Assembly: GCA_011109175.1 (NCBI GenBank)
Contig: RDEW01000005.1
Coordinates: 904,903 to 968,902 of the forward strand
DNA length: 64,000 nt
Reading direction: 5' to 3'
DNA from: Dicyema japonicum
Lineage: Eukaryota; Animalia; Dicyemida
The position numbers and the translations under genes are program-made. This document shows, one piece after another, positions 1 through 64,000 of this stretch. Position 1 is the stretch's first letter. Every line of letters starts with the position of its first letter. Below the pieces are notes generated by a model that was given only the letters and a program-made list of their open reading frames with translations, was not told where the DNA came from and ran no database searches.

Positions 1-1303
1 AACCATAACGAATTTGATGATATTGACAACAAATACGGCAACTGCTTACGTCACTCAAGTTGCACCTCAAACCTGCAAATAAAGAGAGGCTGTATTTGGA
101 CAGGAAGACTTTTGGAAGAGGACTTTCCTCGATTTCATTAAAGAGCGAATTAATACTTTTCCAGTTTTTTAAAAGTTTGGAAAAACAGTCGACTGTGTGT
201 TTGCGAAGGTCGGGGATTCTGCGAGTAATAAAAACAAAAAAATGGCACTTGGCTACAATCGCAGGATTTCTTGCCTAAATATGCAATTGCCGACAGGGAA
301 AGCATGGATATTAAGTCCCTCAAGGACACTCAGAAAAAATATTTATTAAATAAAATTTATTGCAGAACACTACACTCAATTATGTTCAAATGTATTGATG
401 AAACAAATGTCGACCTATATACTTCCTCAGAATGGTTATCCAAAGGAAATAACGGCCCACGGAGCGAAGCATTGTACTGTCTTTTGCAAGATAGGAATTT
501 GTTTTTTGCACACACGGGGTCATTATGCAACCATTGTAAAAAAAGCAAGAAAACTGTTGATCATTTGGCCACTCAGTGTGGAAAAATGCTAAATAGTGAT
601 TATCTCCGAAGACATAATGAAGTGGTAAAGTGCATCCCATCTTCATCTTTGTCGAATTTATGGAATCAAAAGAAGCAGGAAATTGAAAGGACATTCGGTT
701 CAGTCAATATTGACGAATCAAAATGTCGAAATTAGAGTTGACTCGTCGATTTTGACAGAAACAAAAGTCCAATACAATAAACCTGATATTTTCGTGTATG
801 ACAAAATAAAGAAGGAAGTAACGTTAATTGAAGTGGGGATTACCTCACAAGACCGACTAAAGCAAGTTGAAGTTGAGAAACTTCACAAATATGACTTGCT
901 AGCAAATGAACTTTCGCTGCTCTATGAATGCCAAGTGAAGATTATTCCAGTGGTTTTGACATGGGATGGAGTTGTCTCAAGATGCTTCAAGAATCATATG
1001 GATAAATTATCTATTGAAGAATCAACGAGGACTTACATCCAATCGGTTGTACTGAAGAGAACGCTCGAAAGTATGCTCATTGAACATAAGCATGGGATGA
1101 AGGTATACGATGAAGAGTACGCCTCTGCTACCTCCCAACTTGTGGAACTGGCATGCCGTGAAGACAGCCCACTGGACTCAAACGGAGATATTTTGACTGA
1201 ATCTGATGTGGAGATGCGGAGTAACAGGGAGGTTATGGCACACTCTTCTTCTAAGAGAAGAAGAGGGATTACCAACAATCTGGATCAAAATACGCTTAAT
1301 TAA
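1..1303 (+). mobile_element. 3' part of an R4/Dong-like non-LTR retrotransposon with a restriction-like endonuclease; frameshifted
   Basis: ORFs 60-278, 271-735 and 683-1303 are consecutive frameshifted pieces. They carry post-RT RLYLDRKTFGRGL, a CCHC knuckle (CNHCKKSKKTVDHLATQC) followed by RHNEVV, and an RLE motif KPDIFVYDK...LIEVG. Confidence 0.85.
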
Positions 1304-2140
1304 TTAATTAGTTAATTTACTCGTTACGTTAATTTTACGATTTTTAAATATATATATATATAAAAGACAATTAATCAACGACCATCCAGAGAGTTCCACC
1401 TGGAAAGCACTTCCTTCAAGTCCGAGCATACAAAACTCTTGAGTGAGAGCGGGATCACGTGATTTTTTCATTATGGCTGTGACAGTGTTTTTTGTTTTAA
1501 TAATTTTTATTTAAATGAAGAAATTACGCTCATCCTAAAGTTTACTATCGCTAGGTAGAGATTTATAATATTTAAAAATTTAGGATACTTGGATTGAAAG
1601 ATAATCCAATTAATCTAGAATGTTCAGCAACTATATTTGTTTTAACAATATTTATGTAACATAGCGAACAGTTGACGAAGCTGTTAAAACGCTCGGAAGT
1701 TGAGTTTGCAATCCACTATGACATAGTTTTGGCATGCTAAATGTCTTTATCTCCTAGATATATTTTCTAGCTTTTGTTCTTGGTGCTCTTAAAAACCAAA
1801 AGTTTTTTAAATAAAAAACCATTAGAAATGCTAGTCGAAGTTCTAATCATGTCTGACCAACATCGGCAGGTCTACCTTAAGGGGGAACAAAGGAATTACT
1901 ATATAGTCGCCAATTCCCAATGTTCCCATTAATATAGAGGTGATAATTTCTACTAGTTTCAACTTGGTTAAACTAAACTACATGAAATTGTCGTCAGAAA
2001 GAAGAAACATTTTTCAGTCCTTTGAATTAAAATAACCACTTTATCCACAATAAGTTTAGAACAATTCAAGGATTAGCAGTTTCTTCAAAGTTTTATTGTA
2101 CCGAATGCCTTCAATTCACTTGACTTCAGGATTGTATTAA

Positions 2141-3379
2141 ATTAAATTATTAACCCCGGCTTCGCCAGCAAGTGGGAAGCCGACGACCATCAGAGAGCGT
2201 GCAGTCCGGACAGGCCGCTCCCAGAGATCCTCGACTTTTGCATCCGGTGGTCCAGGGCAGGGAAAAAGGTCCCGAACTACTCTGCCAGCCAGGAAAGGGT
2301 GGTGTCCACATCGTAGGCGAGCCAGTCCGATTCTGATCTTCCTCGGGAGCGATTGTTCCGTTGGACTGATATCAGGGGGGAAGCGCTCCAAGACTTTGTT
2401 ATATTGAAGTGTCCTAATGGCCCGTGTCGAGATGAAATCATGGATTCGGCGGGTCCAAGTTGAGTCTTCTTGAGGGGGGGTGATCTTCGACAAGGCTCTT
2501 TGTAGGTCAAAGAGGGTCCTGCGTATGTATCTGCGGTTATTGTTACTTAGCAAAGCGTGAACTGGGTGATTCGGGTCGAACGACTGCCGTAGGAATTGTA
2601 AATTACGCATTTCCAGAGAGCGGGAGGATTTTCGACTCCCAATGTAAATGGTCGGTGGGGGTTGACTTTAAGCAGCCAGTTATTATTCTCAGCGCCGAGT
2701 TTTGCACTTTCTGCAGTTCTTGAGAAAGGGACAAGGAGATTGAGGGGGCCCAACTTGGTGAGGCGTAGTTGAGTGTAGTCCTGATGAACTGTTTATAGAG
2801 AAGAGTTAAGTTTTCTTTTTGCTGACCGTTTGAGTGGCCAGCTACTGCCCGTAATATGTTAAGTTTCCGCTTGGCTTTTGTCATTACTTCCTCCACTTGT
2901 CTGTTGAAACAGAGTGAAGGATCGAAGACAACTCCAAGGATCTTCGGGTATTTATTTAAGGGGAGTGGTTTGTCTCCCAACGAGAGTGTGGGGTTTAGGT
3001 TGAATTGTCTTCGATCGGTTGTGAACAGGGTAGCTGATGACTTCGAGGTGGAAACACTCATCCAGTTTAAGTTCATCCAGTCGGATAGCAAGTTCAGGTG
3101 GTACTGCACTTTTTCGGTGGCCAGTCGAACATCGCCACTCCTGGATGCGATTACTAGATCATCGGCATATGTCAATAGTAACGTATTTTGGGTTGTTGGG
3201 ATATCTTTGACGTAAAGGTTGAAAAGTAAGGGTGAAAGGACTGATCCCTGGGGAACACCGTTTGGTAGGAGTCGATATCTTGATAGATTTGAATATAGAC
3301 ACGTATGGCCCAGTCTTCCCGAGAGGAAATTTGTGAGCCATGACTTCCATACAGAGGGAATATTTGTAGAATAGATCTT
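2141..3379 (-). mobile_element. 5'-truncated Jockey/I-like LINE (RT and C-terminus) with a 12-bp TSD
   Basis: ORF 2603-3400 has GVPQGSVLSPLLFNLY and YADD; ORF 2137-2610 has LARLRCGHH. TSD GGATTGTATTAA at 2129-2140 and 3380-3391. The 3' end reads CCGGGGTTAATAATTTAATTT. Confidence 0.9.
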
Positions 3380-3583
3380 GGATTGTATTAAGATCGTCAT
3401 TTGTTTATTAGTTTACTATTGAGATCGTCATTAAATAATCACAATTTCTAGTTTAATATATTATTAATAATAATATTAATAATAAAGTTTTTTTTAAATC
3501 TAATTAATTCATATGTTTAGTAACGAAATGCAGATTTTCTCTTTGTATTCAATATGTATAAATGATTTTCGAAAAATATTGAT

Positions 3584-5880
3584 TTGAATCAATATAATAA
3601 ATTAAATTCAAAATCAAAGATGATGATTTCTAAAAGAATACATTATGAGATAAAATATTTTGAAGATTTTAATTCACAAATGATATCATCAATTTTTGAT
3701 GATTTCTCGAGATTCAATAAATGTCATGAAGTCTGTTATAACGTTTATTGCCTCGATTTATCCAAAAATCAAATTGAAATTAAAGATTTAGCAAATTTGT
3801 GCCGAATACTTCCAAATTTAATAAATATCAGAATAGCAAAGATACTATCTTCTGAAAATATGCCTTTACTACCGTTTACTCCAAATAATGTCAATTCCTT
3901 TACACTTTTGGATTATGATGACCCAATTTTATTACATTTGCTAATTAAAAGCGGATTTAGTGAAATTAGGTCACTTGAACTTTTTTCAAATTCTCCAATA
4001 AAAAAAAGTTATCCTACAACAATTTATAGCGACACAATCAAACTGATAAAAAAACTCGAAAGAATTAATTTTGACAATATTATGATTTCCAATTTCGAAG
4101 AGTTTTCCAAATGTCTGAACAGTCCAGAATCTTTAAAGTTTTTTGTTTGTTATATTGAGATACTTTTCGTATACAAACAGCAAAAATGTCCATGAATTAA
4201 GCTGTGATTTCACACCTTTGTTAACATTAGCCAAGAATTTAGAATTTTTGATTTGTCCGGATTCTCAGTTAATTATGAATTATTAAACCCGTATTTTATT
4301 TCTGACTTTTAGAGAACTGTTCAAAAGAGGAATTCAGAAGTTTAGTTATGATAAAATTTCGCAATTTTTCAAAAATAATGACAAAGTCCTATAATTATGA
4401 TTATTATAGATTGACTCAAATTTCATGATGCATAATTTTTTCAATGCTATTTTTTATTTCGAACATAAGGATGATCTTATTTGTTACACACTAAATAGTA
4501 TTTGTGAATGTGATTATGAAATTCGATCTTCACTATATGAACGATTTTTGAGGGTATATTGGTAAGTACATTTAAGTTCATTTGCCGGTTGTCTGAGAAC
4601 ATCAAAAAATCCAAGGTTATTAAAACAATCATGTAATTGTGTTTGTATATTATAGGCATTTTCTGATAATTAAATTCGAAAATAAAATCATTTCTAAAAC
4701 ATATAGATGGTTGGTGTTTATGTAATTTAGGCTTATTTATGAAACAATATTGATTATTCTAAAAAATAATTGCAGAGATACTGAGGTTGTCACGATTTTA
4801 TAATTTTCAGTTCATGAATGATTTAGATTTTTTGATGTACTATATACAACCATGGACTTATCAAATTATGTATTTAACTAACTAATTAAAGTTTATGTCG
4901 ATTTCATTGATTATTCAGACAATCATAAACCTAGTTCATACGTTTATTATTTATGAAAATCCACTTAATAGCGTATTTATTCCGATAGAGAATTTAAATG
5001 TCAAAGTATTGTCCTATTTGGGATTTTATGGCACTCTCAAGGTAATTGTGAATTTAAATTCAGTTAATAATTGATTATATTAATGAGAATAAGAAATTGA
5101 TAAATAATTCATTTTGTAATATTTCTTGGACATTTATTTGGTATCTTCTTGGTAAAATTGTTTTAATTTTGTGATAGATGATAACATTAAAAATGTTAGC
5201 TTGTTTGTAGAGTTGGACGGGATTAATTTAATTCTAGATTTTTTTCGAGAATATATTGAAGATAAATACATTTTATATCCTGTTATTAAAATTATTGCAA
5301 ATCTAACAAAATTTAAAAAATTTCGACATCTTGTTTGGAACAGTAGGATGGTTCATTATTTAATGTATATTTTGTGTTATATTACAGGGAATACAGCAAA
5401 CATATATATCGCTCAATTGTCTATGATACCATATGCAATACTTTGTGCAACTTAATGATCGATTCGATTGAATCTTCCTACGATCCAAGTTTGTCTGAAG
5501 AGATTCTTATGATTATTTATAAGTTAACAGAATGGATCACGTTTATATCAATTATCACGAATATCATCGGTATTAAATCAATTTAATAAAGATTGATTGA
5601 TAACCTAGTAGAACTTTTTAATGAACAATTTGACCAAAGATTATGGTTTAGAGCAATACGGATTTGCCATAGGATGATTAAAGAATCACGTAATATTTTT
5701 TAATGATATAGCAAACAATTATGTCCCAATGATGATCTCTAAAAAAGTCCGTAATAAAATCGTCAAGGTATGCTTACTTTCAAATATGAAGCGTTTACAT
5801 AAACTTGCTCAGGAAGTTATAGAATTATATGATGTATAATAAGTATTATTTTAGAAGTATACTTCAGATAATTATATAGC
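3584..5880 (+). pseudogene. ZYG11/ZER1-like LRR plus ARM-repeat gene (multi-exon, possibly disrupted)
   Basis: LRR-like CLDLSKNQI and LELFSN in ORF 3584-4195. ARM-like ELDGINLILDFF...VIKIIANLTKFKKFRHLV in 5171-5455. Exon structure not resolved. Confidence 0.45.
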
Positions 5881-6712
5881 TCGTTATAATTAATTAATAC
5901 TTTTTTCTCAGATTTTGTTAACATTTTGTAATTAATAAGTTATATACAATTTAAGAAAAATTTTATCAATTTATGATGCAAATTTCACATTCTGGAAAGG
6001 AGAATTGCGGATATTTCTGCCCAATCAAATTTGACACCGTCGTGGGTTTTATAGGCTATTTGCTGATAATTCTGCCATTCAAACAAATCCATTCAACCTG
6101 AATGGATAAACATTAGATAATGTACCCAGCCGTTTTGCTTATGGGGACGATATTAAGTTGGTGAATTTTAGTTGGGACTCTTGAATCATTCAAGCCTGTT
6201 TACAAGATAATCTGCCATTTTTTGTAATTACAAAGAACTATTCATGCAGATTTGCTAAAGTTTTCTAAGAATCAGAGTGGACTTTTTAAATGCCGATCTG
6301 AATTCTTCGTAAGATCCACCCCCTCTTTAAATGGGTTTCCTAGCTCCTTGCACATACGTAAGAAGCCCTGGCCGTTTCTCACCGTAGCCTCATCTGAAAC
6401 GAGACTTTTTATTGACTTGTTTGGAGTGTAATACAAACATCAATCCTATTAACTAATTATTTTAGATTGTTTTGTCACGTAAATTTATTTACTTTTTTAT
6501 TTATTTTAACACCCCAATATTGCACTTACCGAGTATAAGGAAATAGGAAATTGCAAAACCGTTTATTGTTAGCGATATGACATCCAATCCACTAATCTAC
6601 TTAATTAAGCAATTAAAACACTCCTTAATCCAATAATTTTATCGTTTTATTTATCTAATCTTTCTACGTGATGATGAAACGACATAAAATAAAAAAAACG
6701 ACGCACAGCACA

Positions 6713-7453
6713 ATGAGGTCATGCACTATTAAAGTCATTATAATCTTAAATCTTTTTTTGTTGGGGGTTTTTCGTTAATTTCATAATGCAGTTCGTTACC
6801 GTGTTTTGTTTTTTTTGTGGAGGAACACTTTTAAACTCTATATTGATACAAAGAAATTTGGATAGAAATTATTTGAAGATTTCTGGAGCCATTATTTTGA
6901 GTGCCGCTTTAATCGCTACAGTTGGACTAATCTTAGGAATCGTGTTTTTTCAAGAAAAGAATTGAGATGGTTCAAATTACTTGTAAATTTATGATTACCA
7001 TCAATAGTTTTCAATTTCGCATTTTCTTATATTTATATTTGCGCTAACGACTATGATATTCTTCTTGTCGAACATGATTTCGGTTTGTATAGTTCCTATA
7101 AATATAACTTTATTCACCAATATACTTTAGTTGACAACCTTTATTGAAGATGAGGGTAAAATATTCATCACGAATCCAGAAGTCTATAAATATGACATCG
7201 ATTTTTATCAAACACATTTCAAATGCTGTGGTCTATGGGGTCCCTCTGATTATGACCATTGGAAATTACCGGCTAGTTGTTGTCCAGTATTTCCATGCAC
7301 AAATGCTGGGGCGTATTTGACGGTTGTAGAATTTACTAAATGAAGCCATGTTTTTCAATACTTCAAAATTATTTAAATTTGATTAGTGGATATTTAGTCG
7401 CCGGAACAGTCTTGACTTTGAGTATAACAGTTTGCTGTGTTTTTAATGTTTAG
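6713..7453 (+). CDS. Tetraspanin (spliced; may carry indels or stops)
   Basis: Hydrophobic exons at 6713-7090. The large-loop exon 7131-7343 has FYQTHFKCCG, PASCC and a terminal C, followed by a TM4-like segment to 7453. Confidence 0.85.
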
Positions 7454-8429
7454 TTAGCCTCAATAATAACTGTACTATGTACTTTATAACTAACATATTC
7501 TCTAACAACGTCGTCTGGATTTTAGTAATAAAAAATCATTTTGTAGAGATTTTAACACTCTCACATTCTCACTATTAAGTATTTTTACTAACAATACTCT
7601 GTTTTCTCGATCCCCAATGACTTCATTACCGAAAATTACTACTCTTCTTCTCTTTGTTCCATCTCAGTCATCGCTGACAAAAAATTGCCTTGCAATCAAG
7701 CTGTAATAGATGAGTACAATTTTGAATCATTTGCCATTCCCCACTGTATTTGTTAAGTGAAAAGTGCTGGTTTGGTACCAATAGAAACGGATACCTATAA
7801 TTATTTTTTATCTTTTTTCTCAGTGATCAGAAATAATTAATATTAAGAGTGAGAGTCAACAATATCATATTCGCCGGCTATATAAAATCGCTCGCAACAT
7901 CATATTCCGTTTTTGAAAAGGCGACTTTCAAATGAAGAGTTTTATAGATAATCAGAAAGACAAGTCCGATCACACAACAGAATCGACAGTTAGTTCAAAA
8001 ATATGAGGAATGTAAACATGGTGAAATAATGATCATTATCTAGTCTTGAGATCACTGATATCTCATACTTATTTGATGTCCCAAATCAATTTCCAGTCTA
8101 AGACTTAAAGTTTAATCTCACATGTAGTAAAATAGCATTGCTGTCTAAATTTTAAAATTAAATCAAAGCCCCACCATAACAAATATCAAATTTAAACTAA
8201 TAAATTTATTATAAATGATATTGTTAAAAAATAGTAATAATATTATTTATCACTTCGATCTTGTCTTGGTTGCTTTAACAGTCATGATTATTTTAATTAT
8301 TTTTGCAACGCACAGAGGTAACCTAATGTTCCTACAAGAGAACCATTAAACATTTACCTCCGAGGATACTGTCCTTCGGAGGCACACGATTTCAGCTTAA
8401 ACTACTAGAGAGGAACCCCTAACCCACCC

Positions 8430-8880
8430 CAAGATACGGACCACGGTTCTACAATTAAACGTCAACCGAGTAAAAGACAAAATATTGGAACTGATCTCTC
8501 TTTTGGAGGACTTTAGATCGGAGTGGTTTTGAATCAAGAGATGAAACTCCTTATAAATAGTCCTACCCCGATGTTCACTGGATAAAAGTCAATACGGACT
8601 AACCGGAAAAAAAAGGAGTGATGACATACATATATATATATCGAAAAGATTTTAAATGTGTGGACATCATTTCAGAGGAAAAAAAATATCTCGGGAGTAG
8701 ATGATGTTCATGAAGTCAAGGCAATCTCATTTAGAACAAAAAATGGAAAAATTTCCTTGGAGAACATCTAAGAGCATCCAACTGGTTCTTGCCTTAAGCA
8801 CTACGGTATGTCCAACGACGTCATCATTGGTTGAGATATCAGAGCCAATGACCCTCTATGGCTGGTAAGTCAGCCATAGA
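8430..8880 (+). mobile_element. Degenerate LINE APE-endonuclease remnant
   Basis: Frameshifted motifs TVLQLNVNRVKDKILEL, VVLNQEMKL and DVIIG*DIRANDPLW match the APE domain of LINEs. Confidence 0.55.
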
Positions 8881-9489
8881 AATTTACTACTATGGCAGAC
8901 AACCATTTCACAGCAAAAGTCAACTCAAAGTATTCTTAAACTTGTGAATAACACGATTGTGATTTAAAACTAACTTTCCAATTATAATATAAGGAATATA
9001 ATCTAATAAGATTAGTTGGTCATTCAACGAGGCCTTTTCCGAAACTCGGATTTTGTGAAAAGTTTGAATCAGCGTTCTTGCAGGCAAAATATGTCAAAAA
9101 CTGTGGGTTTGGGGTTTCTTGAAATGTTCCTTCTTGGAACTGAAAAGTTTTTTTTCAATTGACACTGCCTCGTCAGTCACGGGGCAGTGTGCAAAGATGA
9201 CAACGTTTTTGGCTAAGCTTTTATCGACTTCCGTGCGTAGGACAACGAGAGTATCCGTATCGGAAATTCCTTGTGGTTGGGTTCGACATGAAGATGTAGT
9301 CGGTCTAGTTTTCTCTTCATCTATCATTAAACATAAGCGTTTTTCCTTATAATAATTAATTGTGGGAGTTTAAAACTAATGATAATTGTGTTGTACCATA
9401 CTACGACGAAAAAGTTTCTAGAAAAGTTTAAAAATTTCGTTTTGACTCCGAAAATCGGGGACCGATGTCAATGTCTCCCATTTTAGTTC

Positions 9490-9890
9490 CATACTTTGTC
9501 GAACATGTTTTTAGACAAAATTAAAAATTTCGTTTGGCGTTTTTCGTATAATTTTATAATCCAGTTATTTTTCGTGTTTAGATTTTTTTGTGATGTACCA
9601 CTTTTAAATTCTATATTGATACTAAAATATTTGGATAGAAATTATTTAAAGATTTCAGGAGCCATAATTTTGATTGTCTATTTGGCGGGATTAATCTCAT
9701 GTATCGTGTATTTGTAAGAAGGAATTGAGATGGTTCAAATTACTTTAAATATATGAAATTACATCAATAGTTTTCAAATTCGCATTTTCTGGTATTTAGT
9801 TTTGAGTTAATACTTAATTTAAGTATAAGTTTATTAACCATTATAATTAAGTTGACAATCTTTATTGAAGATGAGAGAAAAAATTCATGT
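9490..9890 (+). pseudogene. Partial paralog of the upstream tetraspanin, truncated before the CCG loop
   Basis: Near-copy of 6780-7160 (TTGGATAGAAATTATTT..AAGATTTC; TTGACAA.CTTTATTGAAGATGAG). Similarity stops at about 9890. Confidence 0.65.
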
Positions 9891-10039
9891 CCAAAATTTC
9901 CTCACAAAAGATGTGGTATATAAGATTTTGTTACTTACGATCAATTGACTAATTATAGGATATTCTCTTGATAAACCCTGATATAACGAAATACTGTTCT
10001 ATCTAGAAAATCGAGTCTATCCATTTGTAAGATGTGACC

Positions 10040-10420
10040 AAAAAGTAGTCATCTTAACTAAGAAAATTATTTAATTGATTTGATTTCAGTGAAATTGACA
10101 GTATCGTCTTCAAGCTGGGTCCCGACACTATTAACGGGGAGTGCATAGATCCAAGCACCACTTGATTCGCATCTTCCAATGTCTAGACAGGCACGTCTGT
10201 ATTTATTTGAGTAATTCAGAAGCCTCTCATTTTTATCCTCGCAAATAGTCCTGTAACGGTGTTTCCGCCAAGTCATCATCCCTTTCAAATGCTCTATATC
10301 TGTGATTTCAGATGATTCTGTTTGGATTTGGAGAATCATCCTGATCAGTATTCAGCTGGAACCCAAAGAAAATAGATACACAGAGGCAAGCCAGATCTTT
10401 AGGTGAAGGGATTCCAGTTT
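10040..10420 (-). mobile_element. CRE-like non-LTR retrotransposon fragment
   Basis: CESSGAWIYALPVNSVGTQLEDDTV matches the GAWL.A.P motif and the copy at 62690-62770. Confidence 0.6.
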
Positions 10421-10962
10421 ATTTTTGATTTTATTTGGAAAACGATTTTTTGGGAATTTACGGAATGTTATTAATATGGTGCAAAAGGTAATTAAATGTA
10501 TTGATTAATTTGATAATGAAGATATCATGCAAGATCCTGTTTTGAATTAGTTCCGAAAAAAACTGGAAGAACTTGATAATGATAAGAGATAACTAAAACA
10601 GAAATGACGAAGAGAACGAAATCGTCATTATTTTGAAGATTTCGACGAGGAAACTTTTGATGCAGAAAAAGGAAAAATTATTATTATACATGAAAACACA
10701 AATATTAATTACAATTAAATTAGTATATTTATTTTTTTTAATCTTATCATCGAAATAAATATAAGTGAAACGACGGCGTATACTGGTTTTTTCCAACCGA
10801 TCACTGTTGAGACGTTTATCGTTATTAGGCCCCAGGACGTCTGAGCTTATCAAGGTGAATCGACCGGCTTATAGAGAAACGGAAGGGTGACGTAGAATGA
10901 TGCGATGACATTTAAGAGGATTTGGCTCGCGATTATGAAAGGAAAAATCTCTGTTATAACTN

Positions 10963-10997
10963 CCAATTAACCACGCAGCACCACATGGCGCCACGCG
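10963..10997 (-). repeat. 35-bp head module of the SINE-like family
   Basis: Exact reverse complement of 52935-52969 (CGCGTGGCGCCATGTGGTGCTGCGTGGTTAATTGG). Confidence 0.85.
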
Positions 10998-11349
10998 CTA
11001 TATATCATCATACTAATAGCCCCTGGTCTCTTACAAGTTAGTGAGGCTTGGCTTACTTAACTAATTACCTACTTTTGAGGGGGACTGAGGGTAAATAAAT
11101 AAAGTTATGCTTTATATGTCCAGTTACAATAACTTAGTTATGTGATTTGGTAGATGTTTCATCATATTGCAAACAAATCCTGATGGTCTATTACAAAAAT
11201 ATTGAAAATATGTTAGAGGCATGTCTTCAGGGCTACATCATGTCCATGAAACTCATGAGAGGTATCCTGGTGAAAATGATTTTTGTCAGTAAAGTTAAAT
11301 TCACGTTTTTAAGATTGTTTAAATTTATAAAAATGTAGTTTTTAATCAA

Positions 11350-12020
11350 AATTTATATACAGGGTTTTCAAGTCTAAGTGAGAACACTTCAACATCATTG
11401 TGATAAATTCATCACATCAATCCGAGATAATTTAATATTAAGGGCGAGAATCTGTATAGGACGTAGGCAGATGTTGTTAGCTCCCATAGATTGGTCAGTC
11501 CCAGCATTGTAGACAAATGTTGTGGTAATTCATGACATTAAAAAAAGTGATTTGTTGTCAACACGTAAAGGTTGCAAAAGAAACAGAGAATATCCCACAT
11601 CGAAGACGAGTCAGGTTTACTTGGACGTCCCTCGGAAAAGAGGATTCTGATTGGTCTATTGGAGGAGGGGGCCGGTGTAGCATTTTATCATCTTCGAGTC
11701 TTCGCATGCTTCTCGTAGAAACAAAATCATGTATTTGTTTCAGAAGACTCCTGTCATTGGGACTGGGAGGGATGGATGATAGCATTCGAGACATGTCACT
11801 GGTTGTCATAATAATTTTTATTTTGTTTTGCGGTTTGCATAGAGAGTGGAAGGGATATTCTAGGCTGTAAACTTGGGAGAGAAATGCAGGCTCTCATTTC
11901 CAGATGGTCTCCAATTGGGAGGATCTAAGATTCCCAATGAAGATGATCAACAGGGGTTGATCTGAGACATCCAGTAATTTTTTCACAGGGCGAATATAGT
12001 GGAAGGAATTTCAGTTGAAT
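11350..12020 (-). mobile_element. 3' fragment of a Jockey/I-like LINE, related to 2141-3379
   Basis: ITGCLRSTPVDHLHWES and KQIHDFVSTR...NLTRLRCG parallel IITGCLKSTPTDHLHWES and RRIHDFISTR...LARLRCG. Confidence 0.75.
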
Positions 12021-12269
12021 TCCATTAGTCGAAATCTTTCAGCAACTTTATTTGTTTTTGAATTTTTGCATTGTCACAGAATAAAAAATTAGTCAGACTT
12101 AATAAATTAAATAATCAAAAGCGTAACTTATGTATCCCATAAAATGGTTTAGTTGAAATTTTGTAAAATGTTTATTTTACTAATTGCGCAGAAAAAACTG
12201 GTGTTTCTTGATTTTAAAGATTTAACATCTCAAGTAGGAGTTTTTCCTTTACAGCTTGTCCGTAGTTGT

Positions 12270-12503
12270 TTCGGATTAAATTAAATTATTCCAAAGTCAA
12301 GGGTAACCAAACTAACTAATTCCTTGATCCTAACTCGTTCTAGCATTCCAGAACTTGTTTCCAGGAAACGACATTATTCCCCAGAAAAGAATAGTTGGAT
12401 CCTCTTGATGCCGGCCAGGCATTGGGCGTCTCTTCAGTAAGGTGGATCCAATGACGCCATCGGAAGGAAGAAAATAATTTATGACCAACTAGCCACATAG
12501 CAC
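12270..12503 (-). mobile_element. SINE-like element copy
   Basis: Reverse complement aligns along its length with 62970-63200 (GGCGTCATTGGATCCACCTTACTGA...GGCATCAAGAGGATCCAA...TTAGTTAGTTTGGTTAC). Confidence 0.75.
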
Positions 12504-12711
12504 TTGAACAGTAGTAGTTTACAAGGCTTTTTGAGTGTATTGGATATCATCTTATTCCCCTTACATTTCACGAAAAGTGCAGGAAATTTATACCAAAAGT
12601 AACTTGACAGAAGCTATCTTTGAAGTTTTACCTGTGATTATCATAGAGGCAAAAAAGTTTTTGGTTTTAATCTATGAAACCAAATTCGGGAACAGATATA
12701 GGGTTTTCGGC

Positions 12712-12759
12712 NNNNNNNNNNNNNNNNNNNNNNNNNNNNNNNNNNNNNNNNNNNNNNNN
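12712..12759. other. Assembly gap (48 N)
   Basis: Run of N. Confidence 1.
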
Positions 12760-14483
12760 CATGGGCCAAGCGTTACCTATGGGCAGCCTGTTACATTAAC
12801 CTTGAACCAAGATTAACTTCAATTAACTTCAATTAATTTTATAAATGATTTATTAACCACAAAAAATTAAATTTAAGTAACTTTTTTTAGTCTACTCATT
12901 AATACAGTCGATATTTCTCCTTTCGAATTTTTTATCTATCAAATTAAATTATTTAAAACTACCTCCACGCGATTATTCGATAAAATATTAATTATTTCTG
13001 CAACTGGATAATACTGAGACTCAAACTTATTCAGTCGCAATGATGGATTTGTTCCAAAGTCCTTTTTAGCCCGAACCTATTTATTAATGTTTTTGATTCA
13101 TACTTTATCTCCCTCGTTAAAAATATATTTACTATTATGAACATTCATTTTCCTGTTCATAGCTTTGTAATAATTTGAATTTTCTTCAATCGATTTAATT
13201 TCGAAATTGAATCTCTTCGCATTCGGACACAAATTATCTGACTGGAAATTATCTAGATATAAATTTTTTTAAATCAAACTACGTGAATTTTCAATAGATT
13301 CTGGAGTCGAACAATTAACCAAATCGTCAATTTGTTCTGGAATCGCACACTTATCACTTAAATTATTTAAGTCCTTGTGCTCGTGAATTGTTAGGCCTTC
13401 CGTGAATTTGCTTAATGTTAAAATCTTCGCAAAGTTTTGTTATTTCTTGATTTTTAAATTCAGAACCATTGTCCGACTGAAGAAATTTACATGGCCCATT
13501 CAGGCGGAACGAAGATCTTAAGTTTTCACATACTTCTTTACCAGAATTATTATAGAGTGGTCGTACAAAAGCGAATCTATAAATTAAAAAAAACAACATA
13601 CTATATATGTCAATGACCGCTAAAATTCATTTGAAATTTTCATTTAATGTTGAAAATTTTTTCAGGTCTATTAGATCTACCTGAAAACGTTCATTTGGAG
13701 AAGAAGCAAACATATGGTGATTTATATCTCCAATTAAAAAAATCACGAACTTTTAAAGGACGCGAAAATTTGCAGACTTCACAATTTCGAATGACTTTTC
13801 TGATAATCTCATTCTTTACAGTGAAGTATCTTTGTCGACATTCATACTCAATTTTATTGACTCCTCCGTGTGAAAACTCGTGCAACGATTTCGCAACATG
13901 CTCCATTTCGGTTTCATTATCCAGGGATATGACTAACTTGGATCAGTTGATTTAAGATACAGTCTAAAATTATTGCAATTTACAATACCTGTCATTGATA
14001 ATAGAAAAATTCTCTATCTTCTTTACAAGCCTATATTTTCGGTGCCTCGGAAGATTTTCGGGAAATTTATCATGCAAAGCATCTTTCAAAGTTTGATATT
14101 CAACGCAATCTTTCACAAAACCCTTGTAAGAAGCCATTGCAACAAAATAATCTTCCATGCTATAAATCACGCTAGAAATCTAGGTTTACCGCTATAAAAA
14201 ATAAAATCTTTATAATCATAACATTTATGAATAAAAAACTAATTTAACAGGATTAAATCACGATATAAATCGGATATATAAAATTAAATGTCGGATAATC
14301 CAATGAGGGACTCAATTTCACCTTTGTCGGTCTGGGATCACTTAGTTAGATGAGAACTTTTATTTCTTTCTTTTACCCAGTGATCCTGAGGGTAATAATA
14401 ATAATGTCGGATAATCAAAAGACCTTTTCAAGGTCGAAAAAATGTAACAGGCTGCCCATGCGTTACGCGCCGCCCATGTGACA
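12760..14483 (-). mobile_element. Ginger/TDD-like DNA transposon with a retroviral-type integrase and ~41-bp TIRs; disrupted
   Basis: HHCC domain (LHEFSHGG...NCEVC, 13691-13906), ERFQVDLIDL, and core LQSDNGSEF...GRPNNSRAQG (13363-13599). Inverted repeats 12760-12795 and 14443-14478 match at 30/36. The right end is TGACA at 14483. Confidence 0.75.
14301..14402 (+). mobile_element. ~100-bp 5'-truncated LINE 3' end with (TAA)n tail and a 14-bp TSD
   Basis: TSD AATGTCGGATAATC at 14287-14300 and 14403-14416. The body matches the LINE 3' UTR at 54841-54920. Confidence 0.85.
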
Positions 14484-15030
14484 TATTATAATTAAATTAA
14501 TCTAGGAAACTTGAATCGCCAGGCTGTTTCATCTGACAATAGCTATCGAGATAAGCTCTCGAAGCCATCCAGACTCATGTAGATCTTTGGTGGCTGTTTG
14601 AACCTTCATTCTCTTCTGATCCTTAGCTTTTTTAGAATCATGACCTGGTCCCGAGACTGAAGCGGGAAAAATTATCGGAGAGTATGCATCAACACACGTA
14701 ACGTCGCAAACCAGGTTCCGACCATTACCAAATGGGAATTTTGTCGTCCCGTCAGGGCGTTTGTCATCATCTTGGTTGAGACCAGTGGCTCCAAAATGCA
14801 GTTGTGGCCAGCAGTGGAAAGTGCGTTTTTCAAAGTCTCGTTGAGACAGGAATGCCTTGGGAAACGTCCCGCGTTCAACCTGCAGAACAGTGAATTGTAG
14901 CCATATGGATCGATCAAACGTCCACAACGACATTTTTGCCCCGAATACACTTTAATATAAGACATCTTCTGAATGGCAGCTAATCGTTTTGAGATATGCA
15001 TGTCTTCTCGCATCCCCAGTTGTCTCAAGG
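14484..15030 (-). mobile_element. CRE-like non-LTR retrotransposon 3' part (left-arm copy)
   Basis: CRCGRLIDPYG..LFC and GRFPRH..LNETLK..L, then RLE KRPDGTT.FPF..G..LVCDVTCVD, then an AT-rich tail. Confidence 0.8.
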
Positions 15031-17647
15031 TGCTCCTTATTTTTTAAAGGACATGTCTCGAATACGATTTCTGATTAGTCGCTTTCAGAACATTAAGATA
15101 TAGGTCCTTCCACAAGTCCACAGCCCCCAATGGTGTCATAGATACATTCAATCCAGAATAAGAGTTGAGGACCAAAATTCGATGTGTTTCTATTTCTAGC
15201 GATTAATGGTAGAGTAAATTTGAAAGGATCTTTCAGTTCGCCTTGTCAATTTAAAAAAACACGAGAATCCAATAGCAAGAATATTTCGATTGCTAAACAT
15301 ATTCACGTAATGAAGGTGTCAAAAAAGAGTTCATCTCGAATTTGAAATAACTTCTGCAACATCCATGTGGGTATTGTGGAAAATCTCATTAAATATGAGA
15401 GGTGTTCTTTCAGCAGCCATTCAGAATATTTTAAGTGTTAATCAAATGTGAATTCTGACGACAGCTACTCAAATGAAACTGAACATTCAGCATACAGGCA
15501 TATGAACTACTTTTTTAAGAGTCCTCTCGTAGAAGATGCAGTTCTAGAGGACAGTAGTATAGATGACAATGTCTTCGCAATGGGAGTTCTGAAATTCTTG
15601 ATATACCATTCTGATTGCATAGTTGGAGTCTTTGAAGGTAGATGTAATAGATTTGAATTGACGGCCATCTGAAAGTCAATGTATTTCTGTTGTAGAACGT
15701 TGTGGAATTGTTGCATTTATAGGTTTCCAATCATGAAGGGACATATATATTGGCGGTGGACACCTGGAACCGCTTTTTTTAACTGCACAGTTAAAACCAT
15801 CGCTACTTTGGTTATACGTATGTTCCATTATAACGTGGACAACTCAGGGTGTCACTATTAGCCTTGAAGTAATATATTAATTTAACTTATTTACGTAGAA
15901 AATGTTTAAAAATGTAGAAAACGTTTGTTTGAACGACTTAAATGCACAAATGTGGATATTTTATTAAAGAATACAATATTTCCATCTAATTCATACTTGG
16001 ATGCACTCCCATTTTTCTATTAATTCTTATAAAAATATCTTTTAAAATTTCGATACCACTTTTATTTTTTAATTTCACCGTAAACGCATATTAGAAGGAC
16101 CACTTTCTATTCCTGACAAAATATGAGCAAAAAATAGAATTTTCTTTACCGCAAATGTGAAATATTATCTAATTTTGTGTTCAAACAGATAAAAAGTGAA
16201 TCAATTTTTATTTTTATGGCTAGAGCTTATTTTTGTACTTTAAGCATAAACAACCAAAATCAATTAATTTAATTAAAGAAAACTAAAAATCACTTATTTT
16301 TAATGTCTAAGACCAGTGTGGGTGTTTTCCTTTACTTCTAGTGGAAAAGATTTGGGTTTCTAAAAAATCACCCAAACATACATTACTATCCTTCCTAGAA
16401 TTAACAGAAATTATTTCATTAATTAGACTGAAAATAAAAAAAAACAAGAGAACTTTATAGTTCATGGCTTGTAATTTTGTACAAATTTCTTGTACATTTT
16501 TGATGAAGTCAGTCATGAACCCCTAAAAATTAAAATATGAAAACTTGTATTTTCTTTTCTCTTTGGCATTTAAAATATGAAAACTTGTATTTTCTTTTCT
16601 CTCGGATTCCAGAGTCGATTGACGCATTACAAGTGAACGAGTTTTATTTTACGAGAAACACAATTAAATCAAACTTTACTACTCGCTTCTAAATATTGAA
16701 GGAATATATTTTCTATTCAAACAAACCTCAAGGATGACATCTCTCTCCACTACTACTCCTTCGTAATGATCAAATGACATCACGAAAATTGCAGAAACGT
16801 TGTGGTTAATTCCTCCCAAGATTCCATAAAGGTAGTCAAACGTGCTTTCATTTGACTTGACAAAGACGGTATCGTAAAGGAAAAGTAGACCAATGCAAAT
16901 ACCAGGAAAAATCATCATCGAATTGAGAATTTAAGATGGGTAGAGTATAATAGGATGGATAGTACAACAGATGCACATTTTATTTTTCCAGTTATGATGA
17001 AATCTCATCTCAATAAAGAAATCGAAGTGTTCATTATCTGAGGAAACCTTATATTTTCCAGTTTTTTTTAAATCAATGAACCCTTTTCGAATCGATATAT
17101 GTAGTTTTACTTTGCACTTGAGGAAAATTTTTAGAGAATAAATGAATATCGTCTCCAAATCTATAGCCGATCTAGTTCGACTCGAAATTTTAGATTTTTT
17201 TCAAACGGAATCGATAGACAACTCAGTTAATTCAGCAAATCTGAATGATTTTCGAAAACACGTTGCGTCTGTGATGTTTTTAAAAAGAGTAAGAAAGGCT
17301 AAAATGATTTTTTGCTTTTATATTGGCTCCCTAATAAATAGATACCCCCAATCGTCTTCACAAGATCGAATCTGACGTGCAAAAGATGTTTGGCGTTCAG
17401 CTCCCCAAGAGTTTAGTGTTTCCTGCATAAAAAGACATTAAGAAAATAAAAAATTCTCGTTTATTTTGAATCACTAATTTCGCATAAAACTATAATGCTT
17501 GCAAAAACACTTAATATTTTAATTTCGCACAAAAATCATAAATGAAATAAATAATCATTAACAGCTAGATTTTCAAAAATTTGAATAGAATTTATTAAAC
17601 CAGGAAAGAAAAATAAGGAATAGGGCTAAAGATTTTGAATCGGTTTG

Positions 17648-18352
17648 TTATTTTTTGCGTTTTTTGTTTAATTTTTCGCAATCTAAGCATTTTTCAGGCT
17701 CTTTACTTTCCTGAGCCTCCAAATAATTGAGAAAAGGCTTCAAAACTAATATGGTTAGCAAAATAATACAAAACGGTGGAATATATTTATGCATACAAGA
17801 AATGGGGTCTTCAATATCTTCGGGAGGTGGTTGGTAATACATAAATGGGTTATTACCTCCAAAATAAGATCATATGTAGATTTATGTCGATTTTGGCTAT
17901 ACGAATAGTTATAAGAGTCTTGATAGTATGAATTAGCCTCATTTTGGTACAAATTCTGATTATATGTTGGATAAGAATTAAAATCTTGGTTATAACTTTG
18001 AAATCTATTCTGGTTCGAATACTGATTATATGTTGAATTAGTATCATAATTTTGGGCGGTTGATTGAGATTGAGAATTGTCTGTAACTGAAGAGCAAACG
18101 GGATAATAATTACTAAATTTATCCCAAAGTGAACTTACTCCCACCACTTCTCAAGCAATCCAGGTTGATTCTCCCACGCTCACAGGTTTATCGTAGTTGA
18201 TCTATTTTATTAAAACAAGAATCTAACTTCTTTGGTGAAATTATCTGCAATGTCTCCGGTCTCCATATGATGGAGATACTCATAGACGTTTTCAGTTAGA
18301 CTTTAAGTTACTAAAAGAATTACTTGTAGTTATTGTTATCCTTGTTATCCAT
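17648..18352 (-). pseudogene. SSDP/LUFS-domain gene, left-arm copy with two frameshifts
   Basis: Mirror of 49190-49894, with a 1-nt insertion (GAATCAACCTGG vs GAATCGCCTGG) and a 1-nt deletion (TATGATCTTATT vs TCTGATCCTTATT). Confidence 0.75.
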
Positions 18353-19149
18353 TTTTCGTATTTACTTTGATTATTTTATTTGAAATTTTGGTATAATTAT
18401 TTTTTAATCTTATAAAAATAATATTTAAAATATAAAAAAATAATAATAGAATTATCTATTATTATTTTTATGTGAGGACTTGGCCGTAGAATTCCCTGAA
18501 TATTTTTAGTTTTATTCACTCTAGTCTAATTCAATATTAATAATCTGATTAAGGCAACTGGTTACATCGACAGAACTTAGATAAAATTTAGCCCTAACTG
18601 AACCCCAGTAAAAGTTAAGTTATTAATTTATTGTATGTATTAAAAAGATGGGCATATCATCGGCAGAGTTTTCTTGTTGAACGGCGATAATAATAAAAAC
18701 AGCCCTTCTGTCGAGGAGGAGTAATGTTTCCGCTATTAAACCTCTAGGCACGATACACATTTTATTTTTAAGAAAAAGGAAAGAACGTTTGAGAGGCCAA
18801 AATTTACTTTCATAGAATGAAGTGTAAATGATATTTTGGAGATCAAAAAAACTGCTATATTATCTTGTTTGATACAATTCTGCAAAGAAAATCAAAACTA
18901 AAAAACTGAAATTACAAGATAGTTGATAACTAGTAAAACCTTCAGATACATAATAACCTTCAGAATTGAAAAAATGACTCGTAAACTTCGTCAGAACCCT
19001 AACGTTTTCAGCTGAATTCATTAACCGTTTTGTCATTGGGAACCGAAACTCTTTGTTGAAAAACTGACTTTAAAATATAAAAAACTAACAAATTTCACTT
19101 AAAAACATAGAGAAATGTGTCAAGTTTGGTTCACATAGTCATGGAGTGA

Positions 19150-19700
19150 ACTATATACTCCTTTCCAGAGTGAGAAAATAGTTTTAAAGAATGCAAAAAC
19201 AGACCTCCATAAAGAAAAATCAAGAATGACGACGTTTAAGGAAGACATGAAAATTATATTTAGGATTCTTCGTAATTTATTTAGTGTGAGCATAAAACTT
19301 GGACGTGTCTCTAATATCTGGATGATTTCCATTTTAGTAATGTTAGAAATACCTGGAAAAACAAAGATGGATCCATTAAGCTACTATCCTATCATCTATA
19401 TATGTTCTCTATCAAAAAGTATGGAGCGATTTATTTTCAAAAGGTATTGATCTCACTGAAAGTGGAATTTTCTATGTGAGCAGCAATTGGTTTTCACTCT
19501 GACCGATTCTGTTAAAAAAAGCCATATGTTTATTAAAAATTTTGTGCTAAAGATATTTTTTGTGGGACAAAGGCCTTACTTGTCTGATGTACTTTAACTT
19601 AAGAGAGGAGTCACAAAAGGATCAATCATTAACCGCATAGTATTTAATATCTTTATGGCCGACTTCCCAATACCAACTCACCACATACAAGACTCCTGAA
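19150..19700 (+). mobile_element. Degenerate LINE RT remnant (mirror at about 47880-48400, minus strand)
   Basis: LFSVSIKLGRVSNIW...PGKTKMDPLSYYPI...LSKSMERFI is the RT domain 0-1 pattern. Confidence 0.6.
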
Positions 19701-20241
19701 ATACGTGAATGATGTGTTAATATTTGATGTGGCTTAGTCGGAATAGATGTCGCAAGGAAAATTAAAAGAATATAAGTAAGATATAAACCGATCACTGAAT
19801 CCGGGGCCACATGAGATCCATCCCCTAGAAAAGAAGAAGCCCATTTTTTTCTTAAATAAGGTTAAAATAATAATTTTGGTCTAAGATAAAATTTGACGTC
19901 AAATGGGGTAAAGAAGGGGATGACAATTTTTTTTAAAATAAAAGTAAAAATGAACTTTTTAGTTTATCCCAAACAATTATAAGTAATTCGCAGACAGGTG
20001 AAATTAAATATTTCCCATGCAGAAATAAGAGACTCTGATTCAGGGAGTTTTACATGGGGCTAAAAGGTAAGTCAAATAAAATTATTGTTGACAACAAATG
20101 TAAGAAATATAACGCTCATACTACTTTAAAGTCCTGTAACTCCAATAAGTGCATCCAACATATCTGCAAATGTATAAATAAAGGAACCAATAATGTCATC
20201 TTCATTCCAGAACTAAATGAAAAAGACAAATAATATAAACA

Positions 20242-20400
20242 TACAGTCCGACCTCGTTATGGGGAAACCCAAACTGCCGAGAAAACCCCAATTTTGGGGA
20301 GATTTTATAATTTTGATAATAATGAAATTTTTTTAACTAATAAACCCCCAGATGGGGACAATAAGTGTGACAATTCTTAATTTTTAAATTTGTCTTAGAA
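20242..20400 (+). mobile_element. Single end of a pogo/Tigger-like MITE (mirror TIR at 47318-47336)
   Basis: TA-CAGTCCGACCTCGTTAT at 20242-20260, followed by short palindromes (CCCCAATTTTGGGG, CCCCAGATGGGG). No second TIR found within the arm. Confidence 0.4.
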
Positions 20401-21059
20401 AATTTTGAAGGGATGTGACCAGGAAGTTAAATCAAAATGAAAAAATCTGAATATATAAGAAAATAAATTCAGATCTGTATAAATACTTTAAAGGAAGTCC
20501 GACTGAAAAGGGAAGAAATCTTATGTGAGGCTATATGTCAATTTGGGTAATTGGTACCAATTAAATACGGAATTTAAAGTTTTTTGTTCTCTCAGATGCA
20601 AAAGTTTCCCGGCCAATATTAAAACTTATTTTTGCAAAATTGCAAATAGCCAATCTAACAAAGACTTACTGATAGATGATGTAACTTGTCTGCTTGTGGC
20701 CTGGGACGGAATAAATCATAAATACGAAATTGCTTTGGAAAGTCTCGGAAAATAAACTTTATGATACTAGAAAACAACATTAATAAGAATATAATTGGAA
20801 AATGAAAAAGAGACTTTTTATGATGATCCGAAGAAGATAACAAGAGACATTTAGAGTATGAAGTTATGAAAGAAACGGAACGTGCTTTTAGAATGCACCT
20901 TAATGTAGTCAAACAAGAAACTCTTGAAACTGTTCTTAATATTATTTTTTGCATTCACTACAAAAAAAAGAACAAAATAACATGAAAATGACAGATTTAT
21001 TTATCAATAAATAAAAATCTAATCATTTATCTTGTTTTCAATACATATTTTATTTTAAC

Positions 21060-21370
21060 AGATAAAGGAGATCTTCCGTACGATAGTGGAGGGTATCTTC
21101 AACGTCCGGTTTGAGGAACACTCATGGAAGCAAGCCACGCTGCCAGTGAGACTCGGAGGACTTGGAATTCTGACCCTGTGAACCTTTCTCTCTCTTCATG
21201 CCTATCATCGCTAGTGGCCTGTAACTCCCATGTTAAGAGGATTCCACACTCTCTACCTGAATTCTCTATTGACAAGGACGCCGACCATGCTCGTGAGGCC
21301 TGGAGAGGCACTTATCAGCTTTCCCTGCCTTCCTCGTTCTCTCAGCGGGGCTTGTTAGATTATATATTAA
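21060..21370 (+). mobile_element. CRE-like RT C-terminal fragment (mirror at 46195-46500, minus strand)
   Basis: An alternative frame reads WKQATLPVRLGGLGIL, also seen at about 62420-62470. Confidence 0.6.
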
Positions 21371-23359
21371 TCTAACTCTTTCTTTAAATAAATAAGAAAA
21401 TCAGGGTAATTAGTTATCCCCACCGACATAGTCGACCATGTGTTTCGCCTCATGGTAGCTTTATTGATCAACTTGAAAGCTCATTGGGTTTTGCAGACGT
21501 CATATGAGCGTGGCCAGACATCCCAGTCTCTTGAGGAAGGATAAATATTTCTTACTTAATATTTTTCTTTAATCTGATATTTTTGTATGTTAAATCAGAT
21601 AGAATTAGGCATTTGTTGCAATAGAGGTACGCCATCACCCCAACATTCCGATTACTTGGCTAATTGGTCAAGAAAATTGTTATTATTTTTACCCCCAGGA
21701 TCATTGGGTCAAAGAGAAGAAGTAAAAGTTCTCGGGGTCGAAAATCCTTACATTGGACATGGTCAAGGAAATAAAAATTCTAAAAATTTTTGGTTAAAAT
21801 TTTAAATCCATAATTAAATAAAGAAATTTTATAAAAATCATAAATTACAATTTTAAGACTTGGGTTGCCCTAATTAATTGAATTTTGAATTATTAGACAA
21901 TTTTGTTAATTTGATTGATAACTCCCGTTTAGAAAAATTTCTTCCAATCTGTTCCCCAAACCAAATAATTTTTTCATCCATTTTAATAACTTTTATAAGT
22001 TCTTGGAAACTCATGGGACATTCAGAGCTTTTATTAACAACAGCCAAGTAAAAATTATCAATAAATGGCAGCTTTAAAAATTATTTAAATGATTACCTGT
22101 TTTTTGAGAATAAAACAGTATTTATTCAGGATCAATCTTGCCTGATCGACATCAGTGTTGATGCGAAAAACGTATTCTTTTTCTGATGAGAATTTCACTA
22201 TGTGGAATATAAATGCCAACAAAATAAAGTATTTTATAAAACTTTCCATAAATTAACGAATAAATTCAAGTTTTTGTTTAAATTGAATAAAATTTCCATA
22301 TTAAGAAACAAAAATATTAACAAAGGAAATAAAAAATTTTAACGGGTAATTTTAATTTCTGAGTTCTGATTCAAAAAAATCTTAATTTTTTTAATTTTGT
22401 ATTGAATACCATATAAGGCCATGTGATTTTGATAAAATGAAGCAATTTTGAAAATAATCAGGTCTTTCTGTTTTACTTAAAATAAAAATATATAAACAAG
22501 CTTTTTTGGATTAAATTATTAACCCAGCTTTGCTTGTATGTAAGAAGAACTTAAGACATAAAAACGCGATTCTAAGATAGGTCGTTCCAGAAAAAACGTG
22601 CTTCCTTGTTGCGGTGTATTTCCATATGGTATCACTTGTATGTGCTTGTGTTCTAAATAAAACACACAGTGAACAAAAATATTCAAATATTCCAAACATT
22701 CCGAGAATATATTCGATTTTAATTATTAGCACATTATCATCCGATATGTCTTTTAATGGATGAATTCTTAATCTCACATGTTTATATTCAAGCTTCATTT
22801 TATGTCCACTTTCTCCTTTAGATCACTGATGCCTCTTATTAGATGAATTTACCAAACAGAACGGAATCTTTCGACCAGGTAAATACCAGTGTGGAACTTG
22901 AATCTACAAGTAATCGTGAGTCGAGCGCTAACCACTATACTGTCTAGTCACATGGCTAATAAGTTCATATGTTTATGAGAAATACGAAAAGCTTTAAATG
23001 CGAAATATCTTATCAATATTATTAATATCAGACATAAATAATTAATTATAGACAGATAATAGTAAAATCATGTCTAATATCATCATGTGATGTACATCAG
23101 ACAACATTCCGTTCGGCAATTGGAACAATGGAGACGCACAGGCTTTGGATGGCACGTAGATCAAGGTTAAAATCTCGTCCAGCCAAAAATTGGAAGAACT
23201 TTAGAGATCACTTGTAAGAAGTTACGCGTATATTAGACCGATTCCAGGTATGTTGATAATAATGTGGGTTCGTTCGTGCTAAGTATGATGATTAAAAAAA
23301 TTTTCGACAAGTCCGTTCTAATCAGATTATTTATTAACAAAATAATTATATCAAAAATT

Positions 23360-23460
23360 ATTTAGAAATCCTGAATCGCCAGGTTGTTTCCTCTGACAAT
23401 AGCTATCAAGATACGCTCTCGAAGTCAGCAAGTCTCACGCAGATCCTTGGTGACCCTTTA
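23360..23460 (-). mobile_element. ~100-bp CRE-like 3' end (mirror at 39530-39615, plus strand)
   Basis: GAATCGCCAGG.TGTTTC.TCTGACAATAGCTATC.AGATA.GCTCTCGAAG matches 14512-14570. Confidence 0.75.
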
Positions 23461-23614
23461 GATTGTTAGTTTTTTGTATATAAACTCAAATTTGCCATCA
23501 TTTAATAAAATAAAACCCATTAATTAATCGAAATTCCTTGAGTTAAAATGAATGCAAATTTCAGTTTGAATTATGAAATACAAAGGGCTCCTGGACCGGT
23601 TCACGTCCGCGCTA

Positions 23615-24307
23615 TTATCGTTGAAACAAATGGAGGTGTAAATAGGAATTTTCAAAAATATGTGACTTCTGGCTACACTCAGAATCATGCATGACCTCCG
23701 TGAAACTCAATAGTTTCTTCAGTAGATCTCGGAACGATAAGTGGTTAATTTTCTCGAGAGATTGTGAAACGAAGAAATTAGACAGCCACTTTTTGTCCCC
23801 TTGAAATTCATTCAAACACTCAAATGGATTCTCCTTTGAAGAATCGATTTCTGTGTTGTGAAGGTCGTTCAAAAAGTTAAGAGAAAGTAAGTAAAATTCA
23901 CTCAATAAAACCTGAATATTCAAGGTTTGAAAGTCTCATCATTGATAACAAGAATAAATATTTTCTCTTGAAGTAAAATAATTTATTACGCTTTTTGATT
24001 GACACGAAATCTTTGAATTCTTTAGCTGCCATCGGCAAGGGATCTGTCTGTGATTTAGCAGCCGGTACTCGGGAATCGGTACAGATATTTAGAATTATGC
24101 TAGATTTTGATTTCTGGCAATATCGAAAAATCATAAATACTGAATCAATGACAGTAATAGTTGAAAATAGTTCAAAGGTTTAGTCAGATTTTGGAACTCT
24201 TCAAGGTGACTGTTAATCAATTTTTTATAACTTTGTGGATCATTTTTTGCCATTTCGTCTAAATTTGACCAAATTTGGTCTAGATGCTTCGTAGTAAATT
24301 TATCCAT
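23615..24307 (-). CDS. PIH1D2: PIH1-domain protein, PIH1D2-like (left-arm, more intact copy; splice or frame at the first junction unresolved)
   Basis: MDKFTTKHLDQIWSNLDEMAKNDPQSYKKLINSHL and KSSIILNICTDSRVPAAKSQTDPLPM match the recalled PIH1D2 N-terminus (QFWNLLDDLAQSDPEGYEKFIQQQL; ILFINLCQWTRIPAPQSTTHPVPL). Confidence 0.7.
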
Positions 24308-25732
24308 TAAAGTTGCTTAGCAACAAATAACTTATTCGAAATTTACTCCAAATCAATATCAATCGAATCAGTCTTTCGCAGAGAAGTGATGGTTCTATTA
24401 CTTAAACCTCCCACTTAGGCAAAAAAACAATTTATTTAAGAAAAACAGTTAGTAAATCGAAAAATGAGGTTTAGGCATAGAGTGTTCTTAACTTTTTTCT
24501 TTTTTGCTTTTATGTGAGTCTCGGAGACGATCCGGTTTCGCAGTGATTTATCCCCTTTTTGGCCTACCCCCACTTTTTTGCTATCAATGGTCTGATGTCT
24601 TCAAGGGGACAAAAAGTGGCTGTCTAATTTCTTCGTTTCACAATCTCCCGAGAAAAATAACAAAAAGTCGAAATCAAATTTAAAAATAATTTGGGTTCTA
24701 GAATTCCCGAGGTATTGCGACGGATTTAAATTTTGGATTAACGAGTGACTCGTCATAAGTAAATTATTCAGTTGCAACGGATTGTTTTTATGGATTCAAA
24801 CACGACCAGATAAGAGGAAACTAAGAACAATCTCTATTTCTTGGTCTTGGTGTATTTTGCCTATACGGAGGTTTAAGTAATCGAAACATTACACGTCTTC
24901 AAAGAAAGCAGATAATTAAAGGATAATTAAAGGACCTGAAAGCCAGGATATTTGTAACCAATTTTTGTTGAGACGTATGCAATTATTGGTCCCCAGCAGT
25001 ATAAAGCTCCTCAAAACTATCGGCCAAAGTCCAGGAACACGGAAGAGTGAACCCAAATGACTCAATGGCTCTTCCAAATCATTGCCCTCATGCTATAATT
25101 ATTATATAACCCTAAAAGGGAACACCAAAAAAAAGGAGTTAAACCATCTAATTAAGTGATCCCGGTAGACCTCAACATGGTTGAGAGCTTTTTGACATGA
25201 TCCTTCATAGTACCCACAGCTTTTCTGAATCCATGACGATCCTCTTTCGTGAGAATTTGGAGAGGCGTGGGCTTTTTTCCCAATTTACGTGTACCCGAGG
25301 CTTTTTGGTAGATGCGATCGGACTCCGATCCGCATAGAGTGATGAAGCCCGGAACCTACTAACAATTTGTTTATCAAATAAATTTTTAGTTATTTTTTTT
25401 TTTTTAATAAAAATTTTTTTTAACAATTAAACAAATGTCAGTTGAGGAAGCCTGCTGCGTGGATTGCGAACGAGTTCCCTCGGAGTATGTTATTTTTTTA
25501 AAATTATTTTGTTAAAAATAAATTATTTTAAATTCGAAAAATGAACCAAAACTCGCACAATTTATTTTTTGTAATTATGAATAGCAAGTAAAAATTTGAT
25601 TCAGAAAAATTATGTCTTGTTATGCAACGACTTAAATGTCGACACTACTCTATATAATTTTTCGATGCCAAGGAATTATTCACAAAAAATATGTTGGAAG
25701 AAATTATGGTACTTTTCTAAGCATATATTTTT

Positions 25733-26627
25733 ACCTGGCAGTAGTTATTAATCGACTCTCCTTTCGTTTTCTGTGCAGCTGCAGTATTTTTTGAGCGTCA
25801 ATCGAAAATCTGTAAATACTGGGACTGCGTGTTTGCATCTAGTATGGCTTGTATTAACTTATCATCTTCGGATGATCTATGTTCACTAACTCCAACGAGA
25901 GGCTGACTCCACCTAAAAGTTTATAATTGCTTCAAACCATGTTATTACCGATTGATTCCGCGGATTTAGCCAGTAAACTGTCGGAAAACGACCATTCAAT
26001 CTGAATTTAGCAGATTGTCTATGTTTTACATCTTCAATTTCCACAGGAACAACCAAAATTGATGGGTAGTGCTCACATACGCCAAACCTAAAATAATATT
26101 AAAAGCTAATACAATTCGTTTATCTGGGAAATACCCCAAATGTCATTGGGAATGTCCAAACGTCATAGTTCCTTTGCTAAATTGAAGACTTCCCAGCCAT
26201 TTGAAAAGAATTTATCCTCCAAATAGTAAGCCTAAAGTTTGGTAGTGTCATCTACTTGCGGAAATGAGAATTTGGTAAGGAGATCGTAAATATCCTTTCC
26301 CACAGAAATCTTTGATGCTGACATAAACTTGTAAACACCCGTATCTTTGGACTCCACTACAATTAAAGTAGGTTCATTTGGCTGGTCCCGGATAATTCAA
26401 TGCTTCCGATGAGTCCGAAGGGAATTTCAAATTTAATAACTTCCTCAATTAGTTCTGATTCAAAAAAATTCTGATATTTGTAAAAGTTAGAGTTTTCACA
26501 AAGATGCGGATAGGGTGGACATAGACCACATCCTTGAATACGTTTCGTTCTTTCTCGAAGTTTTAGAAAATATCCACCCCGTATGAATTGACCAGACTTT
26601 TCGTTGTTTTTTAAGTTCCCGAATCAT
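25733..26627 (-). pseudogene. Myotubularin left-arm copy lacking the catalytic region
   Basis: Mirror of 35498-36394. It is joined at 25733 to the mirror of 37354, so the 960-bp block 36395-37354 is absent. Confidence 0.8.
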
Positions 26628-26959
26628 TAATGCGGATTATTATTATTATAGGCACGTAAGCGATGCCAAGATCATGACAAAGCATGTGCAACACGAAAAG
26701 TTAACAATCTAATTAACGTCCCCTATCTTTTTCGATCCGTTGACATGTTCCGTAGCGTATCCTGAGATCTTCATCTAGAATAACCGGCAGTGTTGTCCTC
26801 GGCCGGCCGCGGAAACGAGAAGCTTTTAAGATTACCAACTGAATGCGGATTACCAACTGAATTTAATTATTTTCATGAAAACTTGAATATTTTTATGATA
26901 ATTTAAAATTTTTATTTTAATAGATAATCATTTATAATATTTATTTATATTTCATATAA

Positions 26960-27332
26960 CCATAGATCCTCAAAAGGACCAGTAGAAAATATCCGCCCAA
27001 TAATACTTCTGAATTCGATACGCAAGGTGCTGGCAAACATTGAACTAAGCCGGATAAAGGGTGTGGCGGATCTATTCCTACCAGCAAGTCAACGTGGGTT
27101 CCGAGAAGGGAGGTCTACGTCAGACATTGTATGGAGCCACAGATGGCGCTGCGCAACACCAAAGATTCAAGAGCGCAACGACCGTGTTAGGAATAGATCT
27201 CTCCAGAGCTTTCGACTCAATAAATAGAAAGAAATTGATAAATGTGCTTGAACAAATATTGCATGAATCGTCGGTTAGGATAATCAGACTACTACTTGCG
27301 AACACAAGACTATCTGTGAGGACAGAAGGAGC
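26960..27332 (+). mobile_element. RTE RT fragment (family C) cut at the inner palindrome edge
   Basis: KGPVENIRPIILLNSIRKVLANI, GFREGRSTSD and GIDLSRAFDSINR. Similarity to the partner stops at 27332. Confidence 0.85.
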
Positions 27333-29068
27333 AACGGCGGACATATTTCTCCACATCTCATCGGAAGCGGAAACCTGTAATGAAGTATTTGGAATATGGA
27401 TTTGGTTGTTACAAGCAGACGTTTGGAATTGTTGAAACAGAAACCGAAGATCTAGTCATAAGATCTAAAATACTGCACTTCGCGGCGATCCAGTCTTAAT
27501 ATAGTATTCATTCATCGCTATATTAGTGGGAGTATCCATTTCTTATCTGAACATATGTTCGAATAGCCTCATCTCAAATCAGTAATCTTACGACTCAAAG
27601 GACCAGCTGAACAAACATTATATAATCACTCAAAGTAAAGATTCAAGTTTATTGGTCATCTTTCATAATCAGATCATTTTTCCATTTTCTGATATCCACT
27701 AGTTCAGTTTTTGAAACATCCATCATTAGGTACCATTTCATAAGTTTATTGGGATTCTTGAATGTGTTAAAAAATGCCTTTCATTTTTTCGCTTCTGCCA
27801 ATAAATTGCCAATTGAAGGTCAGATACGCTCGAAAAAATGCCATCAATTACTGGGATCACATTAGTTAATGATTACATTATTTTTCAATAAAAACTTTTT
27901 TTCAACGAGCTACATGATTTATTAATTTTAAAAAATTTAAAAAAAAGTTAAATTAACTCATGGGAGACGTGAAAAAAGGTTGAGAAACACTGATTTAAAT
28001 TATGCTCAACATATGCAGTAATGCCAGAAATCTCAACTGAGAACGGCTATAAAAAGAACCGATTCACTATGTCGTGGTACTTCCTCCTTTTTCAAATATT
28101 CTCTTGTACTCACTGCGGAATCCGCATGCGACAATGACTTTAGCAAATTCCCATTAGAGAAAGTGTCCATGCACGTTGAATCTTAAGCAAGACACCTCCT
28201 TTAGTTCCATGGCATGGATGTTAAGCGATCCGGGCTCTTGTCATTACCTCTGTCAAGACCGACGGGTTTCAGAAAGCAAGTCAACCTGGAGTCTTCGATA
28301 TCTCTTATGACTGTCGAGAGGAACATATAATTTTGTTGGCCTAGGCACGGCAGCTAGCGAGGGATGAAATGTAGAATGGAATGGCGGAGACTTCAAATTA
28401 ATTCCCCGAAATGATAATTTCTCAAATCTCCTTTCTGATAAGGTCCTACAGAGATTTGAGAGAATCAGAAGTTATTTTGTATAGAAAATAACTAAAATCT
28501 TTTAGTAAAGAGGCCGGGATTACGTAAGCGTTCTTTCTGATCACCACTATTAAGAGCATTTTTATCTTTAATAAAGAAAATCGAAATCTTTTATTTCCCA
28601 TGTACATTTGTACTAAGGCTTTTCATATATGATATACCAGAAGTTTCAGGAACACCATTGTTTAAGTGATAAGTTTTTATTTTGAGGCCTTTTTATGTAA
28701 AAAATGATTATTTCCTTAATCACACGATGATTACGTGAATTTCGCATTATTTCCTTAACCAATTCTATAAAATTACAAGTTTGGAATCAATCAACTGTAA
28801 AATTACTATCATTTTAGGTTGCAGAATGGAGGTGGATGATTTATTGAGGTATGAATAAGAAATATATGAGATAAGCTTTCAAACCCCATACAAGTCCACT
28901 TTTTATTGAAAGTAATTCCAACCAAAAAAATTAGTTCTTATTGTATTCATGGTAGCCGGCTGTAAGCGAAGAGAACTTCGCTTCTAATATATCCTCATGT
29001 TATATCTAAAAATTAAGTTTTGTAAAAAAAGGATGATAACTGTCAAAAGCTTAATAACTGTTAATACC

Positions 29069-29707
29069 TTAATCGAAAATAAATAAGAGAAGAAAACAAT
29101 TTATTACGAAGAAAACAATCAAAATAATCCAGCTGATAGAATGGAATGGATGTTTCCCCTGACAACTTTCAGAGAAATCCTTTGGAACAACCATTCGGTT
29201 TCTCACGCTCATTGATTGATAACTTTCGAAATCATTGACACATGCGATCTTAGAAAAGAGACCGTCTTGGGCCTTAAGACTCCACCCCTCTCGACAACAA
29301 TGTACTGGAAATAGAATCTTGTGGAAAATCTGTCGTATTTTTTTATTTTGAAATTCACGAAACTCCAAGCAGCCTCTTTAGTTTTCAGCGCGTTACCAGG
29401 AATATTTAATCAAAAAGGTTAATGTCATTGTCAAAATATTAAACAACCCTTCAAATTACACAAAAATATTTATAAAGGGAATTGATCTTAATAAATGAAT
29501 ATTCGTAAAAATTCCAAAGATGAATATTTCCCATGAAAACATAAAACTCGTTGTAAACAAGTTCAAAAAAAGGTTGAGATATTCCAAAATAAGAAAGACG
29601 TCTGCATCAATTATCAAAAAATAATTATGATTTACCGAGTTAAGTATTTTTATAAATTTATTAATTATTTTGTCATTTATTAACCTTTTTTTCAAAGTTA
29701 TTAACAT
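29069..29707 (-). other. Possible exons of a membrane or glycosyltransferase-like gene in the spacer
   Basis: NYFLIIDADVFL is DxD-like in 29456-29707. ORF 29069-29368 is Cys-containing and ends in a hydrophobic segment. Weak. Confidence 0.25.
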
Positions 29708-30539
29708 TTTTGACAGTTAAAATAAAAAATAAAACTGCACTTTCGTGAGAATCAATAATAGCTACACCCATGCAGGAGACACACTTTCTTAGAGTAAGAA
29801 CAGTTATGATACTATTTTAGAAAGAAAACCAAGTAATACTGTTCACTTACTTTTTTCTTTTTTGTGCGTAGGAACTAGGTCCGCAGTGCACTATTCGTTG
29901 ATGACGGCGTTACTCGTCCAAGCATCATAGACAGTTATTTACAGGGTTTAACAAATGTTGACAAAACTTCGTATAAGTTAATTAAAAAGCTGTACGAAAC
30001 TAAGTCAACGTTTGAATTGGCTGAGCAAACAGATTTGTCGACTGATTGCGTTAGAAAAAGTATTGCAAAGATGTACATGCTGAGAACAGTTCATATGAAG
30101 AACTTTTTCACATGGGGATAGATTCTTGTCAATATGGGTTGCGTAGGTTGTGTCTATTCTATTTTGCATGATTGAATATACGTATGGGTATATCACTACT
30201 GAATATCCAATTTCCTCTTGTTGATTAACTCTTTTCATTGTTTAAGCTGGATAGTTAGGCCACAGGGATTCTTGATTTATTTAGTCGGCGTTTGGTAGGA
30301 ATCTTTGTTAATTTCCTTAGTGAAGTTAGGATTTTAGACTTTTTTGATGTCTCTTAGAATGTGATTTTTGTCAGTATTCCAAGGATAATTATTGAAAATT
30401 TTTCACGGAGGCATCACGTGACTTGAAGTCTCTACAGAAAACACTGCCAGGAATTTTACTGTAAGAAACGATTCCATTTTAGGACGTTCGTAGTTTATTA
30501 TGGTTTTCTGATGTCTAACAATAAGCGAGAGTAGTTCAA

Positions 30540-30812
30540 TCGAAAATCAAACTACTAGTTAACTCCATCACTGACGCCATTTCTAACGACTCGTTACCAC
30601 GTCCCGCAATCAGTAGAGGTCTTTCCCATCTTTGAGGCATCTCCCAATTACCTTAAGGTCTTCATCAAGGACGGTTGGTAGGGTCGCCCTAGATCGATCA
30701 TGTAAACTCGGAGCGTCCAAAACAAAGTAATCCTCAATGGCCACGGGGTCCCAAGGTCCAGATGAAGTATATGTCCAAACAGCCTCCATCTTGCCTTCAG
30801 AATCTTTAGTAT
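30540..30812 (-). mobile_element. Older RTE 3' fragment (family B-like)
   Basis: LKARWRLFGHILHLDL and LPTVLDEDLKVIGRCLKDGKDL parallel the C-terminus of ORF 58135-59565. Confidence 0.7.
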
Positions 30813-32130
30813 TATTATCAAGGCACTTTCACGAAAGCCATAATGATTATAGCCACGCATGTGCAACACTCAAAGAAAAAATATTTATAGTTAGTCTTTT
30901 CCATCTTCCTCTGTCGAATCCGAGTGATCTAATCTTCAAGGTCGTTTCCAGTCTTTAGATTTTTTTCTCACACGATTAAAGTCTTTGTTTAAGGCTGTCG
31001 GAAGTGTCGATCTTGGTCGTCCGCGGAAGCGTTTTTTGCAACTGTCAAAGTAATCTTCCATCGCTTTGTTAGCGGGTGCGTTCGGGTTATTCTTAGTACA
31101 TGCCCAAATAGCCTCCACCGGGCATATATCACATCCTTGCTGATGTACTAACACATAGACTTGTTGTAGATACCAGTGTCTGAATTTCTACGAGTCCACT
31201 CCATTACGAGTAAGCTTCTTAGTTGTTTACTTTAGGAACGAATCCAGTTTCAATAGTTGGTTGAAGGAACTTCCCCATGTCCCAGCATTATACAGTAGGA
31301 TCGGTTTCAACAAACGCGTTGTAAAGCCTGCATCTGATGTCAATTCCAAGTCCTTTAGACCTTAGGCATCCTTTCTTCAGTTTCACCTTTGTCGCATTTG
31401 CCAGTGTTTTCCTCCTTCGTACATCTTCAGCGTCTCCTAGTAGAAAGCCGAGCTTATTAGTACGTCTCCATCTTTCATGAGTAACATTTGATTTACGTAA
31501 TTTCAGTTTTGTTAACATTTACGCTTAGAACCCATTTCTCAAGCTTCGCAGATGCATATTCTAGCAGGTGTTGGAGTGAGTCACGTCCCGTGATACAAAA
31601 TCCACATCATCCGCATAAGATGTCTCTTCTATGTCTCATATATAGCATTTACGGAGATCGCGGAGTGCAGATTCAAGGTATATGGTCAATAGTAAAGGGG
31701 AGAGGGAATCACCCTGGGGTGTCCCAATCGTTGTTTTGAAACTGCGAGAAAGCTCCTTCTGTCCTCACAGATAGTCTTGTGTTCGCAAGTAGTAGTTTGA
31801 TTATCCTAACCGACGATTCATGCAATATTTGTTCAAGCACATTTATCAGTTTCTGTCTATTTATTGAGTCGAAAGCTCTGGAGAGATCTATTCCCAACAC
31901 TGTTGTTGAGCTCTTGAATCTTTGGTGCGTTGAGCAGCGCCATCTGTGGCTACATACAATGTCTGCCGTAGACCTCCCTTCATGGAACCCAATTTGACTT
32001 GCTGGTAGGTATAGATTTGCCACACCCTTTATCGGCTTAGTGCAATGTTTGCCAGCACATTGCGTATCGAATTCAGAAGTATTATCGGGCGGAGATTTTC
32101 TACTGGTCCTTTTGAGGATCTTTGGTTATA
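30813..32130 (-). mobile_element. 5'-truncated RTE (family C), RT to 3' tail
   Basis: GIDLSRAFD, GTPQGDSLSPLLLTIY, YADDVD, LGFLLGD and PANKAMEDYF..RFRGRPRSTLP. The 3' UTR reads TGCACATGC...GTGCCTTGATAATAATA. Confidence 0.85.
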
Positions 32131-32237
32131 TGAAATAGAAATAAATATTATAAATGATTATCTATTAAAATCAAAATTTTAAATTATCATAAAAATATTC
32201 AAGTTTTGATGAAAATAATTAAATTCAGTTGGTAATC

Positions 32238-35200
32238 TGCTTTTTGGTGAGGTGTTGACGTGCCTCGTTTCTTGATTGGATCGCAATTGAGAAAAATGTC
32301 TAAAAGGCAATGGATACAAAGAGATGCATCTCGTCTAAAAGTCCTTACGTTCAATGCTAGAGGTTATCTACGACATAGTCGAGGAAGATTCTCTGTGATG
32401 ACCTAGAGAGATACGACGTATCTATTGGGAGCCTACAAGAGACGAAAGTTACTTGTTGCCTTGATGAGAACTATGGCGAATATCGAATTATATGTCAGCC
32501 GAGCGACTCAAAACATTATTGATTGGATTTGCCATCACTCAAAGTTGACAAGTGCAGTCCACCGTATATGGAGTGTGAATGACTGGATCTGTGTTATACA
32601 AATCCGGCTAAACGACTTACCTCCTTCGAAGAGCTTTCTGACAATTGTAAATGTTTATGCGCCACACTGCGGGAGAGTAGCGAAAGATCCGACAGAACTA
32701 GACGACGCCTATTCAACACTGGTACGGACGTACAACGAATATGAGTCGTCATCTCTAATACTCATTGCTGGGATTTGAATGCAAAAGTCGGGATGAAGAA
32801 TAACCCGGATGATGTTTTCTTGGGAGAACATGGACGTGGAATAAGAAATTTACTCGGGACAATACTTGGTCACTTTTGCATGGCAAACAACCTTTTCCTA
32901 TGCAATACTGCATTTACGCATCCTGCCTGCCACAAAACTACGTGGATGGGGAAGCAAAGGATCTCAGAAGGAAAGCTGGTCCCAATATACAACCAAATCG
33001 ATTATGTCATATACCGAGCTAAAGACAAACAGTTTCTAGTAAACGCACGTTCATATGAAGGCTCGACCACTGTCAGAGACCACAAGATGGTCATTGCCTC
33101 CTTCACCCTGAAAAAACATGCCATTAAATACAGAATGCAAAAAATCACGAATTTGAGAAAATTAGAGTCGACTACGAGAATGAAAGGTGATTTCTCAACC
33201 GGAGACTACTGAGAGATATCAACAATACATTCAGGCTAATTTGCAGGACGTATTTGGGATATCACGATAGAAGACGCCTGGAAACGCACAAAGGACACCA
33301 TCAACGAAGCTGCTGAGGCATGTCTTAGCAAAAGGGAGAATAGTAAAATGCTCCTGAAGGCTATTCATCCAGATGTTCCTGAGCTTGCGAAAAGTCTAAA
33401 AGAAATAAATATGAGAAAATCAAATGCCACTGACACTAATGCGATAAATGCCCTTCAAGGCAAAAGACAACGTGTCAGAAGAAAAATAAAGGGTCTGAAA
33501 AAAAGCTTTTCTTAGAAGAAATAGCTTCCTGTATAGAAGTAAACAAAGTGAAAGACAACGCACAGGTGTACGTCGCTGCCCGTTAGCTGCGGCGAACAAA
33601 CCGAAGTCAACTAACCATAAAAGACGAGAACGATAAGCTGATACTGAACACCAAAGAACAAACTGAATCCATCGCGGCTCATTTTGAGAAGCTTTTCAAC
33701 ATCAAAACCATAGAAATCCACCCATTTGATGGAAAGCCAAAACCCCCTTGAGATACCAATCACTGCCGAGGAAATCAAAACGGCCTGCCGAAAACTAAAG
33801 AATAACAGAAGCCCCGGACCAGATGGGATAAACCCAGAATACTGAATTACGGCCCTGACTTCTTTTTTGAAAAAATCGCTACACTACTAAATGAAATGTT
33901 TTCAACTAACTCAACTCTACCTCTGGGTACGGGACTACTAATCCCCATACAAAAAACCAACAAAAACAGAGGACCGCTCGAAAATTTGCGACCCATCATA
34001 CTACTAAATTCATTACGCATAGTATTGGCAAACATTGTGCTTAAACGAATAAAAGGATCTGCTTACAAATACCTACCAGATAGTCAAAGTGGTTTTCGAG
34101 AAGGGAGATCCACAGCTGATGCGGTATGGAGTCACAGATGGAGGTGTGCAACATATTAAAGATACCGTAACGCCACCAATATTTTGGGAATTGACCTATC
34201 AATTGCTTTCGATACGGTTAACAGGAACAAATTAATGGGGGTACTGAGCGGATTTCTTGATGAATCGAGTCTAAGGATGATCCGAATTCTACTTTCTAAC
34301 ACTGAGCTCCTTGTGAGAGTCGGAAAAACCTATTCAAGAAAATTTGAAACAAATACGGGCACTCCACAAGGAGACTCTCTTTCTCCTCTACTATTCACAA
34401 TTTATTTGGAAGCCGCTATGAGGGAACTTAGACCGTCATACCAAGGAAAGACGGAAGAAGTAATCTACGCGGACGATGTAGACCTAATTTCTGAAGACAA
34501 AGAGGTCCTGGAAAACCTATTAGAAAAAGCACCAGATGTACTAGGGAAATGGTTTCTTACTGTGAACAGAGAGAAAACAGAACTCACAGAGATAAGAAGG
34601 ATGAGTAACGTCCTAGAAGAGAAGTGGCGACAAGTAAAGAAACTCGGTTCACTCTTGGGAGATAGCGAAGATATTTTACGTAGGAAAACTCTAGCCAATG
34701 CTGCGTTATAAAACTTTATGGCTTAATCAAAAAGGCATCGACACGAAAATGAGAATCCTATTATACGACTCATTCATAAAACCCGTACTTTTATATAACG
34801 CTGGAACTTGGGCGACCTCATCAGCGGATATGGAAAAACTAGACTCGTTCCACAGAGGTCAGCTGAGAAAAATAACAGGAACTACTTGGCCTACGAGAAT
34901 ATCGAGGAATGCTTTATATAAGAGATGCAGCACTAGACCTATCAGCTTAGAAGTACTGGAATCCCGATGGAAGCTCTTCGGACACGTGCTGAGGATGGAA
35001 TTAACATCCCCATCTAACATATCTATGGAAACATACTATGTTAGTCAAGAAGACCATTATCGTGGAAGACCTAGAACAACACTGCCAATAGTCTTACAAA
35101 TAGACCTGGTCAAGATCAAAAAAAATCTAATAAATGACGACGACCTGACAGCATGAGAGCCTAGGCTAGGAACAGGGAGCATGGAAAATGATGACATCTT

Positions 35201-35274
35201 ACCTAGTTTCTTTTGCTGCACATGCGGGGCTATAATTAGTATGGCTCTCGTGATGTGCTTAAATAATAATAATC
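32238..35274 (+). mobile_element. Near full-length RTE (family A; APE and RT), right arm only
   Basis: LKVLTFNARG, VNVYAPH, GDLNAKVG, QIDYVI, DHKMV, SPGPDG, GTPQGDSLSPLLF, YADD and WKLFGHVLR, then a (TAA)n tail. The left arm reads through with a single TAATC. Confidence 0.92.
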
Positions 35275-35280
35275 CGCATT

Positions 35281-35485
35281 CAGTTGGTAATCTTAAAAGC
35301 TTCTCGTTTCCACTGCCAGCCAAGGACAAAACTGCCGGTTATTCTTGATGAAGATCTAAGGATACGCTACGGAACATGTCAACGGATCGAAAAAGATAGG
35401 GGACGTTAATTAGATTGTTAACTTTTCGTGTTGCACATGCTTTGTCATGATCTTGGCATCCCTTACGTGCCTATATTAATAATAA
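35281..35485 (+). mobile_element. 5'-truncated RTE (family B) with an 11-bp TSD (mirror at 26640-26841, minus strand)
   Basis: The left copy reads SRFRGRPRTTLPVILDEDL. (TAA)n tail; TSD TAATCCGCATT at 35270-35280 and 35486-35496. Confidence 0.85.
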
Positions 35486-35497
35486 TAATCCGCATTA

Positions 35498-36830
35498 ATG
35501 ATTCGGGAACTTAAAAAACAACGAAAAGTCTGGTCAATTCATACGGGGAGGATATTTTCTAAAACTGCGAGAAAGAACGAAACGTATTCAAGGATGTGGT
35601 CTATGTCCACCCTATCCGCATCTTTGTGAAAACTCTAACCTTTACAAATATCAGAATTTTTTTAAATCAGAACTAATTGAGGAAGTTATTAAATTTGAAA
35701 TTCCCTTCGGACTCATCGGAAACATTGAATTATCCGGGGACCAGACTTATGAACCTACTTTAATCGTAGTGGAGTGCAAAGATACTGGTGTTTACAAGTT
35801 TATGTCAGCATCAAAGACTTCTGTGGGAAAGGATATTTACGATCTCCTTACCAAATTCTCATTTCCGCTAGTAGATGACACTACCAACCTTTAGGCTTAC
35901 TATTTGGAGGATAAATTCTTCTCAAATGGCTGGGAAGTCTTCAATTTAGCAAAGGAACTTTGCCGTTTGGACATTCCCAAGATATTTGAGGTATTCGATA
36001 AACGAATTGTATTAGCTTTTAATATTATTTTAGGTTTGTCGTATGTGAGCACTACCCATCAATTTTGGTTGTTCCTGTGGAAATTGATGATGATAAACAT
36101 AGGCAATCTGCTAAATCAGATTGAATGGTTTTTCCGTCAGTTTACTGGCTAAATCCGCGGAATTAATCGGTAATAACACAGTTTAAAGCAATTATAAACT
36201 TTTATGTGAAGTCAGCCTCTCGTTGGAGTTGGTGAGCATAGATCATCCGAAGATAAGGGGTTAATACAAGCCATACTAGATGCAAACACGCAGTCCCACT
36301 ATTTACAGATTTTCGAATGAAACTCAAAAAATACTGCAGCTGCATAGAGAACAAAAGGAGGTGGCGTTGATTCGATCAATAACTACTGCCAGGTGACATT
36401 CCTGTCGGTTCTCAATATGCTCATTGTGCTTTAAATTTTCAAGAAGCTCAGAGTATTGATTGACCGTATATTTAGAATTCTATTTCTCTTCCATTAATTT
36501 AGAATAGTTGGTTTTCTAGGGTGGATCAGACCAGCTGGCTTGAGAATGTCTCAAACTTCTTGAATGAAGCTTTCAAAATTGTTACACTATCAAATATGGA
36601 TGGCGATCTGTATTGGTTCACAGTTCTGATGGATTGGACAAAATACCTGTGCTGGTTTCCTTAACCATGCTGATGCGGATCCTTACTATCGCACGATTAT
36701 TGGATTTGAGGTCTTAATCGAGAAAGAGTGGGTTTATTTTTCCTCAAACTTTGCCATATTACACGGTCACGAAACCCCACGAGGGTTAGAATTTATAGGA
36801 TATGCGTCATCACCCAAAATAACAAACTAA
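35498..36830 (+). pseudogene. Myotubularin, MTM1/MTMR1/2-like, with an altered catalytic loop and frameshifts
   Basis: GRAM-like KDVVYVHP and EIPFGLIGNIE...VECKD, then YLEDKFFSNGWEVFNLAKELCRLDIP, WLENVSNFL, SVLVHSSDGLDK (36607-36642) and DPYYRTIIGFEVLIEKEW. Confidence 0.85.
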
Positions 36831-37619
36831 GATAAAATGTAGGAATCACTCCATTCAGTGACTTGGACAAGTTTGGGATCTGAATTTATATTTTTGGGTC
36901 AGTTTTTTTTACGAAAAGCTTTAAAATGAAAATTATAAACAACCATAAAAAGAAGATTCATATCATTCCCCTTCAAATTGAACGAAGAGTAGAGTACCAA
37001 AGGAGACCACGATAAACGCGACTTGTGATCAAAAAGTCGTTTTTCTGCGAAGTTCTATGCACAGATCTTGGATGAATCCTTTTATCGGTAAAATTTCAGG
37101 CAATTCTTTAGACTCGTCAGAGTCGCCATTCCATCTACAATTGATTGACAATAAAGTAATAAATTATTTTTGACTCTCTGTAAATGATTTATTACCTAAC
37201 ATTCACGCGATATTTTTCTGATTTGTAGCAACAAGAGCACTTATACATGTTTTAAACGAGTCTGGCCATTTTGCATTAAATTTAAAAAAAGAATAGCAAT
37301 TTCGTGTCTTTTTTTGTGGCTCTAGAATTTCATAGAATCTTTATTACTAATAATAAAAATATATGCTTAGAAAAGTACCATAATTTCTTCCAACATATTT
37401 TTTGTGAATAACTCCTTGGTATCGAAAAATTATATAAAGTAGTTGTCGAGATTTAAGTCGTTGCATAACAAGAAATAATTTTTCAGAATCAAATCTTTAC
37501 TTGCTATTCATAATTCACAAAAAATAAATTGTGCGAGTTTAGGTTTAGTTTTCTAATTTAAAATAATTTATTTTTAACAAAATAATTTAATATAAAAAAA
37601 TAACTAAAATTTTATTTGA

Positions 37620-37890
37620 TAAACAAATTGTTTGTAGGTTCCGGGCTTCATCACTCTATGCGGATCGGAGTCCGTTCGCATCCACTAAAAAGCCTCGGGT
37701 ACACGTAAATTGGGAAAAAAGCCCACGCCTCTCCAAATTCTCACGAAAGAGGATCGTCATGGATTCAGAAAAGCTGTGGTACTTTGAAATATCAAAAGCT
37801 CTCAACCATGTTGAGGTCTACCGGGATCACTTAATTAGATGGTTTAACTCCTTTTTTTTGGTGTTCCCTTTTAGGGTTATATAATAATTA
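37620..37890 (+). mobile_element. 5'-truncated LINE 3' end (mirror at 25100-25380, minus strand)
   Basis: Aligns with the reverse complement of 56560-56770 (TACACGTAAATTGG...TACCGGGATCACTTAATTAG...GGTGTTCC.TT...GGGTTAT). Confidence 0.75.
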
Positions 37891-38678
37891 TAGCATGAGG
37901 GCAATGATTTGGAAGAGCCATTGAGTCATTTTGGGTTCACTCTTCCGTGTTCCTGGACTTTGGCCGATTGTTTTGAGGAGCTTTATACTGCTGGGGCCAA
38001 TAATTGCATACGTCTCAACAAAAATTGGTTACAAATATCCTGGCTTTCAGGCCCTTCAATTATCCTTTAATTATCTGTTCTTTCTTTGAAGACGTGTAAT
38101 GTTTCGATTACTTAAACCTCCGTATAGGAAAACACACAGAGACCAAGAAATAGAGATTGTTCTTAGTTTCCTCTTATCTGGTCGTGTGAATCCATAAAAA
38201 CAATCCGTTGCAATTGAATAATTTACTTATGACGAGTCACTCGTCAATCCAACATTTAAATCCGTCGCAATACGTCGGGGATTCTAGGACCCAAATCATT
38301 TTTAAATTTGATTTCGATTTTTGTTATTTTTCTCGGAAGATTGTAAAACGAAGAAATTAGACAGCCACTTTTTGTCCCCTTGAGGACATCAGACCATTGA
38401 TAGCAAAATAGTGGGGGGTAGGCCAAAAAGGGGATAAATCACTGCGAAACCGGATCGTGTCCGAGACTCAGATAAAAGCAAAAAAGAAAAAAGATGAGAT
38501 CACTCTATGCCTAAACCTCATTTTTCGATTTACTAACTGTTTTTCTTAAATAAATTGTTTTTTTGCCTAAGTGGGAGGTTTAAGTAATAGAACCATCACT
38601 TCTCTGCGAAAAGACTGATTCGATTGATATTGATTTGGAGTAAATTTCGAATAAGTTATTTGTTGCTAAGCAACTTTA

Positions 38679-39367
38679 ATGGATAAATTTACTACGAAGC
38701 ATCTAGACCAATTTGGTCAAATTTAGACGAAATGGCAAAAAATGATCCACAAAGTTATAAAAAATTGATTAACAGTCACTTGAAGAGTTCCAAAATTGAG
38801 TAAACCTTTGAACTATTTTCAACTATTACTGTCATTGATTCAGTATTTATGATTTTTTGATATTGCCAGAAATCAAAATCTACCATAATTATAAATATCT
38901 GTACCGATTCCCGAGTCCGGCTGCTAAATCACAGACAGATCCCTTGCCGATGGCAGCTAAAGAATTCAAAGATTTCGTGTCAAACAAAAAGGGTAATAAA
39001 TTATTTTACTTCAAGAGAGAATATTTATTCTTGTTATCAATGATGAGACTTTCAAACCTTGAATAATCAAGTCCTATTGAGTGAACTTTATTTACTTTCT
39101 CTTAACTTTTTGAACGACCTTCACAACACAGAAATCGATACTTCAAAGGAGAATCCATTTGAGTGTTTGAATGAATTTCAAGGGGACAAAAAGTGGCTGT
39201 CTAATTTCTTCGTTTCACAATCTCCCGAGAAAAATAACCACTTATCGTTCCGAGATCTACTGAAGAAACTATTGAGTTTCACGGAGGTCATGCATGATTC
39301 TGAGTGTAGCCAGAAGTTACATATTTTTGAAAATTCCTATTTATACCTCTATTTGTTTCAACGATAA
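38679..39367 (+). pseudogene. PIH1D2: PIH1D2-like right-arm copy with three 1-nt deletions
   Basis: GACCAATTTGG vs left GACCAAATTTGG gives an early TAG. CACTTGAAG vs CACCTTGAAG; GAGTCCGG vs GAGTACCGG. Confidence 0.7.
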
Positions 39368-40029
39368 GAGCATGGACGTGAACTGGTCCAGGAGCCCTTT
39401 GTATTTCATAATTCAAACTGAAATTCGCATTCATTTTCACTCAAAGAATTTCAATTAATTCATGGGTTTTATTTTATTGAAGATGGCAATTTTGAGTTTA
39501 TATACAAAAAACTAACAATCTAAAGAATCACCAAGGATCTGCGTGAGACTAGCTGACTTCGAGAGCGTATCTTGATAGCTATTGTCAGAGGAAACAACCT
39601 GGCTATTCATGATCCCTAAATAATTTTTGATATAATTATTTTATTAATAAATAATCTGATTAGAACGAATTTGTCGAAAATTTTTTTAATCATCATACTT
39701 AGCACGAACGAACACACATTATTATCAACATACCTGGAATCGGTCTAATAAACGCGTAACTTCTGACAAGTAATCTATAAGGTTCTTCCAATTTTTGGAT
39801 GGACGAGATTTTAACCTTGATCTACGTGCCATCCAAAGCCTGTGCGTCTCCATTGTTCCAATTGCCGAACGGAATGTTGTCTGATGTACATCACATGATG
39901 ATATTAGACATGATTTTACTATTATCTGTCTATAATTAATTATTTATGTCTGATATTAATAATATTGATAAGATATTTCGCATTTAAAAGCTTTTCGTAT
40001 TTCTTAAAGGCATATGAACTTATTAGCCA

Positions 40030-40100
40030 TGTGACTAGACAGTATAGTGGTTAGCGCTCGACTCACGATTACTTGTAGATTCGATTCCGCAATGGTATTT
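40030..40100 (+). pseudogene. tRNA-like sequence, probably a degenerate tRNA or SINE head (mirror at about 22880-22955, minus strand)
   Basis: A-box-like GTATAGTGGTTAG and B-box-like GATTCGATTCC. The anticodon and acceptor stems do not pair. Confidence 0.3.
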
Positions 40101-40159
40101 ACCTGGTCAAAGATTCCGTTCTGTTGGTAAATTCATCTAATAAGAGGCATCAGTTGATC

Positions 40160-40335
40160 GATTTGTTTCGAGAGAGGCCCAACACCTGCCGGTAACCAAA
40201 AATGATCCATCTCTTCCTTGCTCCATTGTATGGGTTCCTACAATGGCGGATATAATGAAGCTATCCTTGGAGAAAGTACGTCTCATTTCAACCGTGGAAA
40301 CTGGACATAACTTAACCAGACGTAAATTAACTCTA
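40160..40335 (+). mobile_element. Probable LINE 3' fragment at the start of the right-arm-only block
   Basis: GTGGAAACTGGACATAACTTAA resembles GTGGAAACTGGATACACTTAA in the SINE/LINE tail at about 53182-53205. Confidence 0.4.
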
Positions 40336-41417
40336 ATAAATATGAATACTTAGAGTTTTGCTTGTGCCGTACTCCCTGCTATCATTTCACTAGTTTCTTC
40401 TATATAGATCATTGGCGTCTGCAAAGAGCGAAAGTTATAAGCCGCTTGGTGCCAACGTTATCGTGGTAGAAAGAAATAGTGATAGAAAGTTTAAAACAAT
40501 ATTGGAACACTAAACTCATGAATTTTCTATTATTATAAATAAAAAAATATATTTTAAAATAAACACAAAAGTTATGTTCTTTCACATAATTTTTATCACC
40601 AAGCAACATGTCGACTGTTGTAATCCTAAACTTCTTATTTCTTATTAAAGCTGTTTTGAATAATTGCCAATGTTCTTTATCCTGTGAATACAGATGTTGC
40701 AATCAAACGTATTTTACCGTAAAAAAGTTTTAGTCGGTTCAAACAAGCATCCAGAGAACAGAATGCCAGTGTATTAATGGACTATGTACGCCTGTAATAA
40801 CTTATTCAAATATGTGCTAGCGTAATAATCATTTGATTCCCTTGCTTTCATTAAAAGTTGTCATGTTTTGCTTTTCTGTGAAGAATTAGTAGTTTGGTAT
40901 GTTTTGATAGTTTTCGAAATATTTGATGATTAAGCACACAACACTGCCCTTTCCCATAATGAGTAGGTAATGTTTCCATCACTTAAACCAACTAGGCAGA
41001 ACTCTCACTTCATTTTAAGAAGTAAAAACAGTAATGCCAATTAATCCAAGGCATATTGATAATTATAACAAAAAAAGATATTACCAATTCATAGTAAAAA
41101 GTTCCTTGAGGTGTATAATCTTTTTAACTATCCAATTCTTTATTAAAATAAAACAAGGGAATAGTCAGCCAAAGGTCATACAGCGAGCTCCCTGACTGCG
41201 TGGCTATTCCTCTCAGGATAACAAGTGTGATTTCGCTCAAATTGCCAGCAGGGATCTCCTATTTGTGTAGAATTCCGATTCCCAAGACGACTTAGGAATT
41301 CCAGCGTCGCTGATTTCCTTGACGACTAACGCTTGAGCTGCGAGTGAAACAAACAAAAAATCTTCCGGTAGGACCACGTACTTTGCCTTTTTTGACCTCT
41401 CGGCCTTCTCCATCCAC

Positions 41418-44112
41418 TTGAAGTTGACAAGTGCAGTCCATTGTATATGGAGTGTGAATGACAGGATCTGTGTTATACAAATCAGTCTAAACACTTACCT
41501 CCTTCGAAGAGCTTTCTGACAATAATAAATGTTTATGCGCCACACTGCGGGAGAGTAGCGAAAGATCCGACAGAACTAGACGACTTCTATTCAACACTGT
41601 TACGGACGTACAACGAATATGAGTCGTCATCACTAATACTCATTGCTGGGGATTTGAATGCAAAAGTCGGGATGAAGAATAACCCGGATGATGTTTTCTT
41701 GGGAGAACATGGACGTGGAATAAGAAATTTACCCGGGACAATACTTGGTCACTTTTGTATGGCAAACAACCTTTTCCTATGCAATACTGCATTTACGCAT
41801 CCTGCCTGCCCCAAAACTACGTGGATGGGGAAGCGAAGGATCTCAGAAGGAAAGCTGGTCCAATATACAACCAAATCGATTATGTCATATGCCGGGCTAA
41901 AGACAAACACTTCTAGTAAACGCACGTTCATATGAAGGCTCGACGACTGTCAGCGACCACAAGATGGTTATTGCGACCTTCACCCTGAAAAAACATGCCA
42001 TAAATACAGAATGCAAAAAATCACGAATTTGAGAAAATCAGAGGCGACTACGCGACTGAAAGGCTGATTTCTCAACCGGAGACTACTGAGAGATATCAAC
42101 AATACATTCAGACTAATATGCAGGACGTATTGGTGGATACCACGTAGAAGACGCCTGGAAACGCACAAAGGACACCATCAACGAAGCTGCTGAAGCATGT
42201 CTTGCAAAAGGGAGAATAGTAAAATGCACCTGAAGGCTATTCATCCAGATGTTCCTGAGCTTGCGAAAAGTCTAAAAGAAATAAATATGAGAAAATCAAA
42301 TGCCACTGACACTAATGCGATAAAAGCCCTTCAAGGCGAAAGACAACGTGTCAGAAGAAAAATAAAGGGTCTGAACAAGAAGCTTTTCATAGAAGAAATA
42401 GCTCCTGTATAGAAGAAGTAAACAAAGTGAAAGACAACGCACAGGTGTACGTCGCTGCCCGTTTGCTGCGGCGAACAAACCGAAGTCGACTAACCATAAA
42501 AGACGAGAACGGTAAGCTGATACTGAACACCAAAGAACAAACTGAAGCCATCGCGGCTCACTTTGAGAAGCTTTTCAACATCAAAACCATAGAAACCACC
42601 CATTTGATGGAAGGCCAAGACCCTTAGATACCAATCACGGCCGAGGAAATCAAAACGGCCTGCCGAAAACTCAAGAATAACAGAAGCCCCGGACCAGACG
42701 AAAAGAGAATACTGAAATACGGCCCTGACTCCTTTTTGAAAAACGCTACTACTAAATGAAATTTTCTAACTCAACTGCACTCTACTTTTGGGTACCGGAC
42801 TACTAATCCCCATACAAAAAATCAACAAAACAGAGGACCGCTCGAAGATTTGCGATTCATCATACTACTAAATTCATTACGCAAATTCTTAGCAAACATT
42901 GTGCTTGAACAAATAAAAGGATCTGCTTACAAATACCTACCAGTTAGTCAAAGTGGTTTTCGAGAAGGGAGATCCACAGCTGATGTGGTCTGGAGTCACA
43001 GATGGAGGTGTGCAACACACTAAACATACCATAACGGCACCAATTCTCTGGGAATTGACTATCAAGAGCTTTTGATACGGTTAACAGGAACAAGTTAATG
43101 GGGGTACTGAGCGGATTTCTTGTTAAGTCGAGTCTAAGGATGACCGAATTCTACATTCTTAACACTGAGCTCCTTGTGAGAGTCGGAAAGACCTATTCAA
43201 GAAAATTTGAAACAAACACGGGCACTCCACAAGGAGACTCCTTTTCTCCTCTACTATTCACAATTTACTTGGAAGCCGCTATGAGGGAACTTAGACCGTT
43301 ATACCAAGGAAAGACGAAAGAAGTGATCTACGCGGACGATGTAATCCTAATTTCTGAAGACAAAGAGGTCCTGGAACACCTATTAGAAAAAGCACCAGAA
43401 GTACTAGGGAAATGGTTTCTTACTGTGAACAGAGAAAAAACAGAACTCACAGAGATAAGAAGGATGAGTAACGTCCTAGAAGAGAAGTGACGACAAGTAA
43501 AGAAACTCGGTTCACTTATGGGAGATAGCGAAGATATTTTACGTAGGAAATGAAAAATCTATAGCTCAATCAAAAAAGTATCAACACGAAAATAAGAATC
43601 ATATTATACGACTCAATCATAAAACCCGTACTTTTATATAACGCTGAAACTTGGGCGACCTCATAAGCAGATATGGAAATACTAGATCGTTCCATAGAGA
43701 TCAGCTGAGAAAAATAACAGGAACTACTTGGCCTATGAGAATATCGAGAAATGCTTTATATAAGAGATGCAGCACTAGACATATCAGCTTAGAAGTACTG
43801 GAATCCCGATGGAAGCTCTTCGGACACGTGCTGAGGATGGAATTAACATCCCCATCGAACATATCTATGGAAACATACTATGTTAGTCAAGATGTAAGCA
43901 ATCGTGGAAGACCTAGAACAACACTACCAATAGTTTACAAAAAGACCTAATCAATATCAAAAAAATCAAAAAATGCCGACGAACTGCACAATATGAGCGC
44001 CTTGACTAGGAACAGGAGAGCTTGGAAAAAAATGATATCTAACCTTGTTTCTTTTGCTGCACATGCAGGTGCTATAATTACTATGGCTCGCGTGAAGTGC
44101 TTAAATAATAAA
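41418..44112 (+). mobile_element. Second RTE family A copy, 5'-truncated and more decayed
   Basis: Direct repeat of 32540-35270; ORFs 41654, 42197, 42427, 43098 and 43651 correspond to 32775-35156. Confidence 0.92.
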
Positions 44113-44394
44113 TAGCTTAATTAATATATAAATTTTTGTGTCAACTTCTGGATGTAACCCTACTTTAAATTTTTTTGAGAATACACACTTACACGTCCCT
44201 TTATGACTGATATACACTTTTAAACTTCATTTTCTAGACAATTTGTTCCACGTTCTTGTGGTTATCTGTTTTCTTCTTCCATTCTACTCTATCTTGTCCT
44301 ATTCTATTCTACTTATTTATTTTATGTATTTTTTTGTTAATTATGCATTTGTGTTTGGTACTAACCAACAATCATTATAATGAAAAAATATCTG

Positions 44395-44520
44395 GGCACG
44401 AAGAAGAACATTAGGCGTTTCATTATTGAAGTGAATCTAATGACGCATCAATTGAACGAAGATAAATTTTTAATCAATTAGCCACATATTACCACATGAC
44501 ACCACGTGGATAAATAATTG
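44395..44520 (-). repeat. Degenerate copy of the SINE-like 5' half
   Basis: Plus strand AATGACGCATC...CAATTAGCCACAT..TACCACATGACACCACGTGG parallels AATGACGCCATC...CCAACTAGCCACAT (12450-12498) and the head module. Confidence 0.5.
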
Positions 44521-44723
44521 GTAAAAAATAGTGACTTTTTTTATTTTGCCATTTTAATTTTATGGACAAACTATAAAAAAATTCAAAACGTCGCGCTCAG
44601 AACAATTACTTTATGTATCAAATCAACCCCAATTGATCATTTTCACTGGAATCAAAATCCTTCCCATTGCAATTGGAACTGAGACTTCAAAACTTCTTCA
44701 AGAAATCTGAAAATTACAAACAT

Positions 44724-45670
44724 GTGATCTAAAGGAGAAAGTGGACATAAAATGAAGCTTGAATATAAACATGTGAAATTAAGAACCCATCCATTAAAAG
44801 ACATATCGGATGATAATGTGCTAATAATTAAAATCGAATATATTTTCGGAATGTTTGGTATATTTGAATATTTTTGTTCACTGTGTGTTTTATTTAGAAC
44901 ACAAGCACATACAAGTGAACACATATGGATATACACCGCAACAAGGAAGCACGTTTTTTCTGGAACGACCTATCTTAGTATTGCGTTTTTAAGTCTTAAG
45001 TTCTTTTTACATACAAGCGATCCCGAGTTAATTACTTAATCCAAAAAAGCTTGTTTATATATTTTTATTTCTAAGTAAAACAGAAAGACCTGATTATTTT
45101 CGAAATTGCTTCATTTTATCAAAATCACATGGCCTTATATGGTATTCAATACAAAATTAAAAAAATTAATATTTTTTTGAATCAGAACTCAGAAATTAAA
45201 ATTACACGTTAAAATTTTTTATTTCCTTTGTTAATATTTTTGTTTCTTAATATGGAAATTTTATTCAATTTAAACAAAAACTTGAATTTATTCGTTAATT
45301 TATGGAAAGTTTTATAAAATACTTTATTTTGTTGGCATTTATATTCCACATAGTGAAATTCTCATCAGAAAAAGAATACGTTTTTCGCATCAACACTGAT
45401 GTCGATCAGGCAAGATTGATCCTGAATAAATACTGTTTTATTCTCAAAAAACAGGTAATCATTTAAATAATTTTTAAAGCTGCCATTTATTGATAATTTT
45501 TACTTGGCTGTTGTTAATAAAAGCTCTGAATGTCCCATGAGTTTCCAAGAACTTATAAAAGTTATTAAAATGGATGAAAAAATTATTTGGTTTGGGGAAC
45601 AGATTGGAAGAAATTTTTCTAAACGGGAGTTATCAATCAAATTAACAAAATTGTCTAATAATTCAAAATT
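44724..45670 (+). other. Unidentified spliced gene fragment (mirror at 21880-22826, minus strand)
   Basis: ORF 44752-45039 is retained in both arms. Stop-free exon-like segments SEKEYVFRINTDVDQARLILNKYCFILKKQ and AVVNKSSECPMSFQELIKVIKMDEKIIWFGEQIGR. No family recognised. Confidence 0.3.
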
Positions 45671-48600
45671 CAATTAATTAGGGCAACCCAAGTCTTAAAA
45701 TTGTAATTTATGATTTTTATAAAATTTCTTTATTTATTATGGATTTAAAATTTTAACCAAAAATTTTTAGAATTTTTATTTCCTTGACCATGTCCAATGT
45801 AAGGATTTTCGACCCCGAGAACTTTTACTTCTTCTCTTTGACCCAATGATCCTGGGGGTAAAAATAATAACAATTTTCTTGACCAATTAGCCAAGTAATC
45901 GGAATGTTGAGGTGATGGCGTACCTCTATTGCAACAAATGCCTAATTCTATCTGATTTAACATACAAAAATATCAGATTAAAGAAAAATATTAAGTAAGA
46001 AATATTTATCCTTCCTCAAGAGACTGGGATGTCTGGCCACGCTCATATGACGTCTGCAAAACCCAATGAGCTTTTCAAGTTGATCAATAAAGCTACCATG
46101 AGGCGAAACGCATGGTCGACTATGTCGGTGGGGATAACTAATTAACCTGATTTTCTTATTTATTTAAAGAAAGAGTTAAATTAATATATAATCTAACAAG
46201 CCCCGCTGAAAAACGAGGAAGGCAGGGAAAGCTGATAAGTGCCGCTCCAGGCCTCACGAGCATGGTCGGCGTCCTTGTCAATAGAGAATTCAGGTAGAGA
46301 GTGTGGAATCCTCTTAACATGGGAGTTACAGGTCACTAGCGATGATAGGTATGAAGAGAGAGAAAGGTTCACAGGGTCCGAATTCCAAGTCCTCCGAGTC
46401 TCACTGGCAGCGTGGCTTGCTTCCATGAGTGTTCCTCTAACTGGACGTTGAAGATACTCTCCACTGTCGTACGGAAGATCTCCTTAATCTATTAAAATAA
46501 AATATGTACTGAAAACAAGATAAATGATTAGATTTTTATTTATTGATAAATAAATCTGTCATTTTCATGTTATTTTGTTCTTTTTTTCGTAGTGAATGCA
46601 AAAAATAATTTTAAGAACATTTTCAAGAGTTTCTTGTTTTACTACATTAAGGTGCATTCAGAAAGCACGTTCAGTTTCTTTCATAACTTCATACTCTAAA
46701 TGTTTCTTGTTATCTTCTTCGGATTATCATAAAAAGTCTCTAAATTTTCATTTTCCAATTATATCTGATTAATGTTGTTTTCTAGGATCATAAAGTTCAC
46801 TTTCCGAGAGCTTTCCAAAGCATTTTCGCATTTATGATTTATTCCGCCCAGGCCACGAGCAGACAAGTTACATTATCTATCAGTAAGTCTTTATTAGATT
46901 GGCTATTTGCAATTTTGCAAAAATAAGTTTTAATATTGGCCGGTAAACTTTTTCATCTGAGAGAACAAAAAATTTTAAATTCCGTATTTAATTGGTACCA
47001 TTTACTCAAATTGACATATAGCCTCACATAAGATTTCTTCCCTTTTCAGTCGGACTTCCTTTAAAGATATCATATATCTCACAAATAAATTCATATTTAT
47101 ACAGATCTGAATTTATTTTCTTATATATTCAGATTTTTTCATTTTGATTTAACTTCCTGGTCACATCCCTTCAAAATTTCCTAAGACAAATTTAAAAATT
47201 AAGAATTGTCACATATATTGTCCCCATCTGGGGGTTTATTAGTTAAAAAAATTTCATTATTATTAAAATTATAAAATCTCCCCAAAATTGGGGTTTTCTC
47301 GGCAGTTTGGGTTTCCCATAACGAGGTCGGACTGTATGTTTGATATTATTTGTCTTTTTCATTTAGTTCTGGAATGAAGATGACATTATTGGTTCCTTTA
47401 TTTATATACTTGCAGATATGTTGGATGCACTTATTGGAGTTACGACTTTAAAGTAGTATGAGCTTTATACTTCTTGCATTTGTTGTCAGCAATAATTTTA
47501 TTTGACTTACCTTTTAGCCCCATGTAAAACTCCCTGAATCAGAGGCTCTTATTTCTGCATGGGAGATATTCAATTTCACCTATTCGCGTATTACTTATAT
47601 TCATGTGGGATAAACTAAAAAGTTCATTTTTACCTTTATTTAAGAAAAAAATTGTCATCCCCTTCTTTACCCCATTTGACGTCAAATTTTATCTTAGACC
47701 AAAATTATTATTTTAACCTTATTTAAGAAAAAAATGGGCTTCTTCTTTTCTAAGGGATGGATCTCATGTGGCCCCGGATTCAGTCATCGGTTTATTTCTT
47801 ACTTATATACTTTTAATTTTCCTTGCGACGTCTATTACGACTAAGACACATCAAATATTAACACATCATCCACGTATTTCAGGAGTCTCGTATTTGATGA
47901 GTTGGTATTGGGAAGTCGCCATCAAGATATTAAATACTACGCGGTTAATGATTGATTCTTTTGGGACTCCTTTCTTAACTTATATAAATCAGACAAATAA
48001 GGCCTTTGTCCCACAAAAAATATCTTGAGCACAAAATTTTTTATAAACTTATGGCTTTTTTTAACAGAATCGGTCAGAGTGAAAACCAATTGCTGCTCAC
48101 ATAGAAAATTCCACTTTCAGTGAGATCAATACCTTTTTGAAAATGAAACGCTCCATACTTTTTGATAGAGAACATATATAGATGATAGGATAGAAGCTTG
48201 ATGGATCCATCTTTGTTTTTCCAGGTATTTCTAACATCACTAGAATGGAAATCATCCAGATATTAGAGACACGTCCAAGTTTTATGCTCACACTAAATAA
48301 ATTACAAAGAATCCTAAATATAATTTTCAAGTATTTCTTAAACGTCGTCATTCTTGATTTTTCTTTATGGAGCTCTGTTTTTGCATTCTTAAAAACTATT
48401 TTCTCATTCTGGAAAGGAGTATATAGTTCACTCCATGACTATGTGAACCAAACTTGACACATTTCTCTATGTTTTTAAGTGAAATTTGTTAGTTTTTTAT
48501 ATTATAAAATCAGTTTTTCAACAAAGAGTTTCCGTTCCCACAGACAAAACGGTTTATAAATTCAGCTGAAAACGTTAGGGTTCTGACGAAGTTTACGAGT

Positions 48601-49189
48601 CATTTTTTCAAATCTGAAGGTTTTACTAGTTATCAACTATCTTGTAATTTCAGTTTTTTAGTTTTGATTTTCTTTGCAGAATTGTATCAAACAAGATAAT
48701 ATAGCAGTTTTTTGATCTCCAAAATATCATTTACACTTCATTCTATGAAAGTGAATTTTGGCCTCTCAAACGTTCTTTTTTTTTTCTTAAAAATAAAATG
48801 TGTATCGTGCGGAAACATTGCTCTTCCTCGACAGAAGAGCTGTTTTTATTATTATCGCCGTTCAACAAGAAAACTCTGTCGATGATATGTCCATTTTTTT
48901 AATACATACAATAAATTAATAACTTAACTTTTACTGGGGTTCAGTTAGGGCTAAATTTTATCTAAGTTCTGTCGATGTAACCAGTTGCCTTAATCAGATT
49001 ATTAATATTGAATTAGACTAGAGTGAATAAAACTAAAAATATTCAGGGAATTCTACTGCCAAGTCCTCACATAAAAATAATAATAGATAATTCTATTATT
49101 ATTTTTTTATATTTTAAATATTATTTTTATAAGATTAAAAAATAATTATACCAAAATTTCAAATAAAATAATCAAAGTAAATACGAAAA

Positions 49190-49894
49190 ATGGATAACAA
49201 GGATAACAACAACTATAAGTAATTCTTTTAGTAACTTAAAGTCTAACTGAAAATGTCTATGAGTATCTCCATCATATGGGGGCTGGAGACATTGCTGATA
49301 ATTTCATCAAAGAAGTGAGATTCTTGTTTTAATAAAATAGATCAACTACGACAAGCCTGTGAGTGTGGGAGAATCGCCTGGATTGCTTGAAAAGTGGTGG
49401 GAGTAAGTTCACTTTGGAATAAATTTAGTAATTTTTATCCCGTTTACTCTTCAGTTACAGACAATTCTCAATCTCAATCAACCGCCCAAAATTATGATAC
49501 TAATTCAACATACAATCAGTATTCGAACCAGAATAGATTTCAAAGTTATAACCAAGATTTTAATTCTTATCCAACATATAATCAGAATTTGTACCAAAAT
49601 GAGGCTAATTCATACTATCAAGACTCTTATAATTATTCGTATAGCCAAAATCGACATAAATCTACATCTGATCCTTATTTTGGAGGTAATAACCCATTTA
49701 TGTATTACCAACCACCTCCCGAAGATATTGAAGACCCCATTTCTTGTATGCATAAATATATTCCACCGTTTTGTATTATTTTGCTAACCATATTAGTTTT
49801 GAAGCCTTTTCTCAATTATTTGGAGGCTCAGGAAAGTAAAGAGCCTGAAAAATGCTTAGATTGCGAAAAATTAAACAAAAAACGCAAAAAATAA
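49190..49894 (+). CDS. SSDP: SSDP/SSBP2-4-like LUFS(LisH) protein, 209 aa, with an N/Q/Y-rich middle, a C-terminal hydrophobic helix and KKRKK
   Basis: Exons 49190-49218, 49242-49314, 49341-49402 and 49429-49894 are joined by GT-AG introns of 23, 26 and 26 nt, giving 630 nt in frame. The product includes VYEYLHHMGAGDIADNFIKEINYDKPVSVGESPGLLEKWWDNFYPVYS, matching the SSDP motif VYEYL.H.GA..SA..F..EI.W...ITLGEPPGFL..WW.VFW.LY. Confidence 0.85.
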
Positions 49895-52189
49895 CAAACC
49901 GATTCAAAATCTTTAGCCCTATTCCTTATTTTTCTTTCCTGGTTTAATAAATTCTATTCAAATTTTTGAAAATCTAGCTGTTAATGATTATTTATTTCAT
50001 TTATGATTTTGGTGCGAAATTAAAATATTAAGTGTTTTTGCAAGCATCATAGTTTTATGCGAAATTAGTGATTCAAAATAAACGAGAATTTTTTATTTTC
50101 TTAATGTTTTTTTATGCATGAAACACTAACTCTTGGGGGAGCTGAACGTCAAACATATTTTGAACGTAAGATTCGATCTTGTGAAGACGATTGGGGTAAT
50201 CTATTTATTAGGGAGCAAATAAAAAACAAAAAGTCAATTTTAGCCTTTCTTACTCTTTTTAAAAACATCACAGGACGTAACGTGTTTTCGAAAATCATTC
50301 AGATTTGCAGAATTAACTTAGTTGTCTATCGATTCCGTTTGAAAAAAAATCTAAAATTTCGAGTCGAACTTGATCGTCTATAGATTTGGAGACGATATTC
50401 ATTTATTCTCTAAAAATTTCCCTCAAGTGCAAAGTAAAACTCCATATATCGATTCGAAAAGGGTTCATTGATTAAAAAACTGGAAAATATAAGGTTTCCT
50501 CAGATAGTGGACACTACGATTTTTTTATTCCGATGAGATTTCATCACAACTGGGAAAAGAGCATGTGGATCTGTTGTACTATCCATCCTATTTTACTCTA
50601 CCCATCTTAAATTCTCAATTCGATGATGATTTTTCCTGGTATTTGCATTGGTCTACTTTTCCTTTACGATACCGTCTTTGTCAAGTCAAATGAAAGCACG
50701 TTTGACTACCTTTATGGAATCTTGGGAGGAATTAACCACAGGGCTATATATACCTTTGGGAACTGCACTAACTTCATTCATTGATCTTCCTCTGAAAAGC
50801 TTCGCTTACACGTTAGAAGGAAATTGATGGGAAGGGATCTATCCCTGTGAACGTTTCTGCAATTTTCGTGATGTCATTTGATCATTACGAAGGAGTAGTA
50901 GTGGAGAGAGATGTCATCCTTGAGGTTTGTTTGAATAGAAAATATATTCCTTCAATATTTAGAAGCGAGTAGTAAAGTTTGATTTAATTGTGTTTCCCGT
51001 AAAATAAAACTCGTTCACTTGTAATGCGTCAATCGACTCTGGAATCCGAGAAAAAGTACACTGAAATGCCAAAGAAAAAAGAAAATACAAGTTTTCATAT
51101 TTTAATTTTTATGGGTTCGTGGCTGACTTCATCAACGATGTACAAGAAATTTGTACAAAATTACAAGCGATGAACTATAAAGTTTTCTTGTTTTTTTTAT
51201 TTTCAGTCTAATTTATGAAATAATTTCTGTTAATTCTAGGAAGGATAGTAATGATTTTTTTAGAAACCCAAATCTTTTCCCACTAGAAGTGAACGAAAAA
51301 AATACACTGGTCTTAGAAATTAAAAATAAGTGATTTTTAGTTATATTTAATTAAATAATTGTTTTGGTTATTTATGCTTAAAGTACAAAAAATAAGACCT
51401 AGCCATAAAAATAAAAATTGATTCACTTTTTATTTGTTAGAACACAAAATTAGATATATTTCACATTTGCGGTAAAGAAATTTCTATTTTTTTGCTTATA
51501 TTTTGTCAGGACTAAAAAGTCCTTTCTAATATGCGTTTACGGGGAAATTAAAAAATAAAAGTGGTATCGAAATTTTAAAAGATATTTTTATAAGAATGAA
51601 TAGAAAAATGGGAGTGCATCCAAGTATGAATTAGATTGAGATATTGTATTCTTTTTACTTATTGATAAAATATCCACATTTGTGCATTTAAAGTCGTTCA
51701 AACAGACGTTTTTACATTTTTAAACATTTTCTATGTAAAAAAGTCAAATTAATATATTACTTCAAGGATAATAGTGACACCCTGAGTTGTCCACTTATAA
51801 TGGAACATACGTAAAACCAAAATAGCGATGATTTAACTGTGCAGTTAAACTCACATGGATGTTGCAGAAGTTATTTCAAATTCGAGATAAACTCTTTTTT
51901 GACACCTTCATTACGTGAATATGTTTAGCAATCGAAATATTCTTGATATTGGATTCTCGTGTTTTTTTTAAATTGACAAGGCGAACTGAAAGATCCTTTC
52001 AAATTTACTCTACCATTGATCGCTGGAAATAGAAAAAATCGAATTTTGGTCCTCAACTCTTATTCTGGACTGAATGTATCTATGACACCATTGGGGGCTG
52101 TGGACTTGTGGAAGGACCTATATCTTAATGTTCTGAAAGCGACTAATCAGAAATCGTATTCGAGACATGTCCTTTAAAAAATAAGGAGC

Positions 52190-52823
52190 ACCTTGAGACA
52201 ACTGGGGATGCGAGAAGACATGCATATCTCAAAACGATTAGCTGCCATTCAGAAGATGTCTTATATTAAAGTGTATTCGGGGCAAAAATGTCGTTGTGGA
52301 CGTTTGATCGATCCATATGGCTACAATCCACTGTTCTGCAGGTTGAACGCGGGACGTTTCCCAAGGCATGCCTGTCTCAACGTGACTTTGAAAAACGCAC
52401 TTTCCACTGCTGGCCACAACTGCATTTTGGAGCCACTGGTTCAACCAAGATGATGACAAACGCCCTGACGGGACAAAATTCCCATTTGGTAATGGTCGGA
52501 ACCTGGTTTGCGACGTTACGTGTGTTGATGCATACTCTCCGATAATTTTTCCCGCTTCAGTCTCGGGACCAGGTCATGCTTCTAAAAAAGCTAAGGATCA
52601 GAAGAGAATGAAGGTTGATCACTTGTTTGTTCCATTTCCTGTTGAGACGTCAGAAATCCTTGTCCTACAAGCGGACGATCTAGTCCGTAGGTTCTACTCA
52701 ATGATCCAAACAGCCACCAAAGATCTACATGAGTCTGGATGGCTTCGAGAGCTTATCTCGATAGCTATTGTCAGATGAAACAGCCTGGCGATTCAAGTTT
52801 CCTAGATTAATTTAATTATAATA
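52190..52823 (+). mobile_element. CRE-like non-LTR retrotransposon 3' part (right-arm copy)
   Basis: Mirror of 14484-15030; ORFs 52193-52453 and 52288-52545. Confidence 0.8.
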
Positions 52824-52926
52824 AATTTTAATAATTAACAAAGTAAAACTAGTAAATTATATAATTAAGCGGATTTTAATTTAGATTGCTGGTAATTCCT
52901 CTCTCTCTTAGAAGAAGATTGGTTTT

Positions 52927-53259
52927 GAACCAGCCGCGTGGCGCCATGTGGTGCTGCGTGGTTAATTGGTTGAAGTTTTCTGCTTGCTTGTCTGTTCCTC
53001 CTCTCTTTTCCTATTAGAGTGGCGTCATTTGATCCACCTGTCTAGGTGACGCCCAGTACTAAGCCTGCACGAAAAAGGATCATTTGCTCTCCCCCACTCC
53101 ACTGGAGGGTTTTCCACAACTGCAACTATGGACGTCTTTTACCCTTTATCAGATTCAAGATGGACTCTGTTTCTGTAGAAGTGGAAACTGGATACACTTA
53201 ATTAGTTGTTTACTTTAACTTCTTCTCTGTGTATCCGGGGTTAATAAATTAATTAATTA
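52927..53259 (+). mobile_element. 333-bp SINE-like element with a 12-bp TSD
   Basis: TSD AAGATTGGTTTT at 52915-52926 and 53260-53271. Non-coding; LINE-like 3' end CCGGGGTTAATAAATTAATTAATT. Confidence 0.85.
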
Positions 53260-53394
53260 AAGATTGGTTTTATAATAATGCCTATTTAAACAAAACGTTT
53301 TTTTAAGGCTTATTTTTATCTCAGTTTTGAATTAGAGATTATAAATAATGGGCTTTCGCATCCAACCAAATATCTGATTTGAGAGAAGTTACAC

Positions 53395-54920
53395 ATGACC
53401 GCGGAAGGTGGAATCAAAACACTTAAGGACAAAACTGGCCGCCTTGTCACAGTTTATAAACAATTTACCCGACCCACGATGACTCATGCAAGTCCATCGT
53501 TGGCAATGTTCCTTTACACAAAATACCGAAAATCGAAAAGGAGGCATCCAACAATGTATGTTCTACCGGGAGATGTCGCTTTGGAGATCTATCAAACAAA
53601 GAACACACATTCCTGTGGACTGGACATGATCCCGGTTATTCTGTTGAAAATGATGGGCATAGTGGACGTATCACCACTAACATGAATCTTCAACTACTTA
53701 ATCAACTTCAACTGTATTCCCGCTATATGGAAACTTTCGAATATTCATCCAATACTGAAGCCTGTGAAACCAAGGGAGGACCTGGCTTTTACAGGCCTTT
53801 GTCGCTCTTGTGCGTCCAGACAAGAATCCTAGAAAGGATGGTTATGACACTCACACGACATTCCTTCCCTGATGCCAGATTTCAGCATGGTTTCAAAGAG
53901 GGACGATCAACTATCACATACCTAAATACATTAAAAGAGTTCATAACAGATGGCCTTAACAAAAGACCAGGACAGAAAAAGACGATTGTATGCTCAATTG
54001 ATATCCAAAAGGCTTTTGACTCTGACGCAAACCTGAAATTATGGCTGGGAAATTTCTTGAGTGGTCGACGATGACGAGTACACTATGGCAATCGATGTTC
54101 GGTATCGAGACTATTTGCAAATGGCGTTACTCAGGGCTCCCCATTATCTCTTCTCTTGTTTAGCTTTATGATGAATGACTTGCCACTTCCACAGGGGGAC
54201 GATGACATATTATTAACGTATGCGAGTGATATAGTCACTGCTTAGAAAGATGTGAGTATTATTGAAACAACGAGAAGAGTACAGGACAATCTGAATAAAC
54301 TAAGTTTATGGTTTTGGGAAAATTAATTGATGCTAGCCCGGAAGTCGGTGTTGACCCTATTCACGACAGACAACGACTAGGGAAAGTATCAATTGACGTC
54401 ACACTGGATGGGAAAAATATCCCGCAAAAATACCAGAAAATCCTAGGAGTTACATTTGACACCTTCTTAACCTTTACAAAACATGTCAAAAATATGTTAT
54501 TGACTTGTACGAGGAAAATCAACTTCCTGAAGGCGTTCTTGGAAACCTAAGAGACAAAAAAAATCTGAGTGAACTGGATGTCATATACAAACAGTTCATC
54601 GAGTATACAATTGGATACGCATGTAATGTCCGGGGATCTAACTTTTCTGCAAAAAATTTGGACAAGATCTGCAACATTCAAGTGAAGGCAGCAAACTTAC
54701 TAAGGAAATCTTCCCGTGTGGAAATCCTGCCCAGAAACCTTGAGAATGATAGAGACGACTGGAACAGTGCCTTTTTAAGGATGTCATGTCAGATGAGAAG
54801 AGCTGTATAGGACTCTCACCCCGTCAAACTCGTCCTCTGCCTTGTCGGTTTGGGATTACTTACTTATTGAGAAGTTTTATTTATTTCTCTTTGACCCAGT
54901 GATTTTGGGATAATAATAAT
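53395..54920 (+). mobile_element. Degenerate Jockey/I-like LINE RT with 3' UTR and (TAA)n tail
   Basis: YRPLSLL, QHGFKEGRST, IDIQKAFD, NGVTQGSPLS and KILGVTFD. Tail GGGATAATAATAAT at about 54907-54920. Confidence 0.8.
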
Positions 54921-55279
54921 GGGCATTTGTTGAGAGAAAAAATCAGCTGGTCTCTTAGATTTCATGTTTAACATATAACAGAACTCTTTGACAGAGAGCG
55001 AAATAGTCTCTATTAGGAATGAAGAGATGGATCATTTGGTTATAACTTTTTCCAAAAGAGGAAGTAGATATTATTTCCCATTATAGAAGTCTTCCAAAAT
55101 AATATTTCCTCCATTTTCGGTAACAGCATAAAGGTTAGAGTATATATCTTCCAACATTAGTGCAACTGTCTTTGAATTTCAGTAAATGTCTTCAATAGCT
55201 GTCATCACATTGAATTCTTGAAACATCTAGCCAGAATGGTGCTTGACCAACTCGATGGCCGTTCGAATATCATGACTTC

Positions 55280-56400
55280 TAAATGTTCCAAACGTCCCAA
55301 TCTTTTGATAAAAGAAAGTGATCCGTCCTCTGCGTCCAGTAGCTAGTACTGGACGTTTCTAGGGTCTTCGATGTTCACCGGAGGTTATGGGCAGAAGAAA
55401 GATTCTTTTAGAATCGGTGATGATTGGTATGATGGTGGAAACTAATAACCCAAATCGTCTCTAAGGAGGAAATCCCCAGAACGTAATTATACTGGGGTTC
55501 TTTTTTCTCTGTCGAGAGTAGTCTCCAAGTCATCCACAAATGGAGAAAGCCCATCCAGCGGCCATCCAACACTCCTTTGGAGGTAACGGAGACGAGATTT
55601 CTTTGACATAATCAAGGTACTTCCCAGTCTTCCAGAGAAAAATGATTTAAATCAACTCTGTATGAATGGATGAATACTGGATGCGGTAATCTTTTTCAAA
55701 CAACGTGCCGGGAGGTTTTGTTTTTGTCAAAGGCCAAGACAGTACGGAGTGGCGGTTTGTAAATGTTGAATCCACTCCCAATAAAGTCAGTTTACATGGT
55801 TAGATGGGTTGTGGTTGATTGCTTGACACGGAAGCCGTGCTGAGAGTTGGACAGATTTAGGTGAGGGAATATCCAGTTGAGTATGTATTTCTTGGAAGGA
55901 GGGAAATTGGTCGAAGGATCGTAGGTCATGCGGGTCCTTTTTAGGTTTGAGGGTCGATATTATTGTCGATTGTTTCTAGAGCATAGGTACAAATTTTGAA
56001 TTCAAGGACATTTAGAAGATGGCCGTAAGGGACCGAAGTCCATTTGGGAAAAGATTTTTTAGATGATGTATGCATATTTCGTCTGGGCATTTGAGGGGGA
56101 GTTCTTCGCATTCATTATCAGCGCATGTATCTCCAGCCAGTCTATTTTGATTGGGGAAATACTCGGTGACGGAGGGGATTCATCACTGATGACGTTTGTT
56201 TGTTCCAGATTCGTGGAGGTTGTATGTAGAGTCAGAAATAAATTTCAGTTTGTTCCAAAATTCGGTCGGCTTTGTCCTATGGTGAGACAAAGTCCATTGG
56301 TGAGACAAACTCCTTCCACCAAGACTTTATGTTTTGATGGATGTAGTCAGAAATGTTGGAAAGGGTCATTTAAGACGACAAGGCTTTCAATTACCGAAAA
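55280..56400 (-). mobile_element. Degenerate LINE RT remnant with internal deletions
   Basis: The minus strand reads TLKPKKDPHDLRSF, PISLLP and LSNSQHGFRVKQSTTTHL. Confidence 0.6.
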
Positions 56401-56559
56401 GACACACTCCCCTCGTTGATTCAGTTTCTCATTGGCAGAGCATACAGGAATTTTGGCATTAAAGTTCCACTTTGTTAAAGCAGAGTGACGTATCAAATAT
56501 GATTCGGAGACCATTGTAAGAAGTTCGTTGTTGAGGTACATATTAGGAATGTGGTTATA

Positions 56560-57530
56560 TTTATTATTTAATAACCCCGAGAAAGGAACACCAAGAAAGG
56601 AGTAAACCAACTAATTAAGTGATCCCGGTACACCTTAAAAGGATCGAAAGGTTTTTCTTATGTTCCTCCAGAGTATCCACGGCTTCCTGTATCGACGACG
56701 ATCACCTTTCATTAAGATTTGAAGAGGGTGGGTTTTTTTCCAATTTACGTGTATTTGAGGCTTCTAGTCTTTAATGGAAGATACTCGATGTATATGAAAA
56801 CATCCAGTTTGTCACCATCCTGTCGGAAACAAATTCAAATGTTTTTGGACATTTTGAGGCCGATTGAACGTTTTTATCCTTGGATGCAATCATAAGGTCA
56901 TCGGCGTATGATAGAAGGAGCGTTTTCTGAGTCATTGTAATGTCCTCGGAATGGAGATTAAAAAGTGAGGGTGAAAAAGCAAATCCCTGAAGAACACCGT
57001 TGGGGATGTAGCGAGATTGAGACATATAGGAATGAAAACATGTTTGACCCAGTCTTCTGGAAAAGAAAAATTGTGAGCCAGGACTTCCAAACTTGAGGGA
57101 TATTTGATGAACTATTTTTTTTGGGAGGATCACATGAGAAATGCCGTCAAAGGCTTTTGTCAAGTGTGTGAGGGGATCACACGAGAATGTCGATGCCAGA
57201 GCAGTTCTTTCGGGATGTTTGTAATTGTTTAAACCGTCGGCAACAAACTGCGTCTAGGTGGAGAGCTAGGGGTTATCGAGTGATGGGGATGAATGCCATG
57301 TTGTGATTTGGGAGACTATTCTTTCCAACATCTTGGATACAATTGAAGAAAAATAAATATATCTTTATGAAAAAGGGGAGCAGGAATTCTTGTTGTTTTT
57401 GATTACGGGGACAATTAACGATTTCTTCCATAACAGGGATAAAACATGAGTTGATTGAGAACTCATAAATGGCCCTGAGAGTATGAATTTCGTTATGTCA
57501 GAGGTGTTTTAAGTGGAGGATAAAAGGGCA
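56560..57530 (-). mobile_element. Jockey/I-like LINE fragment (RT core plus 3' end)
   Basis: KAFDGISH, NGVLQGFAFSPSLFN and YADDL (56771-57163). 3' end GGGATCACTTAATTAG...CGGGGTTATTAAATAATAAAT. Confidence 0.75.
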
Positions 57531-58032
57531 ATCACGGCTATTGGCAGTATAGTTGAGCGCATTTTAGTTCAAGTCATGGATTAGAGTTACGGGAACTTAG
57601 ATATGACCCCTCGTACCTTGTGGTGGTTGGACTCTCTTAGTTAGAATATTTTTGGACATTGGAATGTGACTGATCTTGCAATAATAGGTCATTAAGTTGT
57701 TTTCCTGAAGATCAAAGTCTTTTTAGTTGTTATCATAAAGTGCCGCATTATTAGAAAAGCCGAAATCAATTTGACTGACCTGAATATTTTTAATAAATCT
57801 TAAAAATTTTTGAGATTGATTTTTGTTAAAGATGGGATATAAATTCACTCCACTTTTCATTCTTAACTTTAGATATCAACAAGCTTATTCAGTTTTCATG
57901 TGGGTCACTATCTTCTGGAGAAAACTGCCTACATTTGTAGCGAACAGACCCAACTTATTTCCCTTATCAAGCAACTGCCAAACAGTTTGCTTGGTACTGG
58001 CTAAGGGACGAGTTATGGGATAAAAATACTTT

Positions 58033-60977
58033 TTATTATTATTATAAGCACTTATCGCTATGTCATAGGACTTGACAAAGCATGTGCAACACGAGTTAGC
58101 AAATCACTGGTTAGTTTCATCCACTTCCTCCTATTCAAAGCCGCAGCGCGCAACCAGTCAGATCCTCTCCACTTGCAAGATGCCGTCCCATTTCTTTGTC
58201 CTCGTCGAGAACGACTGCCAGTGTCGTCCTTGGGCGACCACGGAAACGGGGGGCCTCCAACATGAAGTAATCCTCCATGGCTACGTTCGCGGGGGCATCT
58301 AGGTCCAGTCGCAGAATATGGCCGAAAAGCCTCCATCGTGTATCCAGAATCTCATTAGAAATTTCTGAGGTCTTCGTCCTCTTATAGAGAAGATTAGATG
58401 ACATCCTCGTATCACTTCTTTCGAACATCATATGCCGTAGTTGGTCTCTATGAAACGCATTAAGCCTCTTCAGTTCATTTCTTGAGCAGGCCCAGGTACC
58501 AGCGTTATATAGTAGTATGGGTTTCACTAGCGAGTTGTATAATCGAGTTTTTGTTATAATGTCAAGGCCCTTTTTGTGAAGCCAGATGTTCTTTAATCTG
58601 GAGAGGGCAGTTTGTGCTAGGGTTTTCCTTCTCGTAATTTCTTCATGGTCTCCTAGGAGGGAGCCAAGCTTTTTGCATTTGCGCCAGTACTCCTCCGTCC
58701 TTGTTTCTTCCCTCTTGAGTTCAGTTACGTCAGTCTTGTCCGGATTTACTGTTAGGAACCATTCGGCTAGTCTTCCAGACACTTCTTCCATCAAGCGGGT
58801 GAGCGGTATTTTGTCATTTGAAATAAAGTCTACGTCGTCAGCATACGCAATAATGTTTGTCTTTTCACCCATTATCGGTTTTGACTCCCGTAAAGCAGCT
58901 TCAAGGTATATGACAAAAAGTATAGGTGATAATGGGTCTCCCTGTGGAGTGCCAACAGTCGTCTCAAATCGGCGAGACAAGGCTCCCCCGACTCTTACAG
59001 TGAGCCAAGTATCAGCTAGGAGGGTGGTGGCCATTCTGACAGTGGAAGCGTCTAGGAAACTTTCCAAAACCAGTATTAGCCTCCGTCTGTCGACAGAGTC
59101 GAAGGCCCTCGAAATGTCGATTCCGAGGATGGTTGTAGACATTTTGAACTTTTGAACGGCCGCAGATCTCCACTTGTGGGACCACAAAACATCGGAAGTA
59201 GATCTTCCTTTTCGGAATCCGCTGTGGTATGGCGACAGAAAAGTATCTAGGCGTCCTTCCATCCTTTGTAATGTTATGTTCGCCAGAATTTTCCGAAGTG
59301 AATTCATTAATATGACCGGACGGAGGTTCTCCACCTTAGATCTTGGTTTATTCGCCTTCTGTACAGGTATCAAGATACCCTCTCCCAGGGTCAGCGTGTG
59401 ACCATAATAGTACATTTCATTCAGGATCCTAGCGATGCATTCATACAGCTTTTGGGTTCCATATTTGAAGAATTCACCACCGAGTCCGTCGGGGCCAGGA
59501 GTCCTGTTGTTTTTCAACTTGGAACTCGCAAGTTCAACTTCATATGGTGTGATTTCCTCGTCCAATTTTCCTCGTTCTAGGTTGATAGTGTCGTTCCTTG
59601 GTCAAAAAGTTTTCCAAAGTGGGCAGCGATAATTTCAGCCACTTCCATTTGGTCCACAATTTGCGTTCCTTTGTCATCTCTTATCATTATCGGTTGATGG
59701 GTCTATTTCCTTTCATCTGTTTCACAGCCTCGTAAATCTAGCGTTGTCCTTGAGAGATTCTATCTTCTTAATCTGGTCCAGTGCTTATTTCTGTTATGCT
59801 GGCGTATAGTTTTTCTTATTTTTGCTTTGATAGTTTTTCTTTCTAGTCGCAATTTTGATTTTACGTTCGAATCGTCAGTATTTTGATATAGCATCCACAT
59901 GGTCTTCTGTTTATCGGCAAGGTCTTATGTATTGACTGCTTTACAAAATCCCAGGATTTTCCGGGCGGCAAATCTGTAGGCATGTTTTCTAGTTCTGCAT
60001 CCAGATATTCTTTGAATGCTAGGGCCCCTTCTGATTGACTGATTAAGGATTCCAAGTTATAACGTCTAGAGTTGGGTTCTGTGGTTTCAATGTGCTTCCA
60101 TTTCGTTCTTTGTAGTACCATAAATCTCTTTAGAGAAAGTCTAGCAATAACCATTTTGTGGTCGCTGTCGATAATCGATCCACCATAAGCTCGTGCATCA
60201 AGTATAATCCCTCGATCTTTTTGCCTGCATATGATATAGTCGATCTGGTTGTACATATTTATCACTCGCCCTTCGGAATTTGTTCTATATCCCGACCACG
60301 TAGATTTATGTCTGGCTGGATGCATGAAAGCTGTATTGCATAAAAATAAGTTGTTCGTTTGACAGAAGTTAGCTAGTAGGGTTCCTGGAAGATTTCTTTT
60401 CCCCCTACCATGCCTTCCCATGAATGTCTCATTGGTCGTAACCTGGGTGCCAGCTTTCGCATTTAGGTCTCCTGCGATCATTACTAATGTTGAGAGAGCA
60501 TACTTGGAGAAGACGGCAGAAAGACTGGTGTAAAAGTCATCAATCTCATCAGGGTTTTTATTAAGCCATCCACTGTGAGGGGCGTACACGTTTATTATAG
60601 TTAGATATTTCTTCGACGGGTTGAGGTCATCCAGTTTCAATTGCAACACCCCGATTCTATCATTCACACTGTAATATCGGCAGACTCTCTTGGATAGATC
60701 ATTCCTGACTGCAAATTCTAGTCCATAGTGCTTGTTTCCACCTGGAAGGAAGATTAGTCGAAGTTCCCATGTTGTTCTTCGATCCCGTTTATAAGTTTGG
60801 TCTCCTGAAGGCAGGCGATTGAAATCTTGTATTTTGAAAGATCCTCGACCAGTTCCTTCCGTTTCCAAACGCTAGAGAGTCCCCTGACGTTAAACGTGAG
60901 AAGGGAGAAGTCCAATGGCTTGATGCTGTGTTTTCCAGACATTGAGATCAAGAGCCACGTCACCAGCTCAACCAAAA
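58033..60977 (-). mobile_element. Near full-length RTE (family B; APE and RT) with an 11-bp TSD
   Basis: ORFs 60754-60975, 59861-60868 and 58135-59565 (476-aa RT with YADD); (TAA)n tail. TSD AAAAATACTTT at 58022-58032 and 60978-60988. Confidence 0.95.
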
Positions 60978-61115
60978 AAAAATACTTTAGTTGTTTTAAT
61001 ATACAAAAATAAATTTTTTCAATTAAAATTAATAATAATTAAATATTAACATTAAATCATTAAAACAGTTGCTGGTTTGATATTTTGCTTTATTTTTTGG
61101 ATTATTTAGATTACA

Positions 61116-61752
61116 ATGGAACAAAACTATTATAAAATATTAGGATTAGAAGTTGGAGCATCAAAATTTGAAATCAAAGAGAGCGTAATTTTTGCAATAA
61201 TTTTAATAGATACCACTTGAAAGCAATTAAATCTCATCCCGACAAAAATCGTCACAGCAAAGAAGCCGAGAGGAATTTAAGGCTATCTCTATAGGCATAC
61301 CAAGTTTTTATCAAATGGTTTATATTTTCTTTTAACAAATAGATGAACTATGTGATAAATATCATCGCTTTGGGGACATTGATTTGAAAAATGAAAGCCG
61401 AATTATCAACCCATTTCGGCTTTTCGAAATGTTTTTCAAACATCCGTCTGATGAAGGCCACTTCGACTAAAGCGTATATATTTTTTCTAATTTGTTACAT
61501 AGTCGTAGAATAAGCCACATACGTCCTAGAGCTAATTTTGGATTTGGATTGTCTCCTTCAAAGGACTACCATGATTATTCATCAAATGTAACACAAACAA
61601 TAATTAATGGTAAAGTTGTTGAAACTCTTAGGTTTTATTATTTTTGAATGTATTTTAGAGTCATTGAAGACGAGAGGGAAACAATCACTACAACCGAAGA
61701 TGGAATTGTCACCTCGTACATTATTGATGGCGTTGAAACGGATCGGCCATAG
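61116..61752 (+). pseudogene. DNAJB6: DNAJB6/B8-like J-protein gene (spliced; several 1-nt indels)
   Basis: MEQNYYKILGL and SHPDKN (HPD motif), then C-terminal TQTIINGKVVETLRVIEDERETITTTEDGIVTSYIIDG. Introns at 61185-61209 and 61632-61658. Confidence 0.75.
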
Positions 61753-62399
61753 TTTTTAACTCAATTAAACATTTCTTTGAGTAATTGTTGTTATTTTTAA
61801 CTGTGACTGTGGAATTAGGAAATTACATAACATTAGCATTGTTAGTTACTTTAATGCCACATAGGGTTTAATATTGTCACAAATATTAGGATTAAGAGTG
61901 ATGTTTTTTGACCTTTCTATTTTGTAACTAAACGTGTTGTCGACCCAGGTTCTTTTGCATAATGGTCGTGTTGGCTGGATTTCAATTAAGTCCAAATTTC
62001 ACGTGTTTTTTTAAATTGTATAAAACTTATAAAAATAATATTCTATAAACAAAATTTTGGGTAATGTCAAAAAGGTCAAAATTATTTTTTAGGTCAATAA
62101 GTCAAACAATTTATTGATTTTTATTTTCTAACCTTTCGAGTTTTTTAATAAAATATTAACGTGTCAACTGTTATCCCACGTTCAATCAGGAAGGTGATTG
62201 AAAAGTTAAACTGCTATTAGAAAATATCTTGGAGAATTTTTAATAAGAACACAAAATTCTTATTCAAGCTGACCTTGTTAATGTAAATTGTGATGGTTTT
62301 TCACGTGGCATAACAATACACGTGTTTAATATTTTATTTTTTATTAAAATAATAAGACCGATTCTCTCTTCCTAATCACTCTTGAGCGTCTTATGAATA

Positions 62400-63600
62400 T
62401 TAAATTTGACAATTAGGAGTGGGATCAAGCAACCTTACCAGTTCGCTTTGGTAGACTGGGAATTTCTTCACCAACGCATTTAGCACACTCTGCATATCAA
62501 TCTTCCTTGTGCTCCAGTTAGCTGTCGATTAAAATGATTCTCCAACTCCCAACAGAATCTTCATAGATATGAAGCATCTGAAAGTCAAGCTACCTGAGCA
62601 TAGAGGCCTCAACAGGTCTAAGATAAATATGTGAGGCTTATGAACCAATCAATTCAACACTGACCCGCCTGTTTAGTGACTGGAAGATGCGAATGGAGTG
62701 GCGCTTGGATCAATGCCTTCCCAGTCGGAAACGTCGGGTCGCACCTTGACGACGATACTGTTCGCACCGGTCTCTTCATTAGACTTGGACTAAGATTTGT
62801 AAGACTCACAAGTTTCGATGCGGTGGTACCGTCGACTGTTGTGGTTATGATGCCCATTCTTGCCGAAAAGGCGCAGGACGATTCCAAGACATAAGGCGAT
62901 CAACGGAACTTAAAAGCGAGTCTGAAATCTACTGGATATTCCTCTATAAAATAAGTAATCATTCCGCGTGGTGCAATGTGGTTAGTTGGTCAAAAATTAT
63001 TTTCCTTTCCTCCGATGGCGTCATTGGATCCACCTTACTGAGGAGACGCAATTCCTGGCCGGCATCAAGAGGATCCAACTATTCTTTCCCCGGGGACAAT
63101 GTTGTTACTTGGAGACAAGTGCTGGAACCCTGGAACGAGTTAGGATCAAGGAGTTAGTTAGTTTGGTTACTCTTGGTCTTTGGAATAATTTTAATTTTTT
63201 AAATTCTTAATTCCATACTAGAACCGGTTTGCCTAGACAGATGAGACAAAATTACAATCTTTCCATTCGATGAGGAAAAGCCATTGATATGAGATGCCAC
63301 GTGCACCGACCCCATTTGTCCATCCAACATTGTCGGAAACGCGGTAGACGCAACGTGTGCCACGAAAAAGAAATGAAAGCAAAAAATAAAATTACGAAAC
63401 CATGCACGATCGGTTCACGTTCTGTCCCATCGTAGTTGAGACAACCTGAAAAATAAGCTGGAAATTGTTTAGTTTCCTAGAGAAGCTGCTACAACTGGCT
63501 ACACTAAAAAGCCATGACGGACCTGAGATTCGGTGACTTCTCTATTTGATTTTTGTTTCAATCGTAAGAGGCAACGCAATGTCGATTATGTCGGCGGGGA
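62400..63600 (+). mobile_element. CRE-like retrotransposon remnant interrupted by the SINE-like element
   Basis: WDQATLPVRFGRLG, WSGAWINAFPVGNVG, GYSSI|LEPVCL split by the insertion, and FPFDEEKPLI*DATCTD. Confidence 0.7.
62950..63205 (+). mobile_element. SINE-like element copy
   Basis: Head CCGCGTGGTGCAATGTGGTTAGTTGG and a core shared with 12270-12503 and 53021-53082. It interrupts CRE coding sequence. Confidence 0.75.
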
Positions 63601-64000
63601 TCATTTTTGATTGATTTCTGTGTTTTTTAATAAAAATAATTAATTAAAAGTAAAAAATGACATTTATGGCAACTAAAATGAATTAAAACTCAAAAGGCTC
63701 CAGGGACCGCATAAGATTTTGAGTATACAAGCGGGCCACACTAACAAATCTGAAAAACACCGTAATCTTATTGAAATTTATTTAATAATTTGAAAGCCTA
63801 CTACAACAGATATATTACGCTTACGCTCCAAAACACCAAATATAACAATTTTAATCATTTTTTCAACATCATCATTTTCACTTTTTAGTCTGTTTTCCTG
63901 AGGTGCCTCTTTTTCATGTATTAGCAGTTCCAACCTTGATGAGGCTGAGTTCATAGATTGCAGAAGCGACATGGGTTGCTATATATTTGAAAAACTTGCC

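Follow-up and report, generated by a model that had tools for sequence, protein, structure and literature searches.

Inverted duplications are among the rearrangements behind human genomic disorders, where several classes arise by non-homologous end-joining or replication template switching. Primate sex chromosomes contain ampliconic palindromes, and the arms of those on the human Y chromosome are more than 99.9% identical. [quoted passage not shown] Vertebrate assemblies contain false heterotype duplications, in which divergent haplotypes are kept and look like paralogs, frequently within one scaffold, and which are diagnosed by a gap between the copies, haploid-level depth and discordant read pairs (PMC9516828).

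The locus described here lies in a 64-kb window of the Dicyema japonicum assembly (the window being the whole stretch of DNA that was analysed), in a region rich in transposons. Self-comparison of the window by blastn bore out the original prediction of an interrupted palindrome with a 4.4-kb spacer: the reverse complement of the right arm is collinear with the left arm in eight minus-strand blocks of 91-100% identity, the spacer between the two inverted arms is unique, and no comparable homology was found elsewhere in the window outside the two arms (Table 1). Block-wise MAFFT alignment gave 96.35% identity at aligned sites (11,799 matches and 447 mismatches), a substitution divergence of 3.65% made up of 231 transitions and 216 transversions, along with 79 indels. 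Twelve kilobases at 96% identity cannot be due to chance. The left arm is the shorter (12.8 versus 21.1 kb), and its genes are on the minus strand, pointing away from the centre. On balance, the assembled haplotype probably carries a real inverted segmental duplication, old and with decaying gene copies; such a duplication is ordinary in kind.

Table 1. Features of the inverted arms, the spacer and the flanks, in window coordinates.
Feature	Position	Strand	Details
Left arm	14484-27332	-	12,849 bp; both ends cut; read as the derived copy
Right arm	31752-52823	+	21,072 bp; read as the ancestral copy in its natural context, grown by transposon insertions
Spacer	27333-31751		4,419 bp; single-copy DNA, a repeat and the 3' part of an RTE
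Assembly gap	12712-12759		48 N; 1.7 kb outside the left arm
LTR-retrotransposon integrase fragment (rve, H2C2), left flank	13366-13942	-	pol upstream region absent at 14483/14484
Repeat T1, outer end of left arm	14484-15777	-	right copy 51849-52823
RTE retrotransposon, right arm only	32244-35269	+	endonuclease and reverse transcriptase; degenerate reading frames
Right-arm-only block	40160-44723	+	4,564 bp; GT(T)GATC on both sides
Right-arm-only segment	36395-37353	+	faces a 959-bp left-arm deletion at 25733/25734
Smaller right-only blocks	50741-50849 and 52617-52706		absent from the original prediction
Left-only blocks	15373-15777 and 25431-25488
RTE tail, 5'-truncated, both arms	26629-26841	-	213 bp; right copy about 35281-35495
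Myotubularin-like relic, right copy	35601-36773	+	shared in-frame TGA within context starting 36306
Myotubularin-like relic, left copy	25726-26524	-	shared TGA within context starting 25812; phosphatase core deleted
SSDP/SSBP-like gene, right copy	49190-49894	+	open 209-codon frame; LUFS domain
SSDP/SSBP-like gene, left copy	17648-18352	-	splice sites kept; frameshifts of +1 (exon 3) and -1 (last exon)
'PIH1D2-like' reading frames, left copy	23618-24307	-	ATG at 24307; open
Longest near-identical tract	21476-22344		869 bp with 2 differences; partner 45207-46074

The anatomy of the edges is asymmetric, in that the right arm runs on into its surroundings at either end and the left arm is truncated. 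At the inner edge of the right arm, a single RTE tblastn match (amino acids 114-305) spans position 31752, running from 32032 to 31460, and the adjoining part of the spacer (30981-31751) is the 3' part of the RTE continuing out of the arm; at its outer edge, homology to the T1 family reaches 52838-52841, 15-18 bp past the edge. The left arm ends on the outer side within T1, 15-18 bp before the end of that repeat, and on the inner side within an RTE reverse transcriptase, at about amino acids 207-212. It is butt-joined to unrelated DNA (spacer DNA at the inner end, an LTR-retroelement integrase fragment at the outer end), and no shared repeat, microhomology or N was found at these junctions. 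No inverted homology was found inside the spacer, of which 29000-29400 is a repeat of about 100 copies. Homology breaks off sharply at the two outer edges; the flanks (1-14483 and 52824-64000) have no collinear homology, only short dispersed repeats common to both. The only run of more than one N in the window is the assembly gap in the left flank (a single N occurs at 10962), and both arms and the spacer lie within gap-free sequence (12760-64000).

Could the whole unit be a single giant transposon, of the foldback or composite type, with inverted T1 copies as its boundaries? T1 lies at each outer end, and no part of the arms is more similar (98.6-100% identity, with the outermost 117 bp identical in the two arms), but no target-site duplication was found around the unit at 14483/52824, where the left flank ends in ...CATGTGACA and the right flank starts with AATTTTAAT..., T1 overruns the right edge and not the left, and the arms are made up of relics of host genes and unrelated transposons rather than subrepeats. 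This origin is very improbable.

Assembler mis-joins mostly arise through repeats or at gaps. The original prediction had offered, as its alternative, two haplotypes mis-joined head-to-head through RTE repeats; there is no RTE-to-RTE join, and the flanks are non-homologous, whereas head-to-head allelic contigs should stay homologous into the flanks. The unrelated flanks, the asymmetric spacer and the continuity of the right arm with its surroundings at both ends argue for a real duplication. A more serious alternative, which we consider appreciable though improbable on balance, is a false heterotype duplication of a single-copy locus, in which either a divergent haplotype or an ortholog from a co-infecting lineage in the pool was assembled apart and, as the left arm, inserted reversed beside its allele during merging, scaffolding and gap-closing. 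The sample consisted of pooled animals from one octopus, with heterozygosity of 1.24%, and was assembled by a hybrid pipeline (Platanus, Falcon, SSPACE, GapCloser and HaploMerger) that merged Platanus and Falcon assemblies (PMC6736024), which favours such an error, as do the AV13 palindromes as a precedent (PMC8494291), the nearby run of N, and the location of both arm ends within repeats, where contigs tend to stop. Against it, the truncation of the left arm inside an RTE and T1 would require two false joins, each independent and non-homologous, within sequence free of gaps; the copies are not separated by a gap, although gaps typify such errors (PMC9516828); and inverted placement of an allelic contig would be expected to contradict read-pair and mate-pair orientation.

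The three right-only blocks of the original prediction were recovered within a few bases (32244-35269, 36395-37353 and 40160-44723). The RTE retrotransposon at 32244-35269 has a TAA-repeat end and a 5-bp target duplication (TAATC), and its site in the left arm is empty. Block 40160-44723 is either a right-arm insertion or a left-arm deletion; within it lie a LINE-like tail and a further RTE, at 41410-44111, that is 92% identical to 32532-35269. The truncated RTE tail present in both arms is flanked by an 11-bp target duplication (AATGCGGATTA). Segment 36395-37353 was rejected as a right-arm insertion because it contains the myotubularin phosphatase core (Pfam Myotub-related positions 234-288, and tblastn matches), so the difference is a 959-bp deletion in the left arm. 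A fold-back chimeric read, produced by a missed SMRTbell adapter, or another single-molecule artefact has a negligible probability: PacBio RS II data were used in the assembly (PMC6736024), but the spacer is asymmetric, 447 substitutions separate the arms, and arm-specific blocks of 0.1-4.6 kb occur with target duplications. The sequence refutes it, and the original prediction was right to exclude a simple fold-back, because the 4.4-kb spacer, the 3.65% divergence and the kilobase-scale arm-specific blocks are incompatible with one.

The duplication of a myotubularin gene was predicted, and each arm does possess a myotubularin-like copy, but both copies are relics because they have in common an in-frame TGA at the IFD-A-RP position; each also has private lesions. 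In the right copy, a context starting at 36159 holds a CAA to TAA change and a TGA that deletions of 1 bp and 2 bp have exposed, and the core reads SSDGLDKI where CSDGWDRT is expected, followed by DPYYRTIIGFEVLIEKEW. In the left copy, the exon at 25916-26098 is open and aligns to residues 164-213 of MTMR2 (chain 1zsq_A). The family assignment is based on exon matches to PF06602 (E 3.5e-11 for profile positions 50-98, 6.1e-6 for 98-139 and 1.5e-9 for 258-288) and on a match to MTMR2 in the PDB (E 5e-9); the catalytic C.DG.DR (CX5R) motif is absent from every frame of the window. Since the myotubularin copies are relics, to call the locus a gene-bearing palindrome is an overstatement.

The predicted SSDP-like gene is present in both arms, with a LUFS domain and three introns of 23-26 nt. 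The right copy has exons at 49190-49218, 49242-49314, 49341-49402 and 49429-49894 (introns of 23, 26 and 26 nt), and its spliced model, which had no match in Pfam alone, matches SSBP2 (6iwv, residues 13-65; E 2.4e-11) in an alignment that is unbroken at the predicted splice junctions it covers. The two 1-bp frameshifts of the left copy may be consensus errors. The dN/dS ratio between the copies is 0.14, a value that alleles of one functional gene would show, and this points toward a false heterotype rather than a real duplication. The reading frames labelled 'PIH1D2-like' start in the right arm with an ATG at 38679 and have four 1-bp deletions there; the predicted identity was not confirmed, as Pfam, PDB and Atlas gave no support for a PIH1 N-terminal domain in the tested exons. 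Pseudogene lesions private to one arm, together with arm-private transposon insertions with target duplications, indicate that the two copies have evolved independently.

Divergence between the arms is not uniform. The longest near-identical tract includes a perfect run of 530 bp, where uniform divergence predicts a longest perfect run of about 149 bp (the probability of a run of at least 500 bp is about 4e-7). Near-identical tracts so much longer than uniform divergence permits favour a real duplication, in which they were presumably re-homogenised by gene conversion from arm to arm.

The public reads represent one pooled sample in four runs (X1-X4), consulted as short Logan contigs, which are bubble-popped and lose minor variants. 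None of the contigs listed bridges 27332/27333, the graph breaks at the RTE, and the lack of a junction-spanning molecule among them counts against a real duplication. Summed over arm-like contigs, depth amounts to 1.6, 1.15, 0.98 and 0.95 times the spacer median (X1-X4), below the ratio of about 2 expected with two arms fixed in the pool, although contig word depth is a poor measure and is not copy number; in three of the four runs the arm-like depth is close to that of the spacer, as a false heterotype would have it. Of the left-arm sites that discriminate between the arms, the nine with the best support have nearly all of their depth (all of it, in most runs) on the right-arm letter, and left-arm letters are missing or minor, which again favours a false heterotype. 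However, these absences are not specific to the left arm, because representation of the window's haplotype is no better over the spacer (word share of 0.43-0.54, versus 0.58-0.61 over the left arm), and minor variants are dropped from Logan contigs.

At least three haplotypes of the locus are present in the reads, and contigs that are about 5-6% (in one case about 10%) diverged from the window cover nominally single-copy spacer at 28242-29159 and 30208-30424. An empty-site form of the RTE tail also occurs, joining 26628 to 26842 with 11 shared letters, at depths of 748, 80, 48 and 28 (X1-X4) that resemble those of single-haplotype contigs. Because the reads carry such diverged haplotypes even in the single-copy spacer, as well as the empty-site form, the divergence of the arms falls within the allelic range of the sample, which favours a false heterotype over a real duplication. 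Many of the 1-bp indels look like consensus errors, which points the same way; the ratio of gaps to substitutions in near-identical read contigs is about 1:1.

A sub-case of the real duplication, differing in its predicted read depths, is a lineage-specific or polymorphic duplication restricted to one minor and deeply diverged haplotype lineage of the pool, with the major lineage single-armed. It would account for a depth ratio of about 1, for the empty-site contig at single-haplotype-like depth (the RTE fragment being present in both arms), for spacer unitigs that begin at 27361 in two runs, 28 bp from the junction, as expected of a structural branch point, and for the absence of the window's own haplotype from contigs across 28242-29159. 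The read evidence is all indirect, from bubble-popped contigs, and a duplication with 3.65% divergence that is still polymorphic requires long-lived divergent lineages, so this sub-case seems unlikely.

Under the preferred reading of an old inverted segmental duplication, an ancestral stretch of about 13 kb, equivalent to the present right arm minus its later insertions, would have contained a myotubularin gene that was already dead, the 'PIH1D2-like' frame, the SSDP-like gene, the T1 repeat and two RTE fragments. An inverted copy of this stretch may have been inserted at a distance of 4.4 kb by end-joining or replication template switching, leaving non-homologous junctions at 14483/14484 and at 27332/27333, the second of which may include 28 bp of filler. 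The copies would then have diverged by 3.65%, the right arm receiving RTE-type insertions at 32244-35269 and probably at 40160-44723, the left arm losing 959 bp including the myotubularin core, and a few tracts of up to 869 bp presumably being re-homogenised. More speculative, and quite unlikely, is a real lineage-specific 38-kb palindrome segregating among deeply diverged dicyemid haplotype lineages, with gene conversion between its arms and two genes that each work in one arm only. Developmentally regulated DNA rearrangements have been reported for dicyemids, and such a palindrome, if real, might be linked to them.

Like the inverted duplications attributed to end-joining or template switching, this locus has an inverted copy a few kilobases from its source, copies that decay independently, and blunt non-homologous junctions inside unrelated repeats with possible short filler; here, in contrast, the mechanism is suggested by junction anatomy, and the left arm is read as the derived copy. 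Long inverted arms, a unique spacer, genes in both arms and tracts of near-identity suggestive of gene conversion are also features of primate sex-chromosome palindromes, but the analogy with sex-chromosome amplicons that was originally drawn fails on arm identity (96% versus more than 99.9% on the human Y): here the arms are unequal, a shared pseudogene makes up at least one of the gene pairs, and near-identity is patchy rather than extending along the whole arm. As in Adineta vaga, the material was heterozygous, and gene-bearing inverted copies that are about 96% identical share a scaffold of the draft assembly (PMC8494291); in Dicyema japonicum, however, the sequence that holds the copies has no gap, the spacer is unique and the flanks are non-homologous. 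Unlike the false heterotype duplications of vertebrates (PMC9516828), the copies have no gap between them.

An interrupted inverted duplication of about 38 kb (14484-52823), as the original prediction had it, was borne out by blastn self-comparison of the window: eight collinear minus-strand blocks, each of 91-100% identity, join 14484-27332 (the left arm) with 52823-31752 (the right arm). Block-wise global alignment of the arms gave 11,799 matches, 447 mismatches (231 transitions and 216 transversions) and 79 indels, 55 of them of 1 bp, with 96.35% identity at aligned sites. Self-comparison found no inverted homology inside the spacer (27333-31751), and the outer flanks have in common only short dispersed, non-collinear repeats. 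The sole run of N longer than one base in the window (12712-12759) lies 1.7 kb outside the left arm. The G+C content of the window is 35%; scans of it for Rfam families (at gathering thresholds), tRNA genes and tandem repeats returned nothing relevant, and Pfam searches of 20 arm ORFs matched only transposon and myotubularin families. A frame in which a tetraspanin-like CCG motif was recognised by eye is repeated in tandem at 6750-7340 and 9487-9810, the two copies being about 80% identical. The motif CACGTG occurs nine times in the window (6.4 expected) and is absent from the left arm and from those parts of the right arm that are shared and not insertions.

Coordinates of arm-specific blocks, transposon parts and micro-introns in the window
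Feature	Coordinates	Strand	Remarks
Right-only blocks	32244-35269, 36395-37353, 40160-44723, 50741-50849, 52617-52706		
Left-only blocks	15373-15777, 25431-25488		
LTR-retroelement integrase beyond left edge	13366-13942	minus	rve and H2C2 domains; upstream pol region missing
SSDP-like micro-introns, right arm	49219-49241, 49315-49340, 49403-49428		GT...AG; 23, 26 and 26 nt; homologues also in left arm
RTE parts	26600-27400, 30800-31990, 32244-35269, 41410-44111		
RTE copy with longest open frames	58138-60871	minus	488 and 336 aa

The anatomy of the edges bears on which arm is the copy. The reverse transcriptase of an RTE-family retrotransposon at the inner end of the right arm extends into the spacer, as a single tblastn HSP (aa 114-305) that runs from 32032 to 31460 across position 31752, and reaches approximately aa 468 at 30981; the left-arm copy of the same element ends at approximately aa 207-212 at 27332 and is followed by unrelated sequence. 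At the outer ends of both arms lies a repeat named T1, of which further copies (23327-23463 and 39518-39654) match the right arm to 52838-52841, 15-18 bp past the palindrome edge, and on the left align no farther than the edge at 14484/14485. The right arm thus appears to lie in its natural context at both ends, and the left arm to have been cut at both and butt-joined to foreign DNA. Inspection of the left-arm joints (14483/14484 and 27332/27333) found no shared repeat, visible microhomology or N, and no template for the 28 bp at 27333-27360 was found within the window. Edges of this kind, doubly truncated and with non-homologous joints, are characteristic of a copy that was inserted through non-homologous joining. 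A wrongly placed contig could have left the same edges, but two such errors would be required, and assembler errors are usually repeat-mediated or marked by gaps. A transposon made up of the whole unit was rejected as a reading, since no target duplication was found. A 35-bp exact inverted match between 10963-10997 and 52935-52969, oddly placed beside a single N at 10962, is probably a SINE-like repeat.

Two of the arm-specific blocks carry RTE elements. The block at 32244-35269 is a bona fide insertion: it has endonuclease and reverse transcriptase regions, a tail of TAA repeats and, as target duplication, TAATC. The block at 40160-44723, which has GT(T)GATC on both sides, contains another RTE as well as a LINE-like tail, and is either an insertion in the right arm or a deletion in the left. 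The RTE family is extremely abundant, its parts having a word depth in the reads approximately 300-1,000 times as high as single-copy sequence. T1 is an unclassified transposon-like element; its frames at 14532-15043 and 52178-52775 bear the motif RPDG...VCDVTCVDAYSP and have no Pfam match, and a 90-bp in-frame block is present in the right copy only.

The predicted myotubularin gene is present in both arms, but both copies are disabled. In tblastn comparisons with myotubularin homologs, the right-only block at 36395-37353 proved to be the phosphatase core (RSVLVHSSDGLDKI...DPYYRTIIGFEVLIEKEW, Pfam PF06602 positions 234-288), which also ruled out a truncated RTE ending in TAATAA. Because this block continues myotubularin through the core and is not an insertion, the left arm, whose copy has no core, has undergone a 959-bp deletion. 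The two copies have the same in-frame stop, a TGA at the position of the conserved IFD-A-RP, and the gene had therefore died by the time the arms separated. In addition, the right one has a TGA exposed by deletions of 1 bp and 2 bp, and a CAA-to-TAA change. The relic reads SSDGLDKI (within 36604-36773) where active enzymes have CSDGWDRT, with Cys replaced by Ser and Arg by Lys; the CX5R motif is absent from the entire window. Judged from these residues, the gene may have encoded a pseudophosphatase prior to its decay.

The SSDP-like gene was likewise confirmed in both arms. Its right copy splices to an open frame of 209 codons, of which the N-terminus matches the LUFS domain of SSBP2 (6iwv, E 2.4e-11), unbroken over the predicted splice junctions within the aligned stretch; this unbroken alignment validates the micro-introns. 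All three are kept in the left copy, and copying by way of RNA (5' transduction from T1) was rejected on that ground. A homology search returned no homologous proteins for the last exon. The left copy contains +1 and -1 frameshifts and differs from the right at seven non-synonymous and 11 synonymous positions, giving a dN/dS of 0.14, which indicates that both lineages were constrained during most of their divergence. The frame predicted to be PIH1D2-like is open on the left, and on the right is broken by four 1-bp deletions in approximately 330 bp that hold only about two substitutions; Pfam, PDB and Atlas searches gave no support for the family assignment, and a contig search returned no contigs encoding the ORF. 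As read contigs near-identical to the window have gap-to-substitution ratios of approximately 1:1, the 1-bp frameshifts in the left SSDP-like copy and the right PIH1D2-like frame are possibly consensus errors. Given these ratios, the constraint on the SSDP-like gene and the excess of 1-bp deletions over substitutions, the apparent reciprocal pseudogenisation of the two genes was downgraded and not used as evidence of paralogy.

Divergence between the arms is uneven. The arms match perfectly over stretches of 530, 336 and 257 bp, the longest expected at uniform divergence being approximately 149 bp, and in an 869-bp tract (21476-22344) they have only two differences. Arm-to-arm gene conversion fits these near-identical tracts, and a recombined allelic genealogy fits them equally well.

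Five public read runs were found, all in the form of Logan contigs: four (X1-X4) are from one sample and the fifth is almost empty. Among read contigs placed over 26000-31990, those of the sample match the window exactly to 28240 and are then approximately 5-6% diverged over 28242-29159 of the spacer, and two read variants on 30208-30424, also in the spacer, are diverged by approximately 2% and 10%. The share of window words found in the reads is 0.43-0.54 in the inner region and 0.58-0.61 in the left arm; that of left-arm words common to the right arm is only 0.42. Haplotypes in the pool are thus deeply diverged and recombined, and over 28241-29159 the contigs lack the one that was assembled. 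At the best-supported nine of 25 left-arm substitution sites in 26000-26600, the reads carry the right-arm letter at approximately 100%, the window letter being retained at approximately 30% at 26082 (X2 and X3) and 18% at 26485 (X1), shares that come from contigs in which minor variants are dropped. A contig with an empty site for a 213-bp RTE tail, which is filled in both arms (26629-26841 and approximately 35281-35495) with an 11-bp target duplication, has a depth like that of single-haplotype contigs in X1-X4; this tail is a transposon insertion polymorphism of the sample. Among the contigs listed, none crosses 27332/27333, and spacer unitigs begin at 27361 in two runs. In Logan contigs, summed arm depth is 1.6, 1.15, 0.98 and 0.95 times the spacer median in X1-X4, and so is not doubled. 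Although not decisive, these read data show that allelic divergence in the pool attains the level of the divergence between the arms, and that a haplotype other than the assembled one predominates in the contigs.

The history of the assembly bears on whether the duplication is an artefact. The DNA came from animals pooled from one octopus; the genome has 1.24% heterozygosity and 48.9% repeats; and Platanus (Illumina) and Falcon (PacBio) assemblies were merged, with SSPACE, SSPACE-LongRead, GapCloser and HaploMerger steps (PMC6736024). The raw data include PacBio RS II reads of reportedly up to 65 kb (PMC6736024) and mate-pair libraries with inserts of 7-20 kb. False duplication of one locus from two haplotypes is a serious, though not the favoured, possibility: the sample is pooled and its haplotypes deep, the pipeline is merge-based, the depth ratio is near one, the dN/dS of the SSDP-like gene is low, repeats lie at the arm ends, and there is precedent in the draft genome of Adineta vaga, whose palindromes are gone from the chromosome-level assembly (PMC8494291). 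False heterotype duplications, however, typically come with gaps and haploid-level depth (PMC9516828), and no gap separates the copies here. A real inverted segmental duplication, a reading that includes its restriction to a single haplotype lineage within the pool, is modestly favoured by this gap-free contiguity, by bounded homology with unrelated flanks, by the natural context of the right arm versus the double truncation of the left, by the non-homologous joints and by the inverted orientation. Other artefacts, or a composite transposon, account for the small probability that is left.

These observations serve chiefly to flag the assembly: approximately 13 kb of it, together with three genes that seem to be duplicated, may be redundant haplotype sequence, and counts of gene families and palindromes in the D. 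japonicum draft are not to be trusted pending a check against raw long reads. If real, the duplication adds modestly to what is known, as a single dated inverted segmental duplication from a parasite whose genome is very reduced and rich in transposons, and it would be usable as a local clock of RTE activity, of deletions and of gene conversion. It is also, on a small scale, a natural record of how a dicyemid genome has taken up RTE copies, lost sequence and possibly undergone gene conversion. It is ordinary in kind, with nothing mechanistically new. The suggested likeness to the high-identity ampliconic palindromes of sex chromosomes did not hold, for the duplication differs from them in its 96% identity, its unequal arms and its one pair of shared pseudogenes.
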